Shown here piece by piece: positions 1-64,000 of a stretch of 64,000 nucleotides of DNA; positions within the stretch are counted from its first letter, which is position 1, and every line of letters begins with the position of its first letter. Position numbers and translations under genes: made by a program. The stretch is from an uncultured archaeon. Lineage in GTDB: Archaea; Asgardarchaeota; Thorarchaeia; Thorarchaeales; Thorarchaeaceae. The stretch spans positions 37,995 to 101,994 of the forward strand of contig CAYWJO010000008.1 in assembly GCA_964458565.1 (NCBI GenBank), read 5' to 3'. The notes below the pieces were generated by a model. It was given only the letters and a program-made list of their open reading frames with translations. It was not told where the DNA came from and searched no databases.

Positions 1-548
1 TCCAGAATTAGTGAAGTTGCAATTGTTGCTTGAATTGGTACGCCTTTGAATGATGATGCACATCCTACAAAGAAACCTATCTTAGATTCTTGATTCAATT
101 TATCCAACAACGCCTCCTCATCTGGATGCCAATAGGACCATCCTTCAACCCTATCCATCTGTGGTTGGCCATTGATATTGAAATCTTTCAACATGGTTTC
201 ACGAGTCATATTGAGTGCTTCTGGCCAAAGCCCTTTTTTGAGAAAATCAGCTCTAAGGCATTGATATACTTCCACAAAGGGGATGTCTACCTGACATATC
301 TCTTCACAGCCTCCACAGAGCGTACAACCGAAAATAGCATCTCTTAGTCCAATCAAACCCTCTGAAGGTCTAATTCTACCCTCCATCAAAGCTTTGGCAA
401 GAACCATCTTTCCCTTACCCGAATAACTGTCAAGTCGTTTCACTTTGTATGTAGGACAAGCACCATTACCAATCTGGCAGTAACTGCATTGTGCACATTG
501 GTATGGAGTCTGTTGCAGTCCGTGCTGTTCAAGTGTGGGGAATTTCAT
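1..548 (-). CDS. GlcF/HdrD-like (Fe-S)-binding CCG-domain protein, N-terminal part (runs off the window edge; absent from the ORF track)
   Basis: Manual translation from ATG at 548: MKFPTLEQHGLQQTPYQCAQCSYCQIGNGACP...CTLCGGCEEICQ...KIGFFVGC. Two 4Fe-4S motifs and the start of a CCG domain. Open to position 1 and colinear with the paralogs at 14389 and 18622. Confidence 0.9.
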   Translation of the reverse strand, partial: MKFPTLEQHGLQQTPYQCAQCSYCQIGNGACPTYKVKRLDSYSGKGKMVLAKALMEGRIRPSEGLIGLRDAIFGCTLCGGCEEICQVDIPFVEVYQCLRADFLKKGLWPEALNMTRETMLKDFNINGQPQMDRVEGWSYWHPDEEALLDKLNQESKIGFFVGCASSFKGVPIQATIATSLIL

Positions 549-726
549 CCTATATCGCTCCAAATGTAGTCAAGTGATAATCTTTCTGGCGGAAATCGGA
601 CACAAATACTTTTGGTCGTAGCAAGCTGCTGAGCGAAAATCAAATCAGTTCGCTAGCTTTTTATGTTGCCAGATTTCACAAGTGACTCACAAAGCAGCTC
701 CACATTGAGCTACGGAGAGCGTTCTC

Positions 727-2661
727 ATGGGCTTGAAAGTGAAGTACGTGGAACAACTAAAAGAAATATTTGAGGATCGTCTCATTACTGCAAAGCACGA
801 ACTTCTCCTCCAAGGGATTGACGTGGGCACACTTCCAAAACAGGTTGGATGGCTCATGAATCCAAATCCAGATGCTGTGGTACAACCGATATCCCCTGAG
901 GAAATTCAATCTCTATACAAGTTCGCCAATGAGACAAAGACCCCAATTGTACCTAGAGGGGCAGGGACATCAGGTTACGGGGGTGCGATTCCACGTAAAG
1001 GTGGAATAGTTGTTGATATTCGTCGAATGGACAAAATCCTTGAAATCGACAAAGAGAATATGACTGTAACAGTGGAGCCAGGAATCACTTGGTCTAATCT
1101 ACAGTTCGAACTAAGTCAACACGATCTTGATGTGCCATGTTATCCATCCTCCGGTCTCTCAGCAACAATCAGTGGATGGGTCGCTCAAGGTGGAGACGGT
1201 ATCGGGTCTCTTAAGTATGGAAAAGTCAATGATATAGTTGAAGAGTTGCAGGTCGTTCTTCCTGATGGTAGAATAGTCACAACGAAAGATAACGACCTCT
1301 TCTGTGACACCGAAGGAATTTTGGGAATCATCACAAAGATCACGCTTAAGATAAAACCACTCAGACCAATTCATCCTATTGTTGTCAGCTTTCCTGAGAA
1401 CTACCAACTAGTATTCGCTATTGAGCACATCTTAGAAGAAGGTCCATTACCCTACACAATGAAATTCAAGGAATCCAAATACATTGACTTGAAGAAGAGA
1501 GCTTGGGATAGCGATGAGCCCTTCCCATTCCCCGTACATCATGGTGTCTTGATGGTCGCCTATGAGGGTGATGATATAGAAGAAGGCTTTCGAGTTGTTG
1601 AAGCGGTCACAGAGAAATTTCAGGGGACCGTCTATGACCAGCATGTTGCTGACCATGAATGGGAAGAGAGATTCTACCCGATGAAGATAAAGAAACTTGG
1701 TCCTACCCTTGTTGTTGGCCAAGCATTTGCACCACTTGAAACTCTTGAGGCGCTCCTTGATGATTTCCATTGGGAACAAGCTTCAGCAGAAGCAGGTATG
1801 GATGGTTGGGTGACGACGAAAAATGGTGTGACCCTCATGGGTTATTTCCTTGAAGATGAACGTCGAAGATTATTCATGCTCTCCTGGTCTCAAAGCTTCC
1901 TCATCTGGAAGCTCGCGCAAAGGCATGGTGGTCACCCTCACAGCACAGGCATATGGTTTGCCAACTATGCACCGCAGTACTTTGGAAAACGGAGACTCGC
2001 TAGGATTCGTGCTGCGAAGACTGAACTTGACTCGAAGAACGTATCGAACCCTGGTAAGATATTCGCTTACTGGTTACCCTGGATGCTTCGAATTGGGAAG
2101 TATTTCATGTGGATTACTTTCGACATGATGCGAAATGGATTCGGTAGAAGCGCACCCCCCTATCTTCGATTGTTGCAGAATATGCCTCCAATCAAATGGA
2201 TTCTCCGATGGGGTAGGGCACACAGTCCTTGGCCGCTTCAGTATGGTCTAGGTTGTTGCATGGTAGAAGGTGCTGCCGCAGTTGCTTCAAGATGGGACTT
2301 CGAACGTTTCGGAATGCTACCACTCTTCGCACCAAGGCAGACCGATGTGTTATGGATTTCTGGATCCCTTACAAAGAAGATGGCAAAGCGTCTCAGAAGA
2401 ATCTATGAACAGATGCCTGAACCCAAGTTCGTTATTGCTTATGGCCAATGTGCTGCGAGTGGCGGCATGTTTTGGGATGGCTACAGTCTCATTTCACCAC
2501 CTGACTCAGTTGTACCTGTAGATGTTTACGTACCTGGATGTCCACCAAAACCATCCGATCTCATGCGAGCACACATTATTCTACAGAACAAGATTCGCGC
2601 TGGTACAACTCACTGGCAACAAAACTATGAGAATCAAGATGCTATGGGATTCTGGAAATAG
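727..2661 (+). CDS. Fusion of a FAD-binding oxidoreductase (GlcD/VAO fold) and a C-terminal complex I NuoB subunit
   Basis: N-terminal PRGAGTSGYGGAIP, VEPGI, ATISGWVA, TEGILGIIT and NPGKIF (ends ~2064). From ~2209: WGRAHSPWPLQYGLGCC...ERFG...PRQTD...YEQMPEPKFVIAYGQCAASGG...PVDVYVPGCPPKP, which is NuoB with the tandem CC. No stop between the two parts. Confidence 0.93.
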   Translation: MGLKVKYVEQLKEIFEDRLITAKHELLLQGIDVGTLPKQVGWLMNPNPDAVVQPISPEEIQSLYKFANETKTPIVPRGAGTSGYGGAIPRKGGIVVDIRRMDKILEIDKENMTVTVEPGITWSNLQFELSQHDLDVPCYPSSGLSATISGWVAQGGDGIGSLKYGKVNDIVEELQVVLPDGRIVTTKDNDLFCDTEGILGIITKITLKIKPLRPIHPIVVSFPENYQLVFAIEHILEEGPLPYTMKFKESKYIDLKKRAWDSDEPFPFPVHHGVLMVAYEGDDIEEGFRVVEAVTEKFQGTVYDQHVADHEWEERFYPMKIKKLGPTLVVGQAFAPLETLEALLDDFHWEQASAEAGMDGWVTTKNGVTLMGYFLEDERRRLFMLSWSQSFLIWKLAQRHGGHPHSTGIWFANYAPQYFGKRRLARIRAAKTELDSKNVSNPGKIFAYWLPWMLRIGKYFMWITFDMMRNGFGRSAPPYLRLLQNMPPIKWILRWGRAHSPWPLQYGLGCCMVEGAAAVASRWDFERFGMLPLFAPRQTDVLWISGSLTKKMAKRLRRIYEQMPEPKFVIAYGQCAASGGMFWDGYSLISPPDSVVPVDVYVPGCPPKPSDLMRAHIILQNKIRAGTTHWQQNYENQDAMGFWK

Positions 2662-2931
2662 ACGTATGAACTTCGATACTACTCAGTCAAGCAAGAGATT
2701 AGGAATTTGAGAGTTATACTACTATTACCTGAGATGATTATCGGATTAAATAAATGGTAACTTCTCCCTCGTAGGATAGATATCTGGATGTTCAAAATCA
2801 AGCATTTTTTGGTTTTCAAGTTTCAAAATACATACTCAACTATCGTTAAAACTGATTCAGAACGAACAAGTATATATGGCCATAATTGCCGATGCTTTAA
2901 ACACCTTCCAGAAGAATGGAGCTAAAAACAA

Positions 2932-4311
2932 ATGGTTCGATATACTGACAATCCAACAGTCAATAAGCGGCTGGTTGCAGGTTACTACCTGTTCCTCTGC
3001 TTAGTTGGGTTCACCATTCTTCTAGGACCAACTGGTTCCGGAATCCCAATCACTCTGGTTGGCGATGACGGAAGATACGAGCACCAGCTCGCGTATCCGG
3101 GAATGGGTACGGACTCAGCTTCCTGTGGCGCTACAGACTGTCATGATGACCAGTGGGACTACTGGAATCATACCAGCCACGCAAATGACCTGATGTTCAA
3201 TGGTACACATGTGTCACTTGGACATGGTTGGAGAGATCTTGCATCCTTCAACTCGTCATGTGCATGGTGTCATGCAACAGGCATAGACAATGAAACCTGG
3301 ACTGAAGTAGGTGTCGGTTGTCTTGCTTGTCATGATGGTACATCACCCTATCTATCATATGATGGTGAAGTATGTGGAGATTGCCACAATCCAGAACATC
3401 ACGAAACTGCAACCTCATATCCTGATTGGGAGGCATCAGTCCATGCTGATTCAATGACGGATCTAAGAACAAGTGATCATGCCAGTTCATCATGTATGCA
3501 CTGTCAGGCCACTGAATCTTTCATCCATCAACAGAATCCCGGAGACCTAGCTAGCTTTGTCAACACAACATTTGATGTTGATGGCGACTATACATCGATT
3601 TCTTGTCCAGCGTGTCACTCTGTACACTCAAACTGGTCAATGGTAGAAGGCAATGGTCTGCTTCGTGCAAACGATGCAACAGAGCTTTGTTCTCTCTGCC
3701 ATGTTGGAGATCATCACCCACAGTACCAAGTGTGGGAAGGTGGTCCTCACGATTTAGCAGGTGTTGAGTGTATTAGCTGTCATGGCTATCAGCTTATTTG
3801 GTCATCCCATGGTGGATGGACCCCAGTCACTAACCACACATTTGCTCTCAATGCGACAGCAGCTTGTGGTCAGGATGGCTGCCATGAAGGTGATAGAGCC
3901 GATTGGGCAATTACCATGATGGAAGCACGCGCTGACGCGTACACAGCTCTAACTGGAGAAATCGAAGACGAAGCTACAAGTTTAGCAGCTTTAGTCGATG
4001 CGTACAATGTAACCACTGGTGCCAACTACTCGCTTTCAGCTGATGTCTATGAAGCTATTGACGCAGCTGAACTGCAGGTTGACATCTACAATGCTGACAA
4101 ATCCATGGGCATGCATGATGGTGCTGAAACATTCACTACCCTCAATGCTGTCTTTGCTGATTTACTCAATGCAAAAGCCATGTTCTATAAGCTGTCATCG
4201 ACAGCAGCTCCTACTGGAGCATCTATGGACATGATTATTATCATTGGTGGTGCAGCAGGTGGTCTTGTACTTGGTTTGGTTCTAGGAGTATTGGTCGGAC
4301 GACGTAGATAA
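2932..4311 (+). CDS. Membrane-anchored multiheme cytochrome c (6 CxxCH, 2 Cx4CH, 1 CxxCQ)
   Basis: Motifs CGATDCH, CAWCH, CLACH, CGDCH, CMHCQ, CPACH, CSLCH, CISCH, CGQDGCH. N-terminal hydrophobic segment, helical C-terminal region with ADKSMGMHDG, then a TM helix and RRR. Confidence 0.92.
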   Translation: MVRYTDNPTVNKRLVAGYYLFLCLVGFTILLGPTGSGIPITLVGDDGRYEHQLAYPGMGTDSASCGATDCHDDQWDYWNHTSHANDLMFNGTHVSLGHGWRDLASFNSSCAWCHATGIDNETWTEVGVGCLACHDGTSPYLSYDGEVCGDCHNPEHHETATSYPDWEASVHADSMTDLRTSDHASSSCMHCQATESFIHQQNPGDLASFVNTTFDVDGDYTSISCPACHSVHSNWSMVEGNGLLRANDATELCSLCHVGDHHPQYQVWEGGPHDLAGVECISCHGYQLIWSSHGGWTPVTNHTFALNATAACGQDGCHEGDRADWAITMMEARADAYTALTGEIEDEATSLAALVDAYNVTTGANYSLSADVYEAIDAAELQVDIYNADKSMGMHDGAETFTTLNAVFADLLNAKAMFYKLSSTAAPTGASMDMIIIIGGAAGGLVLGLVLGVLVGRRR

Positions 4312-4337
4312 TACGAAATGGAGAAACCACGGATGGG

Positions 4338-4375
4338 AACGGATGTAAATCATCCGTTTACCTCCTATTTTTTTT
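4338..4375 (+). terminator. Stem-loop plus T-tract after the multiheme cytochrome gene
   Basis: AACGGATG-taaat-CATCCGTT followed by T8 at 4368-4375. Confidence 0.65.
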
Positions 4376-4496
4376 CCATTAGGCCTTCCACTTGGAACTA
4401 GGCACTCTCTTTTTACCATTCTGATCTATTCTATGAACATCCATATGATGTACGTTCATAACTCATGATTTCACAATTTAAGGAGTATATTGACAA

Positions 4497-6665
4497 ATGA
4501 GCAAGAGACACGCAATGGTCGCACTAATACTGGCACTCTTTATGACCAGTATCGGAAGTGCAGGAGTACAAAACACTGGAATTAAGGTCTCGATGATTGA
4601 CAATTCCAAATCTCCACTCTTAAGTCAAACAGTCGCGAATGTAAGCAATTACCGCGATTATGCATTATCAACAAGTAGTCTATTACTGAGATACCTATTT
4701 GCTTCGAGTGATGGATTTGTGTATCACTTTAGTGATTTCAATTGGAGTCAGTTTAGTGGATTGCAGCTCTTAAGTAATTACTATTGGAGCATAGCAGGTC
4801 TTCAAAGAATATATAATATAACATCCAATTCCACTTTAATTCCAATAATCAGTAAAGCCGCAAATATGATGGTGCAGCTCTTTAAGGATCCTGACTATCC
4901 TGGTTATTACGTCAATCTTTACGATGAATTGAGGATAAGTGAATCAAAGAGAGCTGGTATTCAAGCTTATGCCTACTGGGCTTTGGATATTGCTGAATCT
5001 TTGAATAGTTCTCTTGATTTTTCAGCTGAGAAGCAATGGGCTATTGATTGTTTAACACAGATGCTTTATGATCCGATTTATGGTGGATTCTATTTCTATA
5101 CTGCTCGCAATGGCTCATTAGATCTTACACCTAATCCAGAAGATGTGTATCCTCATGATGGAAAGCGTCTGGATCATATGGCATTAGGTGCTTCAGTTCT
5201 TTATGATGCAGGTGCTGAAACAGGTAATTCGACCTACATTCAAATCGCAGATAGAGCGATGTCCTTTATGATGAAGAATATGAGGTCATGGAACCAGTCA
5301 TATTATTTCGGATTGAAATTAGCCACAGCAAGAAACGGTAGTGTTGCTAATATCCCTAGCTACGAGCGTTCAGCGGAATCAGTTCAATCTGACATCAATG
5401 CGATTGCTTTGAGAACTTTTGTAAAAGCCTATACAGATACAGGTAATTCATCCTATTTGAATTTCGCAATGGACACTAGAAATGCTTTGCTTCGTTTTAG
5501 CTGGGACCAATTATATGGTGGTTGGTTTGCAGAAACGCTATCAGGAGAGCCCTATGACCCAGTATTCGATGAGGATGTCAGATACTACAAATATGCTGAG
5601 GTTCAATTTCAAGCAGTAATGGCATTAGGATCTATATACGAAATTACGAAAGAATACGACAATATTCAGCTGATATTCGATACCCTAGAAATTTCAACAA
5701 AGATGTGGGATTATCCGATAGGAGGATTTGTACAGAATACTAATCGCAATGGTGAGTTTCTCAATGTTGAGTGGCAAATTCATTTGACCGCAATTCAGAA
5801 TCAAGCAATATTGGCATTTGAGCGTATTTGGAGTTATGGACTTCCTGTTGTTTCATATGTGCAGGTTGCTCCAACTAATCCTCGCCCTGAAGATGAGGTG
5901 TTCATCTCCACAATCGCCTTGGATGACGATGGAATTGATATAGTGATGGTGAATTATACAGTGACCGTAGGTTCAACTGACACAGATGTATCGGTATCTC
6001 TTCTGCCAAATCCCGAGGTGGGCGGCGTCTATAATACCTCTATCGGAACTCTACCTGATGCTGCGAATGTTAATTTCTTTATCATTGCTAATGATACCAT
6101 AGGAAATCAGTTTGTTGCAGGAATCTATCATTTTGCCGTTCGTGCTGACATATGGGAACCTGTCGTTCACTATCGTACCGTTTATCCTAGTGCAAATCCT
6201 CAACCAGGTGAGACAGTCATTGTTGAGATTGGAACCTATGAATTTCCTACTCATTGTGGAATTACATGTTGTACACTCTACTGGCGTCTTAATGAGGGGG
6301 AATTTACTGCTATGAACATGACAGCAGTAGGTATTGATGAGGACTATATTGTATGGCAATGTGTCCTTGGAGTCTTCAACGTTGGTGATGAGATTTCTTT
6401 GTACTGCATCGCAGAGGATGAAGATGGAAATGTTGGACAGAGCCGGTATGCAACAATCAAAATACAGAGTCCAGTTTCAACTGTTACTCCTGTGGGATTG
6501 TATCAATTTGCCATGATTGTTGGATTAGCTGCTGCCCCAGCGGGATATGTTGGTTACAAATACCTTGGTCGGAAACGAGTGATGGGTGAAGAGCGTAGGC
6601 TCAAAAAGGAGGCTAAAAAGAGAGCAAGACGGAAACGTAGTGCTCGATCTAGATCCAGAGATTAA
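4497..6665 (+). CDS. Secreted, membrane-anchored (alpha/alpha)6-barrel protein (AGE-epimerase/glycosidase-like) with two Ig-like domains
   Basis: Signal peptide. Repeated YDPIYGGFY / WDQLYGGWF / WDYPIGGF motifs. Ig-like repeats (IANDTIGN, AEDEDGN). C-terminal TM and Arg/Lys-rich tail. Confidence 0.6.
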   Translation: MSKRHAMVALILALFMTSIGSAGVQNTGIKVSMIDNSKSPLLSQTVANVSNYRDYALSTSSLLLRYLFASSDGFVYHFSDFNWSQFSGLQLLSNYYWSIAGLQRIYNITSNSTLIPIISKAANMMVQLFKDPDYPGYYVNLYDELRISESKRAGIQAYAYWALDIAESLNSSLDFSAEKQWAIDCLTQMLYDPIYGGFYFYTARNGSLDLTPNPEDVYPHDGKRLDHMALGASVLYDAGAETGNSTYIQIADRAMSFMMKNMRSWNQSYYFGLKLATARNGSVANIPSYERSAESVQSDINAIALRTFVKAYTDTGNSSYLNFAMDTRNALLRFSWDQLYGGWFAETLSGEPYDPVFDEDVRYYKYAEVQFQAVMALGSIYEITKEYDNIQLIFDTLEISTKMWDYPIGGFVQNTNRNGEFLNVEWQIHLTAIQNQAILAFERIWSYGLPVVSYVQVAPTNPRPEDEVFISTIALDDDGIDIVMVNYTVTVGSTDTDVSVSLLPNPEVGGVYNTSIGTLPDAANVNFFIIANDTIGNQFVAGIYHFAVRADIWEPVVHYRTVYPSANPQPGETVIVEIGTYEFPTHCGITCCTLYWRLNEGEFTAMNMTAVGIDEDYIVWQCVLGVFNVGDEISLYCIAEDEDGNVGQSRYATIKIQSPVSTVTPVGLYQFAMIVGLAAAPAGYVGYKYLGRKRVMGEERRLKKEAKKRARRKRSARSRSRD

Positions 6666-6668
6666 TGG

Positions 6669-9098
6669 TTGGAGGTAAAAATTATGTTTGACTTCGGAAC
6701 AATATTCTTAGTGATTTCAGTGATACTGGCAATGATTGATGTATTCATCTTAGTCATTGGACCAAAAATACTGTCTGAGGAGGATTCAGATAGATACTCA
6801 TTCCTCTTCTCAGGAGGCGCATTTCTCGCTACTGTCGGTGCATTTCTCTTCATGGCTGTACTGATTTTCACGAATGATATCTCATACCAGTATGTGGTTC
6901 AGACAACAAAGAGTACAGCACCATTATTGCTGAAGCTATCTGCCCTTTGGGCTGGACAAGCTGGATCCCTACTCTTTTGGGCATTTCTAGCTTTTACACT
7001 CTACTTTGGGTTTAGGTACCTTATCCGCGGATATGAAGATGATATCATAGTATATCGTGCTTCTGCGATTATGGGAGTTTCCTCAATTCTGATTGTCATT
7101 AACGCTATCATCTCATCTCCATTCGCACCGTATCAGGGACCTGATATCTCAGATGGATATGGTCTCAACCCTCTCCTATCAACTATCTTGAATGTCATTC
7201 ATCCTCCGATTGTGTTTATTGCATACGCTCTTCTAATGGTGCCATTTGCCATTAAGCTCGCAGGTTTTACAGTAAGATCCGAAGAGCGACGGGATGAACC
7301 AATTCCAATCGTTGAGAGATATGCTTCATTCACAACTTCCTTTGCTTGGCTTATGCTTTCTTTAGGCATTGTCATTGGAGCCTACTGGGCATACAGCACA
7401 CTTGGTTGGGGTGGTTACTGGGGGTGGGACCCCGTCGAAACTTCGTCGTTGATTCCTTGGTTGCTCCTTACAGGCTTTTATCATGCAAAAGCGATTTTCA
7501 AGGATAATGATGTTCTTAGGGATTCTTTTCTTGTTTTCTCGTACATAACGGTATTATTCGCCACATGGGTCACTCGAAGTGGAGTTCTCACTTCAGTTCA
7601 TGGATTTACAATAACGGTTGTAAGCTGGACAATGTTTCTTACTCTGCTCGGGAATTTCATTTTCAGTATCTTACTTATTACACATGCAGGACTCAAAGAT
7701 ATGTCAGATGATGAGGAAGAGAGTGGGTGGCCAAGTATTTTCTCACTTCAAGATCTAAGGAAGTTTTCTATTTTCATTGCACTTATTGGTATACTTGTTG
7801 TCTCGTTTACTTCGTTTGCTGGAGTTGCTATGCCTGCTGCTATCAATATTGGTACTGCGATTTTCGATCCTACTAATCTAGAGAACAATATGGTTGGAAT
7901 AAACATAGAATTCTTCTGGTTGGGTTTCTATATTGCATCCTTCTTCCTCTTTGTTTCTGCATTCTATTGTATGAGGAATACTGCTATTTCAGCTCGAACA
8001 AAAAGTGTGATAGCACTAATTCTCATCGTTATTGGAGCAATTATCGGACTGTTCTCTTATGCTTATCCGGATTCATTACTCCCCACAAACTCGCTGATAG
8101 CAAACATGCTTGTTCCCCTAGCGATTGGAGCAATAGTCTATCTAGGGGTTACATTTGTCCGATATATGGCTGGTAGAGAATCAGGTGCATTTACAATGCG
8201 TCAAATGGGTAGACTAATGTTACATCTAGGTCTAGTGATGCTTCTACTTGGTGTATTCATGAGTTCGAATATTGAGTACCAATCCAGACAAGACTTCATA
8301 AGAAATATTCCGCAAGAGATTGCTCCGGGGCTAGAGTTACGAGTCAGTGGTATTCAACTGTCTGAAGATGGTTTGACGCTTTATGTTGCAATTCAATTAT
8401 TCCAGGATAACATGTCTATAGGAGTTGGTGTCGCATCACTCACGTTATTTCCTGGGTATGAAAACCCCGTTTCAAACGTGTATATACATTCAACAGCTGG
8501 ACAAGATATCTTCATTGCTATTGCAGCGTACTCTGGGTCCACAGGGAATATGGTAACACTTCAGACCAAGGTCCTTCCATTGATATCATTTGTATGGCTA
8601 GGTATCTTCTTCATGATTATGGCTATACTCCCATCTTTCGTCATGGAAGCATCCGGATTGTTCAAGGCAGTCAAGCGAAAACATGCACACCTTTATGGTG
8701 AGGAGGAAGAGGAGGCTATCGAGACAGATATGCTGCATCATCTGGAAATGCTACTGAAATCTGAGGTTCCTGCGGAATTAATCCGAAGTCTCAGCATGAC
8801 TCCACTATTACTCACACAAGGTAGGTACTCGGAAGCAGAGTTGGAGCTTAGAACAGTAACTGAACTCTATCCCGGTTATATGAGAGCTTGGTATCTCTTT
8901 GGTGCAGTATTAAATATCCAAAGGAAATATGCTGAGGCTGAAGCTGCATTCAGACGAACTGTGGAACTTGATTCCGAATTCGGTGAAGCATGGTACATAC
9001 TTGGCAATACCCTGAGAAATTTGGGTAAGGATGAAGATGCAGATGAGGCATTTCAACAAGCTAAGGTATTAGGATACAATCCTCGTTCCGAAGAGTGA
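6669..9098 (+). CDS. ccmF: Cytochrome c heme lyase CcmF with fused C-terminal TPR domain
   Basis: WAGQAGSLLFW, GLNPLL, HPP, WAYSTLGWGGYWGWDPVETSSLIPW (WWD domain), TRSGVLTSVHGF. About 3 TPRs at the C-terminus (AWYLFGAVL...AEAAFRRTVELD...AWYILGN). Confidence 0.92.
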   Translation: MEVKIMFDFGTIFLVISVILAMIDVFILVIGPKILSEEDSDRYSFLFSGGAFLATVGAFLFMAVLIFTNDISYQYVVQTTKSTAPLLLKLSALWAGQAGSLLFWAFLAFTLYFGFRYLIRGYEDDIIVYRASAIMGVSSILIVINAIISSPFAPYQGPDISDGYGLNPLLSTILNVIHPPIVFIAYALLMVPFAIKLAGFTVRSEERRDEPIPIVERYASFTTSFAWLMLSLGIVIGAYWAYSTLGWGGYWGWDPVETSSLIPWLLLTGFYHAKAIFKDNDVLRDSFLVFSYITVLFATWVTRSGVLTSVHGFTITVVSWTMFLTLLGNFIFSILLITHAGLKDMSDDEEESGWPSIFSLQDLRKFSIFIALIGILVVSFTSFAGVAMPAAINIGTAIFDPTNLENNMVGINIEFFWLGFYIASFFLFVSAFYCMRNTAISARTKSVIALILIVIGAIIGLFSYAYPDSLLPTNSLIANMLVPLAIGAIVYLGVTFVRYMAGRESGAFTMRQMGRLMLHLGLVMLLLGVFMSSNIEYQSRQDFIRNIPQEIAPGLELRVSGIQLSEDGLTLYVAIQLFQDNMSIGVGVASLTLFPGYENPVSNVYIHSTAGQDIFIAIAAYSGSTGNMVTLQTKVLPLISFVWLGIFFMIMAILPSFVMEASGLFKAVKRKHAHLYGEEEEEAIETDMLHHLEMLLKSEVPAELIRSLSMTPLLLTQGRYSEAELELRTVTELYPGYMRAWYLFGAVLNIQRKYAEAEAAFRRTVELDSEFGEAWYILGNTLRNLGKDEDADEAFQQAKVLGYNPRSEE

Positions 9099-9282
9099 TT
9101 TGCTAAGACAGAGCAACCATCACAGGTCATCTTGTTGGTTGCTTCTGCTAGTATTATTTACATGATGGAACTGATTCAAGATAAAAAGGATACAGAGTGT
9201 AAAGACCAACATCTTTATGGGTATGATTTAGTGGCAGAATGAACATTATTGCTGCCTGTGATAGCGCTCAAATTGAAATCAT

Positions 9283-9921
9283 TTGGTGAGATTTGCTTTG
9301 GTTCGAGTCATTGGAATATCAGGAACACACCGAAGTGGAGGAAATACAACAGTCCTAGTTGAGGAAGCATTGAAAGCTTCTTCGGAATTGGGTGCTGAAA
9401 CTGCACTTATCGAACTCTGTGGACTTAAGTTGGTTCCCTGTAAACACTGTGGAGAATGTACAAAGTTACGTAGCTGTAACCAGGACGATGATCTGAATCG
9501 AGTTGTTGACACTATGCATGCTGCTGACGCAATAATATTGGGGGCTCCTGTTCACTTTGGTTCAGTTCCTGCACCCATGAAGAACCTAATAGACCGCGGT
9601 GGTCGTTTTGCAGATTTTGCTGGTAAGGTTGGCGCAGCACTCGTAGTCAGCCGAAGATCCGGAATAGACATGACCCTTTCACAACTTCACTTTTTCCTAT
9701 TGGTCAAGGAGATGATTGTTCCAGGTATCCCTTCATGGCCTATCGGATTTGCTCTTAATCCTGGGGATATTCGAGCAGACACTGAAGCAATGGCAGCAGC
9801 AAGAACTCTTGGATATCGCGTTACAGTACTCACTCAGTATTTGAAAGAAAAGCCACTTCCTTGGACAAATGGCATCCCGGTTACAAAGGATTCGAAGAAA
9901 TTTGGTGATGAGTGGAAATAG
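9283..9921 (+). CDS. Iron-sulfur flavoprotein (Isf)/multimeric flavodoxin family protein
   Basis: GISGTHRSGGNT, CKHCGECTKLRSC (Cx2Cx2Cx5C), ADAIILGAPVHFG, MKNLIDR. Confidence 0.85.
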   Translation: MVRFALVRVIGISGTHRSGGNTTVLVEEALKASSELGAETALIELCGLKLVPCKHCGECTKLRSCNQDDDLNRVVDTMHAADAIILGAPVHFGSVPAPMKNLIDRGGRFADFAGKVGAALVVSRRSGIDMTLSQLHFFLLVKEMIVPGIPSWPIGFALNPGDIRADTEAMAAARTLGYRVTVLTQYLKEKPLPWTNGIPVTKDSKKFGDEWK

Positions 9922-9932
9922 GTTCCTGCTCT

Positions 9933-10307
9933 TCAAGTTTCATATTTACTTGGACACTGAACAAGCACTTGATTTGCTCTTATGGTACTTGGAGCTTGAT
10001 ATGTCCCAATAGCGACAATATCTTGATCATCTTGCATTGCCGGAACTTCCCCTGTAAGTATCACAAGAAGTGTATGATTAACTCCATAAATTGTGAATGT
10101 CGTATTTGATGTACTTGTGTCAAGTGAACCTGCCAGATACTTTCCTTTTATCTGAACAGAGTATCCGTCATATAGTTCGGGGTTTTCAACCACTCTGTCA
10201 ACACTGAGGTATGGATCTACAAAGGAGTTCAACATTACAACCGCTACAATTCCAATAGTTGCAATCAAGATGACTGAAACTGCAATTGCGGTGTGTTTCT
10301 TCTTCAA
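9933..10307 (-). CDS. ccmE: Heme chaperone CcmE, System I* CxxxY variant
   Basis: N-terminal TM, OB-fold-like body, C-terminal QCPSKYET; lies downstream of ccmABCD. Confidence 0.9.
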   Translation of the reverse strand: MKKKHTAIAVSVILIATIGIVAVVMLNSFVDPYLSVDRVVENPELYDGYSVQIKGKYLAGSLDTSTSNTTFTIYGVNHTLLVILTGEVPAMQDDQDIVAIGTYQAPSTIRANQVLVQCPSKYET

Positions 10308-10312
10308 TTATC

Positions 10313-10450
10313 TTATTCCTCCTCTTCGGTAGTTATGATTGTCTTGAGTGCTTTGTCAATTCGTTCCATCTTGAGGTAAAGCCAAAGCAAGAATACAAAC
10401 ATTCCTCCCCAGAGGATAGTTGCTACTGTGAATAATTCAGCTTGTTGCAT
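10313..10450 (-). CDS. ccmD: CcmD-like small membrane protein (45 aa; not in the ORF track)
   Basis: MQQAELFTVATILWGGMFVFLLWLYLKMERIDKALKTIITTEEEE: one TM helix plus a charged helix, filling the gap between ccmC and ccmE. Confidence 0.75.
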   Translation of the reverse strand: MQQAELFTVATILWGGMFVFLLWLYLKMERIDKALKTIITTEEEE

Positions 10451-10454
10451 TATA

Positions 10455-11123
10455 CTAACTCCTTGTCATTCTGTACTTCATTAGTTTTTCTTCTGCAGAA
10501 TCCACCAGGTATGTCAAATCCAGCAGTAGAATATAGAGAAGTCCTATTGCTATCATACTAAACATGAGGGTGATTCCGTGTTCCATTCCCATCTGCAGAC
10601 CACTTCCAGTGATGACTTGAGGATGAAGTGTATCCCAGATCTGTATTGAGAAATAACTGAGGATAACAGCTGGAAATGCAATTACTCCAAAAATGGATCC
10701 GAATTGAGCTTGCATTTCTCTGTCATCAACAGATGATCTATAGACTAAAAGACATGCATAGGCTATCCACAGAATCAATGTAGTTGTCTCTCTAGGGTCC
10801 CAATTCCACGGTGTTCCCCAAGTGGCGTTTGCCCACATCATGCCACTAAGTAGTGTAATTGTAGTGAACGCTAAACCGATTTTGATTGAAGCTGCAGAGA
10901 TTACATCATACTTCAAATTACCTTTCCATAGATAAATGACTGAGCATACCAGAGTTACTCCAAATGCCGCATAGGAAACCAGTGCTGGAGCAACATGTTG
11001 GAAAAAGATCCTGATAAGTTCTTCAAGCTCTTTCTCAGGAGGGGCGAATATCCAAGTTGTCCAGAGATAGATCACGCAGAATATTCCGACAATCTCCATG
11101 AATATGAGCCTTTTTGTCAACAC
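10455..11123 (-). CDS. ccmC: Heme exporter CcmC
   Basis: RIFFQHVA, WANATWGTPWNWDPRET (WWD), TLHP. Confidence 0.92.
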   Translation of the reverse strand: MLTKRLIFMEIVGIFCVIYLWTTWIFAPPEKELEELIRIFFQHVAPALVSYAAFGVTLVCSVIYLWKGNLKYDVISAASIKIGLAFTTITLLSGMMWANATWGTPWNWDPRETTTLILWIAYACLLVYRSSVDDREMQAQFGSIFGVIAFPAVILSYFSIQIWDTLHPQVITGSGLQMGMEHGITLMFSMIAIGLLYILLLDLTYLVDSAEEKLMKYRMTRS

Positions 11124-11189
11124 TTGAGATTCCTCTCGAATGGCTGTTCTGAAATCTTTCGGAATATGAAGGTTACGTTATAGTAAATT

Positions 11190-11900
11190 TCAAGGTGAAA
11201 GAGCATAGCTAAATACTCCTGCTGATAGCGTTATCATTGCAACTAAATGTGCTAGTAAAGCTACAAATAGTAACGAGACAGTGAGTCCTGCGGCAATTAC
11301 AACAACCGTTCCGGTGGCCATCACTCGCGTTATTTCAATAAGTAGTATCAACCCTGAGGTTGCTGTTGGGAAATACACTAGAGGGAAGATGGTAGCTTTC
11401 GATTCTGAGGGCATCGTTAATGCAGAAGCCATGGAACCAACCGCAGCCAAGTCAAGTGTTCCAATAATAAGAGTTGCAACGACAAGGAGTGGTTCTTCAC
11501 CAAACATCGTGAATCCAAAGAGTACCTGGATTACAGGAATTATGAAAATCTCTACCAATGACATCAAAACGAACCCGTAGATCACTTTTCCTATATAGAC
11601 TGACCAAGCTGGAATTGGTGCAACTGAGAGACCTCGAAGTGTTCCTGATTCTGATTCTGCGAGGAAGATTGGAGCAAATCCAAACATTCCTGTAAAGAAA
11701 ACAATAACCCAGATGAGTGCAGCTCCAATTGCCGCCTCTCCTCCTAAATCTTCAACAAGAGCAGAGGGAAGTGCAAATGAGAAAGCTAGTCCTGCAATCA
11801 AGGCAAAAAGGAGCATGGAGAAGATCTCAAACTTCTTCCTCACCTGACTCAGAATGTCCTTCTTTGCTATCTTGAGAGCTGCATGAAATCCTGACGCCAT
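11190..11900 (-). CDS. ccmB: Heme exporter permease CcmB
   Basis: 6-TM ABC-2-like permease, KKDI...ESESGTLRGL...GK; lies between ccmA and ccmC. Confidence 0.85.
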   Translation of the reverse strand: MASGFHAALKIAKKDILSQVRKKFEIFSMLLFALIAGLAFSFALPSALVEDLGGEAAIGAALIWVIVFFTGMFGFAPIFLAESESGTLRGLSVAPIPAWSVYIGKVIYGFVLMSLVEIFIIPVIQVLFGFTMFGEEPLLVVATLIIGTLDLAAVGSMASALTMPSESKATIFPLVYFPTATSGLILLIEITRVMATGTVVVIAAGLTVSLLFVALLAHLVAMITLSAGVFSYALSP

Positions 11901-11910
11901 TTATTTCACC

Positions 11911-12600
11911 TCAAAGTACTCCATCAAACTCCGATGCTGGACCAGAACTGAGAACCTCTCCCTTTCTCAGAGTGACATAGTCATCACATAACTCAACCCC
12001 TAACTGGAGATTGTGAGTGGTCAGAATTACTGTGCGAGATTTTCGTATCTCTCCCAGATATTCTTTGAATACTTCAGTTGTGTCCCGGTCAAGGCCTGAA
12101 AATGGCTCATCTAGAAGAAGTAATTCAGGTTCGTGTAATAACGATCTAACGATGTCAAATCGTTTTCGAAGACCAGTTGAAAGAATTTTGACAGGTTCGT
12201 GTAACCAGCTTTTGACTCCGAAAATTTCAGTAAGTTTTGTGGAGTTCACGTTGAGTATTTCTTTACTTAGTCCATATAGTCCAGCATAGAATTCCAAGTT
12301 TTCATATCCCGATAATTCTCCGTAGAGGAGATCCTTGTCTCCTACTATCCCAATGCGCTCACAAACCTCTATCGACTCTTCAATGGGATCGTACCCTAGA
12401 ACACGTATTTTGCCACCATGAGGACGAAGGAGTGTCGAAATGATTCGCATCAGAGTTGTTTTACCTGCACCGTTGGCACCGAAGAGACCGTGGATTCCAT
12501 TTACAGGAAATTTGATGTCTACATTCTTTAGGGCTACTCTGTATCCATATCTCCTAGTAAGTTTGGTTGTTTCGATAGCCTCACTTGACAAATGACTCAC
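11911..12600 (-). CDS. ccmA: ABC ATPase CcmA
   Basis: Walker A GANGAGKTT, LSTG signature, LLLLDEPFSGLD; operon context. Confidence 0.85.
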   Translation of the reverse strand: MSHLSSEAIETTKLTRRYGYRVALKNVDIKFPVNGIHGLFGANGAGKTTLMRIISTLLRPHGGKIRVLGYDPIEESIEVCERIGIVGDKDLLYGELSGYENLEFYAGLYGLSKEILNVNSTKLTEIFGVKSWLHEPVKILSTGLRKRFDIVRSLLHEPELLLLDEPFSGLDRDTTEVFKEYLGEIRKSRTVILTTHNLQLGVELCDDYVTLRKGEVLSSGPASEFDGVL

Positions 12601-12658
12601 CTATTCTCTCATCTCTTGATGCCGTGGTAATCCAGCTACATTGAAGAATGTTGTTCTC

Positions 12659-14389
12659 CTAATGGAATATCTTCCTGAACAGACGCATGAATGGTCCGCC
12701 CATTGTCAGAGTAAATGGCATTGGTACATAGTTTGCTACTTCAACCACTGCTGTGCCTGCAATCAACCCAATGATAACAGCCTGGAAAACTGTCCAGAGG
12801 TCTTTTATCATTAGCCAGCTAACAAATCCTGCTAATAGATCAGGTACAATGAGTCCTGCTACCCATAATCCGATAGGTGCAGCAATCGCGGCCCCAATTA
12901 GTATCAAGAGATTCATTCTCAGTGAAAGACGCATCGGTCCAGGAAATACCGCATGTGGATTCAGCTTACCCTTTGGGTCAGTCTTCTTCTTTAATTCCGC
13001 CATCTGAGCATACCGGTCCTCTCCAAAGTATCTCCGTGAATGTGATACGTTCCACATTCCAATTGAATACGGACGTCCACCATTCTTGAGACCAATATCA
13101 ATGAAGTCCAATGATCTATACCATCCCATCAGGAAGGATATTTTCTTACGTTCATCATCTAGGAACCAGCAAAGAACAGCCACTTGTTTATCGATGTTGA
13201 CAGCTCCTTCAGCTGCAAATCTTTCACCCTTGAAATGTTTCTCAATTTGTTCCAAGAAGAGATCCATCTGGTCCAGAGGAACATACACTTCGGATGGTGC
13301 AACACTTGGTCCAAGCCTTTTCACTCGCATTGGATAAAACCTTTCAGCCCATTCATGATGGGCGATCTCATCAGATTCGATAGTACCTCCATGGTAACTG
13401 ACTATCTTCTTGAAATCCTCCACATCTTGAGTGATTTGCTCGTCGATATCTTCGTATGTACATGAGATTACCCAGGGGCCGGTGGTATCTGGAGCAAGTC
13501 CTAACTCTGCCAGCATTCCGTAGAAAACATCAGTGACAAAGTGAAGATAGAATGGGTTGGTGGTTTCCTTGATGTGCATACAAGCTGCAAGCATCGATTC
13601 CTTGTCCTGAAATGATGCAGCTAGAGGTTTTACTGTCCTTAGTGGAATAATCTTCAAAACAACTTTGGTAATTATACCCAAAGATCCGTTACTATCAATG
13701 AAGAGATCTGTCAGGTTGAATTTCTTTTCAATTTCAGGAGACCAGTAGTATGTGTCATTTCCTGGAAAGTATGTATATTCCTTCTTGATGAGATTATCTA
13801 CAAGTCCTTCGGGAGCATCTGCAGTTCTTATGATTTCTCCATTTGGTAACACGATTTCTAGGTCAACAACTTGTTGTTCAACACCACCATATTTCGTGCT
13901 ACCTATTCCAGTGCCACCTGCAGCTACCCAACCTCCAACAGTTGAAGCTGGTGCACTAGATGGATATGCACATAGAGTTAGGCTTTGTTCCTCAAGAGCT
14001 TCTAGTAGAGTGCTCCAAATTATTCCTGCTCCAACTTCGATTGTCATATTGTTCCTATCGATACTGTGGATTTCATTCATTCGTGTTGTTTCCACAATTA
14101 ATCCGCCTACCGTGGGAATGGCACCTCCATAACCTGACGTACCATGACCCCTAGGAACGATAGGAATCTTATTGGCAAGACAATATTGAATCAGTTTTGA
14201 AACGACTTCCGAGGATGTAGGTTGAGCAACTCCATCAGCTTCTGTGTAGAGCAAATCATTGACAATACCTGGAAGTGAGGCTATGTCATGGGAGTATAAT
14301 TTCCTCATGTAATCGTCAGCTGAGAAGAAGTCTTCACCAACGATATCAGCAATATCTTGTTTTTGATTGTCCTTGAGCATTGTATTCAC
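12659..14389 (-). CDS. FAD-binding oxidoreductase (GlcD fold) with C-terminal transmembrane hairpin
   Basis: PRGHGTSGYGGAIP, STVGGWVA, SNGSLGIIT, EWAERFYPMRVKRLGPS, LNP; two hydrophobic helices at the C-terminus. Confidence 0.9.
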   Translation of the reverse strand: MNTMLKDNQKQDIADIVGEDFFSADDYMRKLYSHDIASLPGIVNDLLYTEADGVAQPTSSEVVSKLIQYCLANKIPIVPRGHGTSGYGGAIPTVGGLIVETTRMNEIHSIDRNNMTIEVGAGIIWSTLLEALEEQSLTLCAYPSSAPASTVGGWVAAGGTGIGSTKYGGVEQQVVDLEIVLPNGEIIRTADAPEGLVDNLIKKEYTYFPGNDTYYWSPEIEKKFNLTDLFIDSNGSLGIITKVVLKIIPLRTVKPLAASFQDKESMLAACMHIKETTNPFYLHFVTDVFYGMLAELGLAPDTTGPWVISCTYEDIDEQITQDVEDFKKIVSYHGGTIESDEIAHHEWAERFYPMRVKRLGPSVAPSEVYVPLDQMDLFLEQIEKHFKGERFAAEGAVNIDKQVAVLCWFLDDERKKISFLMGWYRSLDFIDIGLKNGGRPYSIGMWNVSHSRRYFGEDRYAQMAELKKKTDPKGKLNPHAVFPGPMRLSLRMNLLILIGAAIAAPIGLWVAGLIVPDLLAGFVSWLMIKDLWTVFQAVIIGLIAGTAVVEVANYVPMPFTLTMGGPFMRLFRKIFH

Positions 14390-15573
14390 TACTCCAATCC
14401 TAATGCTTCGGTAACAATTTCTGAGAGATCTTTGAAGACAATCTCTGATTCCATACTTTCAAGACCATCGTTGAATGACATTGTGCAAGACGGGCATTCG
14501 CTTGCTAGGAATTCCGCCCCGGTCTTCTCTGCAGCTTTTAGTCGTCTTTGAGAGATTCTAATAGACATAAGCGGATTTGTACCTTTGAGTAGTCCGCCAC
14601 CACCACAGCAATCTGCTTTATTCCGATTGTGCTTCAACTCCTTCAATTCCAGTCCAGGAATTGCTTTGAGAACTTCACGAGCGGGATCGTAGATATTCTG
14701 ATGGCGACCCAGTTCACATGGGTCATGCCATGCCACCTTGTGATTATAGGGTTTCGTAAACTTGATTTTTCCTTCCTGTATCTTCTTCAAAATAAATTGT
14801 GAGAAACTAAGAAATTCGAATCCTTCAATTGCTGCGTGTCCTAGAAGATGTTCATATTCTTCGGAAAATGCTCGGTGACAACCTGGACAATTGAATACTA
14901 CTGTCTTTACTCCAAGTTTTCTTAGCTTTGAGAGATGGTGCTCTGCTGTTTCTCTTGCTTTTTCAAATTCACCCGCAACAAAGTACGGATTCCCACAGCA
15001 ATATTCTTCCTCTCCTAAAATTGTGAAGTCAAGTCCAAGATGGTTGAATATTTTGATTGTGTTTTCTCCCAGCTTTGCCAAAGTTCCCTTGAATGAGATA
15101 TTGCAACCAGCAAAATACGCTACTTCTGCTTCGACATCAATTCTGTCCTCAACAAGATCATCAATCATGTCAGTCCAGATAGTACGGTCAGATTGGTCAA
15201 GATCCATTATGTTGTGGCTATTCTCAATCGATTGGTCCAAGAATTTCACAGTCTCTGGCCATTCATCTAGATTACCTATTTCATTTCGAATAAGTTGCCA
15301 GAATCTCAGTAGGGGTATGTTTGTCTGACAAATATCTTGACATGCTCCACATAATGTACATTTGAAAATACGGTCTGCGAAATCAGCGGGAATTGGTTTT
15401 CCTTCCTTTATGAGGGATTTCAGTTGATATAACTTCCCTCGCGGTGATTGAGAGTCCCATAAAGTGTCTAAGTATGCTGGGCAGACAAAGGTGCAATATC
15501 CACATCTTGCACATACTGTGGGCTCGATGTCTAGGGTTTCCTTTTTCAGTGCTTCAAAGAGATCGTTTCCCAT
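14389..15573 (-). CDS. GlcF/HdrD-like Fe-S protein (2x4Fe-4S, 2 CCG domains)
   Basis: CARCGYCTFVCP, CTLCGACQDICQ, YCCG...CPGC, HDPCELGR, CCGGGG...CPSC. Confidence 0.92.
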   Translation of the reverse strand: MGNDLFEALKKETLDIEPTVCARCGYCTFVCPAYLDTLWDSQSPRGKLYQLKSLIKEGKPIPADFADRIFKCTLCGACQDICQTNIPLLRFWQLIRNEIGNLDEWPETVKFLDQSIENSHNIMDLDQSDRTIWTDMIDDLVEDRIDVEAEVAYFAGCNISFKGTLAKLGENTIKIFNHLGLDFTILGEEEYCCGNPYFVAGEFEKARETAEHHLSKLRKLGVKTVVFNCPGCHRAFSEEYEHLLGHAAIEGFEFLSFSQFILKKIQEGKIKFTKPYNHKVAWHDPCELGRHQNIYDPAREVLKAIPGLELKELKHNRNKADCCGGGGLLKGTNPLMSIRISQRRLKAAEKTGAEFLASECPSCTMSFNDGLESMESEIVFKDLSEIVTEALGLE

Positions 15574-15594
15574 TTTGTTCTCCTCTTAATTTCT

Positions 15595-16098
15595 TCATGG
15601 CCAAGGTAGACCTATCCAATGGAGTAATGGGTCCAGAATAGATTCTCCATAAACAGCAACACCACCCAAAGCTCCCAGGAAGACCATAAGCATCCCGCCG
15701 ATGATGGCTACAATGCCATAGGTTAAGAATGATACTCTGCCAACCCAGATACGGTCTCCGACTTTGGCACGTACGACTACAAGAAATATGTAAAGCTCTG
15801 TTGCGATGACTGACCAGAGAATCTTGAATCTCATAATTGGATCCGCAATAAGAATATCAACAGGCCAAGCTGGTTCCATAAATCCAGTTACCATTCCTGC
15901 AATTAGACCAATGAGTCCTATTATATTACCCCAGAAAATGAAGATGTCTAGCTCATGGAATATCTTTGCCATTCTTGTGCCGGGTGTTCGAATCGCTTCG
16001 CGGTACATCAATCGAAGCAACAAATTAATCATGACCACAACTGCAACTGCTGCAAGAATTCCTGTATGGAAGTGGACAAATGTTGGATGAATTGCCAT
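15595..16098 (-). CDS. DUF2231-like 4-TM membrane protein, possibly heme b-binding
   Basis: Start reassigned to MAIHPTFVHFHTG (HPxxVHF motif); four TM helices; GALGGVAVYG near the C-terminus. Confidence 0.65.
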   Translation of the reverse strand: MAIHPTFVHFHTGILAAVAVVVMINLLLRLMYREAIRTPGTRMAKIFHELDIFIFWGNIIGLIGLIAGMVTGFMEPAWPVDILIADPIMRFKILWSVIATELYIFLVVVRAKVGDRIWVGRVSFLTYGIVAIIGGMLMVFLGALGGVAVYGESILDPLLHWIGLPWP

Positions 16099-16100
16099 TA

Positions 16101-16694
16101 TTATGCCCTCCTGATGATATAGATTGCTAATATGATCATTATAATCCCAACAAGCGGTATCAGTATAAACATCATTGTGTACCAAATGCTGATGAGTTCA
16201 GCAGGATCAACTGGTTCAGTAGGTGTGAATCCAGTTGTTGCTCCTTCAACATCAACTTCGATATCAACACTATTCGCGTTTGGATATTCTCCACCGACCC
16301 AAATTCTAAGAGTATACTGTCCTCCTACTAAAGGTGTCACTTCTATTTCTACAGAAATTTCGCCTTCTGCAGAATTTGTGTCACCAGCACCATTGTCATG
16401 GACCACTTGTGTGGAATAATCAAACATATCGTTGTCAACAGTACTCCAAGATTTTTCTATACGCAAGAGAATGGCGCCTCCAGTGGCATCTATGGTTACT
16501 GTGAATGGTTCATCAACTGAAGCCGCCACAGTCCCTGTAACATCTGTGTTGATATTGATTGATGCAGCATTATCATGGCATCCTCCACACTCAGCTGTTT
16601 GGGTCAAAGTTGCTGAAACTATATTCGCTCCAGCGGTAACAATAAGAATTGTGCTTAGGAAACCAAAAATAAGAATCATATGGGTTCTCTTCAT
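16101..16694 (-). CDS. Membrane-anchored monoheme cytochrome c with Ig-like domain
   Basis: Signal peptide (start MKRTHM), CGGCH, beta-rich domain with DNGAGDTNSAEG, C-terminal TM and RRA. Confidence 0.75.
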   Translation of the reverse strand: MKRTHMILIFGFLSTILIVTAGANIVSATLTQTAECGGCHDNAASININTDVTGTVAASVDEPFTVTIDATGGAILLRIEKSWSTVDNDMFDYSTQVVHDNGAGDTNSAEGEISVEIEVTPLVGGQYTLRIWVGGEYPNANSVDIEVDVEGATTGFTPTEPVDPAELISIWYTMMFILIPLVGIIMIILAIYIIRRA

Positions 16695-16921
16695 TGTTTC
16701 ACCGTATCCGCATTTTCCATTCAAATTTTACAATTTGAATTTCGATTTGAAACCAAATGAATGATATATGAGCATATCGGAATATTCCTTATTCTCTCAC
16801 ACTGTATAAACAGTTACACTTGGAAGCCAATTAACGTATAAATGGTTTCGAGATATAATTAGCTGATGGAATTAGCTATCCTCTTCTATATATTTTGAAT
16901 AAGAATTTAATCAAATGATTA

Positions 16922-18646
16922 CTATTTGTTCCAAATTCGACCCATTAGACGTAAAAATGGTAGAGCTAATGAAAAAGCCAAATTCAGTGTCATTAAGTGA
17001 GCCATAATGTAACCCAAGATACCTCCCCCGATACTGCCAAGAATAAAAACTGGTATTGGAAAATTTGGTAATATAGGATTCATTAAGAATTCAGTAAGCC
17101 AACTCAATCCTAGTAAAGGTGGACCAAATAGAGCTGCAATCAAAAATACGATTGCTCCTGCGATAAATCCAGCTGCTTGTGTCTTCCTACCTGGAATAAC
17201 TCTTCCACCAAAGACTTTCATTGGATTCATTAGATTATTGGGATCTACTTTCTGTTTCAAACTTCGGAGTGCATAGTATAGATCTTTGCCAAAGAAATCT
17301 TCTGAATATTTGGCATTCCACAATCCTATTGCATATGGCTTACCGCCATAGCGTACAGCTCTGGATGTAATCTCGAAAGGTCGATACCATCCAGCTAGGT
17401 ATGAATACTTGTTTCGCTCATCATCAAGGACCCATGCAAGAAAACCAGTGAAACCATCTTTGCTAATGGTACCTTCCACTGCGAATTTTTCCCACTCGAT
17501 TGAACTTGATATTTCCATATAGAACTCATTTAGATTCTCAAGTGGAATCAGTACTTCAGATGGTACAATGCTGGGACCATATCTCTTTATTCGAAGTGGA
17601 AAAAGCCTTTCTCTCCAATAATAGCTAGCCCGTTCTTCACTTAATATGATTCCTCCTGTTTCTTTCAGAATTATATCAATGAATTCTAAGCTATCATCAT
17701 TTTCGTAAATCGTATTCATCAAAGCTCCAGTCAGAATAAACTCGTTCATTTCAGAATCGTACCCAATGAGTGCTTTGAGTTTTGATGTATAATTATCAGC
17801 AAGAAAGCGAAGATTGAATGGTTTTGCTTTTTCTAGAATCAATATTGCTGCTTTCATCAGAGTCTCCATGTCATGGAATGCACAAGCAAAGGGTCTCAGC
17901 TGCAGCATGGGTACTATCTTGAGAGTAGCTTTTGTGATAAAACCAATCGTTCCATATGTTGCTACTACTGCTTCGAGGAGGTTATCATGTGGAAAATTTT
18001 CTTCTAACCAACTACATTCATTCTCATCTAACGGATCGTTTTCTAACACCAATTTTCCTATTCGAACTATTTTGCCATTGGCTAGCACGACCTCGAGACC
18101 AAGAATCTGATCTGCAATTTCACCAAACATAGCAGAGCCAATTCCAATACCTCCACTAGCTATGAATCCTCCAACAGTTGCAGCAGTTGCACTTGATGGA
18201 TAAACAGGAAGTGTTGATCCCAGCTTTTCTAAAAACATCAATAGTTCTCTGTATATTATACCTCCCTCTACTGTCACAGTAAGTCCAAAATTATCAAGGT
18301 GTAATATCGTTGACATTCGATTGAAATTCACGCATATTCCAGCCTTAGCAGGAATTGCACCTCCCCATCCCGAAGTCCCGCTGCCTCTTGGTACTAAGGG
18401 CATCTTTTTTTCATTCGCGTACAACACAAGCCTCCGAAGAGATTCCACCGTTCTTGGCTGAGCGATTAGATCAAATTTTTTTCTAATTATCTGCTCGGTC
18501 AGACTTGGTAAACTAGCTACATCGTTTTCGTATGCAACGCAAGACTCTCTAATGGTTGAAACTCCATCAGCTCCAACAATGTCTTCTATATGTTGGATCT
18601 CCGTGCTATCTAAATTGACCACTACTCCTTTTCCTCCTTGAGACAC
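16922..18646 (-). CDS. FAD-binding oxidoreductase (GlcD fold) with C-terminal transmembrane hairpin
   Basis: PRGSGTSGWGGAIP, ATVGGFIA, TYGTIGFIT, WRERLFPLRIKRYGPS, MNP; C-terminal TM helices. Confidence 0.9.
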   Translation of the reverse strand: MSQGGKGVVVNLDSTEIQHIEDIVGADGVSTIRESCVAYENDVASLPSLTEQIIRKKFDLIAQPRTVESLRRLVLYANEKKMPLVPRGSGTSGWGGAIPAKAGICVNFNRMSTILHLDNFGLTVTVEGGIIYRELLMFLEKLGSTLPVYPSSATAATVGGFIASGGIGIGSAMFGEIADQILGLEVVLANGKIVRIGKLVLENDPLDENECSWLEENFPHDNLLEAVVATYGTIGFITKATLKIVPMLQLRPFACAFHDMETLMKAAILILEKAKPFNLRFLADNYTSKLKALIGYDSEMNEFILTGALMNTIYENDDSLEFIDIILKETGGIILSEERASYYWRERLFPLRIKRYGPSIVPSEVLIPLENLNEFYMEISSSIEWEKFAVEGTISKDGFTGFLAWVLDDERNKYSYLAGWYRPFEITSRAVRYGGKPYAIGLWNAKYSEDFFGKDLYYALRSLKQKVDPNNLMNPMKVFGGRVIPGRKTQAAGFIAGAIVFLIAALFGPPLLGLSWLTEFLMNPILPNFPIPVFILGSIGGGILGYIMAHLMTLNLAFSLALPFLRLMGRIWNK

Positions 18647-19842
18647 TTAGCAACAAGCTCAGCTAAATCCAACCTGTCTATTGAATAATTGATTGAATTG
18701 AATGCGATATCGAATGCAATCTTGCATCTTGGACACTCAGTCACAAGGAGTGTAGCAGGAGTTACAGATACCTCTCTACATCTTCTCTCTGCAATTCTTG
18801 AAGCCATTAGTGGGTCTACGCTACTCAAGAGGGCATGGTTTCCACAGCACTTTGTTTCCTTCTCTGAAGCCAACATTTCAACATTGTATACTCCCGGGAT
18901 TCTTTCGATAACATCTCTTGGTTCTCGCGTAATCCCTAGTCTTCTGGCGGAAACACAAGGATCATGAAATGTTGCTGTAATCATTGGCTGTTCTTCATAT
19001 TCAAGTCTGCCCTCTGCATTCAACCTGTGTATGAATTGTGAAGTAGTTAAAAGTTCAAATTCCTTAGCAATCGATACTCCAAGAAATTCTCTATAAACGG
19101 TCCGCCAGGTATTGATACAAGAAGGACAACTAAACACAATGGTGTTAACACCCAAATCTCTCATTAAGTCAGTATTCTTATTTGCTAATTCAGGAGCACT
19201 TTCGTAGTCTCCTGTCCATAATAAAGGAGCTCCACAGCAAACTTCCTGCTCTCCTAAAAGAGTAAAGTCAACATCAGCGTGCTGCATGATTTTTACCATT
19301 GATCGCGGTATTCCTTGCACCTGTGCCTTCATAGTAGCGTTGCATCCTGCAAAATATGCAACACTCGCATTTCTCCTGATATGGGGATTCACCATGTCTT
19401 CAATACCTTCTGCCCATATCATACGATTACCTGGTCCCATCCAAAACGGGTCTCCGTATTTCAACATGGAGTCCCGAATTGCCTGAATTGGTGCTGGTAA
19501 GAGTCCTGCTTTAGCCGCTTCAGCTCTGGTGAGTTCCCAGAATCGATCTAATTGTATAGACGTTGTACAAACTGATGAGCAATGTTCACAAAGACTGCAA
19601 AGGAAAATCTTTCTTGCAAATTCTTCATCAAAGTCTGCTTTACCTTCGAAAATTGATTTCATTACGGAAAGCTTACCTCGAGGACCGTATTGCTCCCATT
19701 CCATTTCATTGAACACTGGACAAACCATTGTGCAATTTCCGCATGAAGCACATACATAGGGTTCTGCCTTCTGTCCCTTCATTCGAAGTGCTTCAAAGTC
19801 AGTCATGGAATAGTCCTCGGAGTCATTTGCTACTTTTTTCAC
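18622..19842 (-). CDS. GlcF/HdrD-like Fe-S protein (2x4Fe-4S, 2 CCG domains)
   Basis: CASCGNCTMVCP, CSLCEHCSSVC, VCCG...CPSC, HDPC, KCCG...CPRC; the start may be ATG 19806. Confidence 0.92.
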   Translation of the reverse strand: MKKVANDSEDYSMTDFEALRMKGQKAEPYVCASCGNCTMVCPVFNEMEWEQYGPRGKLSVMKSIFEGKADFDEEFARKIFLCSLCEHCSSVCTTSIQLDRFWELTRAEAAKAGLLPAPIQAIRDSMLKYGDPFWMGPGNRMIWAEGIEDMVNPHIRRNASVAYFAGCNATMKAQVQGIPRSMVKIMQHADVDFTLLGEQEVCCGAPLLWTGDYESAPELANKNTDLMRDLGVNTIVFSCPSCINTWRTVYREFLGVSIAKEFELLTTSQFIHRLNAEGRLEYEEQPMITATFHDPCVSARRLGITREPRDVIERIPGVYNVEMLASEKETKCCGNHALLSSVDPLMASRIAERRCREVSVTPATLLVTECPRCKIAFDIAFNSINYSIDRLDLAELVAKCLKEEKE

Positions 19843-19863
19843 AGGGAGCTTAAAGAAGTCTTG

Positions 19864-19885
19864 GGAGTGCCTGTTATGGCACTCC
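19864..19885. terminator. Intergenic perfect 8-bp stem-loop inside the operon
   Basis: GGAGTGCC-tgttat-GGCACTCC. Confidence 0.5.
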
Positions 19886-19899
19886 TCGTTTCAGAATGA

Positions 19900-21228
19900 T
19901 TATGTGAAGTCTTCTGTCATCTCTTTTGCACATGCAATACCGGATCTAGATGCAGCTTCCATTGAGGCATAATAGATTCCGCAATTTGCATGTGAACCGG
20001 CAACATATAGGCCTTCAACGCCAGTTCTGTTTGTTTTCAGCCGGTCTCCTAAAATACCTGGGGGTTGAGCTAATAGTGATCTCCATATCTTCCAACTCTT
20101 CTTCCATGTGACCTTGTCCTGAACACCTGGTATCAGTTCCTTTAGTTCATCAAGGATTGCAGATGTTGCTTCTTCGTCGCTCATTTTGAGAAGCTCCTTG
20201 TCGATACTAGTAACTGTCAAGAGTGACTCTCCGATAGGTGCTAAGACTCCTGAAACTCTTTTCGCCTCAGCAATGATATTAATTTTCTTTCCAGGAACAA
20301 ATCCACCTACGTTGAAGTCAAGGACACGAGATGAGAGTCCGAAATATGCGACAGTCGAAGGTACATATGAAAACTTCTTACATGCATTAGTAAAATCACT
20401 GGGTAATTTGTTCATATTCACAAGGTTTGGAAGTAAATCAATTGGAGTTGTGATTACAGCAATGTCAGTTTCAACGGTATAATCAACACCGTCCTGTTCA
20501 TATTCCACTGCATGTACCTTATTATCTTCAATCACTACTTGCTTTACGGTACAATTGACTTTTGGTTCAACAGCAAAGTTACGTGCTTGTAGCATGAGTG
20601 TATAGGGAACACTACCAAGACCGCCTCTTTCTGGATACATTGCAACGAATCCATCTTCATACGCAAAACGCATTTTCTCTGATTGGAGGTATTGTCCTGC
20701 TGAAACCTCCTGTGGTGTCATAAATGTGGTGGTACGAATTAGTGGGTCATAGAAATCATTGAGAATCTCTTCAGACATCTTATCCTCAGCATATTCAGCG
20801 AATGTCACATTGTCAAGTTGTGCGAATTCCTCATCAGGTCTCCGAATGTTATCCTGAACAATAGTCCCTAGTTTAGCTCTATCGCCTCGATCCAAGAGAC
20901 CAAACCTTGCTAAGTCTGTAACTGACTGACGCATGACATATCTCTCGCCACCTTTCAGCCAAACTGCTCCTTCACCAACTGTTGTCATTCGAATCCCGCT
21001 TCTTTCAAGAATCGGTATAAGGGACTTGAAGCCACCTACGAAGAAGTGAAGACCTTGATCAAAGACATAACCAGACTCAGTGTATGAACGAGCCCTTCCT
21101 CCAACAGTTTTTTCTTTTTCTAGAATTGTACATCGTGCTTTCAAACCTTTCAGTTCAAGGGCGCAACTGAATCCTGCGATTCCAGCTCCCACAATGATGA
21201 CTTTCGTTCCTCTTTTCTTTTCACTCAT
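19900..21228 (-). CDS. FAD-dependent oxidoreductase of the amine oxidase/phytoene desaturase/HpnE superfamily
   Basis: IIVGAGIAG, LEKEKTVGGRARS, GYVFDQGLH, GLYVAG...ASMEAASRSG. Confidence 0.8.
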   Translation of the reverse strand: MSEKKRGTKVIIVGAGIAGFSCALELKGLKARCTILEKEKTVGGRARSYTESGYVFDQGLHFFVGGFKSLIPILERSGIRMTTVGEGAVWLKGGERYVMRQSVTDLARFGLLDRGDRAKLGTIVQDNIRRPDEEFAQLDNVTFAEYAEDKMSEEILNDFYDPLIRTTTFMTPQEVSAGQYLQSEKMRFAYEDGFVAMYPERGGLGSVPYTLMLQARNFAVEPKVNCTVKQVVIEDNKVHAVEYEQDGVDYTVETDIAVITTPIDLLPNLVNMNKLPSDFTNACKKFSYVPSTVAYFGLSSRVLDFNVGGFVPGKKINIIAEAKRVSGVLAPIGESLLTVTSIDKELLKMSDEEATSAILDELKELIPGVQDKVTWKKSWKIWRSLLAQPPGILGDRLKTNRTGVEGLYVAGSHANCGIYYASMEAASRSGIACAKEMTEDFT

Positions 21229-21232
21229 TTTC

Positions 21233-22357
21233 TTATTCCTCCACTACAGATGACCTTGCTAGGTCTAGAATCAATTCATCCAACTGAATAACTTCAATAT
21301 CGAAATCTCGTGCGTTATAACTCAAATTCTTGAAACAAGATATACAGGTTGTAATGAGACCATCCGCACCAGTATCAACAGCTTCTTGGACACGCTTCTT
21401 ACCAACTGCCTCAGCGAGATCGGGATCTAGAACTGCGAGAAAACCTCCACAACAATTGGAATTCTCATGATTTCCAGCCATTTCTCTTAATTCAATACCT
21501 GGAATTCCACGAATAATCTCTCGGGGTGCTTCATAGATACCAAGAGCACGACCAAGATGACAACTATCATGAAATGTATACACTCCCTCCAAGCTCTTGA
21601 ACGTTAGAACACCATTCCGAACCATATCTGCTATGTACTCAACGGTATGATGTACTTCAATATCGAACTCAGGGATAAGACGTTTGTAATGCTCTGCAAG
21701 TGTTCCGAAACATCCACCACAACCTGTGACAATGTGGTCCACTCCTGCTTTTTTGAAGGCATCATAATTCTTTTGGGCAATCTCCTTGAATCCTTTATCA
21801 TCACCAGCCCAATAATTCATTAGCCCACAGCAGACTTCACTTGGTATATATCCTGCATTTATCTTCAATTTCTCCATCAGGTCTACAACCATCTCAGATT
21901 GATCTGGGAAATAATATGAACCCATACACCCACTGAAGATCGCAGTGTTGGATTCAGGTGGCAGTTCTAAGTCCTCGGCCCAGACATCTCGGTCTTCGCC
22001 CTCGAATCCAATAAAAGGCGTTCCCTCTTGCTTTACCCAGGCCAATACTTGGATGAGCGAGTCTGACATCTTACCACCACTATTGAGTAGTGATGCTTTT
22101 GCGTCATGCCAAATGTCAGTGACAGGCACATTTGCAGGACAGACTGCCTCACACATTCGACAATCTGCACAGTATAGTCGATTCAGTAGTTCTTGTGGTG
22201 GATTCCACATCTTCTCTCGATAAGCTCTAAGAGCTCGTATTTTTCCTCCTGGACTGTCTAATTCCGAACCAAGTTGTTGATACATGGGACAGAAGTCTCG
22301 ACAGTAATTGCAAGAGCCACAATGTCGTAGTAGTTTATCATCTATGTCAATCTTCAC
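21233..22357 (-). CDS. GlcF/HdrD-like Fe-S protein (2x4Fe-4S, 2 CCG domains)
   Basis: CGSCNYCRDFCP, CADCRMCEAVCP, VCCG...CGGC, HDSCHLGR, CCGG...CISC. Confidence 0.92.
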   Translation of the reverse strand: MKIDIDDKLLRHCGSCNYCRDFCPMYQQLGSELDSPGGKIRALRAYREKMWNPPQELLNRLYCADCRMCEAVCPANVPVTDIWHDAKASLLNSGGKMSDSLIQVLAWVKQEGTPFIGFEGEDRDVWAEDLELPPESNTAIFSGCMGSYYFPDQSEMVVDLMEKLKINAGYIPSEVCCGLMNYWAGDDKGFKEIAQKNYDAFKKAGVDHIVTGCGGCFGTLAEHYKRLIPEFDIEVHHTVEYIADMVRNGVLTFKSLEGVYTFHDSCHLGRALGIYEAPREIIRGIPGIELREMAGNHENSNCCGGFLAVLDPDLAEAVGKKRVQEAVDTGADGLITTCISCFKNLSYNARDFDIEVIQLDELILDLARSSVVEE

Positions 22358-22364
22358 TTCTGAA

Positions 22365-23888
22365 TCACGCTCCTATGAACTTCGAGAGCCATCTAAACTT
22401 AGTGGCAAGTTGGAAAAGGATATCGATTCGACCATATGATGTCAAACATGATGTAATCCTATCAGGATTCATGATGTTAAGAGGATCCCATTCCTCTTTC
22501 GCCCTCTTGATTTCTTCGTATTTTATCGGATATGCTCTCTTCATATAGATGCTATTTTGTAAACCAATGGTATATGGTGCTCCACCATGACTAATGGACT
22601 TCTTCACCATTTTGTGAAGAACTCCCTTACTGGCGATAAATTTCAGATAATGATCTGGATTTATCATAGCAAACAATTCAATACGCATGAACTCTTGCGT
22701 TCCCAACATACCGTACCAGAGGGCAGGTACTTTGTGTGAAACTCTGTAGTCTTCGTATTTCTTTAATAAATCGTATACAGATTCTAGCGGAACCCAGAGT
22801 TCTTGAAACATGAGTGTTTCGCAGTGTTCCTTTGGATTAAATTCTGAATCATGTCTTAGTTCCCACTCTTTATCTGAAAACTCTTCACCTAAGAATTCTC
22901 CTCCATGACCCGTAGTTGCTGCTTCAAGTTCAAATTTACTAGTGGGATCGAAATTTTGCAGTATAGCATCTGAAGAATAGGTTACAGTCAGGACAAAGTT
23001 TCCTTTCTCCAAAGGATTGCTATACTTCTGCAGTTCCTTGTCTGCAATCTTCAAGAAGATTGGTTTGTATGCCATTTTGGTAATTTCTCGCACAGCAAGG
23101 CAGAGATGCTCTAATCTTTTGAATCCGTACGAGTAGGTTTCGTAATTCTCAGGTTGCTTGTGTACCTTAAGAGTGACCTCTGTAATAACACCAAGTATTC
23201 CATAAGACCCGCAAATAATTCCAGCTTCTTCTCCTGTAAGTGTCATCATTTCACCATCAGGTTTGACAACTTTGAGTTCAAGAATGTGGTCCTCGAGTAT
23301 GCCATAGAATGGAGTACCAATCCCCGCACGTCCACCACACCCAATCCAACCGCCAATGACTGCAGATTTAGCGCTGGTTGGATAGATGCCAAAGGTTAAT
23401 CCCTTTTTTACAAGTTGTTTTTCAAGAGCATCGAAAGTGACGCCTGGTTCAACTGTTACATATTCTTGGTCTTCGTTTATTTCCAGAATATGATTCATGA
23501 GTTTTATATCCAATGAGATACCACCTCGTGTTGGACTTGATGAGCCCAAACAACTCGAAGCGCCGCCTCTTGGAATCACTGGCACCTTAGATGCATTGGC
23601 AATCCTCAATACGCTCTGTACTTCTTCAACTGAAGTAACTCGAACAACATAATCCACAAGGCTTTTTCTCTTCCATCGATAATGGAACTGTGGTAGTGAC
23701 GCCGGATCACCACTATACACGATTCTCTCAAGTTCCATATCTGAAGCACGACTTTCCCCCACAACAGCTATAAGCTGATTTAGTATTGGGTCAACATCTT
23801 GTCCTTCTTCAGGAATAGGCTCCATCTTTTTTCCAGTTTCTTCATCAGCAGGAGATACCTCAGTTTCTACTTTGTCTTCGCTTCCCAT
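22365..23888 (-). CDS. FAD-binding oxidoreductase (GlcD fold)
   Basis: Start reassigned to MGSEDKVE; PRGGASSCLG, VEPGV, AVIGGWIG, GSYGILGVIT, MNP; short amphipathic tail. Confidence 0.88.
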   Translation of the reverse strand: MGSEDKVETEVSPADEETGKKMEPIPEEGQDVDPILNQLIAVVGESRASDMELERIVYSGDPASLPQFHYRWKRKSLVDYVVRVTSVEEVQSVLRIANASKVPVIPRGGASSCLGSSSPTRGGISLDIKLMNHILEINEDQEYVTVEPGVTFDALEKQLVKKGLTFGIYPTSAKSAVIGGWIGCGGRAGIGTPFYGILEDHILELKVVKPDGEMMTLTGEEAGIICGSYGILGVITEVTLKVHKQPENYETYSYGFKRLEHLCLAVREITKMAYKPIFLKIADKELQKYSNPLEKGNFVLTVTYSSDAILQNFDPTSKFELEAATTGHGGEFLGEEFSDKEWELRHDSEFNPKEHCETLMFQELWVPLESVYDLLKKYEDYRVSHKVPALWYGMLGTQEFMRIELFAMINPDHYLKFIASKGVLHKMVKKSISHGGAPYTIGLQNSIYMKRAYPIKYEEIKRAKEEWDPLNIMNPDRITSCLTSYGRIDILFQLATKFRWLSKFIGA

Positions 23889-23892
23889 ATCA

Positions 23893-25101
23893 TCACATCC
23901 TAAATAACACACCGAGATAAACCCCAGTAAATCCAAGTAATGTCCAAAGAATAACAGCAGGAAGTCCTAGATTACATGTCTTCCATCCACCAAGATGTGT
24001 AAGGAATGCAAGTGTGCCAAGAATCATGCTAGTAATTCCAATCCAAATATGCCAACAATGTATGAAAGTTAACATATTTGTAAGGTCGAATAGATACTGC
24101 GGGTTCATATTGTTCCATGTTGATGGTCCTTCGAGTAAGAGAAATAGGACATTAATTGATGTGAGGATATATGCCAGACTGAGCATGATTCCATGTCCTC
24201 TAGTGAATCGCTCCTCATCATAATATTCTAAGGCTGTACCAATGTATGCTAACACCAACGCAGGTAATCCCAAATACCATCCATAATGTAATTGTGGAAT
24301 CTCAATAGGTTCCACTGGGATGAATCCTGCAACATATGAGTTCACACCTGATTCAGTTTCTAGTCCATCAATATCAGACGCGATCACCTTGTAAAGTACT
24401 TCAGTACCATAAACTTGAGCTGGAATATCGCCATCATAATAATATGAAGACACTTCAGTCATAGTGACGTTATTCCATGATGTCCCATTATTGATTGAGT
24501 ATGAAAGAATGACTTCATCAATATCTGCGGTTGATTGCAAGGTGGCATTTATTGTAACATCTTCATTTGCTGGAGGATACTCAGAACTCTGACCAATACT
24601 TGTAAAGATAGGTCCTTCTCCAGAAGCAGCAACGGTGACAGTTACACTCACTTGATCATTATTTTGTGAACTACCAACTGCAAAAAGAGTTAGAGTATAT
24701 TCTCCTGGAAACGCAGGAGCAGTTATGGTATATGAGATGGTCATTGCACCAGATGCTGGGTTATCATCACCCTCCCCATTATCGTAAACTCCACCCTGTG
24801 CATTCTCAGGGGATATATCGAAATTGGTATTATCGTCAACATCTCCTGGGAATTTAGCATAGAGATACGATAATGAACCTCCACCGGTTATATCTACATC
24901 CAACTGAAATTCTTGACCAGTTTCTGTTGATATAGATGATGGTGCACTTATCGAGATTGTTCCTGTATTATTGTGGCATGAAGCACAGTTAATATCATAG
25001 GTACTGTTTGCTCCAACAAATCCTATTGATACAACAATAACCGCGACTAAACACGATGCAATAAGGATGCCAATTTTTGTGTTCCTTTTCAACTGAGTCA
25101 C
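23893..25101 (-). CDS. Monoheme cytochrome c + two Ig-like domains + C-terminal His-containing 4-TM (cytochrome b561-like) domain
   Basis: Signal peptide, CASCH, DNGEGDDNPASG, second Ig domain (YSINNGTSWNNVTM), TM helices carrying His (LHYG, GHGIM, HCWHIW, THLG). Confidence 0.7.
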   Translation of the reverse strand: MTQLKRNTKIGILIASCLVAVIVVSIGFVGANSTYDINCASCHNNTGTISISAPSSISTETGQEFQLDVDITGGGSLSYLYAKFPGDVDDNTNFDISPENAQGGVYDNGEGDDNPASGAMTISYTITAPAFPGEYTLTLFAVGSSQNNDQVSVTVTVAASGEGPIFTSIGQSSEYPPANEDVTINATLQSTADIDEVILSYSINNGTSWNNVTMTEVSSYYYDGDIPAQVYGTEVLYKVIASDIDGLETESGVNSYVAGFIPVEPIEIPQLHYGWYLGLPALVLAYIGTALEYYDEERFTRGHGIMLSLAYILTSINVLFLLLEGPSTWNNMNPQYLFDLTNMLTFIHCWHIWIGITSMILGTLAFLTHLGGWKTCNLGLPAVILWTLLGFTGVYLGVLFRM

Positions 25102-25324
25102 CTTTTAGGGAGAAGTCCATCTGAATCTGGTTTCATGTCCGCTCTAATCGGGTCTTAAAGCTTTACGGTCATAACTGAATAATGAGAAAATCATCCAATA
25201 TTAGGTTACAATACGTATTCAACTCTGAACCATGAATGACCAACTGTAATTCTATATGTATGACTTATCAGAATCGGCAATACTTATCTCTAGGAATGTT
25301 ACACGCTGCAAGTGGCGAAAATAA

Positions 25325-25870
25325 ATGAAACTGCGAGAAGATACTGATCAGTACTGCCTGCTGTGGGTTGGAGTACTTATCCTTGCAACTTACTATTTCA
25401 ATTTCCTGTTTCTTTTTAGTATAGGATCGGCGGACTTTACACCATTCGTCACATTATCATTACCTCTTCTCGGAATACCCCTCGTACTTATCTCGACATT
25501 CATGGGATACTTACGTCCTGAGAGAGGGAAAGCAAAACCGAATGCATTAGCACTCTCTGTCGTTTTTTCGCTTTTCTACATGCTCTCCTGCATATTTGCA
25601 TATGATTTATTCAATGCTTGGAATTTCTCGAATTTCATAGAGAGTATGGGCTTTGCATCTTGGGGTATCGGTTCTGCAATCCTAACAGCTGGTGGCCTAT
25701 CAATTATGCAATCTTTTGAAGACAGCGTAGAGGGAGACATTCTTGATCTTAGTAAACTACACTATCCTCCTGGTGAGATTCCAGAACCAGAATCAGAGAA
25801 TAGTGCTCAACCTGAAATAGCAGAACCTGATGTACCTGAAGCGAAAGAAGAGCCAATCCCTGAAGAATAG
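25325..25870 (+). CDS. Hypothetical 4-TM membrane protein with acidic Pro/Glu tail
   Basis: Hydrophobic segments; fills the intergenic space. Confidence 0.65.
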   Translation: MKLREDTDQYCLLWVGVLILATYYFNFLFLFSIGSADFTPFVTLSLPLLGIPLVLISTFMGYLRPERGKAKPNALALSVVFSLFYMLSCIFAYDLFNAWNFSNFIESMGFASWGIGSAILTAGGLSIMQSFEDSVEGDILDLSKLHYPPGEIPEPESENSAQPEIAEPDVPEAKEEPIPEE

Positions 25871-25898
25871 AATTAGTCCTTCAGGGTTGATTGCTCTT

Positions 25899-26261
25899 TT
25901 ATTCAACCATCCATGCTAGTACAGAAAATGCTAGAAGCAACCCAAATGCTATCCATGCAAAAAGGATTATACCCGCACCTGGAGTGAAGAATATGATATC
26001 CATATATCCATGAATTCCGCCAAGTGAACCAGAAACCATCGTTGTTGCAATTCGCTCATTTCTCGTCTTTGCAAATCCAAGTGCTAAAGTTGAAACAACC
26101 AAAAGTATTGCAGTAATCACTAGAATATTACTCACACTTGGGCTTGGATAGCTGGCAAGTCCAAATGGATATATCAGATACCAGAGGTATGATCCAATGA
26201 ATGCCATTCCAGTTAAGAGACCTAAGTAGTGCCAGACCGTTCCATCATCTTCCATCGTCAT
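25899..26261 (-). CDS. Hypothetical 4-TM membrane protein
   Basis: Hydrophobic segments; convergent with the previous gene. Confidence 0.6.
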   Translation of the reverse strand: MTMEDDGTVWHYLGLLTGMAFIGSYLWYLIYPFGLASYPSPSVSNILVITAILLVVSTLALGFAKTRNERIATTMVSGSLGGIHGYMDIIFFTPGAGIILFAWIAFGLLLAFSVLAWMVE

Positions 26262-26548
26262 TCACTTCAATAAGAATCTGAAGTCGGCGAATGGTTATCT
26301 CTTATTTAACTTCTTTGACAATTGTTGCGAAGCTCTTTTATAATGCAACTTTGTACGCGGCTAATTCGTATCAGAAGCTAATTACCTGTATCATAGCAGG
26401 TCTTTTAGTTTCTGAATGAAGCTTGCATAGGATCCAGATAGTTTCGAGTACAAAGAAAATCAAAACTGATAGGTTTTTGATTACCTTTGTAATCACAATT
26501 TGCTATCATTTGGAAACATGTACGCTTTGAAAAGACAGGTGATAGCAT

Positions 26549-26992
26549 ATGCGGCTCTTCATGGACTTCCTTCCAGTAATAATCTGGGCTATACTTGCAG
26601 GTGCACTCGTTGTTATAATGCTGCTCACATCGTGGTTTTTGAGACCTCATACTCTACAGAATTCCGAAAAAACCGCGTCCTATGAATGTGGTGAGGAACC
26701 CATAGGTCCCGCTAGAATCTCATATCCCTATAATTACATCGTATATACCGTTCTGTTTGTTGTAGTTGATGTATTGACGGCATTCCTATGGCTATTCGCA
26801 TCTGCGTCTTGGGATATTCGAGGTTCCGTTCTTATTGTTAGTCAAGCTATCATTTTTACTCTCATCATAATGATTGGTATCTGGTATGCTGTAAGTAGAA
26901 TTCCGGAAACCATTCTCGATGGATCCGAAACTCTTGCGTTGTATAGAGAAGCAAAAGCCAAACGGGACAAGGAGGTTGAAACGACACATTGA
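26549..26992 (+). CDS. nuoA: Complex I-like subunit A
   Basis: KTASYECGEEP, LFVVVDV; 3 TM helices. Confidence 0.9.
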   Translation: MRLFMDFLPVIIWAILAGALVVIMLLTSWFLRPHTLQNSEKTASYECGEEPIGPARISYPYNYIVYTVLFVVVDVLTAFLWLFASASWDIRGSVLIVSQAIIFTLIIMIGIWYAVSRIPETILDGSETLALYREAKAKRDKEVETTH

Positions 26993-27660
26993 TGCAACTG
27001 GATGAAGCCACACTTATCGGTATAGCTGAACCCTTAGAATTCTTAGCTGTCACAATTGCAGTGATCATCCTCGCGTATCTTGCACTTGAGCATAAGGACA
27101 TTGTATATGCGGCATTCTTCTTCGGTCTGATGGCTGCTGTTGTGTCAGGGTATTTCCTATTCCTCGAAGCCCCCTTTGTTGCCGGTATGCAGATTGCAGT
27201 GTACACCGGCGGAATTAGTGCATTAATCGTCTTTGGTGTTCTTTTGCTCCCAAGATCTCAGGATTCATCATTGGAAACTTTCCCTTCACTAGAAAAGAGC
27301 AGAATTGGTAAGTTGATTGCTGCAGCTGTGACAGCACTTTCTGCGGCTCTTGCTTTGACTTACCCTGGTGTTTGGCAGACTGCACCCTCATATGCTGGTA
27401 TTGAAAGCGAAGGAGCGAATTATTTCTTAGAGGAACTTGCAGTCTGGCTTTGGCAAGATCACGGTATCCTAATACAAATTGTTGGTTTGATTATTCTAAC
27501 AACTCTCGTGGGCACAATCGCCATAATGAGAATGGAGAAAGCTGAGCGACTAATACCTCTGAAATCTGATTTTGGAATTGAAGTCATTGACCTTGAAAAA
27601 GAGGATGATCATGAAAGTGATCAAGAAGTATCGTCTTCTTCGGAGGTAGAGGACCAATGA
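26989..27660 (+). CDS. nuoJ: Complex I-like subunit J
   Basis: LEAPFVAGMQIAVYTGGISALIVFGVLL. Confidence 0.88.
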   Translation: MMQLDEATLIGIAEPLEFLAVTIAVIILAYLALEHKDIVYAAFFFGLMAAVVSGYFLFLEAPFVAGMQIAVYTGGISALIVFGVLLLPRSQDSSLETFPSLEKSRIGKLIAAAVTALSAALALTYPGVWQTAPSYAGIESEGANYFLEELAVWLWQDHGILIQIVGLIILTTLVGTIAIMRMEKAERLIPLKSDFGIEVIDLEKEDDHESDQEVSSSSEVEDQ

Positions 27661-27986
27661 TGCCACTTTATGCATATGTTTTGGTAGCCTTTATCCTAGT
27701 TGGGATGGGCGCATACGGGATGATGGTCAAACGCAATCTCATTCGTATTCTTATCGGAGCAGAAATTATGGGTAATGGGGTTCTAATTGCACTAATCGCA
27801 TTTGCCATGTATGGCCCTACTGCTGGTGTCTATACTTTTGCAGGTCAAGGGCTAGTAGTCCTTGTCATATCCGTTTTTGCAGCCCATACAGCACTAGCTA
27901 TGGTCTTGATGCTTATGTACCATAGAAGATATGGACATGTCGATCTGGGAAAGGTGGTTATTTTGGAGGATGAGCATTTTGACTGA
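27657..27986 (+). CDS. nuoK: Complex I-like subunit K
   Basis: KRNLIRILIGAEIMGNG, GQ; 3 TM helices. Confidence 0.88.
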   Translation: MMPLYAYVLVAFILVGMGAYGMMVKRNLIRILIGAEIMGNGVLIALIAFAMYGPTAGVYTFAGQGLVVLVISVFAAHTALAMVLMLMYHRRYGHVDLGKVVILEDEHFD

Positions 27987-28536
27987 AGTACTACATGTCG
28001 CAGCAGCGACATTTGCTCGAGAGGTGATCAACAAATTTCCAGATGTTGAATCTAAGCCTCTTAATGATAATGGAGTTGAGCTCATCACTCCACGAACACA
28101 TATCAGAGATATCGTAAACATGATTGACGAACGATTTGACGACGCATTTCCAGAATTAGTCTTTGGTGTTGATTTGGAAGAGGGTAATTTCGAAGTAATC
28201 TACATATTCTGGATGAGATCCTCCAGTCTTCTTCTCCAGATACGCATTCCCTTACAAGAGAATGATCTCTGGGTAGACACTGTTTCAGATATATTCCCAG
28301 GTTTTGAGTGGCATGAGAGAGAAACCCATGAAATGTTTGGCATTGATTTCAAAGGTCACCAAGATCTTCGACTTCTTCTGTTGCCTGATGAGCTAGAGGG
28401 GCAGTATCCCCTGCGAAAGAGCTTCAAGACTGATAGAAGCCGATTGGAAGAGAGTGGATTGACTGTCCCGAAACCAAAGCCATCCCCCTCAGCGAGACCT
28501 GATGATAAACCAGCAAAGGAGGCTGATAGCGAATGA
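27970..28536 (+). CDS. nuoC: Complex I-like subunit C
   Basis: WHERETHEMFGIDFKGHQDLRLLLLP...YPLRKSF; start probably ATG 27970 or TTG 27979. Confidence 0.9.
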   Translation: MSILTEVLHVAAATFAREVINKFPDVESKPLNDNGVELITPRTHIRDIVNMIDERFDDAFPELVFGVDLEEGNFEVIYIFWMRSSSLLLQIRIPLQENDLWVDTVSDIFPGFEWHERETHEMFGIDFKGHQDLRLLLLPDELEGQYPLRKSFKTDRSRLEESGLTVPKPKPSPSARPDDKPAKEADSE

Positions 28537-29672
28537 AGCCGGATATATCTGACGAAGCTGTTGAATTGTGGTTTGGCCCGCAGCACGTAGCAGCACATGG
28601 TTGGGCTACGAAACTGACTCTCGTTGGAGACTATATAGTTGAATGTGATCCTAATGCAGGTTATTTCCATAGGTCAGCTGAGAAATGTTTGGAGTTCCGG
28701 AATTTCCGGCAGGGTGCACTTATCATGGAACGATTGTGTATGCCTGAAGCATTTCTTGCAGAATATCCGTATGTTCAAGCCGTTGAAAAAATCGCTGAGA
28801 TTGAGGTACCTGAAAAAGCGAAGTTCATGAGAACCATCATGATGGAGGTCAGTCGAATTCATAGTATCCAATTCTGGTGGGGTCAACTGGCAGGTGAACT
28901 AGGACTCTTTACAATGGTACTATGGCCATGGATTGATCGAGAGTACACATTGGATGCATTCGAAGAACTTACTGGCTCACGCCATGCCGTTACATACAGC
29001 ACTCCTGGTGGCGTCAAATACGATTTCACAGATGAATTCCTTAGAAGATTGGATTTAGCAATCTATCATTTAGAAAATCATCTTGGTAAATTCAAAGATA
29101 TGATTTTAAAAAGTCCCACTTTCAAAGCTCGTGCGCAGAATGTAGGTTTATTCTCTACCAAAGAAGCATTGAAACTTGGACTTAGTGGTCCCAATATCCG
29201 TGCATGTGATTATCCAATGGACCTACGGAAAGATGCTCATGATCCCAATCTCAAATACGACCAAGTTGACTGGGAAGTCCCTGTTTTGGTGAGTGAGGAG
29301 CATGGTTCAGGAATGTGTGATGCATATGACAGGATGATTCAGCGTTTCAATGAAGTTGATGTAGCCCTTCAGATTATCAGGGGTCTCCTGCCACAAGTTC
29401 CTGAGGGTCCTATAATCGACCCCAAAGTTAGAGCTAAGACCAATAGACTCCCCGCAGGGGAAGCGTACGGACGAGTTGAGGGTGCAAGAGGAATCTCAAC
29501 ACTTTGGCTCAAGACTACAGATAAGGCACAGACTCCATATAGAGCCAAAATCCGAGGTCCATGCTTTAATTCGTATTATGCCTTAAAACATTTAATGCCC
29601 GGACTCCGGTTCGCAGACTTTGTTCTCGTCTTTGGGAGCCTAGATCCCTATGTCGGGTGGTGGGATCGATAA
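28533..29672 (+). CDS. nuoD: Complex I-like subunit D (no NiFe ligand set)
   Basis: GPQHVAAHG, GYFHRSAEK, EVSRIHS, LSGPNIRA, EGARG, C-terminal SLDPYVGWWDR; both CxxC pairs of hydrogenases are missing. Confidence 0.88.
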   Translation: MKPDISDEAVELWFGPQHVAAHGWATKLTLVGDYIVECDPNAGYFHRSAEKCLEFRNFRQGALIMERLCMPEAFLAEYPYVQAVEKIAEIEVPEKAKFMRTIMMEVSRIHSIQFWWGQLAGELGLFTMVLWPWIDREYTLDAFEELTGSRHAVTYSTPGGVKYDFTDEFLRRLDLAIYHLENHLGKFKDMILKSPTFKARAQNVGLFSTKEALKLGLSGPNIRACDYPMDLRKDAHDPNLKYDQVDWEVPVLVSEEHGSGMCDAYDRMIQRFNEVDVALQIIRGLLPQVPEGPIIDPKVRAKTNRLPAGEAYGRVEGARGISTLWLKTTDKAQTPYRAKIRGPCFNSYYALKHLMPGLRFADFVLVFGSLDPYVGWWDR

Positions 29673-30814
29673 TGGGAGGTTTGACATTGATGCAGTTTGA
29701 AGATTTCATTAATTGGCTGAATGGGATTCCTGGCTGGCTCTATGATGTCCTCGTCTGGTGGTTTAATGCTATCTGGTGGTGGATTAATCTACTCTGGGAC
29801 TCCATTGTTATAATCTGGGCTTCAATGTTTGGAAACGCAGAGGTATTGGCCTACTGGTTCAAAGCCATAGTGTTCCCTGGACTTGTCTTTATCCTTCTGG
29901 GAATTATATTTACAGTTTGGGCGACTCGTAAAACATGGGGCCGCATTCAAGGTCGACGAGGTCCATACAATCTTGGGAAATATGGTGGTCTACAGCTCTT
30001 CGCAGATGCGATAAAGTTGATTGGAAAAGAATCTATTATTCCTAAAGGAGCCAAGCGTTGGATGTACAGGTTCCTTCCATCCTTTCTATTGGTTATTGTT
30101 CTATTACCGTTTGTATTTATTCCATGGGACACTGATTGGGTGATTGTAGACCTTTCAGTTAGCTTGGTCTTGATCTTTGCATTTCTTACTGCAATTCCTG
30201 TTATTTCGCTCCTAGCAGGATGGATTAGTGGATCCAAGTATACCATTATCGGAGGTTTCAGAGCTGCAAATAACCAGTTTGCTTCTGAGATTCCATTAGT
30301 ACTGTCAACAGTTGGTCCTGCTATGCTAGCAGGTTCACTTAGCGTCTTGAGTATAGCACAGGTTCAGGCAGATTCTTTCTGGTTCATTTTCCTGTTGCCA
30401 TTGAACTTCGTTACGTTCCTGATTAGCGCTGTTATGTCAGTTGGAATGGTACCATTCGATGCACCTGTTGCCGACTCTGAGATTCTGTTTGGATGGCGAA
30501 CGGAATTTTCAGGAATTTGGTTCGTTATGACCTATTTTGCTGAATTTGCAGAGATGCTCTTTTACTCAGCAATGATGGTAACTCTATTCTTTGGAGGTTT
30601 CTCGGGTCCTGCATTCCTCCCTGGAATTGTAATCTTTCTCATCAAGCTCATGATAGTGATGTTCTTCTTCATTATAGTGACTTCATCATTCTATAGGCTC
30701 AGACAGGATCAGATTGTTTCGTTTAGTTGGAAGTACCTTCTTCCCTTGACAATACTAAACATTCTGATAGTCATGTTTGGAATGGCCTATTTTGGATTGT
30801 ACATAGGAGGTTAG
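29672..30814 (+). CDS. nuoH: Complex I-like subunit H with Trp-rich N-terminal extension
   Basis: RKTWGRIQGRRGP, GLQLFADAIKLIGKE, SKYTIIGGFR, PFD, RLRQDQ...WKYLLP; start uncertain between 29672 and 29690. Confidence 0.92.
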   Translation: MGGLTLMQFEDFINWLNGIPGWLYDVLVWWFNAIWWWINLLWDSIVIIWASMFGNAEVLAYWFKAIVFPGLVFILLGIIFTVWATRKTWGRIQGRRGPYNLGKYGGLQLFADAIKLIGKESIIPKGAKRWMYRFLPSFLLVIVLLPFVFIPWDTDWVIVDLSVSLVLIFAFLTAIPVISLLAGWISGSKYTIIGGFRAANNQFASEIPLVLSTVGPAMLAGSLSVLSIAQVQADSFWFIFLLPLNFVTFLISAVMSVGMVPFDAPVADSEILFGWRTEFSGIWFVMTYFAEFAEMLFYSAMMVTLFFGGFSGPAFLPGIVIFLIKLMIVMFFFIIVTSSFYRLRQDQIVSFSWKYLLPLTILNILIVMFGMAYFGLYIGG

Positions 30815-30817
30815 AAA

Positions 30818-31249
30818 ATGAGTAAGTTAGGAACAATAGCAAACTCGCTCAGAATACTGCGACATGTATTCAGACGTATCTTCAAACGTCCGTTTACTTA
30901 CTTCTATCCTTGGGAGGATAGATATTATCCTGAATTGACTCGTGGAAGACATATTCATGTTAGAGAGAATTGTACCGCATGTAGTCAGTGTGTACGCGCC
31001 TGTCCAGTTGTTGCAATTCGTATTGACAAGGAGGACAAGAAGTATGAGAAGGACGCCGCCTTATACTTCGATTACTCACGCTGTCTCTTCTGTGGACTTT
31101 GTGTTCAAGCATGCAATTTCGATGCACTATTTCACACTCCTATCGTCGATCTAAGCGCTGATAGCCAAGAGAAACTCATCTATGGACCTGACAGGATAAC
31201 GAAGATCGAACGGGAACCACTCGAGTGGCGAGGGAGGAAGATCAGATAA
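30818..31249 (+). CDS. nuoI: Complex I-like subunit I (2x4Fe-4S)
   Basis: TYFYP, RGRH, CTACSQCVRACP, CLFCGLCVQAC. Confidence 0.92.
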   Translation: MSKLGTIANSLRILRHVFRRIFKRPFTYFYPWEDRYYPELTRGRHIHVRENCTACSQCVRACPVVAIRIDKEDKKYEKDAALYFDYSRCLFCGLCVQACNFDALFHTPIVDLSADSQEKLIYGPDRITKIEREPLEWRGRKIR

Positions 31250-32802
31250 TGCAACTAGGTGCCCTGCTTGATTTCCCATTTATGACTCTATCATTGGGAA
31301 TATTATTCATAGGAGCTCTCTTCATCTACCTATTCAGAAACTCGCTAAAAGAACAAGCTGGAAAGGTTGCTGTCATTTACTCATTCTTAGGAATGCTAGC
31401 AATGATTCCTCCGTTTTACGAACTAATCGTAAATGGTCATCCAGCAAGTGAAACCGCCAGATGGTCCATCGTCATTGGCGAGTGGGGCCTCTATCTAGAT
31501 GGCATCGCTTTTCCAATCACCTTTGCAATAGTAGTTCTTGGTTTCCTTTCAGTAGTGTACGCTGTCGGATATACCGAACACACAAAGAACAAACCAACAT
31601 TCTTTGCAAATCAACTGTTCTTCCTCATGGGAATGCAATGGGTGACACTTGCTACAAATCTCATCGAGTTTTTCATAGCTTGGGAATTAATGCTGGTTCC
31701 ATCTTATTTCCTAATTCTCTTCTGGGGTCTCCCAGAAACTCGTAAGCGAACAGCTCTGAAATTCTGGCTGTACACACAATCAGGTGCAGTCTGTATTCTA
31801 GTTGGTTTTGGTCTCTTGTATGCATTTACCGGAACCTTCGAATTATATGCCCTTGGTTCGGGCATTATTGATGTTCTCGCTGCAACTCCAATTGCACTTG
31901 AATTGTCAAAACTAATCTTCATACTTCTCGCAGCTGGCTTCTTAGTCAAGATGGCTGTATTTCCGATCCACTGGTGGTTACCTCCAGTCCACGCTGAAGC
32001 ACCCACTCCAATCTCAGTCTTGCTTTCTGGAGCGATGATCGAGACCGGTGCCTATGCACTTGTTCGATTTGCTCAGATTACTCTAGGTTTTGAAACTGCA
32101 ATCGACTTGAGTTTCTATATCGGGGCTATCGGTGTAATTACGATGTTCTATGGAGGTTTCATGGCTCTTGCCCAGAAGGACATCAAGCGACTCCTCGCTT
32201 ATAGCTCGGTTTCTCAGATGGGCTATGTTCTGTTTTCTTTAGGAATGTACACATCCTTTGGAATGGCCGGAGGTCTCTTTCATCTCATCAATCACGCTTT
32301 CTCGAAGGGTCTCTTGTTTATGACTGCCGGGGCGGTTATACATCAAACTGGTTTACGGGATATCGATAAAATGGGCGGCCTCTCAAACAAAATGCCAATC
32401 ACTGCATTCGCTGCGGCGATCGGAGCATTGAGTATAGCAGGGAGTCCACCTCTCTCAGGATTTGCCAGCGAGTGGATGATGTTTCTTGGAGGATTCCAGC
32501 GTGCTTTTGATAGTACTCCTATCAGCCTTCCGTTTCTCATCCTATCAATACTTGCAGTATCAAGCTCCATCCTGAGTGCAGGCTACATGCTCAGATTCCT
32601 GTGGAGAGTATTCCTTGGTCCTCATCCAAACGAACTCGAGAATGTCACAGAGACGTCACGATGGATGTTATTACCCATGGTTGCACTAGCCGTGCTTGTC
32701 GTCATCTTTGGTGTCTTCCCAGGATTGGCTTTGGATATCATTGGTGGAGCGGTGGAGCATATTTCGGAAATCATTGGTACCTTTGCAGGAGGTGGACATT
32801 AG
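31249..32802 (+). CDS. nuoM: Antiporter-like subunit, additional NuoM-type copy (M1)
   Basis: FFIAWELMLVP, KFWLYT, KMAVFPIHWWLP...AEAPTP, KRLLAYSSVSQMG, GFASEW; start ATG 31249 overlaps the nuoI stop. Confidence 0.8.
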   Translation: MQLGALLDFPFMTLSLGILFIGALFIYLFRNSLKEQAGKVAVIYSFLGMLAMIPPFYELIVNGHPASETARWSIVIGEWGLYLDGIAFPITFAIVVLGFLSVVYAVGYTEHTKNKPTFFANQLFFLMGMQWVTLATNLIEFFIAWELMLVPSYFLILFWGLPETRKRTALKFWLYTQSGAVCILVGFGLLYAFTGTFELYALGSGIIDVLAATPIALELSKLIFILLAAGFLVKMAVFPIHWWLPPVHAEAPTPISVLLSGAMIETGAYALVRFAQITLGFETAIDLSFYIGAIGVITMFYGGFMALAQKDIKRLLAYSSVSQMGYVLFSLGMYTSFGMAGGLFHLINHAFSKGLLFMTAGAVIHQTGLRDIDKMGGLSNKMPITAFAAAIGALSIAGSPPLSGFASEWMMFLGGFQRAFDSTPISLPFLILSILAVSSSILSAGYMLRFLWRVFLGPHPNELENVTETSRWMLLPMVALAVLVVIFGVFPGLALDIIGGAVEHISEIIGTFAGGGH

Positions 32803-35037
32803 ATGCTGTTTGGTCTTCCTTACTATCTAATCCTAGTACTCCCACTTGGAGGGTCTTTACTAGTCCCGCTGGTTGGGAAATTCAGTGAAAAACTGCGAGA
32901 CTGGACTCCTGCTATCTTTATGGGCTTCGCTATGATTCTCTGCTGGTCTCTTCTCTTCGATTCATTTGATCCAGCACATCCGCCAAGTTGGACGTGGATT
33001 GAAATTCTAGGATTGAACTTTGAAATTCTACTAGACTCCCTGTCAGTAATAATGGCAATCCTATCTAGTACACTCTGTTTCCTCATCTATGTATACAGTA
33101 CAGAATACATGGCCCATGAGGAAGATAAGGACCGATTCTTCTTCATGATGCTTGCCTTCGGTGGAGGAATGCTCACTCTTGTACTCAGCAATAATCTGCT
33201 CATTGCCTTTATTGGATGGGAGATTATGGGATTCTGTTCTTACGGACTTATCGGATTTTGGAACGATAAACGTAATCCACCTGAAACTGATCCGACAGAT
33301 ATAGAGACCTCAAACCCTCTTCTGAAATTTGAGACCGAGGGTGAATACAATACACATTGTGGAACAAAGGCATTCATTGTAACACGAATTGGTGATGCCT
33401 TCATGTTGGGTGGTATCCTTCTACTCTTCCTATACACGGGAACCTTCTCATTCACCGAGATGGCAGCTGATTCACAGCATTGGTGGGGTACCATGGCAAG
33501 TGTCGGAATGCTGGTTCCAACATTTCTCTTGATTTTTGCTGGTGCTATTGGAAAATCTGGACAAGCCCCATTACAGGTGTGGCTTCCAGAGGCAATGGCT
33601 GGACCTACTGCAGTTTCTGCCCTAATACATGCTGCAACCATGGTAAAAGCGGGTGTGTACATCAGTGCACGTTTTCTAGTCACTATGGTTGGAGCATCGG
33701 GAGGTGGACATGCGGAGGAAGGTATGGTCGCATTACAAGCAGCGGGTCTGGAGGTCGCATCTGTGTTCTTTACGACCGTAGCAATAGTAGGTGCGATAAC
33801 AGCCATCATGACTGCAACAATGGGCATGGTTTCAAACGAGCTTAAGCAGGTTCTTGCATTTTCAACCTTGAGTCAACTTGGATATATGATGTTGGCAATA
33901 GGTACAGGAGGTCTCCTTGAACATTATGATCACGCGTATCTTGCTGGGGTGCTGCATGTTGTTTCTCATGGTGCGTTCAAGGCGCTGCTGTTTCTTGCAG
34001 CAGGTGGAGTCATTCACGCGATTCATACGAAGTATATGACGAAGATGGGAGGTCTCAAAAAGTATATGCGGAAGACCTTCATTGTGATGTGGATTGGTGT
34101 TCTTGCATTATCAGGTATACCGCCATTCTCTGGATTCTGGTCAAAGGACTCCATCATTGAATATACATACGAGCTCGCAGCACATGGAAGTGCTCTAGGT
34201 TGGGTGCTCTTTACATTTGCAGTACTCGCAGCAGCATGTACAATATTCTATAGCATGCGGCTTATGGGAATGACATTCTATGGTCCTGGCCGAGATGATG
34301 AGCATCACGAAGATACAGATCATCATGAGGAACTTGAGCATCACGAGGAACAAGAGGACAAAGATGAGCATGAACAAAATGACCATGGTCACTCAGAGCC
34401 ACATGATCCGGGTCCTGCTATGATGATTCCTCTATACATCCTTGCCGCCTTCACCATATTAGCTTTCATCGTGTATCCAATCATACAAGAATTCGTCTTA
34501 CAAGAGGGTCATACGTGGATAGAGAACTTGACCTATATGATTACTGTCAAGTTTAGCGCTGAGGGGATTACACCCTTCGTGATTACTCTGGGAGCTCTTG
34601 CTCTTGGAGGTATACCCGGGTACATGATGTACATTAAGAACTCAGACAAGCCCAACACATTCGTACCGGAAACTGGAGCACGACGTAAAGTGTTCAACTT
34701 CCTACGTCATCGGTGGTACATCAATGAGGCTTACGGTTGGGTACTCAATAAGTTCCTTAACTTTGCATCTTGGTGGAGAGAACGTATAGACAATATTATC
34801 ATTGATGGCATCGACTTCAAGTCTCGGGATGCTGCGTTAGCAATATCCACAAAGGTTCGCTGGGTCGATGATCATCTTGTTGATGGATTTGCTGAGGCAA
34901 TTTCAACAAAGAGCGTAGGTGCATCTGAAACAAGTAAGAAGGCACAGACTGGACTAATCAACGACTATCTGGGAATGATGCTATTCGGAGTTGGAATAAT
35001 GGTCATCATTCTTCTAGTAACACTAGGGGTGATCTGA
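32803..35037 (+). CDS. nuoL: Complex I-like subunit L with extended transverse helix
   Basis: WEIMGFCSYGLIGFW, KAFIVTRIGD, GKSGQAPLQVWLPEAMAGPTAVSALIHAATMV, GFWSKD, WY...DG...DG...QTG. Confidence 0.93.
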   Translation: MLFGLPYYLILVLPLGGSLLVPLVGKFSEKLRDWTPAIFMGFAMILCWSLLFDSFDPAHPPSWTWIEILGLNFEILLDSLSVIMAILSSTLCFLIYVYSTEYMAHEEDKDRFFFMMLAFGGGMLTLVLSNNLLIAFIGWEIMGFCSYGLIGFWNDKRNPPETDPTDIETSNPLLKFETEGEYNTHCGTKAFIVTRIGDAFMLGGILLLFLYTGTFSFTEMAADSQHWWGTMASVGMLVPTFLLIFAGAIGKSGQAPLQVWLPEAMAGPTAVSALIHAATMVKAGVYISARFLVTMVGASGGGHAEEGMVALQAAGLEVASVFFTTVAIVGAITAIMTATMGMVSNELKQVLAFSTLSQLGYMMLAIGTGGLLEHYDHAYLAGVLHVVSHGAFKALLFLAAGGVIHAIHTKYMTKMGGLKKYMRKTFIVMWIGVLALSGIPPFSGFWSKDSIIEYTYELAAHGSALGWVLFTFAVLAAACTIFYSMRLMGMTFYGPGRDDEHHEDTDHHEELEHHEEQEDKDEHEQNDHGHSEPHDPGPAMMIPLYILAAFTILAFIVYPIIQEFVLQEGHTWIENLTYMITVKFSAEGITPFVITLGALALGGIPGYMMYIKNSDKPNTFVPETGARRKVFNFLRHRWYINEAYGWVLNKFLNFASWWRERIDNIIIDGIDFKSRDAALAISTKVRWVDDHLVDGFAEAISTKSVGASETSKKAQTGLINDYLGMMLFGVGIMVIILLVTLGVI

Positions 35038-36612
35038 ATGCAACTAGTAGACTTCGTTCTTAACCTCCCATTAGGAATCCTTGAGATAATGTTGCTCCTC
35101 CCCATTGCAGGAGCATTCTTGGCTTTCTTGGCCGGCAATAAGGCTTCAAGGATTGTAGCATTACTCATCACCACAATCGAACTTGCCTTATCCCTTATCC
35201 TCGCTCTGGCATATGTTCCCCCTACAACAGTATCAGATTTAGGCATCATGTTCAACTCAACTTATCCAATAGCTGACCTAAGTAGTGTCGGTGGAACAAC
35301 ACTACAGTTTGAGCTGGGTGTTGATGGAATTTCAGTTGTCATGATTATACTAGCTAATCTTGTTGTTTGGATAGCAGCGATAAGCTCGAATCACATCCAT
35401 GAATCAGAGAAGTCATATTATTTCTTCTTTCTCTTGCTTCAGACAGGACTCCTAGGAGTTTTCATGTCATTAGATTTGATTGGATTTTTCGTATTCTGGG
35501 AGCTTGTTCTAATCCCCATGTTCTTCATAATAGGGCGCTGGGGTGAGGAAGGTTGTCAGCATGCAGCAATCAAGTTCTTCATCTATACCCACTTAGGATC
35601 AGCTGTATTGATAGTGAGCTTCTTTTCACTCTACTTCTTAGCACCTGAACCTACTTTCAGTATGATTGCACTGAGAGGAATGGGACTTCCTATGATGGTG
35701 CAGTTTGGTTTTGCAATCGCTGTCTTTGTTGGTGCTGGAGTTAAACTACCAGTCTTTCCACTGCACAACTGGCTTCCATGGGCTCATGTAAAAGCACCTA
35801 CGCCAGGTTCTGTCATCCTTGCAGGAATTCTGCTTAAAATGGGTGGATATGCCTTCATTCGTCTGGGTCTCTGGATGGTTCCTGAGGCTTTCTCACGATT
35901 AGCACCAATATTTGCAATTGTTGCAATATTCACATGTATCTACGCGGCATTTACTGCGATGGCTCAAACTGATATGAAGAGCCTTGTCGCTTACACTTCC
36001 ATCAACCATATGTCGTGGGTGCTACTAGCAGTAGCAGTTGCTTCCATTGGAATCTATCCACCAGCTGGACTTGATATTGCTACAACAGAACTGCTGAAGG
36101 CAGCTGCAAATCTTGCAATTCAAGGTGCAGTGTTCATGATGTTCTCACATGGGACAATAATCTCAGTGATGTTCATTATGGCGGGTCAACTCAAATATGC
36201 GGCAGGAACCAGAGAGATTCCTGCTATTCAAGGCCTGATGGAGAAAGCTCCGCGTATGGCTGCAATTCTAATACTTGCTGCTTTTGCGGCTTTCGGTCTT
36301 CCTGGATTTAGTGGTTTCATCGCAGAGGCTTTGATACTCTTTGGCTCTGTTTCAATCTACATATGGGCTGCAGTAATTGGATTTGGTATCTTCATCACGG
36401 TTGGATATATCCTTTGGATGCTAAATAGGATCGTCTTCAGCGATCCCGATCCTGAAAAGGAAGTGACTGAGGCTCCATGGTCTGATCTGATTGCCCCAAT
36501 TCTGATGATGATCCCAGTTATTCTTCTGGGTCTCTGGCCCGATTTAATATTGTATCTAATTGATCCGATATCAAGATTGATGCTCGGTCTTCCACTTGGA
36601 GGTGTTCCATAA
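35038..36612 (+). CDS. nuoM: Complex I-like subunit M (M2)
   Basis: FFVFWELVLIPMFFIIGRWG, KFFIYT, KLPVFPLHNWLPWAHVKAPTPGSVILAGILLKMGGY, GFIAE. Confidence 0.92.
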   Translation: MQLVDFVLNLPLGILEIMLLLPIAGAFLAFLAGNKASRIVALLITTIELALSLILALAYVPPTTVSDLGIMFNSTYPIADLSSVGGTTLQFELGVDGISVVMIILANLVVWIAAISSNHIHESEKSYYFFFLLLQTGLLGVFMSLDLIGFFVFWELVLIPMFFIIGRWGEEGCQHAAIKFFIYTHLGSAVLIVSFFSLYFLAPEPTFSMIALRGMGLPMMVQFGFAIAVFVGAGVKLPVFPLHNWLPWAHVKAPTPGSVILAGILLKMGGYAFIRLGLWMVPEAFSRLAPIFAIVAIFTCIYAAFTAMAQTDMKSLVAYTSINHMSWVLLAVAVASIGIYPPAGLDIATTELLKAAANLAIQGAVFMMFSHGTIISVMFIMAGQLKYAAGTREIPAIQGLMEKAPRMAAILILAAFAAFGLPGFSGFIAEALILFGSVSIYIWAAVIGFGIFITVGYILWMLNRIVFSDPDPEKEVTEAPWSDLIAPILMMIPVILLGLWPDLILYLIDPISRLMLGLPLGGVP

Positions 36613-38135
36613 TGCAACCATTGACAGACTTAGTGAACCTCATAAGAGCACTGTTTAAACCATTCACAGATGTATTATTACAAGTCATGACTGACCTCAA
36701 TCTCGAGAGTTGGATAGGATCTCTTCCAGTCTTGACCCTAATCATCTTCGCACTATTGTCATTAGTAGCAAAGAAAGGGCGAATCCCAATTGTAATGAGC
36801 TTCATAGGTGTAATCCTTGCCACTATTCAAATGATAATGATTGAACCTATGGATTCATTCGGTGGCCTTTTCACGAGAGATGCATTTGCTGACTTCTTCA
36901 TCTACCTGATACTCATTGTAGCATTTCTTGTACTTCTATCAGCAACCACATTTGGAGGGGACAAGGGGACATATACCTTCATGTTGATGATGTCCTTTGC
37001 TGGAGCTATTTGGGTAGTTATGGCTACAGATCTGATTGCTTTGTTTCTCGCGTGGGAGCTGATGTCAACTCCAACCTATATCTTAACTGCGTTGGGTCCA
37101 CATCGAGGAGCTGTTGATGGTGCAACGAAGTACTTCATCATGGGTATGATGGCAACCGTATTCATGTTGTTTGGCATCGCTCTTGTTTATGGGGTCACAG
37201 GAGAGACCACGTTAAGCAAACTTGCAGAAGTGGTTAACACGATTTGGATATCAGGGTCTATCATGGATAATGCGGCATGGACACTAATCCTAGCAATGGT
37301 ACTATTTGTGATAGCCTTTGGTTTCAAAATAGGTATCTTCCCCGGATGGATGTGGGTCGCTGATACTTACGGGACTGCCGACGGGAGTGTTGTTGCATAT
37401 CTAGCTGGTGGTGCAAAGAAGACTGGTGTGAGTGCTGTCATGCGAATAATGATAGTAGGCTTCTTCATAGCACGATTCGAATGGATGCCTTTACTAATCA
37501 CGGTATCAATACTCACGATGGTCATAGGTAATGTTCTTGCTTTGCAATTCAATGAAGGTAAGTTCCCCATCAACAGAATGCTGGCGTATTCCAGTATTAC
37601 CATGATGGGATATCTCTTTGTTGGACTTGCTGCTGCTTCTGAGCTTGGAGCTGCTGCCGCGATGTTTCATGCATTCGCACATGCTTTGATGAAATCAGGG
37701 GCATTTATTCTAATTTGGGCGATGGCAATAACACTTGGTAAAGAGATTGATTACAATGATCTGAAGGGTCTTGGTAAGAGGGCTCCGACTTTGTCAGCCT
37801 TCTTAGCGATTCTAATATTCGCTCTTGCTGGTTTCCCATTGACGGTAGGCTTTTGGTCAAAGTGGATTCTTCTTCCGCAAGCTGCAGTTGAGGTTGGTCT
37901 CTGGTGGTTGGCGTTAATACTTCTATTGAATTCAGTCTTCTCTCTGGGATACTATCTTAGAGTATTGAAGTTCTGTTATTTCATGGAGCCAGAAGATGAC
38001 ACTCCGATAGTAATTCCAAAGCTACCAATGATTGCGGTAGGCATAACTGTGGTTGCAGTTTTAGTGCTATTTGCGTTCCCAGGTCTTGTTCTAGACTATG
38101 CGCTAGCGGCTGCAAACCTTCTATTCACCCCATGA
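36612..38135 (+). CDS. nuoN: Complex I-like subunit N
   Basis: WELMS, KYFIMG, GFKIGIFP..MWVADTY, RMLAYSSI, GFWSK, YYLRV. Confidence 0.92.
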   Translation: MQPLTDLVNLIRALFKPFTDVLLQVMTDLNLESWIGSLPVLTLIIFALLSLVAKKGRIPIVMSFIGVILATIQMIMIEPMDSFGGLFTRDAFADFFIYLILIVAFLVLLSATTFGGDKGTYTFMLMMSFAGAIWVVMATDLIALFLAWELMSTPTYILTALGPHRGAVDGATKYFIMGMMATVFMLFGIALVYGVTGETTLSKLAEVVNTIWISGSIMDNAAWTLILAMVLFVIAFGFKIGIFPGWMWVADTYGTADGSVVAYLAGGAKKTGVSAVMRIMIVGFFIARFEWMPLLITVSILTMVIGNVLALQFNEGKFPINRMLAYSSITMMGYLFVGLAAASELGAAAAMFHAFAHALMKSGAFILIWAMAITLGKEIDYNDLKGLGKRAPTLSAFLAILIFALAGFPLTVGFWSKWILLPQAAVEVGLWWLALILLLNSVFSLGYYLRVLKFCYFMEPEDDTPIVIPKLPMIAVGITVVAVLVLFAFPGLVLDYALAAANLLFTP

Positions 38136-38155
38136 GAGGATTAATTCCTCTCTCA
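38133..38155 (+). terminator. Stem-loop at the end of the nuo operon
   Basis: GAGAGGA-ttaat-TCCTCTC overlapping the nuoN stop, followed by a pyrimidine-rich tract. Confidence 0.5.
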
Positions 38156-38232
38156 CCCTTTCGTTTCTGACCTGCCTTGGACTTGTCGTGTTCTCGGTTA
38201 AGGTTTGTAGTTGTAGCGAACTAGATGAAAAT

Positions 38233-38721
38233 CTAATCAAACAAAGCTCGTACAAACCGTAATCCAGGTTGGACGATGAATTTCCTAAGAATCTCTTTCA
38301 ATGTTTCATTCTTTCTTGCTCTTCTGGCGATTGATGGTGACAATTCATAGTAAGTAAAAACAAAAACACGTCCCAAGGGATTGGCCATCAACCAATCATC
38401 TCTAAATCTTCTCAACTCATCTAATCTAGGATCGAGTGGAGTGCCAAAAACTGCAGTGGCAATAAAACACTCTGAGATATGCTCTTTGCAATAAATCTCA
38501 TCATCCTTTACCTTCGCCTTATGTTTATCACAGAGATATACAATCTCTCCACATGTTACACATTTTCCTGCTGCATCAAATCCCTCAGGTAACGGGATTC
38601 CGCATCTATCACAGAATATTCGTTTCACTGCGTCGCTCAAGCTTGCTCCACAATGGATGCATTCTGTAGCATTGGCCTCATTTTTTCTTCCACAATATCT
38701 GCATTCCACTTTCTCTGGCAT
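38233..38721 (-). CDS. Zinc-ribbon protein with C-terminal CFI-box-CTERM domain
   Basis: Start MPEKVEC; CRYC, CIHC, CDRC, CVTC, CDKH, CKEH; CFIATAVFG...LRRFRDDWL...GRVFVFTYY..SP. Confidence 0.8.
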   Translation of the reverse strand: MPEKVECRYCGRKNEANATECIHCGASLSDAVKRIFCDRCGIPLPEGFDAAGKCVTCGEIVYLCDKHKAKVKDDEIYCKEHISECFIATAVFGTPLDPRLDELRRFRDDWLMANPLGRVFVFTYYELSPSIARRARKNETLKEILRKFIVQPGLRFVRALFD

Positions 38722-38858
38722 TCTTTTCCCCTCAAGGATAGTGGCACGAGGAACCCTCTGCACGTTTTTCTTATAGTAGAAGAATATCACGAATCTGATA
38801 AAAGCATTCGCTAAACGAGAGTAAGTTATTAGTACAAGTTGCGCATTAGTAATTGTTA

Positions 38859-38913
38859 GGATCTGGGGTCACGCCGGTGAGACCGGAAGCACGCCGCTGA
38901 AGTGAACCGATCC
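38859..38913 (+). ncRNA. Candidate structured RNA / 5' leader (unclassified)
   Basis: GC-rich island. GGATC/GATCC and GGTCAC/GTGAACC outer stem enclosing CCGGT-gag-ACCGG and AGC-acgcc-GCT. Confidence 0.35.
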
Positions 38914-38939
38914 ATGTTTGGAATGGGGAATCCTTACAC

Positions 38940-41900
38940 ATGGAGAAAGGTAGTAGAGAAAGAGCCGTACGCGTTGCAGATACAATGCAACTTTTGGCAC
39001 GTTTGATTGTCTTAGTTATCATCATCCCAACAGCTGTTCTCTTGGCCGTTTATTTTCTGCTCGAACCAATTATCCTGGATGATTTCATCCGAGTCTTCTT
39101 CTCTGGATCGGTTGGTATTGGTCTTGGTGGATTACTGTTAATTCGTATGAAACGACCCAAACTGGGTGCGATTTTAATCGCAATTTCATCCTTACTGGGT
39201 GTTGTATCATTGTCACTTCTCTGGCAATATACTCATGCAATTGCGATTGCGATTCATTCCTTTCTTTTATTGAATCTTATTTCGTGTTATAACTTGCGAA
39301 GATCTGATGTCCTCAATGAAACCTCATGGAAAATTCTGAAGTCTCTCTTGGGAGTAATTGTCATATTATCTGGTGTGACAGCTAGTAGTCTATATTTCAT
39401 TGCTTTAGGATATGAATTGACATTTGTGGTTTTCACAACTGCTGCAACACTTTCTGTATACTTACTACTGAGTCAATATTTCTTGAGAACTCCCCAACTT
39501 GGAGTGCCAAATATCTGCATTCTATCTCTCAGCACTGGACTTTATGGTAACCATCTTCTCATTGAAAATATCATTTCTCCATCTATAGATTTAGTCTTCT
39601 CTTTCTTCCTGTTCAGTATCGGAATCGGATTTTTTGTATCATCTCTAGCTCTGCGTAGAATACAACTCTACTTATTCGAGCGTCCTCAACTAGAACAGAT
39701 CAAGAAGGAAAAGAAACGGCGTATTGACGATATGATTGGAATCGAGATTGAACAAACTGAGGAGGAGCCAATCGACGAAGTAGAAACTCCAGTTCAGATA
39801 GAACCTTGGGTTGTTGATCCCTTTCTTGCGTATGCTCTCACAGGTATTGGTACGTCTCTAATCGCAGCTGGAGTTCCATTCATCTTCCTTTGGTTTGCTT
39901 CCTTAACAGAGTGGAGTTCACTACCCACATTTCATCTTCTCATGTTCCCACTAGGAATGTTGCTAGGATTTCTTTTCTTTACACCATCTCCTGTCCTTTT
40001 TAGATTAGGGGAAAAAATCAATCGAGATACGGAAGGAATCATTGTACGAATAATTGGTACAACTATAATTGTCATATCATCTTTCTCTCTCTTTTCTTGG
40101 ATGCAGCACTTCAACTGGAATATTATCTACTCAATAGGAGCAAGCTTCATTCTGATTATTTCTGGTGTTACTGGTCTTTTCAGGGAAATTAGAAGATGGT
40201 GGCGAAGACAATGGTTGCGAATTGTTAGTACTTTCCGATATGTGAAATTATGGGTTCGAACACACCCGATTGGATCGGGATTATTTGCAAATATAATTTT
40301 CACTTTAGCAATTGTCTATTATCTTTCTCCATCTCTGATGGAATTTCCTCAGGCTCTTTTTGTACTTACTCTGATAGGTGCAACTATTTTCAGTGGAGTC
40401 GGTGTTATTGGTTTAGCAGCTTTTCGTGCTTTCCCAAAACGAAATCAGTTCCTCTCATACAGCTGGTTGGTCTTTATTGGTACTATTACTATGCTTGTCT
40501 ATTGGTATTTGAGCACAGTACTCGCATTCACACCAATCGATTCAATACGGTATTCGATGTTAGTTCTCCTTTGTACTGCGGCATTATTAAAAATCGAAGT
40601 TTCAAGAAAATTAGTTGCAGTGCCATACATCCCCGGTGTTCTAGCTGCATTATGGATTGTTTGGGACATCGAAACAGCTTCTTTGATTGTGTTCCGTCCA
40701 CTTCTGACAGTAGTTTTTTCAATTTGTTTGTGTGCACCAATCTTACGACCCGAATATACGCGGTTTGCGATTGCAGTTCGAGATACTCTTGTTGCTATAG
40801 GCTCAAGGATTAAAATAGTGTTGCTCCGAATAGGAGGAAAAATCAAGGTATTTCTAATTAGAGTTGGGACAAGAATAAAATCTGCACTGATACGGTTTGG
40901 CTCAGCAGTTAAATCTGTCTTTGTGAGAATTGGTACTGCCATTTATCGTGCCGTAGTATTCATAGGTCGTCTGCTAGTCAGTTTCATCTTTATTTCGTAT
41001 GCAGTGCTGCTCTTTGGTGGTTTATTCTTTGTAGGGTTCAACTTCATGTATCTTGGACTAGGATACGACTTTCTACTGATTGCCATCGTAATGGCAGTCT
41101 TATTCTTTATCCTATATCTTCCTCTACTTTCATGGAAAGGGAAGACTCAGACTCCTTTGATGTTAATTTGCTTACTTGGCTTAGCAATTTCTTCATCTAT
41201 CGCACTCTTCTATTTCCTTGATTCTTTTCCCATTGTAACTCGAATACTTGCTTCATTGGTTGTTGGTTCTTCTATCCTCTCATTAGGTAAGAGTCAACTT
41301 CCAGAATCAATGAAACAGCGTATAATTATCGTTACATGGATTTCAGTCGTGATTCTAATTAGCTCAATCTTCTATTATACTCAAACACACATACTTGGCT
41401 CAAGAAATGCCCTCTTGTTTGCCATTACATTCATCGGATTTGGAATCCTACCGCTTAAGCTATCTGAATCACTAGATTCACGTATTGTCGATCTCGTCTA
41501 CGTGGTGTGTGTAGTTCCTGCAGGTTTCCTTCTAATATTGGACTATTTTTGGATTTATGAAATCCTAATAGTCGGCATATCTTCTCTAATCGGTTTACTC
41601 GTGATGCTTTTACCGGTAGCTTATGACGAATACTACCGCGGTATAGCTTGGTTGTATCGGAAATTTGTATTTGCAGCCAAAATGATTGTCATGGTAATTG
41701 CACTCTATATTGTGGCATTCCTAGGACTTGTAGCACTTTCATTTGCTGCTCTTCTTATGTGGTTAGCTTGGCCAATTTTCGCTATATATTCCATTCCCAT
41801 TCTTCCAGCTACTATTACATTTCTAGTCATTCTCTTACTATTTTGGTTGCCAATTCTGAATCTACGTCGTGACGACAATCCTGAGCTCTACAGTTATTGC

Positions 41901-44900
41901 GTTTTGGCTTTTGTATTCTTAGCAAGTTTTGATGTTTACTTGTTGTTTGATTTTGGTGGAATGATTGAGTCCGTCCTTGTTATGACAAGCATGATTGGAA
42001 TTCTTTTGACCCTAGTAAGCTCTGAAATTCATTTTATTCGGGACAGACGTGTTCCTGGCTTTATTGGTCTCATTAGTGTTCTTCTTCTCGTAGTATATCT
42101 ACTTCCAGTTGATTTGGTAACCAAGATGCTAATTCTTTCATGTGGTTTTTCGTCAGTGGGATTCAACGTTTTGACTAACCGTTCAACACGCACTGCGCTC
42201 TTCGTTTTACTATCATCCTCTCTGTTTGGAATAGTTTTCTGGAATCTTTATCTAATGGGTTTTGATCCGATAATCGTCATTCTCGAATTTCTCATTCTCG
42301 AGTCACTGACACTTAATTTATCGGAATATACTCGATCATGGTCCACCTGGTATCTCCTTTCATTTGCTATTGGAGGTCTACTCCATATCTTTCTCATACC
42401 CTACACAATAGCTGCTCCATTCTTTGCTTTCCTTGTATCCATGGAGATGATTCGGATCACACCTGAAATTGAGTATCGGTTCATGGAACATTTCATGATT
42501 CTTGATTTCTTGAGAGCACTATTAATTGGTATATCTGTAGGATTATACCTCATAACGATTTTCGATTTTCTGATAACACTAGAAATTTCGATAATACTTT
42601 CATTATCAGTACTTGTTGCGTCTTCCCAGAACTATCGAGGTCCTCTGGCTTCAGCTTCATTAGGTCTAACTTTAGCCTTTGCATCCTCAACTCTGATTTT
42701 CACAATGATGCATGACTACCTTGGCATCAGCTTACTTGCTATTACCATTCCTGCTTCTCTTCCGATTCTGATTGTAAGTCTTCTTAGATCAAAAATGGGT
42801 CCATTCAAAACTCCACATTGGTACCTGTTGGCAACAACTTTGATTCTTGATGCAGGAGTGATTTGGTATACTCTTTACAATTCAGTTGAGTCTTTATTGC
42901 TTGCTCCACCCTCCATACTTCTTGCATTCTGTGTTGCTTTACAGTGGCATCCTGAGGCGGAGGGAGAACGAACCTCACGAGTTCCAGAGTTAATTGGATC
43001 CACGATTATATTTCTCGAAGCGGTTTGGATTTGGCATGCCTTTTACATCATTCATTTTGATTGGATTTTTATCCTGTTCGGAATTGGCTTGATTCCTCTT
43101 TTGTCAATATTCTATCCTCTATTAGAGATAAACGTGAATGAGGATTTCGAGTTTGTTTGGGATTTGATTTCAATAATCGCAGCTATAACAACCGGTTCAT
43201 ATCTTACATCTTGGAACCTATTTTCATTCACTCTTCCAGAATTTCCAATTCTTACATTCGGAGCAATTCTCTCACTATATCCCCTCTTTGCTATCCCCGG
43301 TTTTGTAGTCTGTGAACGTTATACTAAGCTTGAGCGTGCATTTCATTATGCTTGGTCCACTTCACTCCCAGGTTGGGCTTTGCTCTTCTATTATTATGGG
43401 ACCTATACAACATCAATTCTCTATTGGCAAGTTGCTCTTGCACTAATTGGGTTCTCACTAGCAGGGATAATCTACGCTTTATTGGATCCCGAACCTAGAC
43501 AAACATCGCTCTTAGTATTCAATTTGACAATCTCATCATCTGTTGCACTGATGTATTGGACTAACCTGTCTGAGCCATTCGCAGATATCTGGATGAATCT
43601 GTTTTGGACGTTCATTCTTTGGTATATTCTCAGTCTACCCACGCTAGCCCGTCCAACTTGGAATTGTGGGATGCTCTGTGTCAACAAAATGAAGCAGAAT
43701 ATTGATGTTGTTGCTACGATTCTACCTGTTTTCATCGGTGGCTTGCTGTCTCTCAATTCCTTAGCCTTTGAACCAATAGTTGTTCTTACACTTCCAATCA
43801 GGCATTATATAATGGCGCTTGCTGTTTTTCTTAGTGTAACGGGTTTCATCTATTTGGTTGAATGCTTCAACATGGATCGTGTGAAGGTAGAGCATTTGAA
43901 AATACCCGGAGTGTTCATGTTTGCTTATGGCATATTCACTGGAATCCTTGGACTAGGGCTTCATGAGCAGGTAATGAATTTGTTCTCATTAGTATTCGTT
44001 ACATCAGGCGCGTTTTCTGTTTCAGTATTTATTGCACTTCCATTGTGTTTGGGCTTAGGATGGAATGAACAGGCAAAAACTCTCCTTGCGTTAGTCGGAC
44101 TTGCTATGGGTCCTACTGCTTTGATTGGACTAACAACATTCATGGCTTTTACATTACCATTTGCAATCGTAGTCACTCTAGTCATTATGTTTATTCTAAT
44201 TGCACCTGTCTTCTGGGACCAAGTACGGAAAATACTTGCTTTGATTAGAAACCTCGGATTACTTCTTGTAAAAGCCTTCAATATGTTAAAGGATGCTTTG
44301 AAAAGGCTCTTTGAGAAATTTGGATACGTAATGTGGGCAATATTCTCAATAGCTTTCTCAGTGGGTTTGGGAATTGTTTCATACCCGTTCTTCAGTGAAC
44401 TAATGAGTATGCCACAAGGAGGACTCCTCTATGCTGTACCCAGCATCACAATTCCAACCCTTATTCTTGGTTTACTCTTCATGACAATGGCAATTGTCCG
44501 TAGGAGAGTGAGGTCCACACTTGGTTCTATAAGTGGATTCTTGATTTCATCTGGAGCTGGTATTACAATTGCAGTCGCGCTCTACGAGAAAGGATATTGG
44601 TATCTAGCACTCTTTACTGCGATTCTTGCGTTCTGCTTCCTTGGTCTAATAATTCAAGTGGAAGCTGTCATCGATGAGAAATACACATCCGTGTTGTTCG
44701 TTCCAATTCCAATCAGTGTCGGGTCGATTATTCTATATTATCTGTTGATTCCTGCAATCAGCATCGAGGCGAAGTTCACAGCATTTGTCTTAGCTACACT
44801 CGTAGTAGTTCTAATATTTCTAGCATCCACCTATTTCAATATTATACCCTCAAAGATTCGAGGTGCTCTATGGATTGCTCTCTCCGTTAATTCTGGACTT

Positions 44901-45263
44901 GCAGCTTACTTCTCATCATACATGGCATACTATGATGAGGTTGCAAGTATCTATCTCTGTTTCTTCATCGCATCTTGGATTCTGTATCCTGTGACTGGAA
45001 GGAAGCAACCACAATTATTCTACGCACCGCTTTTCTTCTCTCTGACAGGATTCGCATTCTCCATCTTTCTTGGTACTACCATCCAGAGCCTGCTTCTTGC
45101 AATAGCAACTTTACTCTATTTTGTCAGTAGATATGTGAAAGAAGAAGAGCAGACCCGACCGAATCTTGTTTACTTGCGTATTGTCATACTAATTACACTT
45201 GTAGTATGTCTTGCATTATTCGGTCTTCTCTTTTCTATGGGATTAATGCAAGCTCCTACTTAG
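38940..45263 (+). CDS. Giant polytopic membrane protein (2107 aa, tens of TM helices), function unknown
   Basis: Uninterrupted 6.3-kb ORF made almost entirely of hydrophobic helices with short loops. Confidence 0.85.
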   Translation: MEKGSRERAVRVADTMQLLARLIVLVIIIPTAVLLAVYFLLEPIILDDFIRVFFSGSVGIGLGGLLLIRMKRPKLGAILIAISSLLGVVSLSLLWQYTHAIAIAIHSFLLLNLISCYNLRRSDVLNETSWKILKSLLGVIVILSGVTASSLYFIALGYELTFVVFTTAATLSVYLLLSQYFLRTPQLGVPNICILSLSTGLYGNHLLIENIISPSIDLVFSFFLFSIGIGFFVSSLALRRIQLYLFERPQLEQIKKEKKRRIDDMIGIEIEQTEEEPIDEVETPVQIEPWVVDPFLAYALTGIGTSLIAAGVPFIFLWFASLTEWSSLPTFHLLMFPLGMLLGFLFFTPSPVLFRLGEKINRDTEGIIVRIIGTTIIVISSFSLFSWMQHFNWNIIYSIGASFILIISGVTGLFREIRRWWRRQWLRIVSTFRYVKLWVRTHPIGSGLFANIIFTLAIVYYLSPSLMEFPQALFVLTLIGATIFSGVGVIGLAAFRAFPKRNQFLSYSWLVFIGTITMLVYWYLSTVLAFTPIDSIRYSMLVLLCTAALLKIEVSRKLVAVPYIPGVLAALWIVWDIETASLIVFRPLLTVVFSICLCAPILRPEYTRFAIAVRDTLVAIGSRIKIVLLRIGGKIKVFLIRVGTRIKSALIRFGSAVKSVFVRIGTAIYRAVVFIGRLLVSFIFISYAVLLFGGLFFVGFNFMYLGLGYDFLLIAIVMAVLFFILYLPLLSWKGKTQTPLMLICLLGLAISSSIALFYFLDSFPIVTRILASLVVGSSILSLGKSQLPESMKQRIIIVTWISVVILISSIFYYTQTHILGSRNALLFAITFIGFGILPLKLSESLDSRIVDLVYVVCVVPAGFLLILDYFWIYEILIVGISSLIGLLVMLLPVAYDEYYRGIAWLYRKFVFAAKMIVMVIALYIVAFLGLVALSFAALLMWLAWPIFAIYSIPILPATITFLVILLLFWLPILNLRRDDNPELYSYCVLAFVFLASFDVYLLFDFGGMIESVLVMTSMIGILLTLVSSEIHFIRDRRVPGFIGLISVLLLVVYLLPVDLVTKMLILSCGFSSVGFNVLTNRSTRTALFVLLSSSLFGIVFWNLYLMGFDPIIVILEFLILESLTLNLSEYTRSWSTWYLLSFAIGGLLHIFLIPYTIAAPFFAFLVSMEMIRITPEIEYRFMEHFMILDFLRALLIGISVGLYLITIFDFLITLEISIILSLSVLVASSQNYRGPLASASLGLTLAFASSTLIFTMMHDYLGISLLAITIPASLPILIVSLLRSKMGPFKTPHWYLLATTLILDAGVIWYTLYNSVESLLLAPPSILLAFCVALQWHPEAEGERTSRVPELIGSTIIFLEAVWIWHAFYIIHFDWIFILFGIGLIPLLSIFYPLLEINVNEDFEFVWDLISIIAAITTGSYLTSWNLFSFTLPEFPILTFGAILSLYPLFAIPGFVVCERYTKLERAFHYAWSTSLPGWALLFYYYGTYTTSILYWQVALALIGFSLAGIIYALLDPEPRQTSLLVFNLTISSSVALMYWTNLSEPFADIWMNLFWTFILWYILSLPTLARPTWNCGMLCVNKMKQNIDVVATILPVFIGGLLSLNSLAFEPIVVLTLPIRHYIMALAVFLSVTGFIYLVECFNMDRVKVEHLKIPGVFMFAYGIFTGILGLGLHEQVMNLFSLVFVTSGAFSVSVFIALPLCLGLGWNEQAKTLLALVGLAMGPTALIGLTTFMAFTLPFAIVVTLVIMFILIAPVFWDQVRKILALIRNLGLLLVKAFNMLKDALKRLFEKFGYVMWAIFSIAFSVGLGIVSYPFFSELMSMPQGGLLYAVPSITIPTLILGLLFMTMAIVRRRVRSTLGSISGFLISSGAGITIAVALYEKGYWYLALFTAILAFCFLGLIIQVEAVIDEKYTSVLFVPIPISVGSIILYYLLIPAISIEAKFTAFVLATLVVVLIFLASTYFNIIPSKIRGALWIALSVNSGLAAYFSSYMAYYDEVASIYLCFFIASWILYPVTGRKQPQLFYAPLFFSLTGFAFSIFLGTTIQSLLLAIATLLYFVSRYVKEEEQTRPNLVYLRIVILITLVVCLALFGLLFSMGLMQAPT
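40761..40991 (+). repeat. Seven tandem 11-residue amphipathic repeats within the giant membrane protein
   Basis: RFAIAVRDTLV/AIGSRIKIVLL/RIGGKIKVFLI/RVGTRIKSALI/RFGSAVKSVFV/RIGTAIYRAVV/FIGRLLVSFIF. Confidence 0.75.
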
Positions 45264-46650
45264 ATGACATTCTTCCTAAAACACGTGCAAGTGCAATAGC
45301 TCCGCGTTCTGGTGATGAGAATACTGGTACTCCTCCTTCTTCAAACTCACTCCGGCCTGGTGGATGTCTGCTTTCAGGTGAATTGAGAATTGCTACCACT
45401 ATTGTGTCACTACTCTCATGCACTCTGAGAATCTCGTCGACAGGCATTCCACCCCCAATGTCTTCTTGATAATTTGGTGAAAAAATGGTTATAATTGCAT
45501 CATAATCATTACTTCTGCAGATGAGATCAAACGCGTTTGCGAAGATTGAAGGATTAGCCCATCCCTGAGCGAGTAAATCAATAGGGTTTGAGATGTCTAC
45601 ATTGACCGGCATTCCAAGTAATTTCTCTATGCTTCGTGAATACTCATCCCGGGGTTGTGGAAGCTGAATTCCCTTTTGTTCAAGAATCTGGGCTGCGATT
45701 AATGCAGGACCTAAAGTGTGAGTGATAATCGCAACATTCTTCCCTTTTGGAGTTGTAGGGAAATATGATAGTATTTTGGCTGTGTCCATCATCTCCTGCA
45801 CATTATCAACCTCGATTGCTTTTGCTTGTCTGAAAGCAGCACTGTATAGATCTGAACTTCCCGCAAGACTACCAGTGTGACTCAGAGCGGCTGATCTTGA
45901 AACTGGGGTCTTCCCTACCTTATACACGATCACAGGCTTTTTGGATGACACATTTCTTATCTCTGAATACAACTCTCTCCCAAATTCAGTCCCCTCAATA
46001 AACAAACAGATTACCTCAGTTTCATCATCGGTATCAAAATAGCGCAGAAGATTATGAAAATCAATATTTACTCGATTACCCACAGACGCGAATTTTGAGA
46101 TTCCAACTCCCGAATCTGCAGCTGCATAAATCATAAGTCCTACGACACCTCCACTCTGACTTACTAGAGATACCTTTCCTTTTTTGGGAGGAACTGGCAT
46201 TGGAAAGAATGTAGCATTTAGATCTAGATTGAGATTACCTGCACCAAGACAATTTGGTCCGATGATTGCTATTTTTGATTTATCTGCGAGCTCTTTCAAC
46301 GCTTTTTGAGTTTCTTCTCCAATGGGTCCCAATTCTTTGAAACCTGCTGAGAAAATAATAGAGGATTTTACTCCTGCTTTACTACAATCCTCTAGAGCCT
46401 GTAGGACAAAAGGCGCTTGAAGTGCAATAATCGCTAAATCGATTGTATCAGGAATCTCATTCACTGTTTCAAAGCATTTCAAATCATTAATGAATGAAAG
46501 CCTTGGATTGACGGGATAGAGTTTTCCTTTGAACTCATTAAGTGCGAGTAGCGTGAGTCCTCCAAGTTTAGCTGTTTTATCCGATGCTCCAATTATAGCA
46601 ATGGTTTTTGGATTGAATAATCTTGCGAGTGACTCCGTCTTCCAGCTCAA
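45256..46650 (-). CDS. acdA: ADP-forming acyl-CoA synthetase alpha subunit (AcdA-like)
   Basis: FNPKTIAIIGAS, YPVNP, FSAGFKE, IIGPNCLG, SQSGG, SHTGSLAG (phospho-His), NPIDL. Confidence 0.85.
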   Translation of the reverse strand: MSWKTESLARLFNPKTIAIIGASDKTAKLGGLTLLALNEFKGKLYPVNPRLSFINDLKCFETVNEIPDTIDLAIIALQAPFVLQALEDCSKAGVKSSIIFSAGFKELGPIGEETQKALKELADKSKIAIIGPNCLGAGNLNLDLNATFFPMPVPPKKGKVSLVSQSGGVVGLMIYAAADSGVGISKFASVGNRVNIDFHNLLRYFDTDDETEVICLFIEGTEFGRELYSEIRNVSSKKPVIVYKVGKTPVSRSAALSHTGSLAGSSDLYSAAFRQAKAIEVDNVQEMMDTAKILSYFPTTPKGKNVAIITHTLGPALIAAQILEQKGIQLPQPRDEYSRSIEKLLGMPVNVDISNPIDLLAQGWANPSIFANAFDLICRSNDYDAIITIFSPNYQEDIGGGMPVDEILRVHESSDTIVVAILNSPESRHPPGRSEFEEGGVPVFSSPERGAIALARVLGRMSSK

Positions 46651-46702
46651 TTGAAAAGCCTCGAATTATCAATGAACATTCACTCAGATATGAGTATGTT
46701 CT

Positions 46703-47611
46703 TTACTCATCTGTTTTGCTTTGAACCGATTCTACAAGATTTGATAGATGCTCAAAGATGATTCCGTTTATTTTATTCTCGGTTTCTTCGTATGACTCGA
46801 GGTTGACTATTGGGATATCATTAATTTTTGCCTCATTTTCAAAATAGTCTTGAATCTCCCTAGTAGCGGAATATTCTAGCTGCCTTGAGTCGAGATTAGC
46901 ACTCACTGTCTTCAAACCACTACCTTCTGCTTTATTCATAAACATCCCCCAATGTGTAGAATCGTCTGGATGAACTAAGACTTCGATAATGCTTTGACTA
47001 AGGTCTCTCAATGACCCAGGTATTATATGCACTCCCTCAATAACTGCTGCAACACCCTCTTTGATCACACGTTGAATTGTGTTCTGAATCGAAGGAGTCA
47101 ATAGTTCAACCTGGGCGAAGTAACCTCGTATTGATGGAGGTAGGTTTTCCAAACCTATCTGTTTGTATTTGTGAGCCTGATATGTATGACAGAACAATTC
47201 AGGAACATCTGCTTTGTTTGATTGCGTGCGAAGAATCTGTCTGATTGAGTCTGTGGTGACCACTCTTGTAGCTGCGATAGTCGGAATTAGATTCAATGCT
47301 AGCATTGATTTTCCCGTTGCTGAAGCCCCTTCTATAACTAGTATTATGTGTGGGAGTCTCTTATGTCTAAGCAGCCAATTGTACTTTATTACTTTCAGAA
47401 ATGGATCAGCAAAATCAGGGGTATGTTGCTCAAGCAATCTTCTGCATTCAATAAGCATTGATTCTTCAGACGGATTTGAAAACCGGGTTTGTGAAGATAT
47501 CACATCTATAATGCTACAAGCATCTAGTCGTGAAACTCCGGAGATGCGAAGATACCCCATCATAATACTCATAGGATAGGGAATGGTGCCTCCTGCAATG
47601 TTGATTCTCAT
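46703..47611 (-). CDS. 2-phosphoglycerate kinase-like P-loop kinase
   Basis: IEGASATGKS, TDSIRQILR, IEGVHIIP, REIQDY; start reassigned to MRINI. Confidence 0.75.
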   Translation of the reverse strand: MRINIAGGTIPYPMSIMMGYLRISGVSRLDACSIIDVISSQTRFSNPSEESMLIECRRLLEQHTPDFADPFLKVIKYNWLLRHKRLPHIILVIEGASATGKSMLALNLIPTIAATRVVTTDSIRQILRTQSNKADVPELFCHTYQAHKYKQIGLENLPPSIRGYFAQVELLTPSIQNTIQRVIKEGVAAVIEGVHIIPGSLRDLSQSIIEVLVHPDDSTHWGMFMNKAEGSGLKTVSANLDSRQLEYSATREIQDYFENEAKINDIPIVNLESYEETENKINGIIFEHLSNLVESVQSKTDE

Positions 47612-47650
47612 GTAACAGATTCTCTCCAAATGGAGATATATCAAACTCAT

Positions 47651-48205
47651 TCAAAAGGTCTTCCGCGAGCAGTATCCCTTTGTTTCTCTTCCCCTTTTTC
47701 CTGAAAATGATTTTCCCGGATTGTAGCTCTGTTTTCTCTTCTTGGGTTTCTTCCATGCAAAAGGTCGACTCATGTCTTTTAATTCATTCAATTTTTCAAT
47801 AATCATATCACTTGGTATTATTGTTCCATATTGACCCTTGGATAATCGCATAGAATAGTTATGCATTGTTACGTAACCTCTAGTTAGCGAATAACACTTG
47901 TTAACCTCTATCATGTCGATTTCGTCATTCCAAAGGGTGAGTGAAATCTGGCCTGATTCATCAGCTACCAACGCATCAACAACCTCATGTAGTTGTCCAC
48001 TGAATTTCGCCCTTACTTGACGAACCTCTCCAATTTGCAGCACATTGAAACTCACATTGACAGACTTAATCTCTGGAGTAATCGCTTCGATGAGAATCCT
48101 CTGATTATCTGATTCAATTGAATTATTTTCCTTCTGCACAAGAATTCTACCAGCTAATAGTCTTGTATAGCAGTAAAAAACTCCCCCCAGAACAACACTT
48201 TTCAT
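47651..48205 (-). CDS. Single OB-fold ssDNA-binding protein (crenarchaeal SSB/RPA-like) with basic tail
   Basis: VNVSFNVLQIGE, ALVADESGQISLTLWN, GYV, LSKGQYG; the true start is probably downstream (~48139). Confidence 0.75.
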   Translation of the reverse strand: MKSVVLGGVFYCYTRLLAGRILVQKENNSIESDNQRILIEAITPEIKSVNVSFNVLQIGEVRQVRAKFSGQLHEVVDALVADESGQISLTLWNDEIDMIEVNKCYSLTRGYVTMHNYSMRLSKGQYGTIIPSDMIIEKLNELKDMSRPFAWKKPKKRKQSYNPGKSFSGKRGRETKGYCSRKTF

Positions 48206-48294
48206 CTAGTTCGCCGTATCTATTAGATACGAGGAATGTAGTACGCAGCCGCTAGACCACATCCTCTGAGAGCCTATCGAAGAGGAATCCAGAG

Positions 48295-48678
48295 ATGGGA
48301 AAAAGAATATTGATTGTTGATGATGACCCTGAGACCGCGCAGCTTATTGAGATAACCCTTAGAAAATTCATTGACGATTTTTTCATTTATTCTGCTGAAG
48401 ATGGTGAAGCAGCAATAGCAACTGTAGAGCTTCTCATTGATGCAGGGACATCTCCTGATATCACAATAATGGACTTGAGAATGCCTAAAATGGACGGAAT
48501 ACAGTGCACTAGACTATTAACAGAGCTTGGTGTTTCTAATATTCACATTCTCAGCGCATTTTTAGAACCAGAGATGATTGAATCTGCAGATGAAGCTGGT
48601 GCAGCAGCCATAATGGATAAGGGGGAAGGCTATACACGCATCGCAACTAAGATTGCGGATAATTTGCGTGGTAGATAA
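48295..48678 (+). CDS. Stand-alone response regulator receiver (CheY-like)
   Basis: ILIVDDD, PDITIMDLRMPKMDG, LSA, K. Confidence 0.9.
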   Translation: MGKRILIVDDDPETAQLIEITLRKFIDDFFIYSAEDGEAAIATVELLIDAGTSPDITIMDLRMPKMDGIQCTRLLTELGVSNIHILSAFLEPEMIESADEAGAAAIMDKGEGYTRIATKIADNLRGR

Positions 48679-48826
48679 TCTATCCTACTATTAGCTCAAA
48701 ATCCGGAGAAAAGAATAGGTTTTGGACAATCTATGATGTCAATAGATGGATCCTGTGTATCAGCACAATCCTTTTTTGTCAGATATCTAAACTACTCGGG
48801 ACTATGTACTAGGAGTAGAGGTATAT

Positions 48827-50413
48827 TTGCCGCGAATAAGATCCAAACACTTGCTTTTTGGGATGATCATTTACATTTCATTAATCTTCATTCTAGCTCC
48901 CACAAATGTCACTGCTCAAGCGCCTGGAGACTGGATGGGGAGTACATCTGATCCACTGCGAGTACTTCTCTTGCTTGATGGACGAAGTGTGACTAGCGCT
49001 CCTGAAGATAATCCGATACTCATCGACTTAGATGATGACGCAGATCCAATGATATTTTTCATAGAGATACGCTCAAACAGTACTGAAGAACTTGTCCTTG
49101 AAGGCGAGATCAACTTTTACTATCAAGGAATATCAGTACTACCAATTCAGCTGGTGACTGAAGGAAATTCAACTAAAGTCCCAATTCCTGCAGGTGAAAT
49201 GATCCAAAATGTTACCGCAGAAATAAACTGGAGGCAGGCATTCGGAATTGGACCTTTTGATCTTATGACTGGCTTATTCGAATCAGATGCAAGCTTTACC
49301 TATTACCCCGCAAGTGACCCTAGTGATGTGCATGAAATACAGCAGAAGTTCTACCTTAGCATTCCAGTGGAAGATATTCTGGATGTAATAACTTCTGTAA
49401 CTGGCGTAAGTGCCGTAGTTGTGACTATCACAACAGTCTATGGAGCTGGTAATAGTCTATGGCAGCTCTTCGAGGGAATGAAAACTGCATCAAAATTAAG
49501 GGGCATTCATAAGAAAGTTTCCGAGATTAGATCCCTACCAAATCTAACTGTTATCGGTGCTACTCCTGTACTCTTCAGCATGCTAGCTGGAATGGGCATG
49601 ATTAAGAAGAAGAAGAAGAGCAAGGAGGAAGAAGAGAAGGATCGTGAAAGCGGTGTCACTGATTTCCTAGTTCGTCAGAAATTACGTGAAATTGCTCCAG
49701 AGGCTTGGCAGAAAGATAAGTGTCCAAAGTGTAAGCGGAATTGGCATGAAAAGACAAACACCTGCAAGAAATGCAATATAGGTGAGGAAGAAGCGAGACG
49801 AGAGTATGCTGACCTTCTTGCCTCAAAGGTTCCTGCCGCACTCAAAGCTCTTGGCAATAAGAAATCAATGAATGTAAGCCAACTTGCTAAAGTTACTAAA
49901 TCAACTGACTACAATGCAGGTGTTATTGCAATCGCTCTTGTTGACACAGGTGTGACTGAAGTCGAGAAGGTTTCCACACCATTTAGAGGCTTTCTGATGA
50001 ATACTGCAGGTCTTGTATTTGTGGTGATTACTTGGCAGCAGCTCCTAGGTGATAGTGCTAGTCAATTGCAGACAACCCTTACACTCATCGGTGCTGCATT
50101 ATCATTCGGGGTTATCTTGGTCCTCTATGTTGCAAGAAAGTCTCAGATTCAGAAGTTCCAAACTGAATATGGCGAAACTCCTGTAGAGGAACCACCTACT
50201 GAACCGATGGATGATACTGAAGATGAATCAATGGAACCTCCTATGCCTGAGGAGGAAGAGCCTCCTGCTTGGAAAGAAACTGAAGAGACGGTTGAAATAG
50301 ATGAGGAGGTTGATGATGGACCTACGGAACCTTCCTCTGATGACGAATTCATTGATGATATGGATGATGAGGTAACAATAGATTCAGATGAATCAGATGA
50401 GGATGTCTACTAA
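48827..50413 (+). CDS. Membrane protein with extracellular N-domain, Zn ribbon and acidic tail
   Basis: Signal peptide, TM helices, CPKC...CKKC, very Asp/Glu-rich C-terminus. Confidence 0.7.
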   Translation: MPRIRSKHLLFGMIIYISLIFILAPTNVTAQAPGDWMGSTSDPLRVLLLLDGRSVTSAPEDNPILIDLDDDADPMIFFIEIRSNSTEELVLEGEINFYYQGISVLPIQLVTEGNSTKVPIPAGEMIQNVTAEINWRQAFGIGPFDLMTGLFESDASFTYYPASDPSDVHEIQQKFYLSIPVEDILDVITSVTGVSAVVVTITTVYGAGNSLWQLFEGMKTASKLRGIHKKVSEIRSLPNLTVIGATPVLFSMLAGMGMIKKKKKSKEEEEKDRESGVTDFLVRQKLREIAPEAWQKDKCPKCKRNWHEKTNTCKKCNIGEEEARREYADLLASKVPAALKALGNKKSMNVSQLAKVTKSTDYNAGVIAIALVDTGVTEVEKVSTPFRGFLMNTAGLVFVVITWQQLLGDSASQLQTTLTLIGAALSFGVILVLYVARKSQIQKFQTEYGETPVEEPPTEPMDDTEDESMEPPMPEEEEPPAWKETEETVEIDEEVDDGPTEPSSDDEFIDDMDDEVTIDSDESDEDVY

Positions 50414-50422
50414 ATAGTGATC

Positions 50423-50447
50423 TAGAGGAGGTGACTAGCCTCCTCTA
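50423..50447. terminator. Perfect 9-bp stem-loop downstream of the gene
   Basis: TAGAGGAGG-tgactag-CCTCCTCTA. Confidence 0.55.
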
Positions 50448-50541
50448 TGAATTTCTTAGCAAGTTCTCCCCCTTCCTAAACATTGAAAATAGGGTTTTTT
50501 CCGAGATACTATACTTATCAGAAGGGTTCGGAGCTCTAAAG

Positions 50542-51903
50542 ATGACTAATAAAATTGCAATAATTGGTTGCGGTGCTGCAGGAGCTACTGCAGCTATGCA
50601 GGCTCGAAAATTCAACAGAAACGTTGAGATCACAGTCTTCAATTCCGAGAACTATTCTCAATATTCGCGTTGCGGACTGCCTTATACAATATCTAAGAAA
50701 GTCAAAGAATTTGATAACTTGATTCTTATGCCGCTTGAAAACTGGACGATGTTGAAAATTGATGTGAAGATTGGAACAACAGTGACAGCAATTAATCATA
50801 AATCCAAAATCATAACATTCGAAGGTGATGTTGAATCAGGTACCTTTGAATACGACTCTCTTATCTTTGCTACCGGAGGGCTTAATGCTAATCCTCCAAT
50901 AAAAGGACTTGATAAGAAGAGAGTCTATGGTCTGAGAACAATAGATGATGCAAAGGATTTGGATGCAGAGGCGAGTAAAGCAAAGAATGTTGTAGTGATA
51001 GGTGGGGGTCTTGTTGGGATGGAAACTGCAGAAGCATTTGTTGAACGAGGCGTAAATGTAACTGTTGTAGAATTCCTGCCCTACATACTTCCAACAATGG
51101 TTGATCAGGATTTTGGGGAATTGATTCAGGAGCATTGTCATGAACATGGCTTGAAGATTCTTGCCAATACCGCCGCAATGGAGGTATTAGGAAATGAATC
51201 CCCAACGGGTGTCCTAGTTAAGAGTCGTGAGAATGATGAAATCTCCGAGCTTCCAGCTGATGCGGTTCTTGTCGCTACAGGAGTAAGAGCTCAAACCCAG
51301 CTTGCTGAGAGTATTGGATGTGAGGTTGGACCAATGCGTGGGATAAAAGTCGATGATAAAATGATGACCAATATTCCTGATGTATATGCATGTGGTGATT
51401 GTGCCGAGCATGTTGAATTCATAACAAGGAAACCAATGCCTGGTGGTCTTGGCACCATCGCAGTGAGACAAGCGCGAGTTGCTGGAATTAATGCGTCTGG
51501 TGGAGATGTTAAGTTTCCTGGGATTGTAGGTGCAAAGGTTACAAAGTTATTCGGTTTAGAAATAGCGAGCACAGGTTTCACAGATGACTTAGCTAAACGG
51601 TATGATGTATCGGTAACAAAGGGATCTATCAAAGGCAGCAGTAAACCCCCTTACTTCGAAGGTGGCAAAGACCTCAAGGTAAAAACATACTACGACAAGG
51701 AAACCGGGAAATTAGTTGGAGGTCAACTCCTCGGTCTAGAAGACGCAGCAATGAGGATCAATGTTATCACACTTGGTATCCAACATAATATCGATGCGGC
51801 TGAACTATTCGACTTTGAAAATTGTTATGCTCCTGCAATATGCGATACTTGGGATCCCATAGTTGAGTCAGCAAGTGTTGCGAGAAAGAGATTGAAGATT
51901 TAA
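50542..51903 (+). CDS. CoA-disulfide reductase / NADH oxidase family flavoprotein
   Basis: IIGCGAAG, YSRCGLPY (single redox Cys), VIGGGLVGME, VYACGDC, CYAP..WDP; start reassigned to MTNKI. Confidence 0.88.
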   Translation: MTNKIAIIGCGAAGATAAMQARKFNRNVEITVFNSENYSQYSRCGLPYTISKKVKEFDNLILMPLENWTMLKIDVKIGTTVTAINHKSKIITFEGDVESGTFEYDSLIFATGGLNANPPIKGLDKKRVYGLRTIDDAKDLDAEASKAKNVVVIGGGLVGMETAEAFVERGVNVTVVEFLPYILPTMVDQDFGELIQEHCHEHGLKILANTAAMEVLGNESPTGVLVKSRENDEISELPADAVLVATGVRAQTQLAESIGCEVGPMRGIKVDDKMMTNIPDVYACGDCAEHVEFITRKPMPGGLGTIAVRQARVAGINASGGDVKFPGIVGAKVTKLFGLEIASTGFTDDLAKRYDVSVTKGSIKGSSKPPYFEGGKDLKVKTYYDKETGKLVGGQLLGLEDAAMRINVITLGIQHNIDAAELFDFENCYAPAICDTWDPIVESASVARKRLKI

Positions 51904-51922
51904 ACGGTGTGTAGGTAATTCA

Positions 51923-52396
51923 TCATTCACGAGCGACTACACTGATATTTTGTAATGTGTACTGGAATGAACTCACCTGAGTTGGTGATGCTGCAACCAG
52001 CAGGACTTTGTCAATGGTACTATCAAGTTTGGAATGTTTGTGGATTACCCGCACTATCTCTTCGGCAATTTCCCAACTGGGAACATGTGATACCTCAAGA
52101 CCCATTGTAAAGAAACCAATATTCTTTACATCTTTGGATAGGGCTTGGGTCAGGATGCGTTCTACAGCTTCGAATATCAGTTGTCTTCGATTCGAATCCA
52201 TTATACTTACTTTGGGCCAGTATTCAACTTGTGTTGCATTACTTGCCTCTTTAATGGTGATTACAGGAACCCCCTCACTACTTTCACCCATTCCTAAGGG
52301 GATATTCTGAGTCTTCACTGCGATATCCAGATCTGAGTCATCAAATGGTCCTAATTCAAGCTGGACCTTAATTCCCCCTAGTTCATAATCAGTTAC
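51923..52396 (-). CDS. Degenerate macro-domain-like protein (start codon uncertain)
   Basis: The frame stays open upstream of GTG 52318 and reads VTDYELGGIKVQLELGPFDDSDLDIAVKTQN, matching a macro N-terminus. NIGFFTMGLEV aligns with EIVFPAIGAGV of the upstream paralog. Confidence 0.6.
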   Translation of the reverse strand, partial: VTDYELGGIKVQLELGPFDDSDLDIAVKTQNIPLGMGESSEGVPVITIKEASNATQVEYWPKVSIMDSNRRQLIFEAVERILTQALSKDVKNIGFFTMGLEVSHVPSWEIAEEIVRVIHKHSKLDSTIDKVLLVAASPTQVSSFQYTLQNISVVARE

Positions 52397-52947
52397 CCCT
52401 CATCCCCCCAATGCTCAAGTATAGTTTCAATCTCTTGGCTCGAAGATTCACTATATCCAACTAAAATCACTGATTTCAGCGAATTACAATTAATAGAGTG
52501 CTCCTTTATTGCATCAAGGATTGCATGCGTTGATTCCTCCACTGAGAGACCTCCCACTCCCGCTCCGATTGCAGGAAATACAATTTCAGACACTTGGTTT
52601 TTCTCAGCAAGAGATAATCCCATCAACGATGAGGTTCTAACATAATCCTGATTTGCTAGTCCTCCAGGTGGCATACCTGCACAATGAACCACTTTTCTTG
52701 CATTTAGTCTACCTGCATTGGTAATAACGGCTTCACCTGGTTTTATCGGGCCCTGTGCTAGGGCTTCTCTCTCGATCTCTAATCCTCCCTTCCTCTTGAT
52801 AGCACCAGCGACTCCACTACCCATCCATAGGTCCGAATTTGCGGCATTTACAATAGCATCGGTTTCTATTTCTGATATATCTCCTTGCTGAACTGATATC
52901 CTAATGGGACCGATGTATTTCTCTATCGCTACTCCCTCTATATACAT
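52393..52947 (-). CDS. Macro domain protein (O-acetyl-ADP-ribose deacetylase/YmdB-like)
   Basis: QGDI, DAIVNAAN, GSGVAGAI, AGRLNARKVVH, FPAIGAGVGG. Confidence 0.9.
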   Translation of the reverse strand: MYIEGVAIEKYIGPIRISVQQGDISEIETDAIVNAANSDLWMGSGVAGAIKRKGGLEIEREALAQGPIKPGEAVITNAGRLNARKVVHCAGMPPGGLANQDYVRTSSLMGLSLAEKNQVSEIVFPAIGAGVGGLSVEESTHAILDAIKEHSINCNSLKSVILVGYSESSSQEIETILEHWGDEG

Positions 52948-52969
52948 TGTGACATAAGCTCGTAAATAC

Positions 52970-53602
52970 TTGTCGTGTTCCACAACTCTTTATTGGGAAT
53001 ATAACATCGATATCAGGGCGAGAACATTGATTGATATCTCTGAATCTCAATACGCGGAACTGGTTGAGAGATACGGTATTCCAAAGAAATTGGAATTCTC
53101 TGCAGACTTCCTTGATTTTGAATGTGAATTGGTTCAGCGGAGTGCCAAAAAAGGAAGAAATCACGACATCACTTGCTTCATCAGAGATGGGGACAAATAT
53201 GTTGTGATTCAAAAGCACGCATATGCTGACACAGGTATTTATCGCGCACCATCTGGTGGAGCTCATCAAGGCGAATCCATCGAAGCTGCCGCAGTACGAG
53301 AAATGTATGAAGAAACTGGTCTTGAGATAAAACTAGTTCGTTTTATTCTAGATTTGACTTTAGATGTTCAATGCAGTGATGGTATGATTCCTTGGAGGTC
53401 ACTTGTATTTCTAGCAGACAAGGTTGGTGGGGAGATGAAACCTATCGATACATATGAGATATACGACGTTAAACATATGTCACGGACAGAGATGATGGAT
53501 GATGTTCAATCCCTTATGATCAAATCCGGTTGGGGTGGTTTTGAGTATAGAGCATTTCTCACTGAATCGTTCTTCTCAACTCTTGATGAGCTTGGAATAT
53601 AA
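52970..53602 (+). CDS. Nudix hydrolase
   Basis: Nudix box GGAHQGESIEAAAVREMYEETGL; the true start is probably TTG ~53027. Confidence 0.88.
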   Translation: MSCSTTLYWEYNIDIRARTLIDISESQYAELVERYGIPKKLEFSADFLDFECELVQRSAKKGRNHDITCFIRDGDKYVVIQKHAYADTGIYRAPSGGAHQGESIEAAAVREMYEETGLEIKLVRFILDLTLDVQCSDGMIPWRSLVFLADKVGGEMKPIDTYEIYDVKHMSRTEMMDDVQSLMIKSGWGGFEYRAFLTESFFSTLDELGI

Positions 53603-53661
53603 GTACTAAAACGACATTGGTGCTATATTCTCTAGTTCTTGAATTTTACAAAAGAAGTTGT

Positions 53662-53680
53662 GAGCAGCCCGAGGCTGCTC
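53662..53680. terminator. Stem-loop between the convergent Nudix and tfb genes
   Basis: GAGCAGCC-cga-GGCTGCTC, followed on the minus strand by CTTCTTTT. Confidence 0.55.
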
Positions 53681-53688
53681 TCTCATTA

Positions 53689-54687
53689 CTATACTGGGTC
53701 CATTGTAATCCCAAGTGCTCGTACGAGTTCCTTATAGCGATTACGAATGGTGACCTCAGTCACTCCGGCGGCGGCGGCTATCTGACGCTGCGTAACACGA
53801 TTGTCGGTCAAGATTGAAGCTATGTAGATGGCTGCTGCAGCAAGACCTCTTGGGTCTCTGCCTGTCACAAGATTATGCTTTGTCTTTGCCATTTCAATAA
53901 TTTCCAGAGTTGCAGCCTGTACTTCTCCTGGTAAATTCAAATCAGTCACCAGACGCGTTACGTAGTTGGCTGGATCTGAAATAGGCATGCGTAGCTTCAG
54001 CTTACCAACAAGCATTCGATAGTGCTTTCCTATCTTCTTCTTGTCTACACGAGTGTAGGCCGCAATCTCCTCAAGGGAACGGGGTGACTCTCTGAGTCGA
54101 CACGCAGCATAAACCGAGGCAGCCACAGTTGCATCAATAGACCTACTTCGTACAAGTCTTTTGACGATGAGCTTCCTGTATATCATAGCTGCAAGTTCCT
54201 TAATGCCCTTGCTGAGTCCAAGCTGGGAAGATAGTCTGTCAAGTTCTGTCATTGCCTGAGCTAGGTTTCTATCCACTGAACTATGAACACGGCTACGTAA
54301 CTGCCATTTCCGAAGTCTGTGAATCTGAGCCCTCTGCTTTGCGGAGAACCTTTTACCTGAGGAGTCATGATCACGCCAGTCTATCATTGTAGATAGACCT
54401 TTATCATGCATGGTGTATGACATTGGTGCACCAGTTCTTGCACGTGAGTCACTCTCCTGTTGAGTGAATGCTCTCCAGTCAGGACCTCTGTCAATTCTGT
54501 GATCATTAACAACTAGACCACAGGTTGCGCAGATCTCGTCACCTTTCTCTTGGTCACGAATGACCTCGTGCCCTCCGCACTCAGAGCAGGTGAACTCAAT
54601 TTCTTCGCTGACTGGATCTCCACTATTCTTTGCTTGTGAGATTTTGGATGCCAATTCTTTATTTCTCTCTCCTAATATTTGCGACAA
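53689..54687 (-). CDS. tfb: Transcription initiation factor IIB
   Basis: CSECGG...CATCG Zn ribbon, GPDWRAF, HDKGLST, RLRKWQ, two cyclin folds, GVTEVTIRNRYKEL. Confidence 0.95.
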   Translation of the reverse strand: MSQILGERNKELASKISQAKNSGDPVSEEIEFTCSECGGHEVIRDQEKGDEICATCGLVVNDHRIDRGPDWRAFTQQESDSRARTGAPMSYTMHDKGLSTMIDWRDHDSSGKRFSAKQRAQIHRLRKWQLRSRVHSSVDRNLAQAMTELDRLSSQLGLSKGIKELAAMIYRKLIVKRLVRSRSIDATVAASVYAACRLRESPRSLEEIAAYTRVDKKKIGKHYRMLVGKLKLRMPISDPANYVTRLVTDLNLPGEVQAATLEIIEMAKTKHNLVTGRDPRGLAAAAIYIASILTDNRVTQRQIAAAAGVTEVTIRNRYKELVRALGITMDPV

Positions 54688-54701
54688 TCATTTAATGATT
54701 A

Positions 54702-55652
54702 TCAGGGTGCCATAGTTATGCCCAACTTCTGCACCAATTCTTTGTAGCGATTTCTCACTGTCACTTCTGTCACACCTGCAGCCATTGCAATGTCTCGTTG
54801 TGTCACTCTGCTATCTTCTAAGATGGATGCTATGTAGATAGCCGCTGCTGCAAGTCCTCGTGGGTCTCTGCCGGTCACGAGAGTCCTTTGTTTCTTCGCA
54901 TCTTCTAGTATCTGCAAGACCCTTCTCTGTACCTTGCCTGGCAACTTCAGTTGCGCTATGAACCTTGGTACATAGTTCGCTGGGTCTGAGATAGGCATTC
55001 TGAGTTTGAGTTTCTCAACGAGTAAACGATAGTGCTGGCCTATCTTTTTCCTTGATACTCGTGAGTGTCTCGATATCTCCTCTAATGAACGGGGTGCTTC
55101 TCTCAATCTACATGCTGCGTAAATCGCAGCTCCAACCATCGCATCGATTGATCTGCTTCGAGCAAGTCTTCGTACGATAAGTTTTCTGTAGAGCAGAGCC
55201 GCAAGTTCCTTGATACTCTTATTGAGTCCAAGCTGTGATGACAGTCTATCTAGCTCCGACATTGCCTGGGCGAGATTTCTATCTACTGAGCTGTGAACTC
55301 GTGTTCGTATCTGCCATTTTCTGAGTCTGTATATCTCAGAACGTTTCTTGGCGGTGAATTTCTTCCCTGAGGAATCATGGTCTCTCCAATCTATAATTGT
55401 TGAGAGGCCTTTGTCATGGATTGTGTAGCTCGCTGGTGCCCCCGCTCTAGACCGAGCATCTTTCTCATCCGCAGTAAAAGCTCTCCATTCTGGTCCTGTG
55501 TCGATACGATGATCACTCACAACAAGACCACATGATGCACAGATCCGCTCACCTTTCTCAAGGTCTTGAACGACATCCTTACCTCCGCATTCAGGGCAAG
55601 TAAAGTCTGCGGTTTCCGGCGATTTTCTGCCTTTACCCGTTTTTGAAGACAT
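54702..55652 (-). CDS. tfb: Transcription initiation factor IIB (paralog)
   Basis: CPECGG...CASCG, GPEWRAF, RLRKWQ, GVTEVTVRNRYKEL. Confidence 0.95.
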   Translation of the reverse strand: MSSKTGKGRKSPETADFTCPECGGKDVVQDLEKGERICASCGLVVSDHRIDTGPEWRAFTADEKDARSRAGAPASYTIHDKGLSTIIDWRDHDSSGKKFTAKKRSEIYRLRKWQIRTRVHSSVDRNLAQAMSELDRLSSQLGLNKSIKELAALLYRKLIVRRLARSRSIDAMVGAAIYAACRLREAPRSLEEISRHSRVSRKKIGQHYRLLVEKLKLRMPISDPANYVPRFIAQLKLPGKVQRRVLQILEDAKKQRTLVTGRDPRGLAAAAIYIASILEDSRVTQRDIAMAAGVTEVTVRNRYKELVQKLGITMAP

Positions 55653-55777
55653 CTTGTAATCCTCTCATTATAGTATGCGATACAGTAGAGTATGATAATT
55701 ACGACTGCTCAAAACATGTCTGGTGGGGGCGTCTTTGTTGAGAGTTATCGTTTCCTTCCCCGTCTGTTCCGCTACAT

Positions 55778-55844
55778 TTATAAGTGTGTATTTTGCACTT
55801 ATAAACTTTACTAAAATACTATATATATTTGAGCTTCGTTATAA
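55778..55844 (-). promoter_or_regulatory. Array of four TATA-like hexamers upstream of the tfb pair
   Basis: TTATAA 55778, TTATAA 55799, TATATA 55820, TTATAA 55839 (spacing 21/21/19). Confidence 0.45.
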
Positions 55845-55850
55845 ACCTTT

Positions 55851-56102
55851 CTATGCACATTCATTGCTTCTAAGATGGGTGATTCTTGTTTTTTGCAAGT
55901 TTCTTTTCAATTTGGAGGGTCTTAGTCTGATAACTGATCTGACCTCTCTACAAGCTGGTAGGCCGCAACTTGAACAGAACCACTCACCACATGGGTCATA
56001 TGTCAAATCCCTTCCACCACACTCAATACAGGTGAAATTGAACCTAACCTTCCTGTTAATTTCCTTATCATCCTGCATAAAGAACACCTCGATATTCATC
56101 AA
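55851..56102 (-). CDS. Small stand-alone TFIIB-type zinc-ribbon protein
   Basis: FTCIECGGRDLTYDPCGEWFCSSCGL resembles the adjacent TFB ribbons (FTCPECGGKDVVQDLEKGERICASCGL); basic tail. Confidence 0.6.
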   Translation of the reverse strand: MMNIEVFFMQDDKEINRKVRFNFTCIECGGRDLTYDPCGEWFCSSCGLPACREVRSVIRLRPSKLKRNLQKTRITHLRSNECA

Positions 56103-56451
56103 GACCCCATTGATATAAACATTGATATAACATTTCTAATAATCATAGATTTTCACCATTCAGGAATCATTCCCTAACTCGTCTTCTCGATATAGTATTG
56201 TTTGACCAACCATTTTGCAATCAGCTTCGATCTCCAATTATCATTCGAGAAAAACATACTATCCTCATACATACATACGAGATGATCACTATCTCAGTAG
56301 ATTGCATAGTTATATTAGCATGCACAAACTAAGATTTACAGCAACACGTAATATATACAATTGATAGGGATTACATGGCTGGGGCAACCTCGATTCAAAA
56401 ATATCTCGTGTTTGTGGTTAGAGGACTAAAGAGGAAACAGGAGGAATTGAG

Positions 56452-58530
56452 TTGCTCTTATCAAAAGAAAAACTTGATTATAGACGAAAATTAGCAATGG
56501 CATTACTGGTTATCCTATTTATTTCATTGATTCCTTATTTTTTGGATCTGTCATATGGAACTACGAATGGACCTATGAAAGAAGAATCATTCAGGCGAAC
56601 TAACGTTAGCTTTGCATATGCCTATACACCCCATGCGACGATGGATATAGTTGGAGATGATGCTCTTAATAATACCGCTCAAATTGAAGGATGGTCCGGT
56701 AATGGAACAGAGACAAATCCCTTTATTATTGAGAATCTACAAATTGATGGTGAAGACTTTGATGATCACTGTGTACAATTTCGGCACACTCGTTTATATT
56801 TCATCATTCGTAATTGTTTCATTGGAAATACTACAATGGCATGTCTAAGAATGTTCAATGTATCAAATGTTATAGTTGTAAATACTATATTTGAGAATGG
56901 TAATAATGGAATACAGCAGTTAACCTGCGAGAACATTCTCATTATGAATAACACTTGTCTTCAAAATCAGAGGGGGATAAATATTCGTGGGGGATCAACA
57001 AATATCGATATTATCAACAATACTTGCACTTCTAATGGAGATGGCATTTGGATTTGGGAGAATTCAGATTATAACAACGTGATAAACAACACTTGCTCAT
57101 GGAACAATAATGGTATCTATGTTGAAGACATCTCTAGCAATACGCAATTGATTGGTAATATCTGTACCAATAACACTCAGAATGGTCTATGGACTGAAAA
57201 TGCGAACTATCAGAATATCGTAGACAATGTCTGTAATGACAATGGAGTAGATGGCTTAGTTGTTGAAAACTCATATGAAACCAATATTACTGAAAATACA
57301 TGTAGTGGGAATGGCAATAATGGAATCTATGTCCTTAGATATGCCGATATGGTCTTAGTATCAAACAATACCTGCAATTCTAATAGTGACAATGGTATTG
57401 CTATAGATAATCAATGCAATAATACCATTCTATCTTCCAATAACTGTACAGATAATACTGAAGATGGTATTTATGTTAAGAGTTCTCAGAACATTGAGAT
57501 TACAGATAACGAATTGATGGAAAATGATGCCGGTGTGCATTTGTATCTATGCAGTGCCATTACAATATTCCTTAACAATATCACCAACAGCAACATCGGG
57601 ATTCATATTTCCAATTCGGAACCATCTCACATCTTCAATAATACGATTTTAGATAATTTTCGTGGCATCTATATCTACAACTGTAATGAAAGCATTATCG
57701 AGTGGAATTGGATTACTAATGGTATGTATGGTAATGTAGGCATCGATATCCTCCAAATTTCATCCAACCACACTTTAACTAACAATACAATAACTGGCTT
57801 TGATGATGGTATAATACTTGGTCCTTCAGTCACATTGTGTGTTATAACATGGAACGCTTTTGAGGCAGTTTGGTCAGATGGATTGGATGATGGGACTAAT
57901 AATTTCTTGAGCTACAATTACTATGGATCTTACCCGGATTATGACGCAGATGGAAATGGTATTGGCGACGAACCCTTCTATCTATCCGGAACTGCGAACA
58001 ATACAGATGCTACACCTTTGATGCTACCTCCTGGGTCTCCAATAAGCTGGTTGGAAGAACCACAGAATCAGGTATGGTATCCCGGAGTTCCCACGTCGTA
58101 TGATTTGAACGCATCAGCAATGCCTCCTGGATTGGACCACTGGTGGATTAATAACAGTGTGCAATTTTCGATAAGTTCAATTGGAATTGTAACAAACATT
58201 ACGATATTAGATGATGGAGATTATACTCTTCAAGTATGGGTGTGGGATACTCTTGGAACTGCGCTCCATACTCAATTCACAATTAGGGTTCTGAGTACAG
58301 AACCAACGACCTCAACCTCGACAACATCATCACAGGTTTCAGAAACGACTTTGACAACATCTTCCACTTCACAAACACACTCAGTGAGTACCACCATAAC
58401 TACTACGACGACAACTACAACGACCACACCAATCATTGAGCCTCCTGATTATACATTGTTGATTTTGATTGCTATTGGCGGAGTAGTAGTCATAATAGTG
58501 ATTGTCATTCTTCTAAGAAGAAAGAGTTAG
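56452..58530 (+). CDS. Cell-surface parallel beta-helix (NosD/pectin lyase-like) protein
   Basis: Signal peptide, GNGTETNPFIIENL, many NNTC..N..GI repeats, DADGNGIGD, Thr-rich linker, TM and RRKS. Confidence 0.85.
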   Translation: MLLSKEKLDYRRKLAMALLVILFISLIPYFLDLSYGTTNGPMKEESFRRTNVSFAYAYTPHATMDIVGDDALNNTAQIEGWSGNGTETNPFIIENLQIDGEDFDDHCVQFRHTRLYFIIRNCFIGNTTMACLRMFNVSNVIVVNTIFENGNNGIQQLTCENILIMNNTCLQNQRGINIRGGSTNIDIINNTCTSNGDGIWIWENSDYNNVINNTCSWNNNGIYVEDISSNTQLIGNICTNNTQNGLWTENANYQNIVDNVCNDNGVDGLVVENSYETNITENTCSGNGNNGIYVLRYADMVLVSNNTCNSNSDNGIAIDNQCNNTILSSNNCTDNTEDGIYVKSSQNIEITDNELMENDAGVHLYLCSAITIFLNNITNSNIGIHISNSEPSHIFNNTILDNFRGIYIYNCNESIIEWNWITNGMYGNVGIDILQISSNHTLTNNTITGFDDGIILGPSVTLCVITWNAFEAVWSDGLDDGTNNFLSYNYYGSYPDYDADGNGIGDEPFYLSGTANNTDATPLMLPPGSPISWLEEPQNQVWYPGVPTSYDLNASAMPPGLDHWWINNSVQFSISSIGIVTNITILDDGDYTLQVWVWDTLGTALHTQFTIRVLSTEPTTSTSTTSSQVSETTLTTSSTSQTHSVSTTITTTTTTTTTTPIIEPPDYTLLILIAIGGVVVIIVIVILLRRKS

Positions 58531-58556
58531 CATGTTATAACTTTGAAATGGGATTG

Positions 58557-58591
58557 GAAAGGTTTGAAGACGAGTTGCTTTCAAACCTTTC
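58557..58591. terminator. Perfect 12-bp stem-loop
   Basis: GAAAGGTTTGAA-(11 nt)-TTCAAACCTTTC. Confidence 0.55.
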
Positions 58592-58875
58592 ACTCTTATT
58601 TGATTTATTTCGTCAAAGTGACTTCTACGATTTTTTCCTATCATGCACATTCTCATTATAGCGTAGAATAAACTCCAACAGCTCCAACTCCGACTAATAG
58701 TAGTACGATTTGGGTTTTTCATTTAATTGATATTTCACATCTACTTCTGGAATAGGTGATGCATTTGCGAATTATCAGAATCATCTTTTTCGTAGAGGTG
58801 CGATATCACGAAATTAGGGGCAACATCTTAATATATTCAGGTCGAGTAGATTGGATTGTAATGAGGTAGTCACCC

Positions 58876-60276
58876 ATGCATAAACAGATTTCAACGCTCC
58901 TTCTAACATTGCTTCTGTTCAATTCAATATACGTATCATATGCACTAGGTATGCACTTCACGCTTTCCCAAGTCTATACAGTTGAGGAAGAAGCAGAGTC
59001 CCTTTTCTCGGGAGTGTTTGATGGTATTCGTGATTTGTTCATTCACGATATGTGTCTAGGACCTGACTTGAATGCATACTCTATATGCACTCACTCATCA
59101 GAGGGTGATGATGGTCTGAAATCCGTTTTACACATTGTGAAATGGAATCAAGAAGCTCAACCTATCTGGGCGACTGTGTGGAATACAAACGGTTCAGTAT
59201 ATCCTGACAAAATCATCTCAAGCGATGATGGAATCTTTATTACTGGGCGATACTCCGAGAACAGTGAAATGAAGCTCTTTCTACTCTGTTACAGCCATTC
59301 AGGGGAAGAGCTATGGGTTCGTTATTTCTCTGAAGGTGTACGAAATGAAGGTTATTCCTTAGCGACAACGAAGGATGGGTCCATTTATGTCGGTGGTCAT
59401 GTCCGGTGGAATATAATGGGTGCAGAAGAGTGGAATGCTTCAGCCATTATACTGAAATATGATTCTTCAGGTGAGTTACTTTGGCAATGGGAACGCGACC
59501 TAGGTGAGTATTTCTGGTATCTACAAGTTAATGCATTAGTATCTCATGATGAATCCATTTATGTGGAAATACCTGGATTTCATTATTTAGAGAAACTGAA
59601 TCCCTTGGATGGATCAGTGCTTGATGGAATCTCAATAGAAAACAGTACATATTACCATCGCCACAAAATATCACCAAGCGGGGATTTTGTATCAGCTGAA
59701 GGCGGACTCATATATCAAATAAGTTGGTTTAATACAACCACAGGAACTGAAGAGTGGTCGTACGAACCCCCACTTATTTGGTCACTCTTGGGTCCTAGTA
59801 TCGAGCAAAATGGTGGGTTCGATATAGCACCTGATAATAGTGTGTACACTCTTTGCAAGCTACAAGTGAACGAGAATGACACCTGGATTCTAACAAAATT
59901 CGATGAACGAGGTTCTATGCTATGGACTCGCTCGTTGAACTTTGATGATTTCTTTGTTAGAGGAATTGAAGTTGCTAATGATGGTTCGATATATATCGGG
60001 TCTGGAACAGCTCAGGGAGATATTGTCCTCCACATTTACAAAATTGGTGAGTTCACGCCCTATTGGCAAACCACATCATCAACAGGTCCATCAATAAGTC
60101 CAACTACACCACCAGAAGAGGAATCATTATTGATGCTAATTCTATTGATTCTTGGTATTGTAGGAATCATAATTGTTGTTCTATTGATTATACGGAAAAG
60201 AATACATAAGGCAATAGATGAGAATTGGATCGACAACTCGAGTGAATCCTCGATAAGTGAAACAAATTCAGGTTAA
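58876..60276 (+). CDS. Cell-surface beta-propeller protein
   Basis: Signal peptide, repeats of type DGSIYVGG / LKYDSSGELLW / KFDERGSMLW, Thr/Ser/Pro linker, TM and RKR. Confidence 0.75.
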   Translation: MHKQISTLLLTLLLFNSIYVSYALGMHFTLSQVYTVEEEAESLFSGVFDGIRDLFIHDMCLGPDLNAYSICTHSSEGDDGLKSVLHIVKWNQEAQPIWATVWNTNGSVYPDKIISSDDGIFITGRYSENSEMKLFLLCYSHSGEELWVRYFSEGVRNEGYSLATTKDGSIYVGGHVRWNIMGAEEWNASAIILKYDSSGELLWQWERDLGEYFWYLQVNALVSHDESIYVEIPGFHYLEKLNPLDGSVLDGISIENSTYYHRHKISPSGDFVSAEGGLIYQISWFNTTTGTEEWSYEPPLIWSLLGPSIEQNGGFDIAPDNSVYTLCKLQVNENDTWILTKFDERGSMLWTRSLNFDDFFVRGIEVANDGSIYIGSGTAQGDIVLHIYKIGEFTPYWQTTSSTGPSISPTTPPEEESLLMLILLILGIVGIIIVVLLIIRKRIHKAIDENWIDNSSESSISETNSG

Positions 60277-60320
60277 TAGAATAGTCAGATATAAATTAGA
60301 TATTCAATTGGTTTACAAGA

Positions 60321-61022
60321 GTGGTTGTTATGAGGATTCAACGTTCATTTGCAGGTATATTATCCATATTATTTGCGATAATCAATTTAGTCACAGTTGT
60401 GTTGCTTCTCTCTTTTAGCTATGTCACGTTCTATTATGGCCCGGAAGAATGGACCGCAGGCGTTCAGAATATAATCTATGTTACTATGGTCTGGGGAATA
60501 TTGAATTCAATTATTGCCTCGACTATTACAATATCTCACTATATCTTTCCTACCCAATTGAATAACAGAAAGCGGTTTCTACCCGCAATTTCTATGATAT
60601 TAGGTTCGATTCTTTTCGCAATCGCATTTTTTGGGTTACTTGAATTCATTAGTTTCACAAATGAGATTCAGGGTGCGCCAGATATAATTATTCCAAATGC
60701 ACTACGCAGGCTAGAGGGGATCGGATTCATTATCTCTTTATATTTTGGATTCGGATTTGTTTTCTTCTGTGGATTAGGTATTGGAACCTTGGTAATTTGG
60801 GATTCAGAGGAACATATACAACATGTTCTGCGTTTATTAGGTCTGAGTTTGGCTGTCTATGGATTTGTCCTGGGTTTATTCGTATTTTATCAAGGAATTC
60901 CTGAACTAGGTCTTCTTCTCGCTGATGTTATGATTCCTATAGGTTTCGTCTTTCTCTCAATCTGGATGTTTGCATTTGGTTATAGGCTGTTAAAGCCAGA
61001 ATCAAAGAATCACTTGGATTAA
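60321..61022 (+). CDS. Hypothetical 6-TM membrane protein
   Basis: Hydrophobic segments. Confidence 0.65.
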   Translation: MVVMRIQRSFAGILSILFAIINLVTVVLLLSFSYVTFYYGPEEWTAGVQNIIYVTMVWGILNSIIASTITISHYIFPTQLNNRKRFLPAISMILGSILFAIAFFGLLEFISFTNEIQGAPDIIIPNALRRLEGIGFIISLYFGFGFVFFCGLGIGTLVIWDSEEHIQHVLRLLGLSLAVYGFVLGLFVFYQGIPELGLLLADVMIPIGFVFLSIWMFAFGYRLLKPESKNHLD

Positions 61023-61123
61023 AAGGGAAAAAATCATTTCATCAATTTGAATATTGCTATAATTGTGACAATTATTAAGCACGCGGATGTACTCAAATCA
61101 GTCATTCCTGGAGTCTGAGTGAT

Positions 61124-61702
61124 TTGGCGAAATTTCAATTCATTGCTTCACTGATGATTCTGTTATCAAGCGTGAACATGGTTTATGCAATTTCTCCTAT
61201 ACAGAACTCTAACACTACTGCACTTGGCTACAGTTGTGAAGGTAACGCTGTTCCTGTCGAATCAAATCTGCTAAAACTCAATGAAAGTGTCTTCACAATT
61301 GATATGGATATAGCACCCGATGGAAGTATCTATTCGCTTTGTAGAACTGGATACTATACCGGAGAACCTGGTGAAAACTATCTCATGATAGTGAAATGGA
61401 CCCGAGAGGCTAGATATATCTGGCATGCAATCTGGAATGTTTCTGACTATATCAGTGCAACTGACCTCGCGGTTAACGATGACGGTGTCTATGTGACAGG
61501 TTCAATCCCATCACCCGAGGGTTCAAGGGTCTTCCTAGTCAAGTATAGTCATTCAGGTGAATATGTTTGGGTACAGTATTGGTACCAGGGTGAATCTCAA
61601 TACGGAACCATGGTGAATTTCGGGTTGGATGGTTCAGTTTATGTTGGCGTTGTGATGCTTTGGGAAAGCCCCCCAAGGCATTCAGTAATAGAAGGAACAA
61701 AA
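61124..61702 (+). pseudogene. Truncated beta-propeller surface protein (paralog of 58876), running in-frame into an ATP-cone gene
   Basis: Signal peptide, IVKW...IWHAIWN, DDGVYVTG, YSHSGEYVWV, DGSVYVG match the first half of 58876; similarity stops at ~61665. Confidence 0.55.
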
Positions 61703-62008
61703 ATGCAAGTTAGAAAACGTGACGGCTCTACTGAAGCATTCATGCCAGAGAAAGTCGTCGTTAGCATTGTGAAATCTGGTGCTCCTTACAAAGACGCAAG
61801 AAGCATCGCTGACTCATTATCGAATCGTAATGAAAAGATAATGGAAACTACTGATGTCAGAGAATTTGTACATTCCGAACTCAAGTCAAGGGGACACAAA
61901 TCCTCAATTGAGAATTGGAACAGATACGAGACAGAGGAAAAGAGTAGTCGGACTCAAGCTCCTACACATCGATCTGAACATACAAGTGCTCATATGACAC
62001 ATGCATAG
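61703..62008 (+). CDS. ATP-cone domain protein
   Basis: MQVRKRDGSTEAFMPEKVVVSIVKSG...TTDVREFVHSEL; own ATG preceded by GAAGGA. Confidence 0.75.
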   Translation: MQVRKRDGSTEAFMPEKVVVSIVKSGAPYKDARSIADSLSNRNEKIMETTDVREFVHSELKSRGHKSSIENWNRYETEEKSSRTQAPTHRSEHTSAHMTHA

Positions 62009-62021
62009 TCAATATCTCCTT

Positions 62022-62134
62022 ACGAGTTGTGAATAACTCATTTGTGAAAAAATCTAAGCCTCCGAAACGAGGAGTGTTGCATCTTGATGCTACACACACC
62101 CATTTCGTGAGTCCTTAGATACTCGTTTTTTTTT
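62022..62134 (+). ncRNA. Candidate multi-hairpin RNA element ending in T9
   Basis: ACGAGT/ACTCGT and ATCTAAG/CTTAGAT long-range pairs enclosing CCTC-cgaaac-GAGG and GTGTTGCAT-cttg-ATGCTACAC. Confidence 0.35.
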
Positions 62135-62208
62135 GACACCTACAAACCACTGGTTCATAAAGCGTATATTCTCAGAAATCAAGTATTATTCAAGAAGAAC
62201 TGAGATCA

Positions 62209-62379
62209 ATGTCGCATAAGCATCAAAGAAAGAATCACAAGAAATCGTCATTGCGGACTATTCCCCCTGCATATGCAGAATTTCCTCCAATGATAACTCG
62301 TTGGACAACTGATATTGATAGATATGCAAGACATAAGCATCACAAACTGCCGCGTGCTCTCAGACACCACTACGATTAG
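62209..62379 (+). CDS. Small His/Lys/Arg-rich hypothetical protein (56 aa; not in the ORF track)
   Basis: MSHKHQRKNHKKSSLRTIPPAYAEFPPMITRWTTDIDRYARHKHHKLPRALRHHYD; sits in otherwise empty intergenic space. Confidence 0.35.
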   Translation: MSHKHQRKNHKKSSLRTIPPAYAEFPPMITRWTTDIDRYARHKHHKLPRALRHHYD

Positions 62380-62649
62380 GTTAGAGTCGTTGTAGATCGT
62401 ACATCAATATCCCTCCGATTTTTTTGATATCATATCAAATAATTAGTACTATCATGAAAAACGGCCCAATTCGTAATTCTATTCCTTGCATCTTCATCTC
62501 TCAGCTTTATTTTTTTCATTAGATACAATAGCTTCAAATAAAGCGTAACATTCCATTACCAATTCTGTCGTCATGGGACAATTAGATTGTCAGTTGTTGT
62601 CTTAATCGATTCAGTCCTCTCAATCAAAAGATAGATATTCAGGCTTGAA

Positions 62650-63912
62650 TTGCAAACAATCACGCGAAGATGTTGGAGGGATAACATCACTTTGACCGAA
62701 GACTCACAGTTCGACTCTGATTCCAGTGAAGCACAAGGTAGTTATCGCTTTCTTGGACCGATTCTTTACTTCCTTTTTGCAGTAGGTCCCTTGGTTTCCA
62801 ATGCTGTTCTTGTGTTACTTGGTGCCATATCTGCTGACTTTGTAGTCAATCCAACAGCTGTCTTGATTGCGTACCCTGCGTTTATGTTTCCCTTTGCAAT
62901 TCTCCAATTATTTTCAGGGGCAATCAGTGATGTGTATGGTCGGGTCGTATGTATTGTTGGCGGACTTGTTATATTCATTGTTGGAATAGTGATTATAACA
63001 CTCTCAACATCCATCGAATTACTCGCAATAGGAAATCTTGTAGCAGGAATCGGATTTGGATTTGCTAATCCCGCATTACTTGCTCTGTTATCAGATTCCA
63101 CATTTCCCGAAGATATACCCCGAAGAATGGGGATTGCATCTGCTCTGGCGACCTTTGGTGTTGGACTAGGTCCTTTCATAGCAGGGCAAATGGTTGTATT
63201 AGGTTGGCAATCATACTACATTCTGTTTCTAATCATAGTGATTATTAGTACTATTTTATTAATGGTTACCGATCGACCTCCCAAACGTGTTCACGGTGAA
63301 ACAGGTATCAGAGTTTTTCTCTCCAATCTTGGTACTGAAATCAGAAGACCTATTGTAATCTTGATGTTATTGACAGCATTTATGGTTTCATTGACCTATA
63401 TGGGAACTCTGATTTGGACCTCACGTGGATTGACTGGTGCTCTAGATGAAACTCTTATTGGCGTTCTTCTCTTATGTGCAGGTATATCCAGTGGTGTTGC
63501 AGGATTTCTTCTAGGTTCAATAGTCCGAAGATATTCATACGAACCTCCACTTGCGATTGGATTTGTTGCATTGCTTGGTGGTGCTTCAATCCTCATTCTC
63601 GCTGGGGATATTACTCTTGCAAGTTCCACAATATTGGTACTTCTTGGGCTCGTTGCCGTAGGTTGGGGTGGGGGACTGCTCTTTCCAATTGTGATTACAT
63701 ATAGCCAGGTATTCTCACCAGAAAGGCGTGGTGTGCTTACCGGAGTAGTCACTTTCGCATTCTTTCTGGGGCTGGCTCTCATCCCATCAATCTATGAGCC
63801 GTTGTTCAATGTTGGTATGACCTTTGTTTATGTAGGAATTCTACTGGCATCAATAATTCTTATGGTTCTCTTTGTTATTCTGCATCGTGCGTTGCAATCG
63901 AATGCTTCCTGA
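62650..63912 (+). CDS. MFS transporter (DHA1-like)
   Basis: GAISDVYGR (motif A), GVGLGPFIAG (motif C), ERRG; about 12 TM helices; start probably TTG 62692. Confidence 0.88.
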   Translation: MQTITRRCWRDNITLTEDSQFDSDSSEAQGSYRFLGPILYFLFAVGPLVSNAVLVLLGAISADFVVNPTAVLIAYPAFMFPFAILQLFSGAISDVYGRVVCIVGGLVIFIVGIVIITLSTSIELLAIGNLVAGIGFGFANPALLALLSDSTFPEDIPRRMGIASALATFGVGLGPFIAGQMVVLGWQSYYILFLIIVIISTILLMVTDRPPKRVHGETGIRVFLSNLGTEIRRPIVILMLLTAFMVSLTYMGTLIWTSRGLTGALDETLIGVLLLCAGISSGVAGFLLGSIVRRYSYEPPLAIGFVALLGGASILILAGDITLASSTILVLLGLVAVGWGGGLLFPIVITYSQVFSPERRGVLTGVVTFAFFLGLALIPSIYEPLFNVGMTFVYVGILLASIILMVLFVILHRALQSNAS

Positions 63913-64000
63913 GTATAGTCTTCAGAAATTACATACTCGAAAGACTTATTCTTTCGTTAGGGACGCGAATTCTTGGTTGGAGAGTTACCTTTGAAGATGA

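Follow-up and report, generated by a model that had tools for sequence, protein, structure and literature searches.

Flavoprotein and HdrD-like Fe-S protein pairs of a Thorarchaeaceae genome as putative membrane-docked electron-transfer modules of two separate systems

Domain architecture of the four pairs

Within 24 kb of a Thorarchaeaceae genome, four GlcD-fold flavoproteins are encoded next to four Fe-S proteins, which raises the question of whether these pairs are membrane-docked redox modules, and whether they work together or apart. The window is the whole stretch of 64,000 nucleotides that was analyzed, and coordinates refer to it unless stated otherwise. The first-pass annotation had described four flavoprotein/CCG pairs, with starts at 548 and 23888 for the two outermost genes, and C-termini of three kinds, a NuoB fusion in one flavoprotein, a transmembrane (TM) hairpin in two and an amphipathic tail in one; Pfam domains and Kyte-Doolittle hydrophobicity (19-residue window) confirmed this description. 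FAD_binding_4 with FAD-oxidase_C was found at 727-2661 (plus strand) and at 12659-14389, 16922-18646 and 22365-23936 (all minus, the last frame with its ATG at 23888), and Fer4_8 with two CCG domains at 14389-15573, 18622-19842 and 21233-22357 (all minus). The frame at 3-563 (minus, ATG at 548) runs past the window edge and has only its Fer4_8 part in the window; the complete gene (G000:C8:37319-38557) encodes a CCG protein of 412 residues.

1..548, minus strand: CCG1, N-terminal part of the HdrD/GlcF-like partner of pair 1 (Fer4_8; continues left to G000:C8:37319, CCG domains outside the window)
727..2661, plus strand: flavoprotein 1 fused to NuoB (Pfam, NCBIfam NuoB cut-offs, AF2)
12659..14389, minus strand: flavoprotein 2, C-terminal TM hairpin at about nt 12722-12928, then PF(L/M)RLxRKIF (Pfam, hydrophobicity)
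14389..15573, minus strand: CCG2, HdrD-like Fe-S protein, stop overlapping the flavoprotein 2 start (Pfam, cysteine motifs)
16922..18646, minus strand: flavoprotein 3, C-terminal TM hairpin at about nt 16952-17185, closing motif as in flavoprotein 2 (Pfam, hydrophobicity)
18622..19842, minus strand: CCG3, HdrD-like Fe-S protein (Pfam, cysteine motifs, NCBIfam)
21233..22357, minus strand: CCG4, HdrD-like Fe-S protein (Pfam, cysteine motifs)
22365..23888, minus strand: flavoprotein 4, short amphipathic C-terminal helix without TM span (Pfam, hydrophobicity)

Each flavoprotein adjoins one HdrD/GlcF-like protein composed of a dicluster ferredoxin domain and two CCG domains, and two CxxCxxCxxxC motifs and two complete CCG motifs are present in each of the four partners. 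The genes of pair 1 are transcribed divergently and those of pairs 2-4 in one direction, with the CCG gene first in pairs 2 and 3 and the flavoprotein gene first in pair 4. Four of the nine FAD_binding_4 loci of the genome lie in this island.

Past residue 488, flavoproteins 2 and 3 both contain a pair of hydrophobic spans (up to 2.3), and flavoprotein 4 ends in an amphipathic helix. The hairpin of flavoprotein 2 is kept in all 108 full-length clusters at 90% identity, and the conserved PF(L/M)RLxRKIF motif behind it, with which flavoprotein 3 also closes, could be a protein-docking element rather than a membrane helix. Relatives from other lineages have an NrfD-type anchor fusion or N-terminal TM hairpins. 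TM prediction and cluster conservation both bear out the earlier suggestion of membrane tethers, the tails being conserved and either hydrophobic or amphipathic. We read the four flavoproteins as putative membrane-docked electron-transfer modules. Our literature search found no paper describing the NuoB fusion or the tethers.

Paralogy and loss of catalytic residues

The paralogues of the four pairs share 25-36% identity, and orthologues in other genera 46-76%. Each pair forms its own orthologous group and clade with 100% SH-aLRT (a branch-support test) in both the flavoprotein and the CCG tree, in agreement with the first-pass view of the pairs as true paralogues. The deep nodes are weak in both trees, and pair 4 groups with an extra pair 5, seen in G002 and G007, in the flavoprotein tree only. 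The four pairs are old paralogues from an uncharacterised branch of GlcD-fold flavoproteins, whose signature is GGxPYxxG in place of GEHGxG together with a basic amphipathic C-terminal helix.

The original label "GlcD-type" did not hold. None of the four flavoproteins reached the GlcD equivalog cut-off (134-148 versus 567.9 bits), and other residues stand in place of the His/His/Glu metal site and the catalytic His in all four and throughout the GGxPY branch, as the alignment of flavoprotein 3 with LctD and LDHD also demonstrated. The GlcDEF glycolate oxidase, Dld-II and YdiJ-type dehydrogenases have the same two-protein (or fused) architecture, and among the 150 closest representatives at 50% identity, about 30 fuse the flavoprotein to the CCG protein in one chain of 850-1070 residues, with both domains complete. 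In contrast to those dehydrogenases, the proteins studied here miss the equivalog cut-offs, have GGxPY instead of the catalytic His/Glu motifs, and carry the additional amphipathic helix or TM hairpin. The metal and catalytic residues of lactate/glycolate dehydrogenases are thus absent from all four flavoproteins, and the cytoplasmic substrate of flavoprotein 1/CCG1 is most likely not a canonical 2-hydroxyacid.

Two separate systems

The pairs belong to two separate systems, A (pair 1) and B (pairs 2-4). In this genome the four pairs fit into 24 kb, and in G002 into a single stretch of 29 kb, which would suit the initial idea of one heteromeric assembly. However, at least seven genera have pair 1 but lack pairs 2-4, the two sets lie on different contigs in G011 and G005, and each cassette has its own membrane partner gene, making one assembly of all four pairs highly improbable.

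System A: a flavoprotein-NuoB fusion

Flavoprotein 1 contains an Oxidored_q6 domain (residues 511-615, 5e-25, Pfam) and exceeds the NuoB subfamily cut-offs TIGR01957 (177.9 versus 142.7 bits) and NF005012 (187.4 versus 116). The 644-residue protein comprises the flavoprotein (approximately residues 1-447), a helical amphipathic linker (449-484, nt 2071-2178) and the NuoB domain (489-628, nt 2191-2610); in the AF2 model, the flavoprotein part has a pLDDT of about 90 and the linker is a single long helix. Like NuoB, Nqo6, PSST and NdhK, the fused domain has the tandem-Cys N2 ligands, and its best solved relatives are NdhK and Nqo6 (1e-43). The four N2 cysteines (GCC..GxC..GCPP) are kept in all 45 full-length fusion clusters. 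Unlike the free subunits, the fused domain forms the C-terminal part of a flavoprotein, and its coding region lies outside the NuoK-NuoC slot. The genome has three Oxidored_q6 matches, two of them [NiFe]-hydrogenase small subunits, so that the only complex I-type NuoB is the one on flavoprotein 1. The pump genes lie downstream of it.

25325..26261: small membrane proteins p181 (25325-25870, plus strand) and p120 (25899-26261, minus strand), always between the fusion and NuoA in relatives
26549..38135, plus strand: complex I-like operon NuoA-J-K-C-D-H-I with four antiporter-like subunits, without NuoB and NuoEFG

The NuoD and NuoH of this operon are the only ones in the genome. Nine related genera share the order CCG1, flavoprotein-NuoB, p181, p120 and NuoAJKCDHI-MLMN, with CCG1 divergent from the fusion gene, the nuo genes within about 0.4-6 kb downstream and a separate NuoB never present. 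In the sister family (G016), the order is NuoJ-K-NuoB-C-D, where a free NuoB of 152 residues, 51% identical to the fused domain, occupies the slot between NuoK and NuoC. NuoD lacks the quinone-binding Tyr; its best solved relative is the sulfane-sulfur reductase MBS, whose RICVPE aligns with RLCMPE. Since the N-terminus of NuoB is close to the membrane in complex I enzymes of known structure, the FAD and the CCG1 clusters may or may not be near enough to N2 or NuoI for electron transfer.

On the other side of pair 1, genes for a MenA-like prenyltransferase, a polyprenyl synthase and a GGR-family reductase adjoin CCG1. The same trio lies beside CCG1 in G004, G008, G011, G013 and G001, the last without the fusion and without such a nuo operon, and a MenA-like gene is also beside CCG1 in G007 and G010. 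Every family genome with pair 1 has a MenA-like gene. A quinone-like carrier is unproven, because the MenA-like gene scores below every NCBIfam cut-off, MqnA is absent from the 26 genomes examined and MqnC from this genome.

System B: cytochromes and Ccm genes

In a fixed gene block, pairs 2-4 are accompanied by 4-TM proteins and monohaem cytochromes c. The list gives these partner genes together with other genes of the island.

2932..4311, plus strand: NrfA/c552-like multihaem cytochrome c (Pfam)
6669..12600: cytochrome c maturation genes, CcmF-TPR (6669-9098, plus strand) and CcmE, C, B, A (9933-12600, minus strand)
9283..9921, plus strand: FMN reductase
15595..16185, minus strand: 4-TM membrane protein of the pair 2 cassette, four hydrophobic spans, start probably near 16101
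16101..16724, minus strand: exported monohaem cytochrome c (CGGCH), containing a beta-rich domain and anchored by a C-terminal TM segment
19900..21228, minus strand: amine-oxidase-fold flavoprotein, HpnE/phytoene-desaturase-like
23893..25101, minus strand: fusion protein joining an exported monohaem cytochrome c (CASCH) to beta-rich domains and a His-rich 4-TM domain

The block was found only in five of the 26 genomes, those that also have CcmE, and CcmE co-occurs exactly with flavoproteins 2 and 3. Its gene order is the same in G002 and G011, so that pairs 2-4 are not scattered or unrelated in close relatives. The 4-TM protein at 15595..16185 has orthologues in both (43-60% identity), few conserved histidines and no Pfam match; an assignment to DUF2231 in a protein atlas, made there with high confidence, is a lead only. 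The fusion at 23893..25101 heads the pair 4 cassette and has conserved histidines inside its TM helices. The amine-oxidase-fold protein is among the best conserved genes of the block, with 74% identity to its counterparts in G002 and G011. The first-pass proposal that the pairs feed the pump and the cytochromes survived in part: the NuoB fusion and synteny link pair 1 to the pump, and pairs 2-4 are tied to cytochromes, but a connection of all four to the pump did not stand.

The closest solved chain to CCG2 is EtfD (9ojn_A, 9.5e-30). Mycobacterial EtfD (PDB 9OJN) acts as a wire from a flavoprotein through Fe-S clusters and haem b to menaquinone, and likewise links a cytoplasmic flavoprotein to the membrane through two [4Fe-4S] sites and two CCG clusters (PMC13083937). 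It has its own 5-TM haem b domain and receives electrons from ETF (PMC13083937), whereas the CCG proteins of the window lack TM spans and the membrane parts are separate 4-TM proteins or the flavoprotein hairpin.

Alternative explanations and known systems

The pairs might be 2-hydroxyacid (lactate/glycolate) dehydrogenases feeding the quinone pool and cytochromes, with pair 1 delivering electrons directly into N2 as a new complex I input head. The fold and the best solved relatives (LctD, LDHD, glycolate oxidase) favor this, as does the precedent of GlcDEF and Dld-II, known flavoprotein plus CCG quinone reductases, and the NuoB fusion and its synteny with the nuo operon suit an input head. 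Yet the metal-site and catalytic residues are replaced throughout the GGxPY branch and GlcD equivalog scores are a quarter of the cut-off; moreover, NuoI, the usual ferredoxin entry point, is kept, so the pump already has an input, and the flavoprotein is attached to NuoB at a point remote from where electrons usually enter complex I. We therefore consider this explanation unlikely, even though the multi-copy "Dld + HdrD" pairs of Sifarchaeia and Jordarchaeia have been interpreted in this way, as D-lactate dehydrogenases (Sun et al. 2021, PMC9723677). Those Asgard genomes also have many paralogous pairs beside a headless complex I, and the passages on the pairs make no mention of TM hairpins, a NuoB fusion or cytochrome c partners (PMC9723677); the proteins described here differ in having lost the lactate dehydrogenase catalytic residues.

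A direct ferredoxin:disulfide (or other soluble acceptor) oxidoreductase, with electrons passing from NuoI through N2 to CCG1/flavoprotein without a lipid carrier, has its model in the Fpo-like/HdrD(/GlcD) complex proposed for Methanomassiliicoccales and Methanomethylicia (PMC10667645; 10.1101/2022.08.18.504445). Complete HdrB/HdrD-type CCG motifs, the MBS-like NuoD without the quinone Tyr, the missing Mqn genes (MqnA in 26 genomes, MqnC in this one) and seven genera with system A but without cytochrome c maturation all agree with it. However, it has no known disulfide substrate, leaves the family-wide amphipathic tail unexplained, and does not fit the lipid gene trio kept beside pair 1 even without the nuo operon, and we regard it as rather improbable. 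The same neighbours, together with the desaturase-like amine oxidase, the lost 2-hydroxyacid residues, the membrane tethers and alkyl-DHAP synthase among the solved relatives, could indicate that the pairs make or modify carrier or membrane lipids in the manner of alkyl-DHAP synthase and are not respiratory modules. Such a role is very unlikely in view of the NuoB fusion with intact N2 ligands, the strict association of flavoproteins 2 and 3 with CcmE, the cytochrome c genes adjoining pairs 2 and 4, and the four-cluster HdrD-like partners typical of electron transfer (PMC13083937).

The closest known systems also include an Fpo-like complex that has been proposed to contain HdrD and GlcD (Methanomassiliicoccales, Methanomethylicia, Bathyarchaeia, Korarchaeia), grouped here with the Fpo, methanophenazine, HdrDE chain of Methanosarcina. 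This complex is a published parallel that likewise combines a pump lacking NuoEFG/FpoF, an HdrD-like CCG protein and a GlcD-fold flavoprotein (PMC10667645; 10.1101/2022.08.18.504445). The association there was proposed from gene content, whereas in the present genome a covalent flavoprotein-NuoB fusion takes the place of the free subunit.

Proposed roles of systems A and B

In the reading that we prefer and hold to be fairly probable, old paralogous flavoprotein/HdrD-like modules, docked to the membrane and transferring electrons, would serve two separate systems, each flavoprotein pairing with its own HdrD-like Fe-S protein. In system A, the flavoprotein would have taken over the NuoB gene from a headless complex I-like pump with four antiporter-like subunits, and this takeover would build flavoprotein and CCG1 into the pump one-to-one. 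We infer that ferredoxin electrons most likely enter at NuoI, and that the pump would exchange electrons with the flavoprotein/CCG1 module via a prenylated lipid carrier, presumably the product of the adjacent MenA-like, polyprenyl synthase and GGR genes. System A would then amount to a compact version of the Fpo, methanophenazine, HdrDE chain. In system B, each pair would act together with its neighbouring 4-TM protein, exported monohaem cytochrome c or both to form an EtfD/HdrDE-like wire between a cytoplasmic flavin reaction, the membrane and cell-surface cytochromes. For Thorarchaeota, an Asgard group usually read as fermenters, the fusion to the only complex I-like pump and the exported cytochromes point to membrane respiration.

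Gene organization of the region

The region encodes four GlcD-fold flavoproteins (1-4), each with an HdrD/GlcF-like iron-sulfur partner (CCG1-CCG4), a cytochrome c maturation (ccm) block and a complex I-like (nuo) operon.

Main features (window coordinates unless a contig or locus is named)
L004:15871-19323 (G000:C8:33870-37319 in the genome of the window), just left of the window and adjoining CCG1: GGR-family reductase, polyprenyl synthase and MenA-like UbiA prenyltransferase
1-548, minus strand, running on left of the window: CCG1
727-2661, plus strand: flavoprotein 1-NuoB fusion
2932-4311: NrfA-like multihaem cytochrome c
After the NrfA-like cytochrome c: surface protein of 722 aa
After the surface protein: CcmF-TPR, then FMN reductase
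25101 down to 9933, minus strand: single gene run of 15 kb
26549-38135: NuoA-J-K-C-D-H-I and four antiporter-like subunits

The minus-strand run begins with a cytochrome c/Ig/4-TM protein, flavoprotein 4, CCG4, an amine-oxidase-fold protein, CCG3 and flavoprotein 3, and continues with a cytochrome c/Ig protein, a 4-TM protein, CCG2, flavoprotein 2 and CcmA, B, C and E. Judging from the coordinates, the gaps between these genes are mostly 1-60 nt or overlaps. NuoB and NuoEFG are absent from the nuo operon, which is directly followed by an ORF of 2107 aa (38940-45263). Judging by the names given to close homologues, the organism belongs to Thorarchaeota.

NuoB is fused to flavoprotein 1

NuoB is normally a free-standing protein of about 150-250 aa, whereas here it forms residues 489-628 of a 644-aa fusion. 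The domain scores above the curated cut-offs of TIGR01957 (177.9 vs 142.7 bits) and NF005012 (187.4 vs 116 bits), as well as that of Pfam PF01058 (88.1 vs 27). It is nearest to NdhK, Nqo6 and PSST (1e-43 to 1e-39); the small subunits of MBS, MBH and FHL rank below these. The window protein has the N2 ligands, including the tandem Cys-Cys, as GCC, GQC and GCPP, and all 45 full-length clusters keep these ligands. All these clusters carry the fusion and come from many assemblies, and a frameshift or misassembly origin was therefore rejected.

The genome of the window (G000, 93% complete) contains one NuoD, one NuoH and a single nuo operon. The fused NuoB is its sole complex I-type copy and is needed to complete the operon's set. 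Two other Oxidored_q6 genes were considered as the missing NuoB and rejected, as both adjoin [NiFe]-hydrogenase large subunits.

An intact fusion is present in 11 of the 16 family genomes sampled, one per genus. Nine genera (G002, G004, G005, G007, G008, G009, G010, G011 and G013) share the arrangement CCG1 (divergent), fusion, p181, p120 and NuoAJKCDHI-MLMN with the fusion about 0.4-6 kb upstream of the nuo genes, and no separate NuoB was found in any of them. The same operon in the sister-family genome G016 includes a separate NuoB of 152 aa between NuoK and NuoC, which shares 51% identity with the fused domain; NuoB has thus left this slot and joined the flavoprotein in Thorarchaeaceae. In G000, the fusion is split from p181 and the nuo operon by a block of about 22.6 kb containing cytochromes, ccm genes and pairs 2-4. 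G001 encodes an unfused orthologue (499 aa, 55% identity) together with CCG1, and a nuo operon of this kind is absent there. The fusion gene of G005 is internally deleted (L019:10225-11628 on contig C29), with its 467 aa matching residues 1-379 and 624-644 only, so that the NuoB part is gone; the whole of this 93%-complete genome gave zero matches to PF01058, hydrogenase small subunits included.

The small membrane proteins p181 (181 aa, with an acidic tail) and p120 (120 aa), encoded at 25325-26261, are in relatives always located between the fusion and NuoA. They may be extra pump subunits; neither has a family match, and Pfam searches with E values of up to 5 produced no usable hit. NuoD (28533-29672) is most similar to MbsL of MBS, a sulfane-sulfur reductase (6u8y_L, 3.4e-59), and reads RLCMPE at the position of the quinone-binding RLDY (Tyr) of complex I, suggesting that the acceptor site of the pump may not be a standard quinone site.

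The flavoproteins form a branch without the lactate dehydrogenase active site

All four flavoproteins contain FAD_binding_4 and FAD-oxidase_C, the fold of GlcD, D-lactate and D-2-hydroxyglutarate dehydrogenases, and each partner has Fer4_8 and two CCG domains, in agreement with the four flavoprotein/Fe-S pairs of the first-pass annotation. Two CxxCxxCxxxC motifs and two complete five-Cys CCG motifs are present in each of CCG1-4 (alignment; Pfam CCG matched twice). None of the flavoproteins reaches the 567.9-bit cut-off of the GlcD equivalog TIGR00387 (134-148 bits), and a pattern search found neither the metal-binding HxGDGNxH nor the catalytic EHGxG motif in any of them. In an alignment with LctD and mouse LDHD, EHG gives way to PY and a gap of three residues, and both His of HxGDGNxH are missing; the two canonical motifs are found in a paralogue on contig C1 of the same genome. 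Dozens of 50%-identity representatives share the GGxPYxxG motif, and [G/S/A]EHGxG is absent from all of them. Naming such flavoproteins "D-lactate dehydrogenases" is thus a habit to be avoided, and metabolic maps that count lactate oxidation from this label are probably wrong.

Flavoprotein-CCG fusions with both domains complete make up about 30 of the 150 closest representatives, which supports a physical heterodimer. The CCG proteins reached no cut-off of the named CCG equivalogs (GlcF, GlpC, TfrB, TmcB, LdhH, DsrK), the best matches being LdhH and TfrB with 141-160 bits against cut-offs of 385-800. The nearest solved relative of CCG2 is EtfD, and the CCG proteins show clear sequence similarity to it (9ojn_A). 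EtfD connects a cytoplasmic flavoprotein with menaquinone through its CCG and [4Fe-4S] clusters and a haem b (PMC13083937). Its CCG module is fused to a transmembrane (TM) haem b domain, whereas the present CCG proteins have no TM span and the membrane parts are separate genes.

Further flavoprotein/CCG pairs of G000 are located on contigs C56, C3 and C36. Another GlcD-fold paralogue of this genome (474 aa) lies between two CCG proteins (G000:C4:43730-46926) and has the loop SHQHGVG, the same as in alkyl-DHAP synthase.

Membrane tethers

The C-terminal tails are those described from the sequence at first pass (hairpins, an amphipathic tail and NuoB), with small corrections only. Hydropathy analysis placed two TM-length spans past residue 488 in flavoproteins 2 and 3; flavoproteins 1 and 4 and the CCG proteins showed no such span. 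The C-terminus of flavoprotein 4 is an amphipathic helix. Flavoprotein 1 has an aromatic, amphipathic linker, for which the AF2 model of the fusion predicts one long helix (residues 449-484); in this model the flavoprotein domain is confident (pLDDT about 90) and the NuoB domain, with a thin alignment, poor (pLDDT 40-80). The hairpin is conserved throughout the 108 full-length clusters built for flavoprotein 2 at 90% identity.

A basic amphipathic motif, PF(L/M)R(L/I)Gx(K/R)IF, is located at the C-terminus of flavoproteins 2 and 3 and within the flavoprotein 1 linker. It also closes many relatives of other taxa that lack a fusion; the soluble paralogues in G000 terminate directly after NPGK. 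This placement makes the hairpin of flavoproteins 2 and 3 an insertion between the NP motif and the helix, with both its ends on the cytoplasmic side. Among members of the branch from other lineages (proteins P0196 and P0213), one of 867 aa carries a fused NrfD/PsrC-type membrane anchor, and Hodarchaeum forms have an N-terminal TM hairpin and a C-terminal TM span. Evidently, membrane tethering arose several times within this flavoprotein branch.

Descent of the pairs and the cytochrome c island

The flavoproteins of G000 are about 25-36% identical to each other and the CCG proteins 25-36.5%; with orthologues in other genera they share 46-76% identity. In quick IQ-TREE trees of 49 rows, each pair forms its own clade for both subunits (100% SH-aLRT), and both trees place pair 2 as sister to pair 3 (99% and 82% SH-aLRT). 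A fifth pair joins pair 4 in the flavoprotein tree only and the deeper nodes are weak in both trees. This co-phylogeny, the check suggested at first pass, thus shows joint duplication only for pairs 2 and 3. The suggestion that all four pairs are subunits of one heteromeric assembly is ruled out by the occurrence of pair 1 without the island (the cytochrome c/ccm block with pairs 2-4) in at least seven genera.

The block running from the cytochrome c/4-TM protein past flavoprotein 2 to CcmA has the same order in G002 and G011. In the G011 orthologue of the cytochrome c/4-TM fusion (L014:3286-4509), CxxxxCH stands against CASCH of the window protein. Flavoproteins 2 and 3 were found only in G000, G002, G005, G007 and G011, and CcmE in exactly these five of 26 genomes, which, the genomes being kin, is a pattern and not a statistic. 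The 4-TM protein of the pair 2 cassette had no usable Pfam match, even with E values of up to 5, and no NCBIfam match; a protein atlas match to DUF2231 (0.85-0.86) is a lead only. A fifth cassette in G002 and G007 (L007:1690-4956, L010:3848-6935) encodes a small His-rich 4-TM protein, a flavoprotein sister to flavoprotein 4 in the flavoprotein tree, and a CCG protein; no orthologue was seen among the G000 paralogues.

Candidate carrier genes next to pair 1

The best NCBIfam matches of the UbiA-family prenyltransferase are all MenA-type 1,4-dihydroxy-2-naphthoate (DHNA) polyprenyltransferases, at 133 bits and below the cut-offs. The trio of GGR, polyprenyl synthase and MenA-like genes also adjoins CCG1 in G001, G004, G008, G011 and G013, and the MenA-like gene alone in G007 and, at a contig end, in G010; in G002 it is located inside the pair 2-4 block. 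All family genomes having pair 1 contain the MenA-like gene. MqnA was not found in 26 genomes, nor MqnC in G000. The trio may make a prenylated redox carrier. In two relatives the MenA-like gene has one in-frame TGA (G007:C62:30588-31634, G024:C276:4475-5392), which may reflect a sequencing error, loss of function as a pseudogene, or recoding; selenoproteins are known in Asgard archaea.

Discussion

We read all pairs as membrane-docked electron-transfer modules. A headless complex I-like operon with adjacent HdrD-like and GlcD-like genes resembles the proposed Fpo-HdrD-GlcD complex (PMC10667645; 10.1101/2022.08.18.504445), and the NuoB fusion argues for a physical association of the same kind. 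The joining of HdrD/GlcD-like modules to headless pumps has so far been proposed from gene lists only, and a flavoenzyme permanently fused to NuoB provides gene-fusion evidence for it. Multi-copy "Dld + HdrD" pairs have been published for Sifarchaeia and Jordarchaeia (PMC9723677). Searches of the openly accessible literature returned no account of the NuoB fusion, of the hairpins or of the cytochrome cassettes.

The domains, the tethers, the fusion, the synteny and the phyletic patterns are observations; how these parts assemble, whether they use a carrier and in which direction electrons flow we infer. The genomic context best fits pair 1 as a carrier-coupled two-site enzyme, with ferredoxin reacting at NuoI and another substrate at the flavoprotein/CCG1 module. 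Direct wiring, in which pair 1 would dispense with carrier coupling, and a reading of the pair as an input dehydrogenase fit this context less well. We propose that pairs 2-4 act as EtfD/HdrDE-like wires to haem proteins.

It is possible, if rather doubtful as a whole, that Thorarchaeaceae run a previously unrecognised three-part membrane electron-transport chain. Its first part would be a complex I relative that the fusion of NuoB to a new flavoenzyme/HdrD-like module turned into a two-site ferredoxin:X (or XH2:ferredoxin) energy converter, and its second a prenylated carrier not yet described. Some genera would add, as a third part, a new family of flavoprotein, Fe-S and haem cassettes that hand electrons from the cytoplasm to cytochromes at the cell surface. 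The usual picture of Thorarchaeota is one of fermenters or acetogens; the cytochrome-linked cassettes and MenA-like carrier genes suggest that membrane or cell-surface respiration is possible in some genera. If true, the three-part chain would imply that Asgard archaea regarded as fermenters are capable of anaerobic or extracellular respiration. No known group is more closely related to eukaryotes than Asgard archaea, and how these gain energy matters for models of eukaryote origin.

Follow-up and report, generated by a model that had tools for sequence, protein, structure and literature searches.

A flavoenzyme fused to the probable sole NuoB subunit of a complex I-like pump in Thorarchaeia

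Complex I relatives without NuoEFG and the Thorarchaeial locus

By what route the many complex I relatives devoid of NuoEFG gain or shed electrons is, to our knowledge, an open question, and the docking of HdrD on Fpo-like complexes has, as far as we know, been proposed but never shown. We know of no coupling mechanism in complex I, MBH or MBS that bypasses the chemistry of the NuoB/NuoD pocket. Among the described relatives, the 2M complex I (Chadwick et al. 2018, ISME J), as presented in papers that cite it (PMC6606698, PMC7117926), combines a lengthened NuoL with an additional NuoM-type subunit and is devoid of NuoEF; according to the same papers, 2M-type complexes of Nitrospira have been proposed to work against ferredoxin. 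In Methanomassiliicoccales, an Fpo-like complex of 11 subunits would oxidize ferredoxin and cooperate with a soluble HdrD (Lang et al. 2015), following the proposal outlined in PMC6147122. Known NuoB fusions include FqoBC and NuoBCD (PMC11237513), and Dld-HdrD pairs occur in Sif- and Jordarchaeia (PMC9723677).

The window considered here, namely the whole stretch of 64,000 nucleotides analysed, comes from an uncultured Thorarchaeial archaeon and contains the following features.

1 to 563, reverse strand: 5′ part of the HdrD/GlcF-like partner gene, divergent from the fusion gene
727 to 2661, forward strand: whole fusion ORF, 644 aa, open throughout
727 to 2061, forward strand: flavoprotein part (residues 1-445), FAD_binding_4 and FAD-oxidase_C, LDHD-like fold
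2062 to 2193, forward strand: linker or tail (residues 446-489), aromatic and amphipathic, without transmembrane segment
2194 to 2661, forward strand: NuoB domain (residues 490-644), N2 ligands Cys510, 511, 575 and 605
25325 to 25870, forward strand: orf181, small protein (three hydrophobic helices, acidic tail), conserved in relatives as the gene that follows the fusion immediately
25899 to 26261, reverse strand: orf120, small membrane protein, conserved in relatives between orf181 and nuoA
26549 to 26992, forward strand: nuoA
26989 to 27660, forward strand: nuoJ
27657 to 27986, forward strand: nuoK
27931 to 28536, forward strand: nuoC
28533 to 29672, forward strand: nuoD, no NiFe cysteine pairs
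29657 to 30814, forward strand: nuoH
30818 to 31249, forward strand: nuoI, eight Cys for two [4Fe-4S] clusters
31225 to 32802, forward strand: first NuoM-like antiporter subunit
32803 to 35037, forward strand: nuoL, 744 aa
35038 to 36612, forward strand: second NuoM subunit
36612 to 38135, forward strand: nuoN

The cluster at 26549-38135 reads A-J-K-C-D-H-I-M-L-M-N, without B, E, F and G. Profile matches agree with the first-pass annotation on this order and on the absence of nuoB and nuoEFG. Both NuoM genes exceed the TIGR01972 cut-off (309.5 and 418.7 versus 263.8), and in NuoL ∼105 residues, a putative long lateral helix, separate its two final hydrophobic segments. No Pfam or NCBIfam match was obtained for orf181, orf120 or a 402-aa ORF at 23893-25101. 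The extra NuoM, the apparently lengthened NuoL and the lack of NuoEF recall the 2M complex I as far as its citing papers describe it; differences from that description are the archaeal origin, the gene order, the fusion of NuoB to a flavoenzyme and a NuoD without Tyr87.

A fused NuoB and its place in the pump

The fusion protein combines FAD_binding_4 (residues 48-186, 3.7e-41) and FAD-oxidase_C (residues 218-445, 6.8e-11) with Oxidored_q6 (residues 511-615, 5e-25), and its NuoB part lies above the NCBIfam subfamily cut-offs (177.9 versus 142.7 for TIGR01957, 187.4 versus 116 for NF005012). Its best solved matches are NdhK and Nqo6 (∼1e-43 to 1e-45), with whose N2 ligands Cys510, 511, 575 and 605, tandem CC included, align. 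A complete flavoprotein in frame with an intact NuoB bearing four N2 ligands, as the first-pass annotation had described it, is thus borne out by the open reading frame, the profile matches and the alignment. Per-run contigs from four salt-marsh metagenomes cover the fusion gene with zero differences or indels, and two of them bridge the junction. In genome G023 the fusion is seemingly split; natural fission was rejected and the splits were read as indel errors, because NuoD is broken in the same locus.

The protein resembles NuoB, Nqo6, PSST (NDUFS7) and NdhK in its HMM scores, in its tandem-cysteine N2 ligands and in being encoded with nuoA, C, D, H, I and J-N. It differs in that the domain is C-terminal to a 490-residue flavoprotein, its own N-terminal segment being replaced by the amphipathic tail, in which unfused orthologues of the flavoprotein also end. 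The linker meets the NuoB N-terminus at residues that are ordered in E. coli only at the arm interface, and places the attachment at membrane level and not by the distal cluster. In the AF2 model, the flavin domain reaches a pLDDT of ∼90, the linker helix ∼50-65 and the NuoB half < 50; given these last two values, the intramolecular geometry for the NuoB half was discarded. Like FqoBC, NuoBCD and NuoA-NuoB, the fusion joins NuoB to another polypeptide of the enzyme; those, however, unite neighbouring core subunits, whereas here the partner is a separate catalytic flavoenzyme. This architecture occurs in no other protein among the best 120 longer NuoB-containing proteins listed. No description of a flavoenzyme-NuoB fusion was found in the searchable, mostly open-access literature, an absence that is weak evidence of novelty; a conserved fusion that links a respiratory pump with a second redox enzyme in this manner is apparently undescribed so far.

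Does the fused domain belong to the pump? The genome (3.73 Mb, 93% complete) contains one NuoD, one NuoH and three Oxidored_q6 genes, namely the fusion and two [NiFe]-hydrogenase small subunits. The latter adjoin [NiFe] large subunits of soluble group-3-type hydrogenases and were rejected as NuoB, being small subunits of group-3b-like and Mvh-type enzymes. No NuoF, NuoE or NuoG N-terminal domain was found in this 93%-complete genome, so that the lack of a free complex-I nuoB and of NuoE, F and G, noted earlier for the operon, extends to the genome-wide scan. In relatives, free NuoB-like genes (41-48% identical) were likewise rejected as alternative NuoBs, since the accompanying large subunits keep both NiFe CxxC pairs.

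Fusion gene and nuoH share a contig in 41 relatives; in 36 of these they have the same orientation, the fusion gene preceding nuoH by 4.1-4.9 kb, and annotated loci with sufficient upstream flank follow the layout HdrD-like / fusion-orf181-(orf120)-nuoAJKCDHIMLMN. The separation of ∼24 kb reported in the first-pass annotation is true of this genome and is a local peculiarity, the gap being a local insertion. In a sister family, whose order is J-K-B-C-D-H-I-M-L-M-N, NuoB is a free protein of 152 aa (51% identity), and the K-C position is without free nuoB exactly where the fusion exists. As the sister family keeps its free nuoB at that position, the gene was moved onto the flavoprotein. Genera g1-g12 have the fusion as well as the orthologous NuoH, and g13-g16 have neither; because the genera are related, this co-occurrence perhaps reflects a single evolutionary event. 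In genus g14, an unfused flavoprotein has the same HdrD-like and MenA-like neighbours and there is no nuo cluster. The fused NuoB domains form one clade (100/99) within complex-I-type NuoB, and are 80-86% identical across genera versus 72-76% for the whole fusion protein. Synteny at the cluster head, the free nuoB of the sister family, co-occurrence among genera and phylogeny thus strongly support, at the level of sequence, the structural half of the earlier reading, in which the assembled complex carries the flavoenzyme through its own and only NuoB. It is highly probable that the 644-aa protein is the genuine, sole NuoB of a Thorarchaeial complex I-like pump carrying a flavoenzyme and an HdrD-like partner.

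The flavoenzyme, its partner and the NuoD pocket

The divergent CCG/Fe-S gene seen at the edge of the window proved to be the start of an entire gene, which continues ∼675 bases upstream (L006:9320-10558) and encodes 412 aa. In the product, a ferredoxin domain of the 2x[4Fe-4S] type is accompanied by two CCG domains of five Cys each (Pfam CCG in two stretches, 3.5e-35), with invariant Cys 23, 26, 29, 36, 80, 83, 86, 90, 168, 203, 204, 240, 243, 295, 331, 332, 369 and 372. Judged by its sequence, this combination of a dicluster domain with two five-Cys CCG domains is that of HdrD/GlpC/GlcF-type CCG proteins. The predicted complex of the flavin domain and this partner reaches an ipSAE of 0.88 versus 0.00 for the best control, a mark that 58 of 80 solved complexes and 2 of 110 mismatched pairs also attain. 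Agreement between runs is at least 96% of contacts, the partner has a pLDDT of at least 89, and the FAD domain faces the partner's dicluster domain. Together with the conserved divergent synteny, the prediction supports binding of the CCG partner, which had been taken as probable; one of the window's three HdrD-like paralogues might, however, suit the predicted pairing just as well.

The flavin domain is assigned to the D-2-hydroxyacid dehydrogenase branch of the VAO/PCMH FAD-linked oxidoreductases by its domains and its LDHD-like fold (mouse LDHD, TM 0.83-0.86 by target); its best sequence match is LctD (3.6e-30). By the strict test it is not a GlcD/LDHD protein, scoring 140.8 against an equivalog cut-off of 567.9 for TIGR00387. 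GGHPHSTG replaces the His-Gly-Ile-Gly signature of LctD and LDHD relatives, and the usual 'EHG' signature, in which we take the canonical catalytic Glu-His of the LDHD/GlcD C-terminus to lie, is missing; an organic-acid substrate is consequently a family-level guess only. The FAD-binding residues are invariant and an HEW..R motif is common to the wider subfamily. In paralogues a transmembrane anchor follows at the C-terminus; the nearest outside homologue has an NrfD/PsrC anchor fused to it. The LDHD fold, the LctD match and the HdrD-like neighbour gene recall LDHD, LctD, GlcD and the Dld-HdrD pairs (PMC9723677), from which the score below the GlcD cut-off, GGHPHSTG, the membrane-surface tail and the NuoB fusion set the Thorarchaeial protein apart. 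With the system of Methanomassiliicoccales, as described in PMC6147122, it has in common a head-less complex I relative and an HdrD-type CCG protein. There, however, the genes are separate and contact is hypothesized, whereas here the flavoprotein partner of the HdrD-like protein is fused to NuoB; the context here is not methanogenic, so that heterodisulfide is not an obvious substrate.

In Nqo4, His38 and Tyr87 are ligands of the quinone head group (PMC8357420). The Thorarchaeial NuoD keeps His38, but Met stands in place of Tyr87 and Cys in place of Asp86 (motif RLCMPE), both replacements being found in all Thor orthologues, whereas the motif in the canonical NuoD sequences of the alignment is R-x-D-Y, with Tyr87 invariant. 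Without Tyr87, a classical quinone may not bind. Nor is this a group 4 [NiFe] hydrogenase with two CxxC pairs: NuoD has RLCMPE and DPYVGWWDR, while separate clusters in relatives do carry RICGIC and DPCxSC. The nearest NuoD beyond the class is at most 47% identical, and the best solved match is MbsL of Pyrococcus furiosus (3.4e-59; MBS/MBH, PDB 6u8y, 6cfw), which has the R-x-C-x-P-E motif in common, with one former NiFe cysteine kept and the Tyr missing. Unlike MBS/MBH, the Thorarchaeial cluster encodes a true complex I membrane arm (A, H, J, K, L, M, M, N) and retains His38, and its NuoB domain is closer to NdhK/Nqo6 than to MbsJ. MqnA/D and MqnC of the quinone head-group pathway were not found in the genome. 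A MenA-like prenyltransferase gene, matching the MenA model below cut-off only, lies 1.5-5 kb from the flavoprotein/HdrD-like pair in at least 20 genomes. The Tyr87-less, MbsL-like pocket suggests a chemistry other than classical quinone reduction.

Possible workings and their significance

The reading preferred as a whole, with odds slightly better than even, joins the sole fused NuoB to a mediator shared by the two enzymes. Within this reading, it is highly probable that the pump has four antiporter-like subunits and no NuoEFG, and permanently bears, via NuoB, an LDHD-fold FAD dehydrogenase at membrane level beside NuoH and NuoA, itself bound to an HdrD-like protein with two ferredoxin-type clusters and two CCG sites. 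Ferredoxin would trade electrons with NuoI, and from there through N6a/N6b with N2. Turnover of a membrane-associated mediator in the NuoB/NuoD pocket would drive, or be driven by, ion translocation. The mediator would probably be a prenylated carrier, product of the neighbouring MenA-like prenyltransferase, and the tethered HdrD-like/flavoprotein enzyme would cycle it at a CCG site, with an organic substrate (perhaps a 2-hydroxy or 2-oxo acid) as the counterpart. The assembly would then be a ferredoxin:organic-substrate oxidoreductase coupled to an ion gradient, and the fusion would hold the two half-cycles of the mediator in one place. The idea of a shared mediator comes from g14, which keeps the MenA-like and HdrD-like genes and the unfused, tailed flavoprotein without a nuo cluster, from the recurrent proximity of the MenA-like gene to the pair, from the membrane anchors of the paralogues and the outside homologue, and from the linker's junction at the arm interface. 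The functional half of the earlier reading, organic-substrate redox chemistry coupled to ion pumping, is what we infer from sequence.

Electrons could instead run unbroken between N2 or N6 and the flavoprotein/HdrD-like module, whose FAD and Fe-S clusters would serve as the wire; the module would be an input or output head that replaces NuoEFG and needs no diffusible mediator. The covalent fusion to the cluster-N2 subunit and the absence of NuoEFG favour such wiring, as do the four clusters added by a partner predicted to dock on the FAD domain and a pocket hinting that quinone is not the substrate. It is nevertheless doubtful, since the attachment lies at the NuoB N-terminus on the membrane-arm interface, away from the distal cluster of NuoI, the same module occurs in g14 with its MenA-like neighbour and no nuo cluster, and the coupling mechanisms known in the family all need NuoB/NuoD pocket chemistry. 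Its precedent is the Fpo-like/HdrD pairing of Methanomassiliicoccales, in the form of the proposal given in PMC6147122. The first-pass statement that fpoF is absent is true of the nuo cluster but not strictly of the genome: contig C61 encodes an orphan 352-aa protein (Fer4+FrhB_N+FrhB_C) that matches the FpoF model over its full length (2.7e-36). Docked on NuoI in trans, like FpoF of Methanosarcina, it would make F420H2, in place of ferredoxin, the redox partner of an Fpo/Fqo-type enzyme also bearing the flavoenzyme. This is unlikely, as its 125 bits are far under the FpoF cut-off of 475, FrhB models fit better, and its gene sits between HerA-like and NTPase genes, unlinked to the nuo cluster.

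Two further readings are very improbable. The fusion could be a free-standing dehydrogenase in which NuoB is an extra Fe-S domain, leaving the cluster NuoB-less and inactive, or working otherwise; the distance between the loci in this genome and the self-sufficient pair of g14 are compatible with it, but it conflicts with the adjacency seen in most relatives, the loss of the K-C nuoB where the fusion occurs, the higher conservation of the NuoB domain and the intactness of the other eleven subunits. Equally improbable is a catalytically silent flavin domain with a structural, assembly or regulatory role on NuoB: the departure from the LDHD/GlcD catalytic signature speaks for it, while the invariant FAD-binding residues, the HEW..R motif, the confidently modelled fold and the intact, co-conserved HdrD-like partner speak against it.

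What is new here comprises the cluster-head position in relatives, the relocation of nuoB, the unfused genus g14, the predicted binding of the HdrD-like protein and the Tyr87-less NuoD. Evolution has joined the N2 subunit to an HdrD-like-binding flavoenzyme, which is evidence at the gene level that the pump carries such modules; the fusion is also a defined protein to express, purify and image. Pump, MenA-like prenyltransferase and several membrane-tethered flavoprotein/HdrD-like pairs form a conserved island in a widespread Thorarchaeial clade, whose gene content speaks for energy conservation at the membrane and not by fermentation alone. A multihaem cytochrome is also encoded in the island of this genome. 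Tentatively, the enzyme may be a quinone-independent, ion-translocating ferredoxin:organic-substrate oxidoreductase, with electrons passing between NuoI, N2 and the covalently attached HdrD-like/flavin module, directly or via a new mediator in the Tyr87-less pocket. If this possibility were true, the fusion would serve as a 'Rosetta stone' for a docking of HdrD-type modules on head-less complexes that has long been proposed, and a new class of complex I relative would allow Asgard archaea so far regarded as plain fermenters to conserve energy or to drive the reduction of ferredoxin.

The nuo cluster and its fused NuoB

The protein under study, a 644-residue fusion of an LDHD-like flavoprotein with a C-terminal NuoB domain, lies apart from a complex I-like gene cluster that encodes no NuoEFG input module (features listed below). 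The first-pass annotation had described its gene as a single frame with intact N2 ligands, and this description is borne out by the open frame, the domain profiles and the alignments: the last 155 residues exceed the NuoB subfamily cut-offs of NCBIfam profiles, match NdhK and Nqo6 (about 1e-43 to 1e-45), and retain in the alignment with these two all four ligands of cluster N2 (Cys510, 511, 575 and 605). Identical copies of the gene, with no difference or indel, occur in per-run contigs from four salt-marsh metagenomes, one of which may be the source sample, and contigs from two of the four bridge the domain junction, where no break is seen.

Fusion gene, nuo cluster and related features (window positions unless a contig is named)
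727-2661, plus strand: fusion gene, uninterrupted, 644 codons; FAD_binding_4, FAD-oxidase_C and Oxidored_q6 domains
25325-25870: orf181, adjoining orf120; acidic tail after three transmembrane helices
25899-26261: orf120, beside nuoA; 2-3 transmembrane helices
26549-38135: nuo cluster, gene order A-J-K-C-D-H-I-M-L-M-N
C61:2221-3279 (locus L035, same genome): orphan FpoF-like gene between a HerA-like gene and an NTPase gene, an unrelated context

Profile matches uphold the proposed order of the nuo operon and the absence of nuoB from it. The assembly (93 contigs totalling 3.73 Mb; completeness 93%, contamination 5%) contains three Oxidored_q6 genes by genome-wide search, including the fusion; the other two adjoin [NiFe] large subunits, one in a group-3b-like locus with Fer4_22 and NAD-binding subunits, the other with MvhD, HdrA and HdrBC, so that no further nuoB is found. 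NuoH and NuoD are each present in single copy, and the reported lack of nuoEFG extends to the whole 93% complete genome, in which no NuoF, NuoE or NuoG N-terminal domain is detected. In a tree of NuoB domains, the fused domains form a single clade (100/99) nested within complex-I-type NuoB (89/85), separate from the small subunits of group-4 and group-3 hydrogenases. These results, together with the gene order in relatives (below), show the fusion to be the NuoB of this cluster, and its sole one.

Each of the two M products scores above the NuoM cut-off, and in the 744-residue NuoL about 105 residues separate the last two hydrophobic segments. NuoD (28533-29672) lacks the NiFe cysteine pairs and is therefore not a hydrogenase. 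His38 (Thermus numbering) is present, whereas at the site where canonical sequences of the alignment have R-x-D-Y, all Thor orthologues have RLCMPE, with Met in place of the quinone ligand Tyr87 and Cys in place of Asp86. The same site reads RACFLE in a genome of the sister family (G001) and RLSMLE in the nearest outgroup (47% identical; P0184-P0187). Among solved proteins the top match to NuoD is MbsL, from the P. furiosus sulfane reductase MBS, with RICVPE at this site. Given these replacements and the MbsL-like motif, a classical quinone site in NuoD appears doubtful. An ORF of 2107 residues (38940-45263) lies directly downstream of the cluster.

Distribution and origin of the fusion

The closest database proteins are labelled Candidatus Thorarchaeota and comprise about 45 clusters (at 90% identity) of a 646-residue protein that shares all three domains and 71-86% identity with the fusion and is mostly annotated at NCBI just as NuoB; among the 120 best longer NuoB-domain proteins, the FAD_binding_4 and Oxidored_q6 architecture is confined to the Thor group. 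Across 87 species genomes of the class, full-length or contig-truncated orthologues occur in genera g1-g12, in which the NuoB part is 80-86% identical, above the conservation of the whole protein.

The position of the fusion gene was measured in each genome against orthologous nuoH (62-69% identical at the protein level). The two genes share contig and strand in 41 genomes, the fusion lying 4.1-4.9 kb upstream of nuoH in 36 of them, 6-11 kb in four, and 27 kb in the genome studied here. In annotated loci from four other genera the fusion gene is followed by orf181, then by orf120 on the opposite strand, then by nuoAJKCDHIMLMN. In the present genome orf181 and orf120 remain with nuoA, and about 22.7 kb of intervening DNA (2662-25324) separates the fusion gene from orf181; judged from gene order, the 24-kb distance noted at first pass is correct for this genome but is a local rearrangement, not the rule. 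The two small genes, which match no family, hold their place between fusion gene and nuoA from genus to genus; they may encode accessory subunits. In one 20-contig assembly (L034, G023:C5:90500-110400), frame changes interrupt the fusion gene as well as nuoD; natural fission of the fusion was rejected there, as the broken nuoD in the same locus makes assembly indel errors probable.

The sister-family genome G001 has the same unusual gene order with a free nuoB between K and C (nuoJ-K-B-C-D-H-I-M-L-M-N). This NuoB, of 152 residues, is 51% identical to the fused domain, the tree leaving its sister relation to the fused clade without resolution. In the fusion-bearing clade, therefore, nuoB has left the K-C site and become joined to the neighbouring upstream flavoprotein gene. 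In g14, the flavoprotein is unfused (498-499 residues, 55-56% identical over residues 1-492), carries at its end the aromatic, amphipathic stretch known from the fusion, and comes after an HdrD-like orthologue (61-63% identical); no orthologous NuoH was found in g14 genomes, which shows that the flavoprotein/HdrD-like module can exist without the pump. Both the fusion and the nuo cluster are absent from g13, g15 and g16, in line with the suggested co-occurrence of fusion and nuoB-less cluster. Free NuoB-like genes of these three genera, and of some fusion-bearing genomes, belong to B-C-D-H-I clusters and were rejected as complex I nuoB, since their large subunit retains RICGIC and DPCxSC, as in true group-4 hydrogenases.

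The flavoenzyme and its HdrD-like partner

AlphaFold confidence (pLDDT) is about 90 for residues 1-445, about 50-65 for the long helix 449-484 and below 50 for the NuoB half. The closest folds to the flavin part are mouse LDHD (TM 0.83-0.86 by target), LctD and AGPS, LctD being the best solved sequence match (3.6e-30). Strict GlcD/LDHD identity was rejected: the score is far under the GlcD equivalog cut-off, and GGHPHSTG stands where LctD has a His-Gly-Ile-Gly stretch. In the wider subfamily this stretch reads GGRPYSTG, and an HEW..R motif is invariant.

No transmembrane segment occurs in the fusion, whose tail is amphipathic and rich in Trp, Phe and Arg. Two flavoprotein paralogues in the window have instead two C-terminal transmembrane helices, and the nearest homologue outside the class (P0053, labelled Hydrothermarchaeota, 41% identical) is joined in one chain to a membrane anchor of the NrfD/PsrC type; taken together, these sequence features indicate that membrane fixation is recurrent in the subfamily. 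The fused NuoB domain begins at about residue 490, aligned with residue 43 of E. coli NuoB; in that protein, residues 43-53 become ordered where they meet the membrane arm, and only when the complex is complete (PMC8357420). Given this start in an arm-interface segment, the linker would emerge from NuoB level with the membrane, next to NuoH and NuoA and not near the distal cluster of NuoI. It is near that distal cluster that input modules and ferredoxin dock.

The divergent CCG/Fe-S gene at the window's edge, once completed from the contig, encodes as anticipated an HdrD/GlcF-like protein (412 residues), whose ferredoxin domain holds two clusters and whose two CCG domains are intact. It also precedes the fusion gene in the three relatives' loci with sufficient upstream flank (L029, L032 and L033), and gene neighbourhood thus shows it to be the constant partner of the fusion. 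In predicted complexes with fusion residues 1-492, ipSAE was 0.88 (0.88-0.89 over three runs; best control 0.00); among 80 solved complexes 58 attained this value, among 110 mismatched pairs only 2 did. Between runs at least 96% of the contacts coincide, partner pLDDT is at least 89, and the dicluster domain (residues 18-93) is placed over the FAD domain. The model supports, but does not show, binding of the HdrD-like protein to the flavin domain and hence its proposed place in the module; a paralogous HdrD-like protein might score equally well, and no solved flavoprotein/CCG complex is among the fold or sequence matches.

Paralogous pairs and MenA-like gene block around the fusion
12659-14389/14389-15573, minus strand: flavoprotein and HdrD-like pair
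16922-18646/18622-19842, minus strand: flavoprotein and HdrD-like pair
19900-21228, minus strand: amine-oxidase-type flavoprotein, among the pairs
22365-23936/21233-22357, minus strand: flavoprotein and HdrD-like pair
C8:33870-37322 (L006:5871-9323), adjoining the HdrD-like gene: MenA-like, polyprenyl synthase and geranylgeranyl-reductase block

The paralogous pairs form one minus-strand block (12659-23936), in which the flavoproteins of 574 and 576 residues bear the terminal helices; many relatives also have such paralogues, 10-35 kb from the fusion. In one relative (L025, G053:C3:7500-27499), a group-4 [NiFe] hydrogenase cluster (B-CD-H-I-K-L-M-M) has two pairs of an HdrD-like protein and a 573-residue flavoprotein 3.4 kb upstream of it, by gene context a second association of these pairs with a complex I-like machine. 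Directly downstream of the fusion (2932-9098) are a 459-residue multihaem cytochrome c with weak c552/c554 matches, a 722-residue ORF of no known family and an 809-residue CcmF/NrfE-type haem lyase; such a cytochrome and haem lyase are unusual for an Asgard archaeon considered a fermenter.

Immediately past the HdrD-like gene, upstream of the window, the genome's sole UbiA-family prenyltransferase gene has as best matches only DHNA polyprenyltransferases (1.4e-38, below cut-off). In no fewer than 20 relatives, among them g14, which has no nuo cluster, this MenA-like gene is found 1.5-5 kb away from the fusion or HdrD-like gene. The polyprenyl diphosphate synthase and geranylgeranyl-reductase-family genes that follow could equally serve lipid synthesis, and MqnA/D and MqnC were not found in the genome.

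Electron transfer through the assembly

The most likely reading as a whole, tentatively preferred, is that ferredoxin would exchange electrons at NuoI, and turnover of a membrane-associated mediator in the NuoB/NuoD pocket would be coupled to the passage of ions through four antiporter-like subunits; this mediator would also be cycled, against an organic substrate, by the HdrD-like/flavoprotein enzyme tethered to NuoB. Direct Fe-S wiring of the module to the complex I clusters seems unlikely; it would join the flavoenzyme and its predicted dicluster partner to N2 or N6. A further, improbable rival is input from F420H2 through the orphan protein of contig C61. The genome has two FrhB-family genes, one being FdhB, beside FdhA and MvhD; the other encodes this 352-residue protein, which has an FpoF-like architecture (Fer4, FrhB_N and FrhB_C) but reaches 125 bits against an FpoF cut-off of 475. 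The earlier claim of a missing fpoF accordingly holds for the nuo cluster and stays unproven for the genome as a whole.

Two other, very unlikely rivals deny the flavin domain a redox role in the pump, taking the fusion as a free-standing enzyme or the domain as a silent appendage of NuoB. The built-in redox module first proposed is partly supported: the fusion is the cluster's only NuoB and its HdrD-like partner is constant, and the module also occurs without the pump, in g14. As regards the preferred ferredoxin/mediator mechanism, a stoichiometry of five ions per electron pair has been proposed for 2M complexes. By our estimate this would cost about 60-70 kJ per pair, and about 0.3 V, as between ferredoxin and a lactate/pyruvate-like couple, corresponds to such an amount, so that the assembly could work near equilibrium and run either way.

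Head-less complex I relatives and 2M complexes are already described. Dld-HdrD gene pairs have been reported in Asgard archaea (PMC9723677), as have fusions among complex I core subunits (PMC11237513), and docking of HdrD on an Fpo-like complex is an old proposal (PMC6147122). A flavoenzyme-NuoB fusion is not mentioned in an Asgard complex I survey, and no paper describing one was found, an earlier mention being possible given incomplete literature coverage. The fusion offers a concrete, testable handle on the wiring of head-less complexes.

What the first reader, a model, noticed from the sequence alone, without database searches (positions are those of the whole stretch)
31249..36612. Four antiporter-like subunits (M-L-M-N): a '2M' complex I in an archaeon
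Seen: two NuoM-type genes flank nuoL (31249-32802 and 35038-36612). Both have WELxLxP, KFxxYT and a TM12 Glu (GFASE, GFIAE). Known: canonical complex I has only L, M and N; 2M variants with an extra pump are described in some bacterial lineages and are proposed to raise the H+/e- ratio. Inference: the extra pump would suit a large redox span or reverse electron transport.
Basis: partly seen in the sequence, partly recalled or inferred. Interest (0 to 1): 0.8.

Follow-up and report, generated by a model that had tools for sequence, protein, structure and literature searches.

The report
Four-pump complex I in Thorarchaeota
This Asgard (Thorarchaeota) archaeon encodes a relative of respiratory complex I with four instead of three ion-pumping subunits and a matching 26-residue extension of the helix that straps them together; this design is already published for bacteria and other archaea, so it is a new member of a known kind.

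Summary
Observation confirmed. 31249-32802 (M') and 35038-36612 (M) are intact NuoM-type genes flanking nuoL in a tightly coupled operon, nuoA-J-K-C-D-H-I-M'-L-M-N. These are the genome's only four antiporter-like genes.

NuoL has a 26-residue insertion in its lateral helix (aa 670-695). It is present in all 14 archaeal M'-L-M-N operons examined and absent from 45 three-pump operons. This is the published hallmark of '2M' complex I. The operon is conserved in at least 55 other Thorarchaeia genomes.

- The two Ms are ancient paralogues (31% identical); a Thor-specific duplication is rejected.
- M' is the orthologue of the single NuoM of Nitrosopumilus-type archaeal complex I, so the canonical M between L and N is more likely the added pump.
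- Archaeal 2M enzymes are already published (Thaumarchaeota).
- There is no NuoEFG, and NuoB is a flavoprotein fusion encoded elsewhere.

Helix length is not a perfect predictor: some Asgard L-M-N operons also have long helices. Five protons per two electrons, the redox partner and the direction are inferred, not shown. This scan reached the same conclusion on other Thorarchaeota genomes.

The parts
26549..26992 (+). nuoA
   Evidence: Pfam Oxidored_q4, 67 bits
26989..27660 (+). nuoJ
   Evidence: Pfam Oxidored_q3, 69 bits
27657..27986 (+). nuoK
   Evidence: Pfam Oxidored_q2, 58 bits
27931..28536 (+). nuoC
   Evidence: Pfam Complex1_30kDa, 93 bits
28533..29672 (+). nuoD, a non-hydrogenase type
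   Evidence: Complex1_49kDa, 199 bits. No CxxC nickel-iron motifs. The His equivalent to E. coli H224 is kept; the Tyr273 position is Met. Best solved relative is MbsL, 6u8y_L, 204 bits.
29657..30814 (+). nuoH
   Evidence: Pfam NADHdh, 288 bits
30818..31249 (+). nuoI (two 4Fe-4S clusters)
   Evidence: Fer4 families and TIGR01971
31249..32802 (+). M': archaeal-type NuoM, the first antiporter-like gene
   Evidence: PF00361, 239 bits; TIGR01972, 309.5 bits. AF2 model has pLDDT 91.6, and its best folds are MrpA, NuoM and NdhD with TM 0.87-0.90. Key residues are E146, K234, E265, H345/H349/K353 and E408. It sits in the archaeal Mx clade.
32803..35037 (+). nuoL, 744 aa, with a lengthened lateral helix
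   Evidence: NF005141, 495 bits. AF2 places helices at 626-636, 639-692 and 694-715, followed by TM16 at 719-740.
34810..34887 (+). 26-residue insertion in the NuoL lateral helix (aa 670-695)
   Evidence: Present in every L of a four-pump operon and absent from the three-pump L subunits in the alignments. The motif-to-motif distance is 79-80 against 51-55 residues. Similarity to the preceding 26 residues is weak.
35038..36612 (+). canonical NuoM, the second M-type gene
   Evidence: TIGR01972, 418.7 bits. All best PDB hits are NuoM/ND4/NdhD. It clusters with E. coli NuoM. Key residues are E155, K236, K267, H324, H371 and E430.
36612..38135 (+). nuoN
   Evidence: PF00361, 177 bits. It clusters with E. 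coli NuoN. TM12 carries Lys.
727..2661 (+). FAD-linked oxidase fused to a NuoB domain; the probable NuoB subunit of this complex
   Evidence: FAD_binding_4 + FAD-oxidase_C + Oxidored_q6, with the GCC, GQC and PGCPP cluster motifs. The genome's other two NuoB-like genes are small subunits of group-3 hydrogenases. In four other Thorarchaeota records the fusion gene lies directly upstream of nuoA.

Best explanation
The operon encodes one membrane-bound complex I-like enzyme. Its membrane arm holds four antiporter-like subunits in a row: NuoN, the canonical NuoM, the archaeal-type NuoM (M') and NuoL.

The NuoL lateral helix is one 26-residue module (about 39 A as a helix) longer than in three-pump relatives. 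This lets its C-terminal anchor helix still reach the proximal end of a longer arm.

Each of the four subunits keeps the TM5 Glu / TM7 Lys pair and a charged TM12 residue. The enzyme therefore probably moves five rather than four protons per two electrons.

There is no NADH-oxidising module. Electrons most likely enter or leave through NuoI and NuoB, from ferredoxin or from the flavoprotein fused to NuoB. My own arithmetic from textbook potentials runs as follows. Ferredoxin (about -450 mV) to a menaquinone-like carrier (about -75 mV) gives roughly 72 kJ per 2 e-, enough for about five protons at 150 mV. NADH would pay for only about three. In reverse, five protons would be enough to reduce ferredoxin from quinol.

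Shown here: gene content, tight coupling, conservation, the helix insertion, key residues, phylogeny and fold. Inferred: assembly into one complex, the order of M and M', the stoichiometry, the donor and acceptor, and the direction.
For: 1. Four PF00361 genes, all in this operon and nowhere else in the 93%-complete genome. There are no Mrp small subunits (PF03334, PF01899) and no group-4 hydrogenase for M' to belong to.
2. Gene junctions are -1, 0, 0 and -1 nt around M', L, M and N.
3. The order I-M'-L-M-N holds in all Thorarchaeia operons fetched (L019, L021, L024, L025, L030, L031; partial in L029, L032, L033) and in the sister family (L012). M' orthologues occur in 55 of 85 other family genomes and M orthologues in 56 of 85. 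The mismatches checked were contig ends.
4. The 26-residue lateral-helix insertion is present in 14 of 14 M'-L-M-N operons (Thorarchaeia, other Asgard, Bathyarchaeia, Nitrososphaeria). It is absent from 45 of the 46 measurable three-pump operons in this set. A five-pump operon carries a double-length insertion.
5. AF2 predicts helix through the insertion.
6. M' is a complete antiporter-like fold (pLDDT 91.6) with breaks in TM7 and TM12 and the key charges.
7. This matches the published definition of 2M complex I: a second NuoM plus a lengthened NuoL with a 26-aa insert (PMC6606698, PMC9040806).
8. Weak support: five short contigs at 99% identity or more from a salt-marsh RNA library lie on M' and L.
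Against: - No protein-level evidence exists; assembly and stoichiometry are inferred from genes.
- Lateral-helix length is not a clean counter of pumps. K-L-M-N operons of four other Asgard families have 80-105-residue helices with only three pump genes in the operon. One of those genomes (93% complete) has only three PF00361 genes in total. One four-pump operon (L058) has a double insertion.
- M' has Glu where canonical NuoM has the central TM8 Lys, so it might not pump like a canonical M.
- NuoD lacks the quinone-binding Tyr, and no futalosine-pathway MqnA/D family was found, so the acceptor is unknown.
- AF2 confidence in the inserted part of the helix is below 50.
- The RNA contigs could be DNA carry-over.
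Confidence: 0.75

Rival explanations
1. All four subunits assemble, but M' is a structural spacer or an altered channel rather than a fourth proton pump, so the stoichiometry stays at four or the ion differs.
For: M' has Glu (E265) at the position of the central TM8 Lys of NuoM/NuoN. It also has Gln at the position of NuoM H322.
Against: The whole archaeal Mx clade lacks this Lys (it has Gly or Glu). That includes the only M-type subunit of Nitrosopumilus-type complex I. M' keeps TM5 Glu, TM7 Lys and TM12 Glu, plus a NuoL-like HxxxHxxxK in TM11 that could supply the central axis. These residues are invariant or nearly so across 29 relatives.
Confidence: 0.1
2. M' and M are alternative occupants of a single M position, giving two three-pump isoforms, as cyanobacteria do with NdhD/NdhF paralogues.
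For: Both are M-type. Cyanobacterial NDH-1 uses alternative paralogues (established knowledge). Some Asgard three-pump operons also have long lateral helices.
Against: Both genes sit in one translationally coupled operon and are gained or lost together across genomes. The helix insertion tracks the presence of both. Cyanobacterial alternatives are encoded at separate, separately regulated loci.
Confidence: 0.07
3. M' belongs to, or acts as, a separate Mrp/Mbh/Hyf-type cation-proton module that is not docked in the Nuo arm.
For: By sequence, the best solved relatives of M' are MrpA (197 bits), MbsH' (194) and MbhH (193), ahead of NuoM (169). Plasmid hits are annotated MrpA.
Against: The genome has no other antiporter-like gene, no MrpE or MrpG, and no group-4 hydrogenase. 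M' falls in the M clade, apart from MrpA, MrpD and HyfB/D/F. It has the NuoM-type TM12 Glu. Its orthologue is the NuoM of Nitrosopumilus-type operons.
Confidence: 0.03

Closest known systems
'2M' complex I (Chadwick, Hemp, Fischer and Orphan 2018, ISME J 12:2668). I read it only through citing papers: Nitrospira clade 3 (PMC6606698), heterotrophic marine Thaumarchaeota clade 2 (PMC7300363), Chloroflexi (PMC7117926).
   Same: A second NuoM-type gene in the nuo cluster. NuoL lengthened by about 26 residues in the lateral helix. Often no NuoE/F. A fifth proton and reverse flow to ferredoxin have been proposed.
   Different: The gene order is M'-L-M-N (Chloroflexi: L-M1-M2-N). The two Ms are ancient paralogues from different M sub-clades. 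M' has Glu at the TM8 Lys position. nuoB is absent from the operon and fused to a flavoprotein. Which Chadwick clade this belongs to could not be tested because reference sequences and the paper were not available.
Nitrosopumilus-type archaeal 11-subunit complex I (operon A-B-C-D-H-I-J-K-M-L-N; loci L060-L106)
   Same: The M gene precedes L and is the orthologue of M' (38-42% identity, same clade). No NuoEFG. L and N are related.
   Different: It has only three pumps: no canonical M between L and N. The lateral helix is 26 residues shorter. NuoB is free-standing.
Complex_I_3 of 'Ca. Manganitrophaceae', with five pumping subunits (PMC9040806)
   Same: Pumps added to a complex I scaffold, with a 26-aa insertion in the lateral helix.
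   Different: That enzyme uses two MrpD-like subunits in place of NuoL and is bacterial. The window's enzyme has four pumps and a true NuoL.
Pyrococcus furiosus MBS and MBH respiratory complexes (PDB 6u8y, 6cfw)
   Same: MbsH' and MbhH are among the best solved sequence relatives of M'. MbsL is the best solved relative of this NuoD and likewise lacks the nickel-iron site.
   Different: MBS and MBH carry an Mrp-like sodium module and only one or two antiporter-like subunits. This operon has NuoA/J/K/H/N/L as in complex I and no Mrp small subunits.
Mrp cation/proton antiporter (MrpA, MrpD)
   Same: The same 14-helix antiporter-like fold; MrpA is the top Foldseek and phmmer hit.
   Different: No mrpB/C/E/F/G genes. 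M' has TM12 Glu rather than Lys and lacks the C-terminal extension of MrpA. It is phylogenetically in the M clade.

Membership tests
2M-type complex I | Two NuoM-type genes plus NuoL and NuoN in one nuo gene cluster | tested here: met
   Four PF00361 genes in a row. Both M' and M pass the TIGR01972 cut-off, carry the NuoM motifs and fall in the M clade.
2M-type complex I | NuoL lengthened by about 26 residues within the amphipathic lateral helix | tested here: met
   Insertion at aa 670-695. It is found in all 14 M'-L-M-N operons and absent from 45 three-pump operons. Caveat: some three-pump Asgard operons also have long helices.
2M-type complex I | Placement in one of the published 2M clades (1-3) | not testable with these tools
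   The paper is not held and no Nitrospira, Chloroflexi or marine Thaumarchaeota reference sequences were available. The window's M groups with the M of Thaumarchaeal and Bathyarchaeial four-pump operons (SH-aLRT 99).
2M-type complex I | All four subunits physically in one complex, with five H+ per 2 e- | not testable with these tools
   Needs purification, a structure or pumping assays.
Respiratory complex I (NADH:quinone oxidoreductase, 14 subunits) | NADH-oxidising module NuoE/F/G | tested here: not met
   No PF01512 (NuoF) match in the 93%-complete genome, and none in the operon.
Respiratory complex I (NADH:quinone oxidoreductase, 14 subunits) | Eleven-subunit core A, B, C, D, H, I, J, K, L, M, N | tested here: met
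   Ten are in the operon. NuoB is present only as the C-terminal domain of the flavoprotein fusion at 727-2661, with tandem-Cys cluster motifs.
Respiratory complex I (NADH:quinone oxidoreductase, 14 subunits) | Quinone-site His and Tyr of NuoD | tested here: inconclusive
   The His is conserved; the Tyr position is Met, as it is a non-Tyr residue in other archaeal relatives. This depends on the alignment.
Group 4 membrane-bound [NiFe] hydrogenase (Mbh/Hyf/Ech) | Two CxxC nickel-iron motifs in the large subunit | tested here: not met
   None in this NuoD. Both are present in the NuoD homologues of three-pump Asgard clusters (G077, G072, L036, L042).
Mrp antiporter (M' as MrpD or MrpA) | Accompanying MrpB/C/E/F/G subunits, and a Lys in TM12 | tested here: not met
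   No PF03334 or PF01899 in the genome. TM12 carries Glu. M' lies in the M clade, apart from MrpA and MrpD.

The most novel reading that the evidence does not exclude
The four-pump enzyme is an old archaeal invention shared by Thorarchaeia, other Asgard lineages, Bathyarchaeia and Nitrososphaeria. It was built by adding a canonical (bacterial-type) NuoM and one 26-residue helix module to an archaeal M-L-N enzyme. On this reading, the three-pump complex I of ammonia-oxidising Nitrosopumilales arose from it by loss, another Asgard family extended it to five pumps, and in Thorarchaeia it works with ferredoxin or its covalently fused flavoprotein as a five-proton machine, possibly in reverse to feed the Wood-Ljungdahl pathway.
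Probability: 0.25. Interest if true: 0.65.

Novelty: new member of a known kind. Interest (0 to 1): 0.4.

Why it matters
Thorarchaeia are usually modelled as fermenters or acetogens. A lineage-wide complex I relative that has an extra pump and no NADH module means their energy budget includes a high-stoichiometry, probably ferredoxin-linked, membrane step. That bears on models of Asgard bioenergetics and so on scenarios for the archaeal host of eukaryotes.

For complex I research, the archaeal four-pump and five-pump operons add natural cases where pump number and strap-helix length usually change together, with the exceptions noted. They also offer an M subunit with a NuoL-like central axis.

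The architecture itself is already described, so the gain is in distribution and detail, not in kind.

Tried and rejected
- **M' as an Mrp/Hyf/Mbh subunit of a separate complex:** rejected. It is not in those clades, and the genome has no partner genes.
- **M' and M as a recent Thor-specific duplication:** rejected. They are 31% identical. The AU test gave delta lnL 222 and p about 1e-74 on 42 rows under LG+G4, with the group named after the tree was seen.
- **The same AU test on 82 rows with the C20 mixture model:** it did not finish in three attempts.
- **Lateral-helix length as a universal pump counter:** rejected, because of long helices in three-pump K-L-M-N operons of Asgard families f9, f10, f11 and f26 and a double insertion in four-pump L058.
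- **'Exact duplication' of a 26-residue helix module (a lead from earlier notes):** in this window only the length is exact. Similarity of aa 644-669 to aa 670-695 is weak: 4 identities, z = 2.6, and offset 26 gives the best self-score.
- **Chadwick et al. 2018:** not held.
- **Literature on this architecture in Thorarchaeota:** none found in the held library.
- **Expression:** one salt-marsh RNA library holds five short contigs on M' and L and none laid on the rest of the operon. These are contigs, not reads, so this says nothing about operon structure or expression level.
- **Quinone pathway:** the MqnA/D family was not found, so the membrane carrier is unresolved.
- **Complex prediction:** not run. 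The whole arm exceeds the size limit, and a pair of antiporter-like subunits would pass by likeness to solved complex I without telling their order.
Full report
**What is there.** The + strand of the window carries eleven genes with overlaps or gaps of -56 to +3 nt:
- nuoA 26549-26992
- nuoJ 26989-27660
- nuoK 27657-27986
- nuoC 27931-28536
- nuoD 28533-29672
- nuoH 29657-30814
- nuoI 30818-31249
- M' (an antiporter-like gene) 31249-32802
- nuoL 32803-35037
- nuoM 35038-36612
- nuoN 36612-38135

All were assigned by Pfam and NCBIfam. The ATG of M' overlaps the nuoI stop codon and is preceded by GGAGG. L and N lack the first two motifs and have Lys instead of Glu in the third.

**Organism and genome context.** Close relatives of M' (70-82% identity) are nearly all from Thorarchaeota metagenome bins. 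The DNA is held by salt-marsh metagenomes. The genome (3.7 Mb, 93% complete) has only four PF00361 genes, all in this operon. It has no MrpE or MrpG family member and no NuoF. Its three NuoB-like domains are two small subunits of group-3 hydrogenases and the C-terminal domain of a FAD-linked-oxidase fusion at 727-2661. That domain has the tandem-Cys, GQC and PGCPP motifs of the complex I cluster N2 site. M' therefore has no other complex to belong to, and the operon's missing NuoB is most simply supplied by the fusion. In four other Thorarchaeota records (L021, L031, L032, L033) the fusion gene sits directly upstream of nuoA.

**What kind of subunit is M'.** It is not a recent copy of M.
- M' and M are 31% identical. 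M is closer to E. coli NuoM (35%) than to M'.
- Family models score M' about equally as NuoM (309 bits), MrpA (279) and HyfB (276). M scores 419 bits as NuoM and at most 167 for the others.
- Among solved structures, M' is closest by sequence to MrpA, MbsH' and MbhH (193-197 bits), ahead of NuoM (169). All best hits of M are NuoM/ND4/NdhD.
- Trees resolve this (FastTree on 157 rows; IQ-TREE LG+C20 on 82 rows). There are N, L and M clades, each with SH-aLRT 99, and MrpA, MrpD and HyfB/D/F fall outside the M clade.
- The M clade splits in two. One branch is the canonical branch: E. coli NuoM, a Planctomycetota NuoM, and the second M of every archaeal four-pump operon (SH-aLRT 99 for the archaeal group). 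The other is an archaeal branch ('Mx'). It holds M', the single NuoM of Nitrosopumilus-type operons and the M-position subunits of Asgard membrane-bound hydrogenase-like clusters.
- Forcing the Thor M' and M together costs 222 log-likelihood units (AU p about 1e-74, 42 rows, LG+G4; the group was named after the tree was seen).

**Key residues and fold of M'.** The residues fit this mixed position. M' has the TM5 Glu (E146), TM7 Lys (K234) and the NuoM-type TM12 Glu (E408). It has Glu (E265) where canonical M and N have the central TM8 Lys. It also carries the NuoL/MrpA-like HxxxHxxxK (H345, H349, K353) in TM11. An AlphaFold2 model is confident (pLDDT 91.6) and shows breaks in TM7 and TM12. It superposes equally well on MrpA, NuoM and NdhD (TM 0.87-0.90).

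**Is the fourth subunit built into the complex?** The published mark of 2M complex I is a second NuoM together with a lengthened NuoL that has a 26-residue insertion in the lateral helix (PMC6606698, PMC9040806).
- Alignments show such an insertion in the window's NuoL at aa 670-695 (nt 34810-34887).
- It is present in every L from an M'-L-M-N operon: Thorarchaeia, the sister family (L012), three other Asgard operons (L058, L110, L116), Bathyarchaeia, and Nitrososphaeria other than the Nitrosopumilus group.
- It is absent from the L of three-pump operons (Nitrosopumilus and relatives, Baldr-, Odin- and Heimdall-type hydrogenase clusters, second clusters in Thorarchaeia, E. coli).
- Measured between two conserved motifs, the helix is 79-80 residues in four-pump operons. 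The motif search returned 79-80 for eleven operons and 107 (the double insertion) for L058. L055 and L088, where it mis-hit, show the insertion in the alignment; L062 was not re-checked. The three-pump distance is 51-55 residues in 45 operons.
- A five-pump operon in another Asgard family (L113: Mx-Mx-L-M-N) has 107 residues.
- AlphaFold2 predicts helix through the insertion (639-692, 694-715, then TM16), but with low confidence there, as expected for a strap modelled without its partners.

**Limits of that argument.** The sampled operons are kin, so the counts overstate independence. I see about three independent contrasts: within Nitrososphaeria, within Bathyarchaeia and within Thorarchaeia. 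There are also exceptions. K-L-M-N operons of Asgard families f9, f10, f11 and f26 have helices of about 80-105 residues with only three pump genes. One such genome (93% complete) has only three PF00361 genes in all. Four-pump L058 has a double insertion. A long helix is therefore needed for a fourth pump but does not prove one. The case for one four-pump complex rests on the combination of evidence:
- one translationally coupled operon;
- joint presence or absence of M' and M across genomes;
- no alternative partner complex in the genome;
- M' being the bona fide NuoM of related three-pump enzymes;
- the insertion.

**Distribution.** M' orthologues (64-79% identity) occur in 55 of 85 other genomes of the family, in all of genera g2-g12. 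There are none in the 15 genomes of g13-g16. Those I fetched (g13, g15, g16) carry three-pump clusters, with hydrogenase-type NuoD homologues in g13 and g15. The canonical M is found in 56 of 85. The disagreements I checked are contig ends. The sister family has J-K-B-C-D-H-I-M'-L-M-N with a free-standing NuoB, so the four-pump arm is older than the NuoB fusion. Across 400 Asgard genomes, canonical-type M occurs in 104, and in none of the largest family (0 of 135).

**Which M was added?** Nitrosopumilus-type operons read K-M-L-N, with an Mx-type M. The four-pump operons read K (or I)-Mx-L-M-N. The gene between L and N is thus the one without a counterpart in three-pump archaeal operons, and it is the canonical type. 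In the L, N and Mx sub-trees the Nitrosopumilus group is nested among four-pump lineages (SH-aLRT 92-98). This suggests that it lost the canonical M and one helix module. This is an inference from quick-search trees.

**How it probably works.** NuoD has no nickel-iron motifs, unlike the NuoD homologues of the three-pump Asgard clusters, so this is not a hydrogenase. Its best solved relative is MbsL, and the quinone-site Tyr is replaced, so the acceptor is not settled. No MqnA/D family was found. With no NuoEFG, the likely partner is ferredoxin at NuoI, as proposed for other truncated archaeal enzymes (PMC12533140), or the flavoprotein fused to NuoB. By my arithmetic from textbook potentials, a ferredoxin-to-menaquinone span can pay for five protons, and NADH or a 2-hydroxyacid cannot. 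Five protons flowing inward could also drive quinol-to-ferredoxin reduction, the role proposed for Nitrospira 2M enzymes (PMC6606698). None of this was tested here.

**Comparison and verdict.** The locus meets both testable defining features of 2M complex I. Archaeal members are already published (PMC7300363). I found no paper in the held library that describes this for Thorarchaeota. Earlier reports of this scan on other Thorarchaeota genomes reached the same conclusion. It is a new member of a known kind. The useful details are the ancient origin of the two Ms, the likely identity of the added pump, and the exceptions to the helix-length rule.

Noticed in passing
window 727-2661 (+): A FAD-linked oxidase (GlcD fold) is fused in frame to a complete NuoB domain with all the cluster N2 cysteines. 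It is the only non-hydrogenase NuoB in the genome. In L021, L031, L032 and L033 the same fusion gene lies directly upstream of nuoA. The sister family (L012) has a free-standing NuoB instead.
   Followed up: partly
L113 4357-12489 (G190:C1, another Asgard family): Five consecutive antiporter-like genes (Mx 510 aa, Mx 551 aa, L 677 aa, M 486 aa, N 489 aa) follow C-D-H-I-J-K. The NuoL lateral helix has a double-length insertion (107 residues between the two motifs). This is a candidate five-pump complex I relative. The five-pump enzyme of 'Ca. Manganitrophaceae', which is built differently, was described as unique (PMC9040806).
   Followed up: partly
L111, L112, L115, L118, L119, L120 (Asgard families f9, f10, f11, f26): These canonical-order K-L-M-N operons have long lateral helices (about 80-105 residues, with repeated FD..IDG-like motifs). 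G141 has only three PF00361 genes in its whole genome (93% complete); three other genomes I checked have further copies at other loci. They are exceptions to the rule that helix length counts pumps.
   Followed up: partly
window 34294-34416 (NuoL aa 498-538): A loop rich in His, Glu and Asp lies between TM14 and TM15 of NuoL. It is present in the Thorarchaeia family, variable in sequence and absent from other L subunits. AF2 confidence there is below 50. Its function is unknown.
   Followed up: no
window 28533-29672 (nuoD): NuoD lacks the nickel-iron cysteines and has Met at the position of the quinone-binding Tyr. Its best solved relative is MbsL of the Pyrococcus sulfane-sulfur reductase (204 bits), ahead of NdhH and Nqo4. 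The electron acceptor may not be a standard quinone.
   Followed up: partly
window 2932-15573 and 16922-23936: This stretch holds an NrfA-like multihaem cytochrome c, cytochrome c maturation genes (CcmF with TPR repeats, CcmC, CcmB, CcmA) and three further GlcD-like flavoprotein plus CCG iron-sulfur pairs. This respiratory-looking island lies beside the nuo operon.
   Followed up: no
window 38940-45263 (+): A 2107-aa open reading frame immediately downstream of the operon has no Pfam match.
   Followed up: no
L036, L038, L042, L016, L023: The three-pump clusters of Baldr-, Odin-, Heimdall- and some Thor-archaea have NuoD homologues with both CxxC motifs, so they are true group-4 hydrogenases. 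Their M-position subunit belongs to the same archaeal Mx clade as M'.
   Followed up: partly
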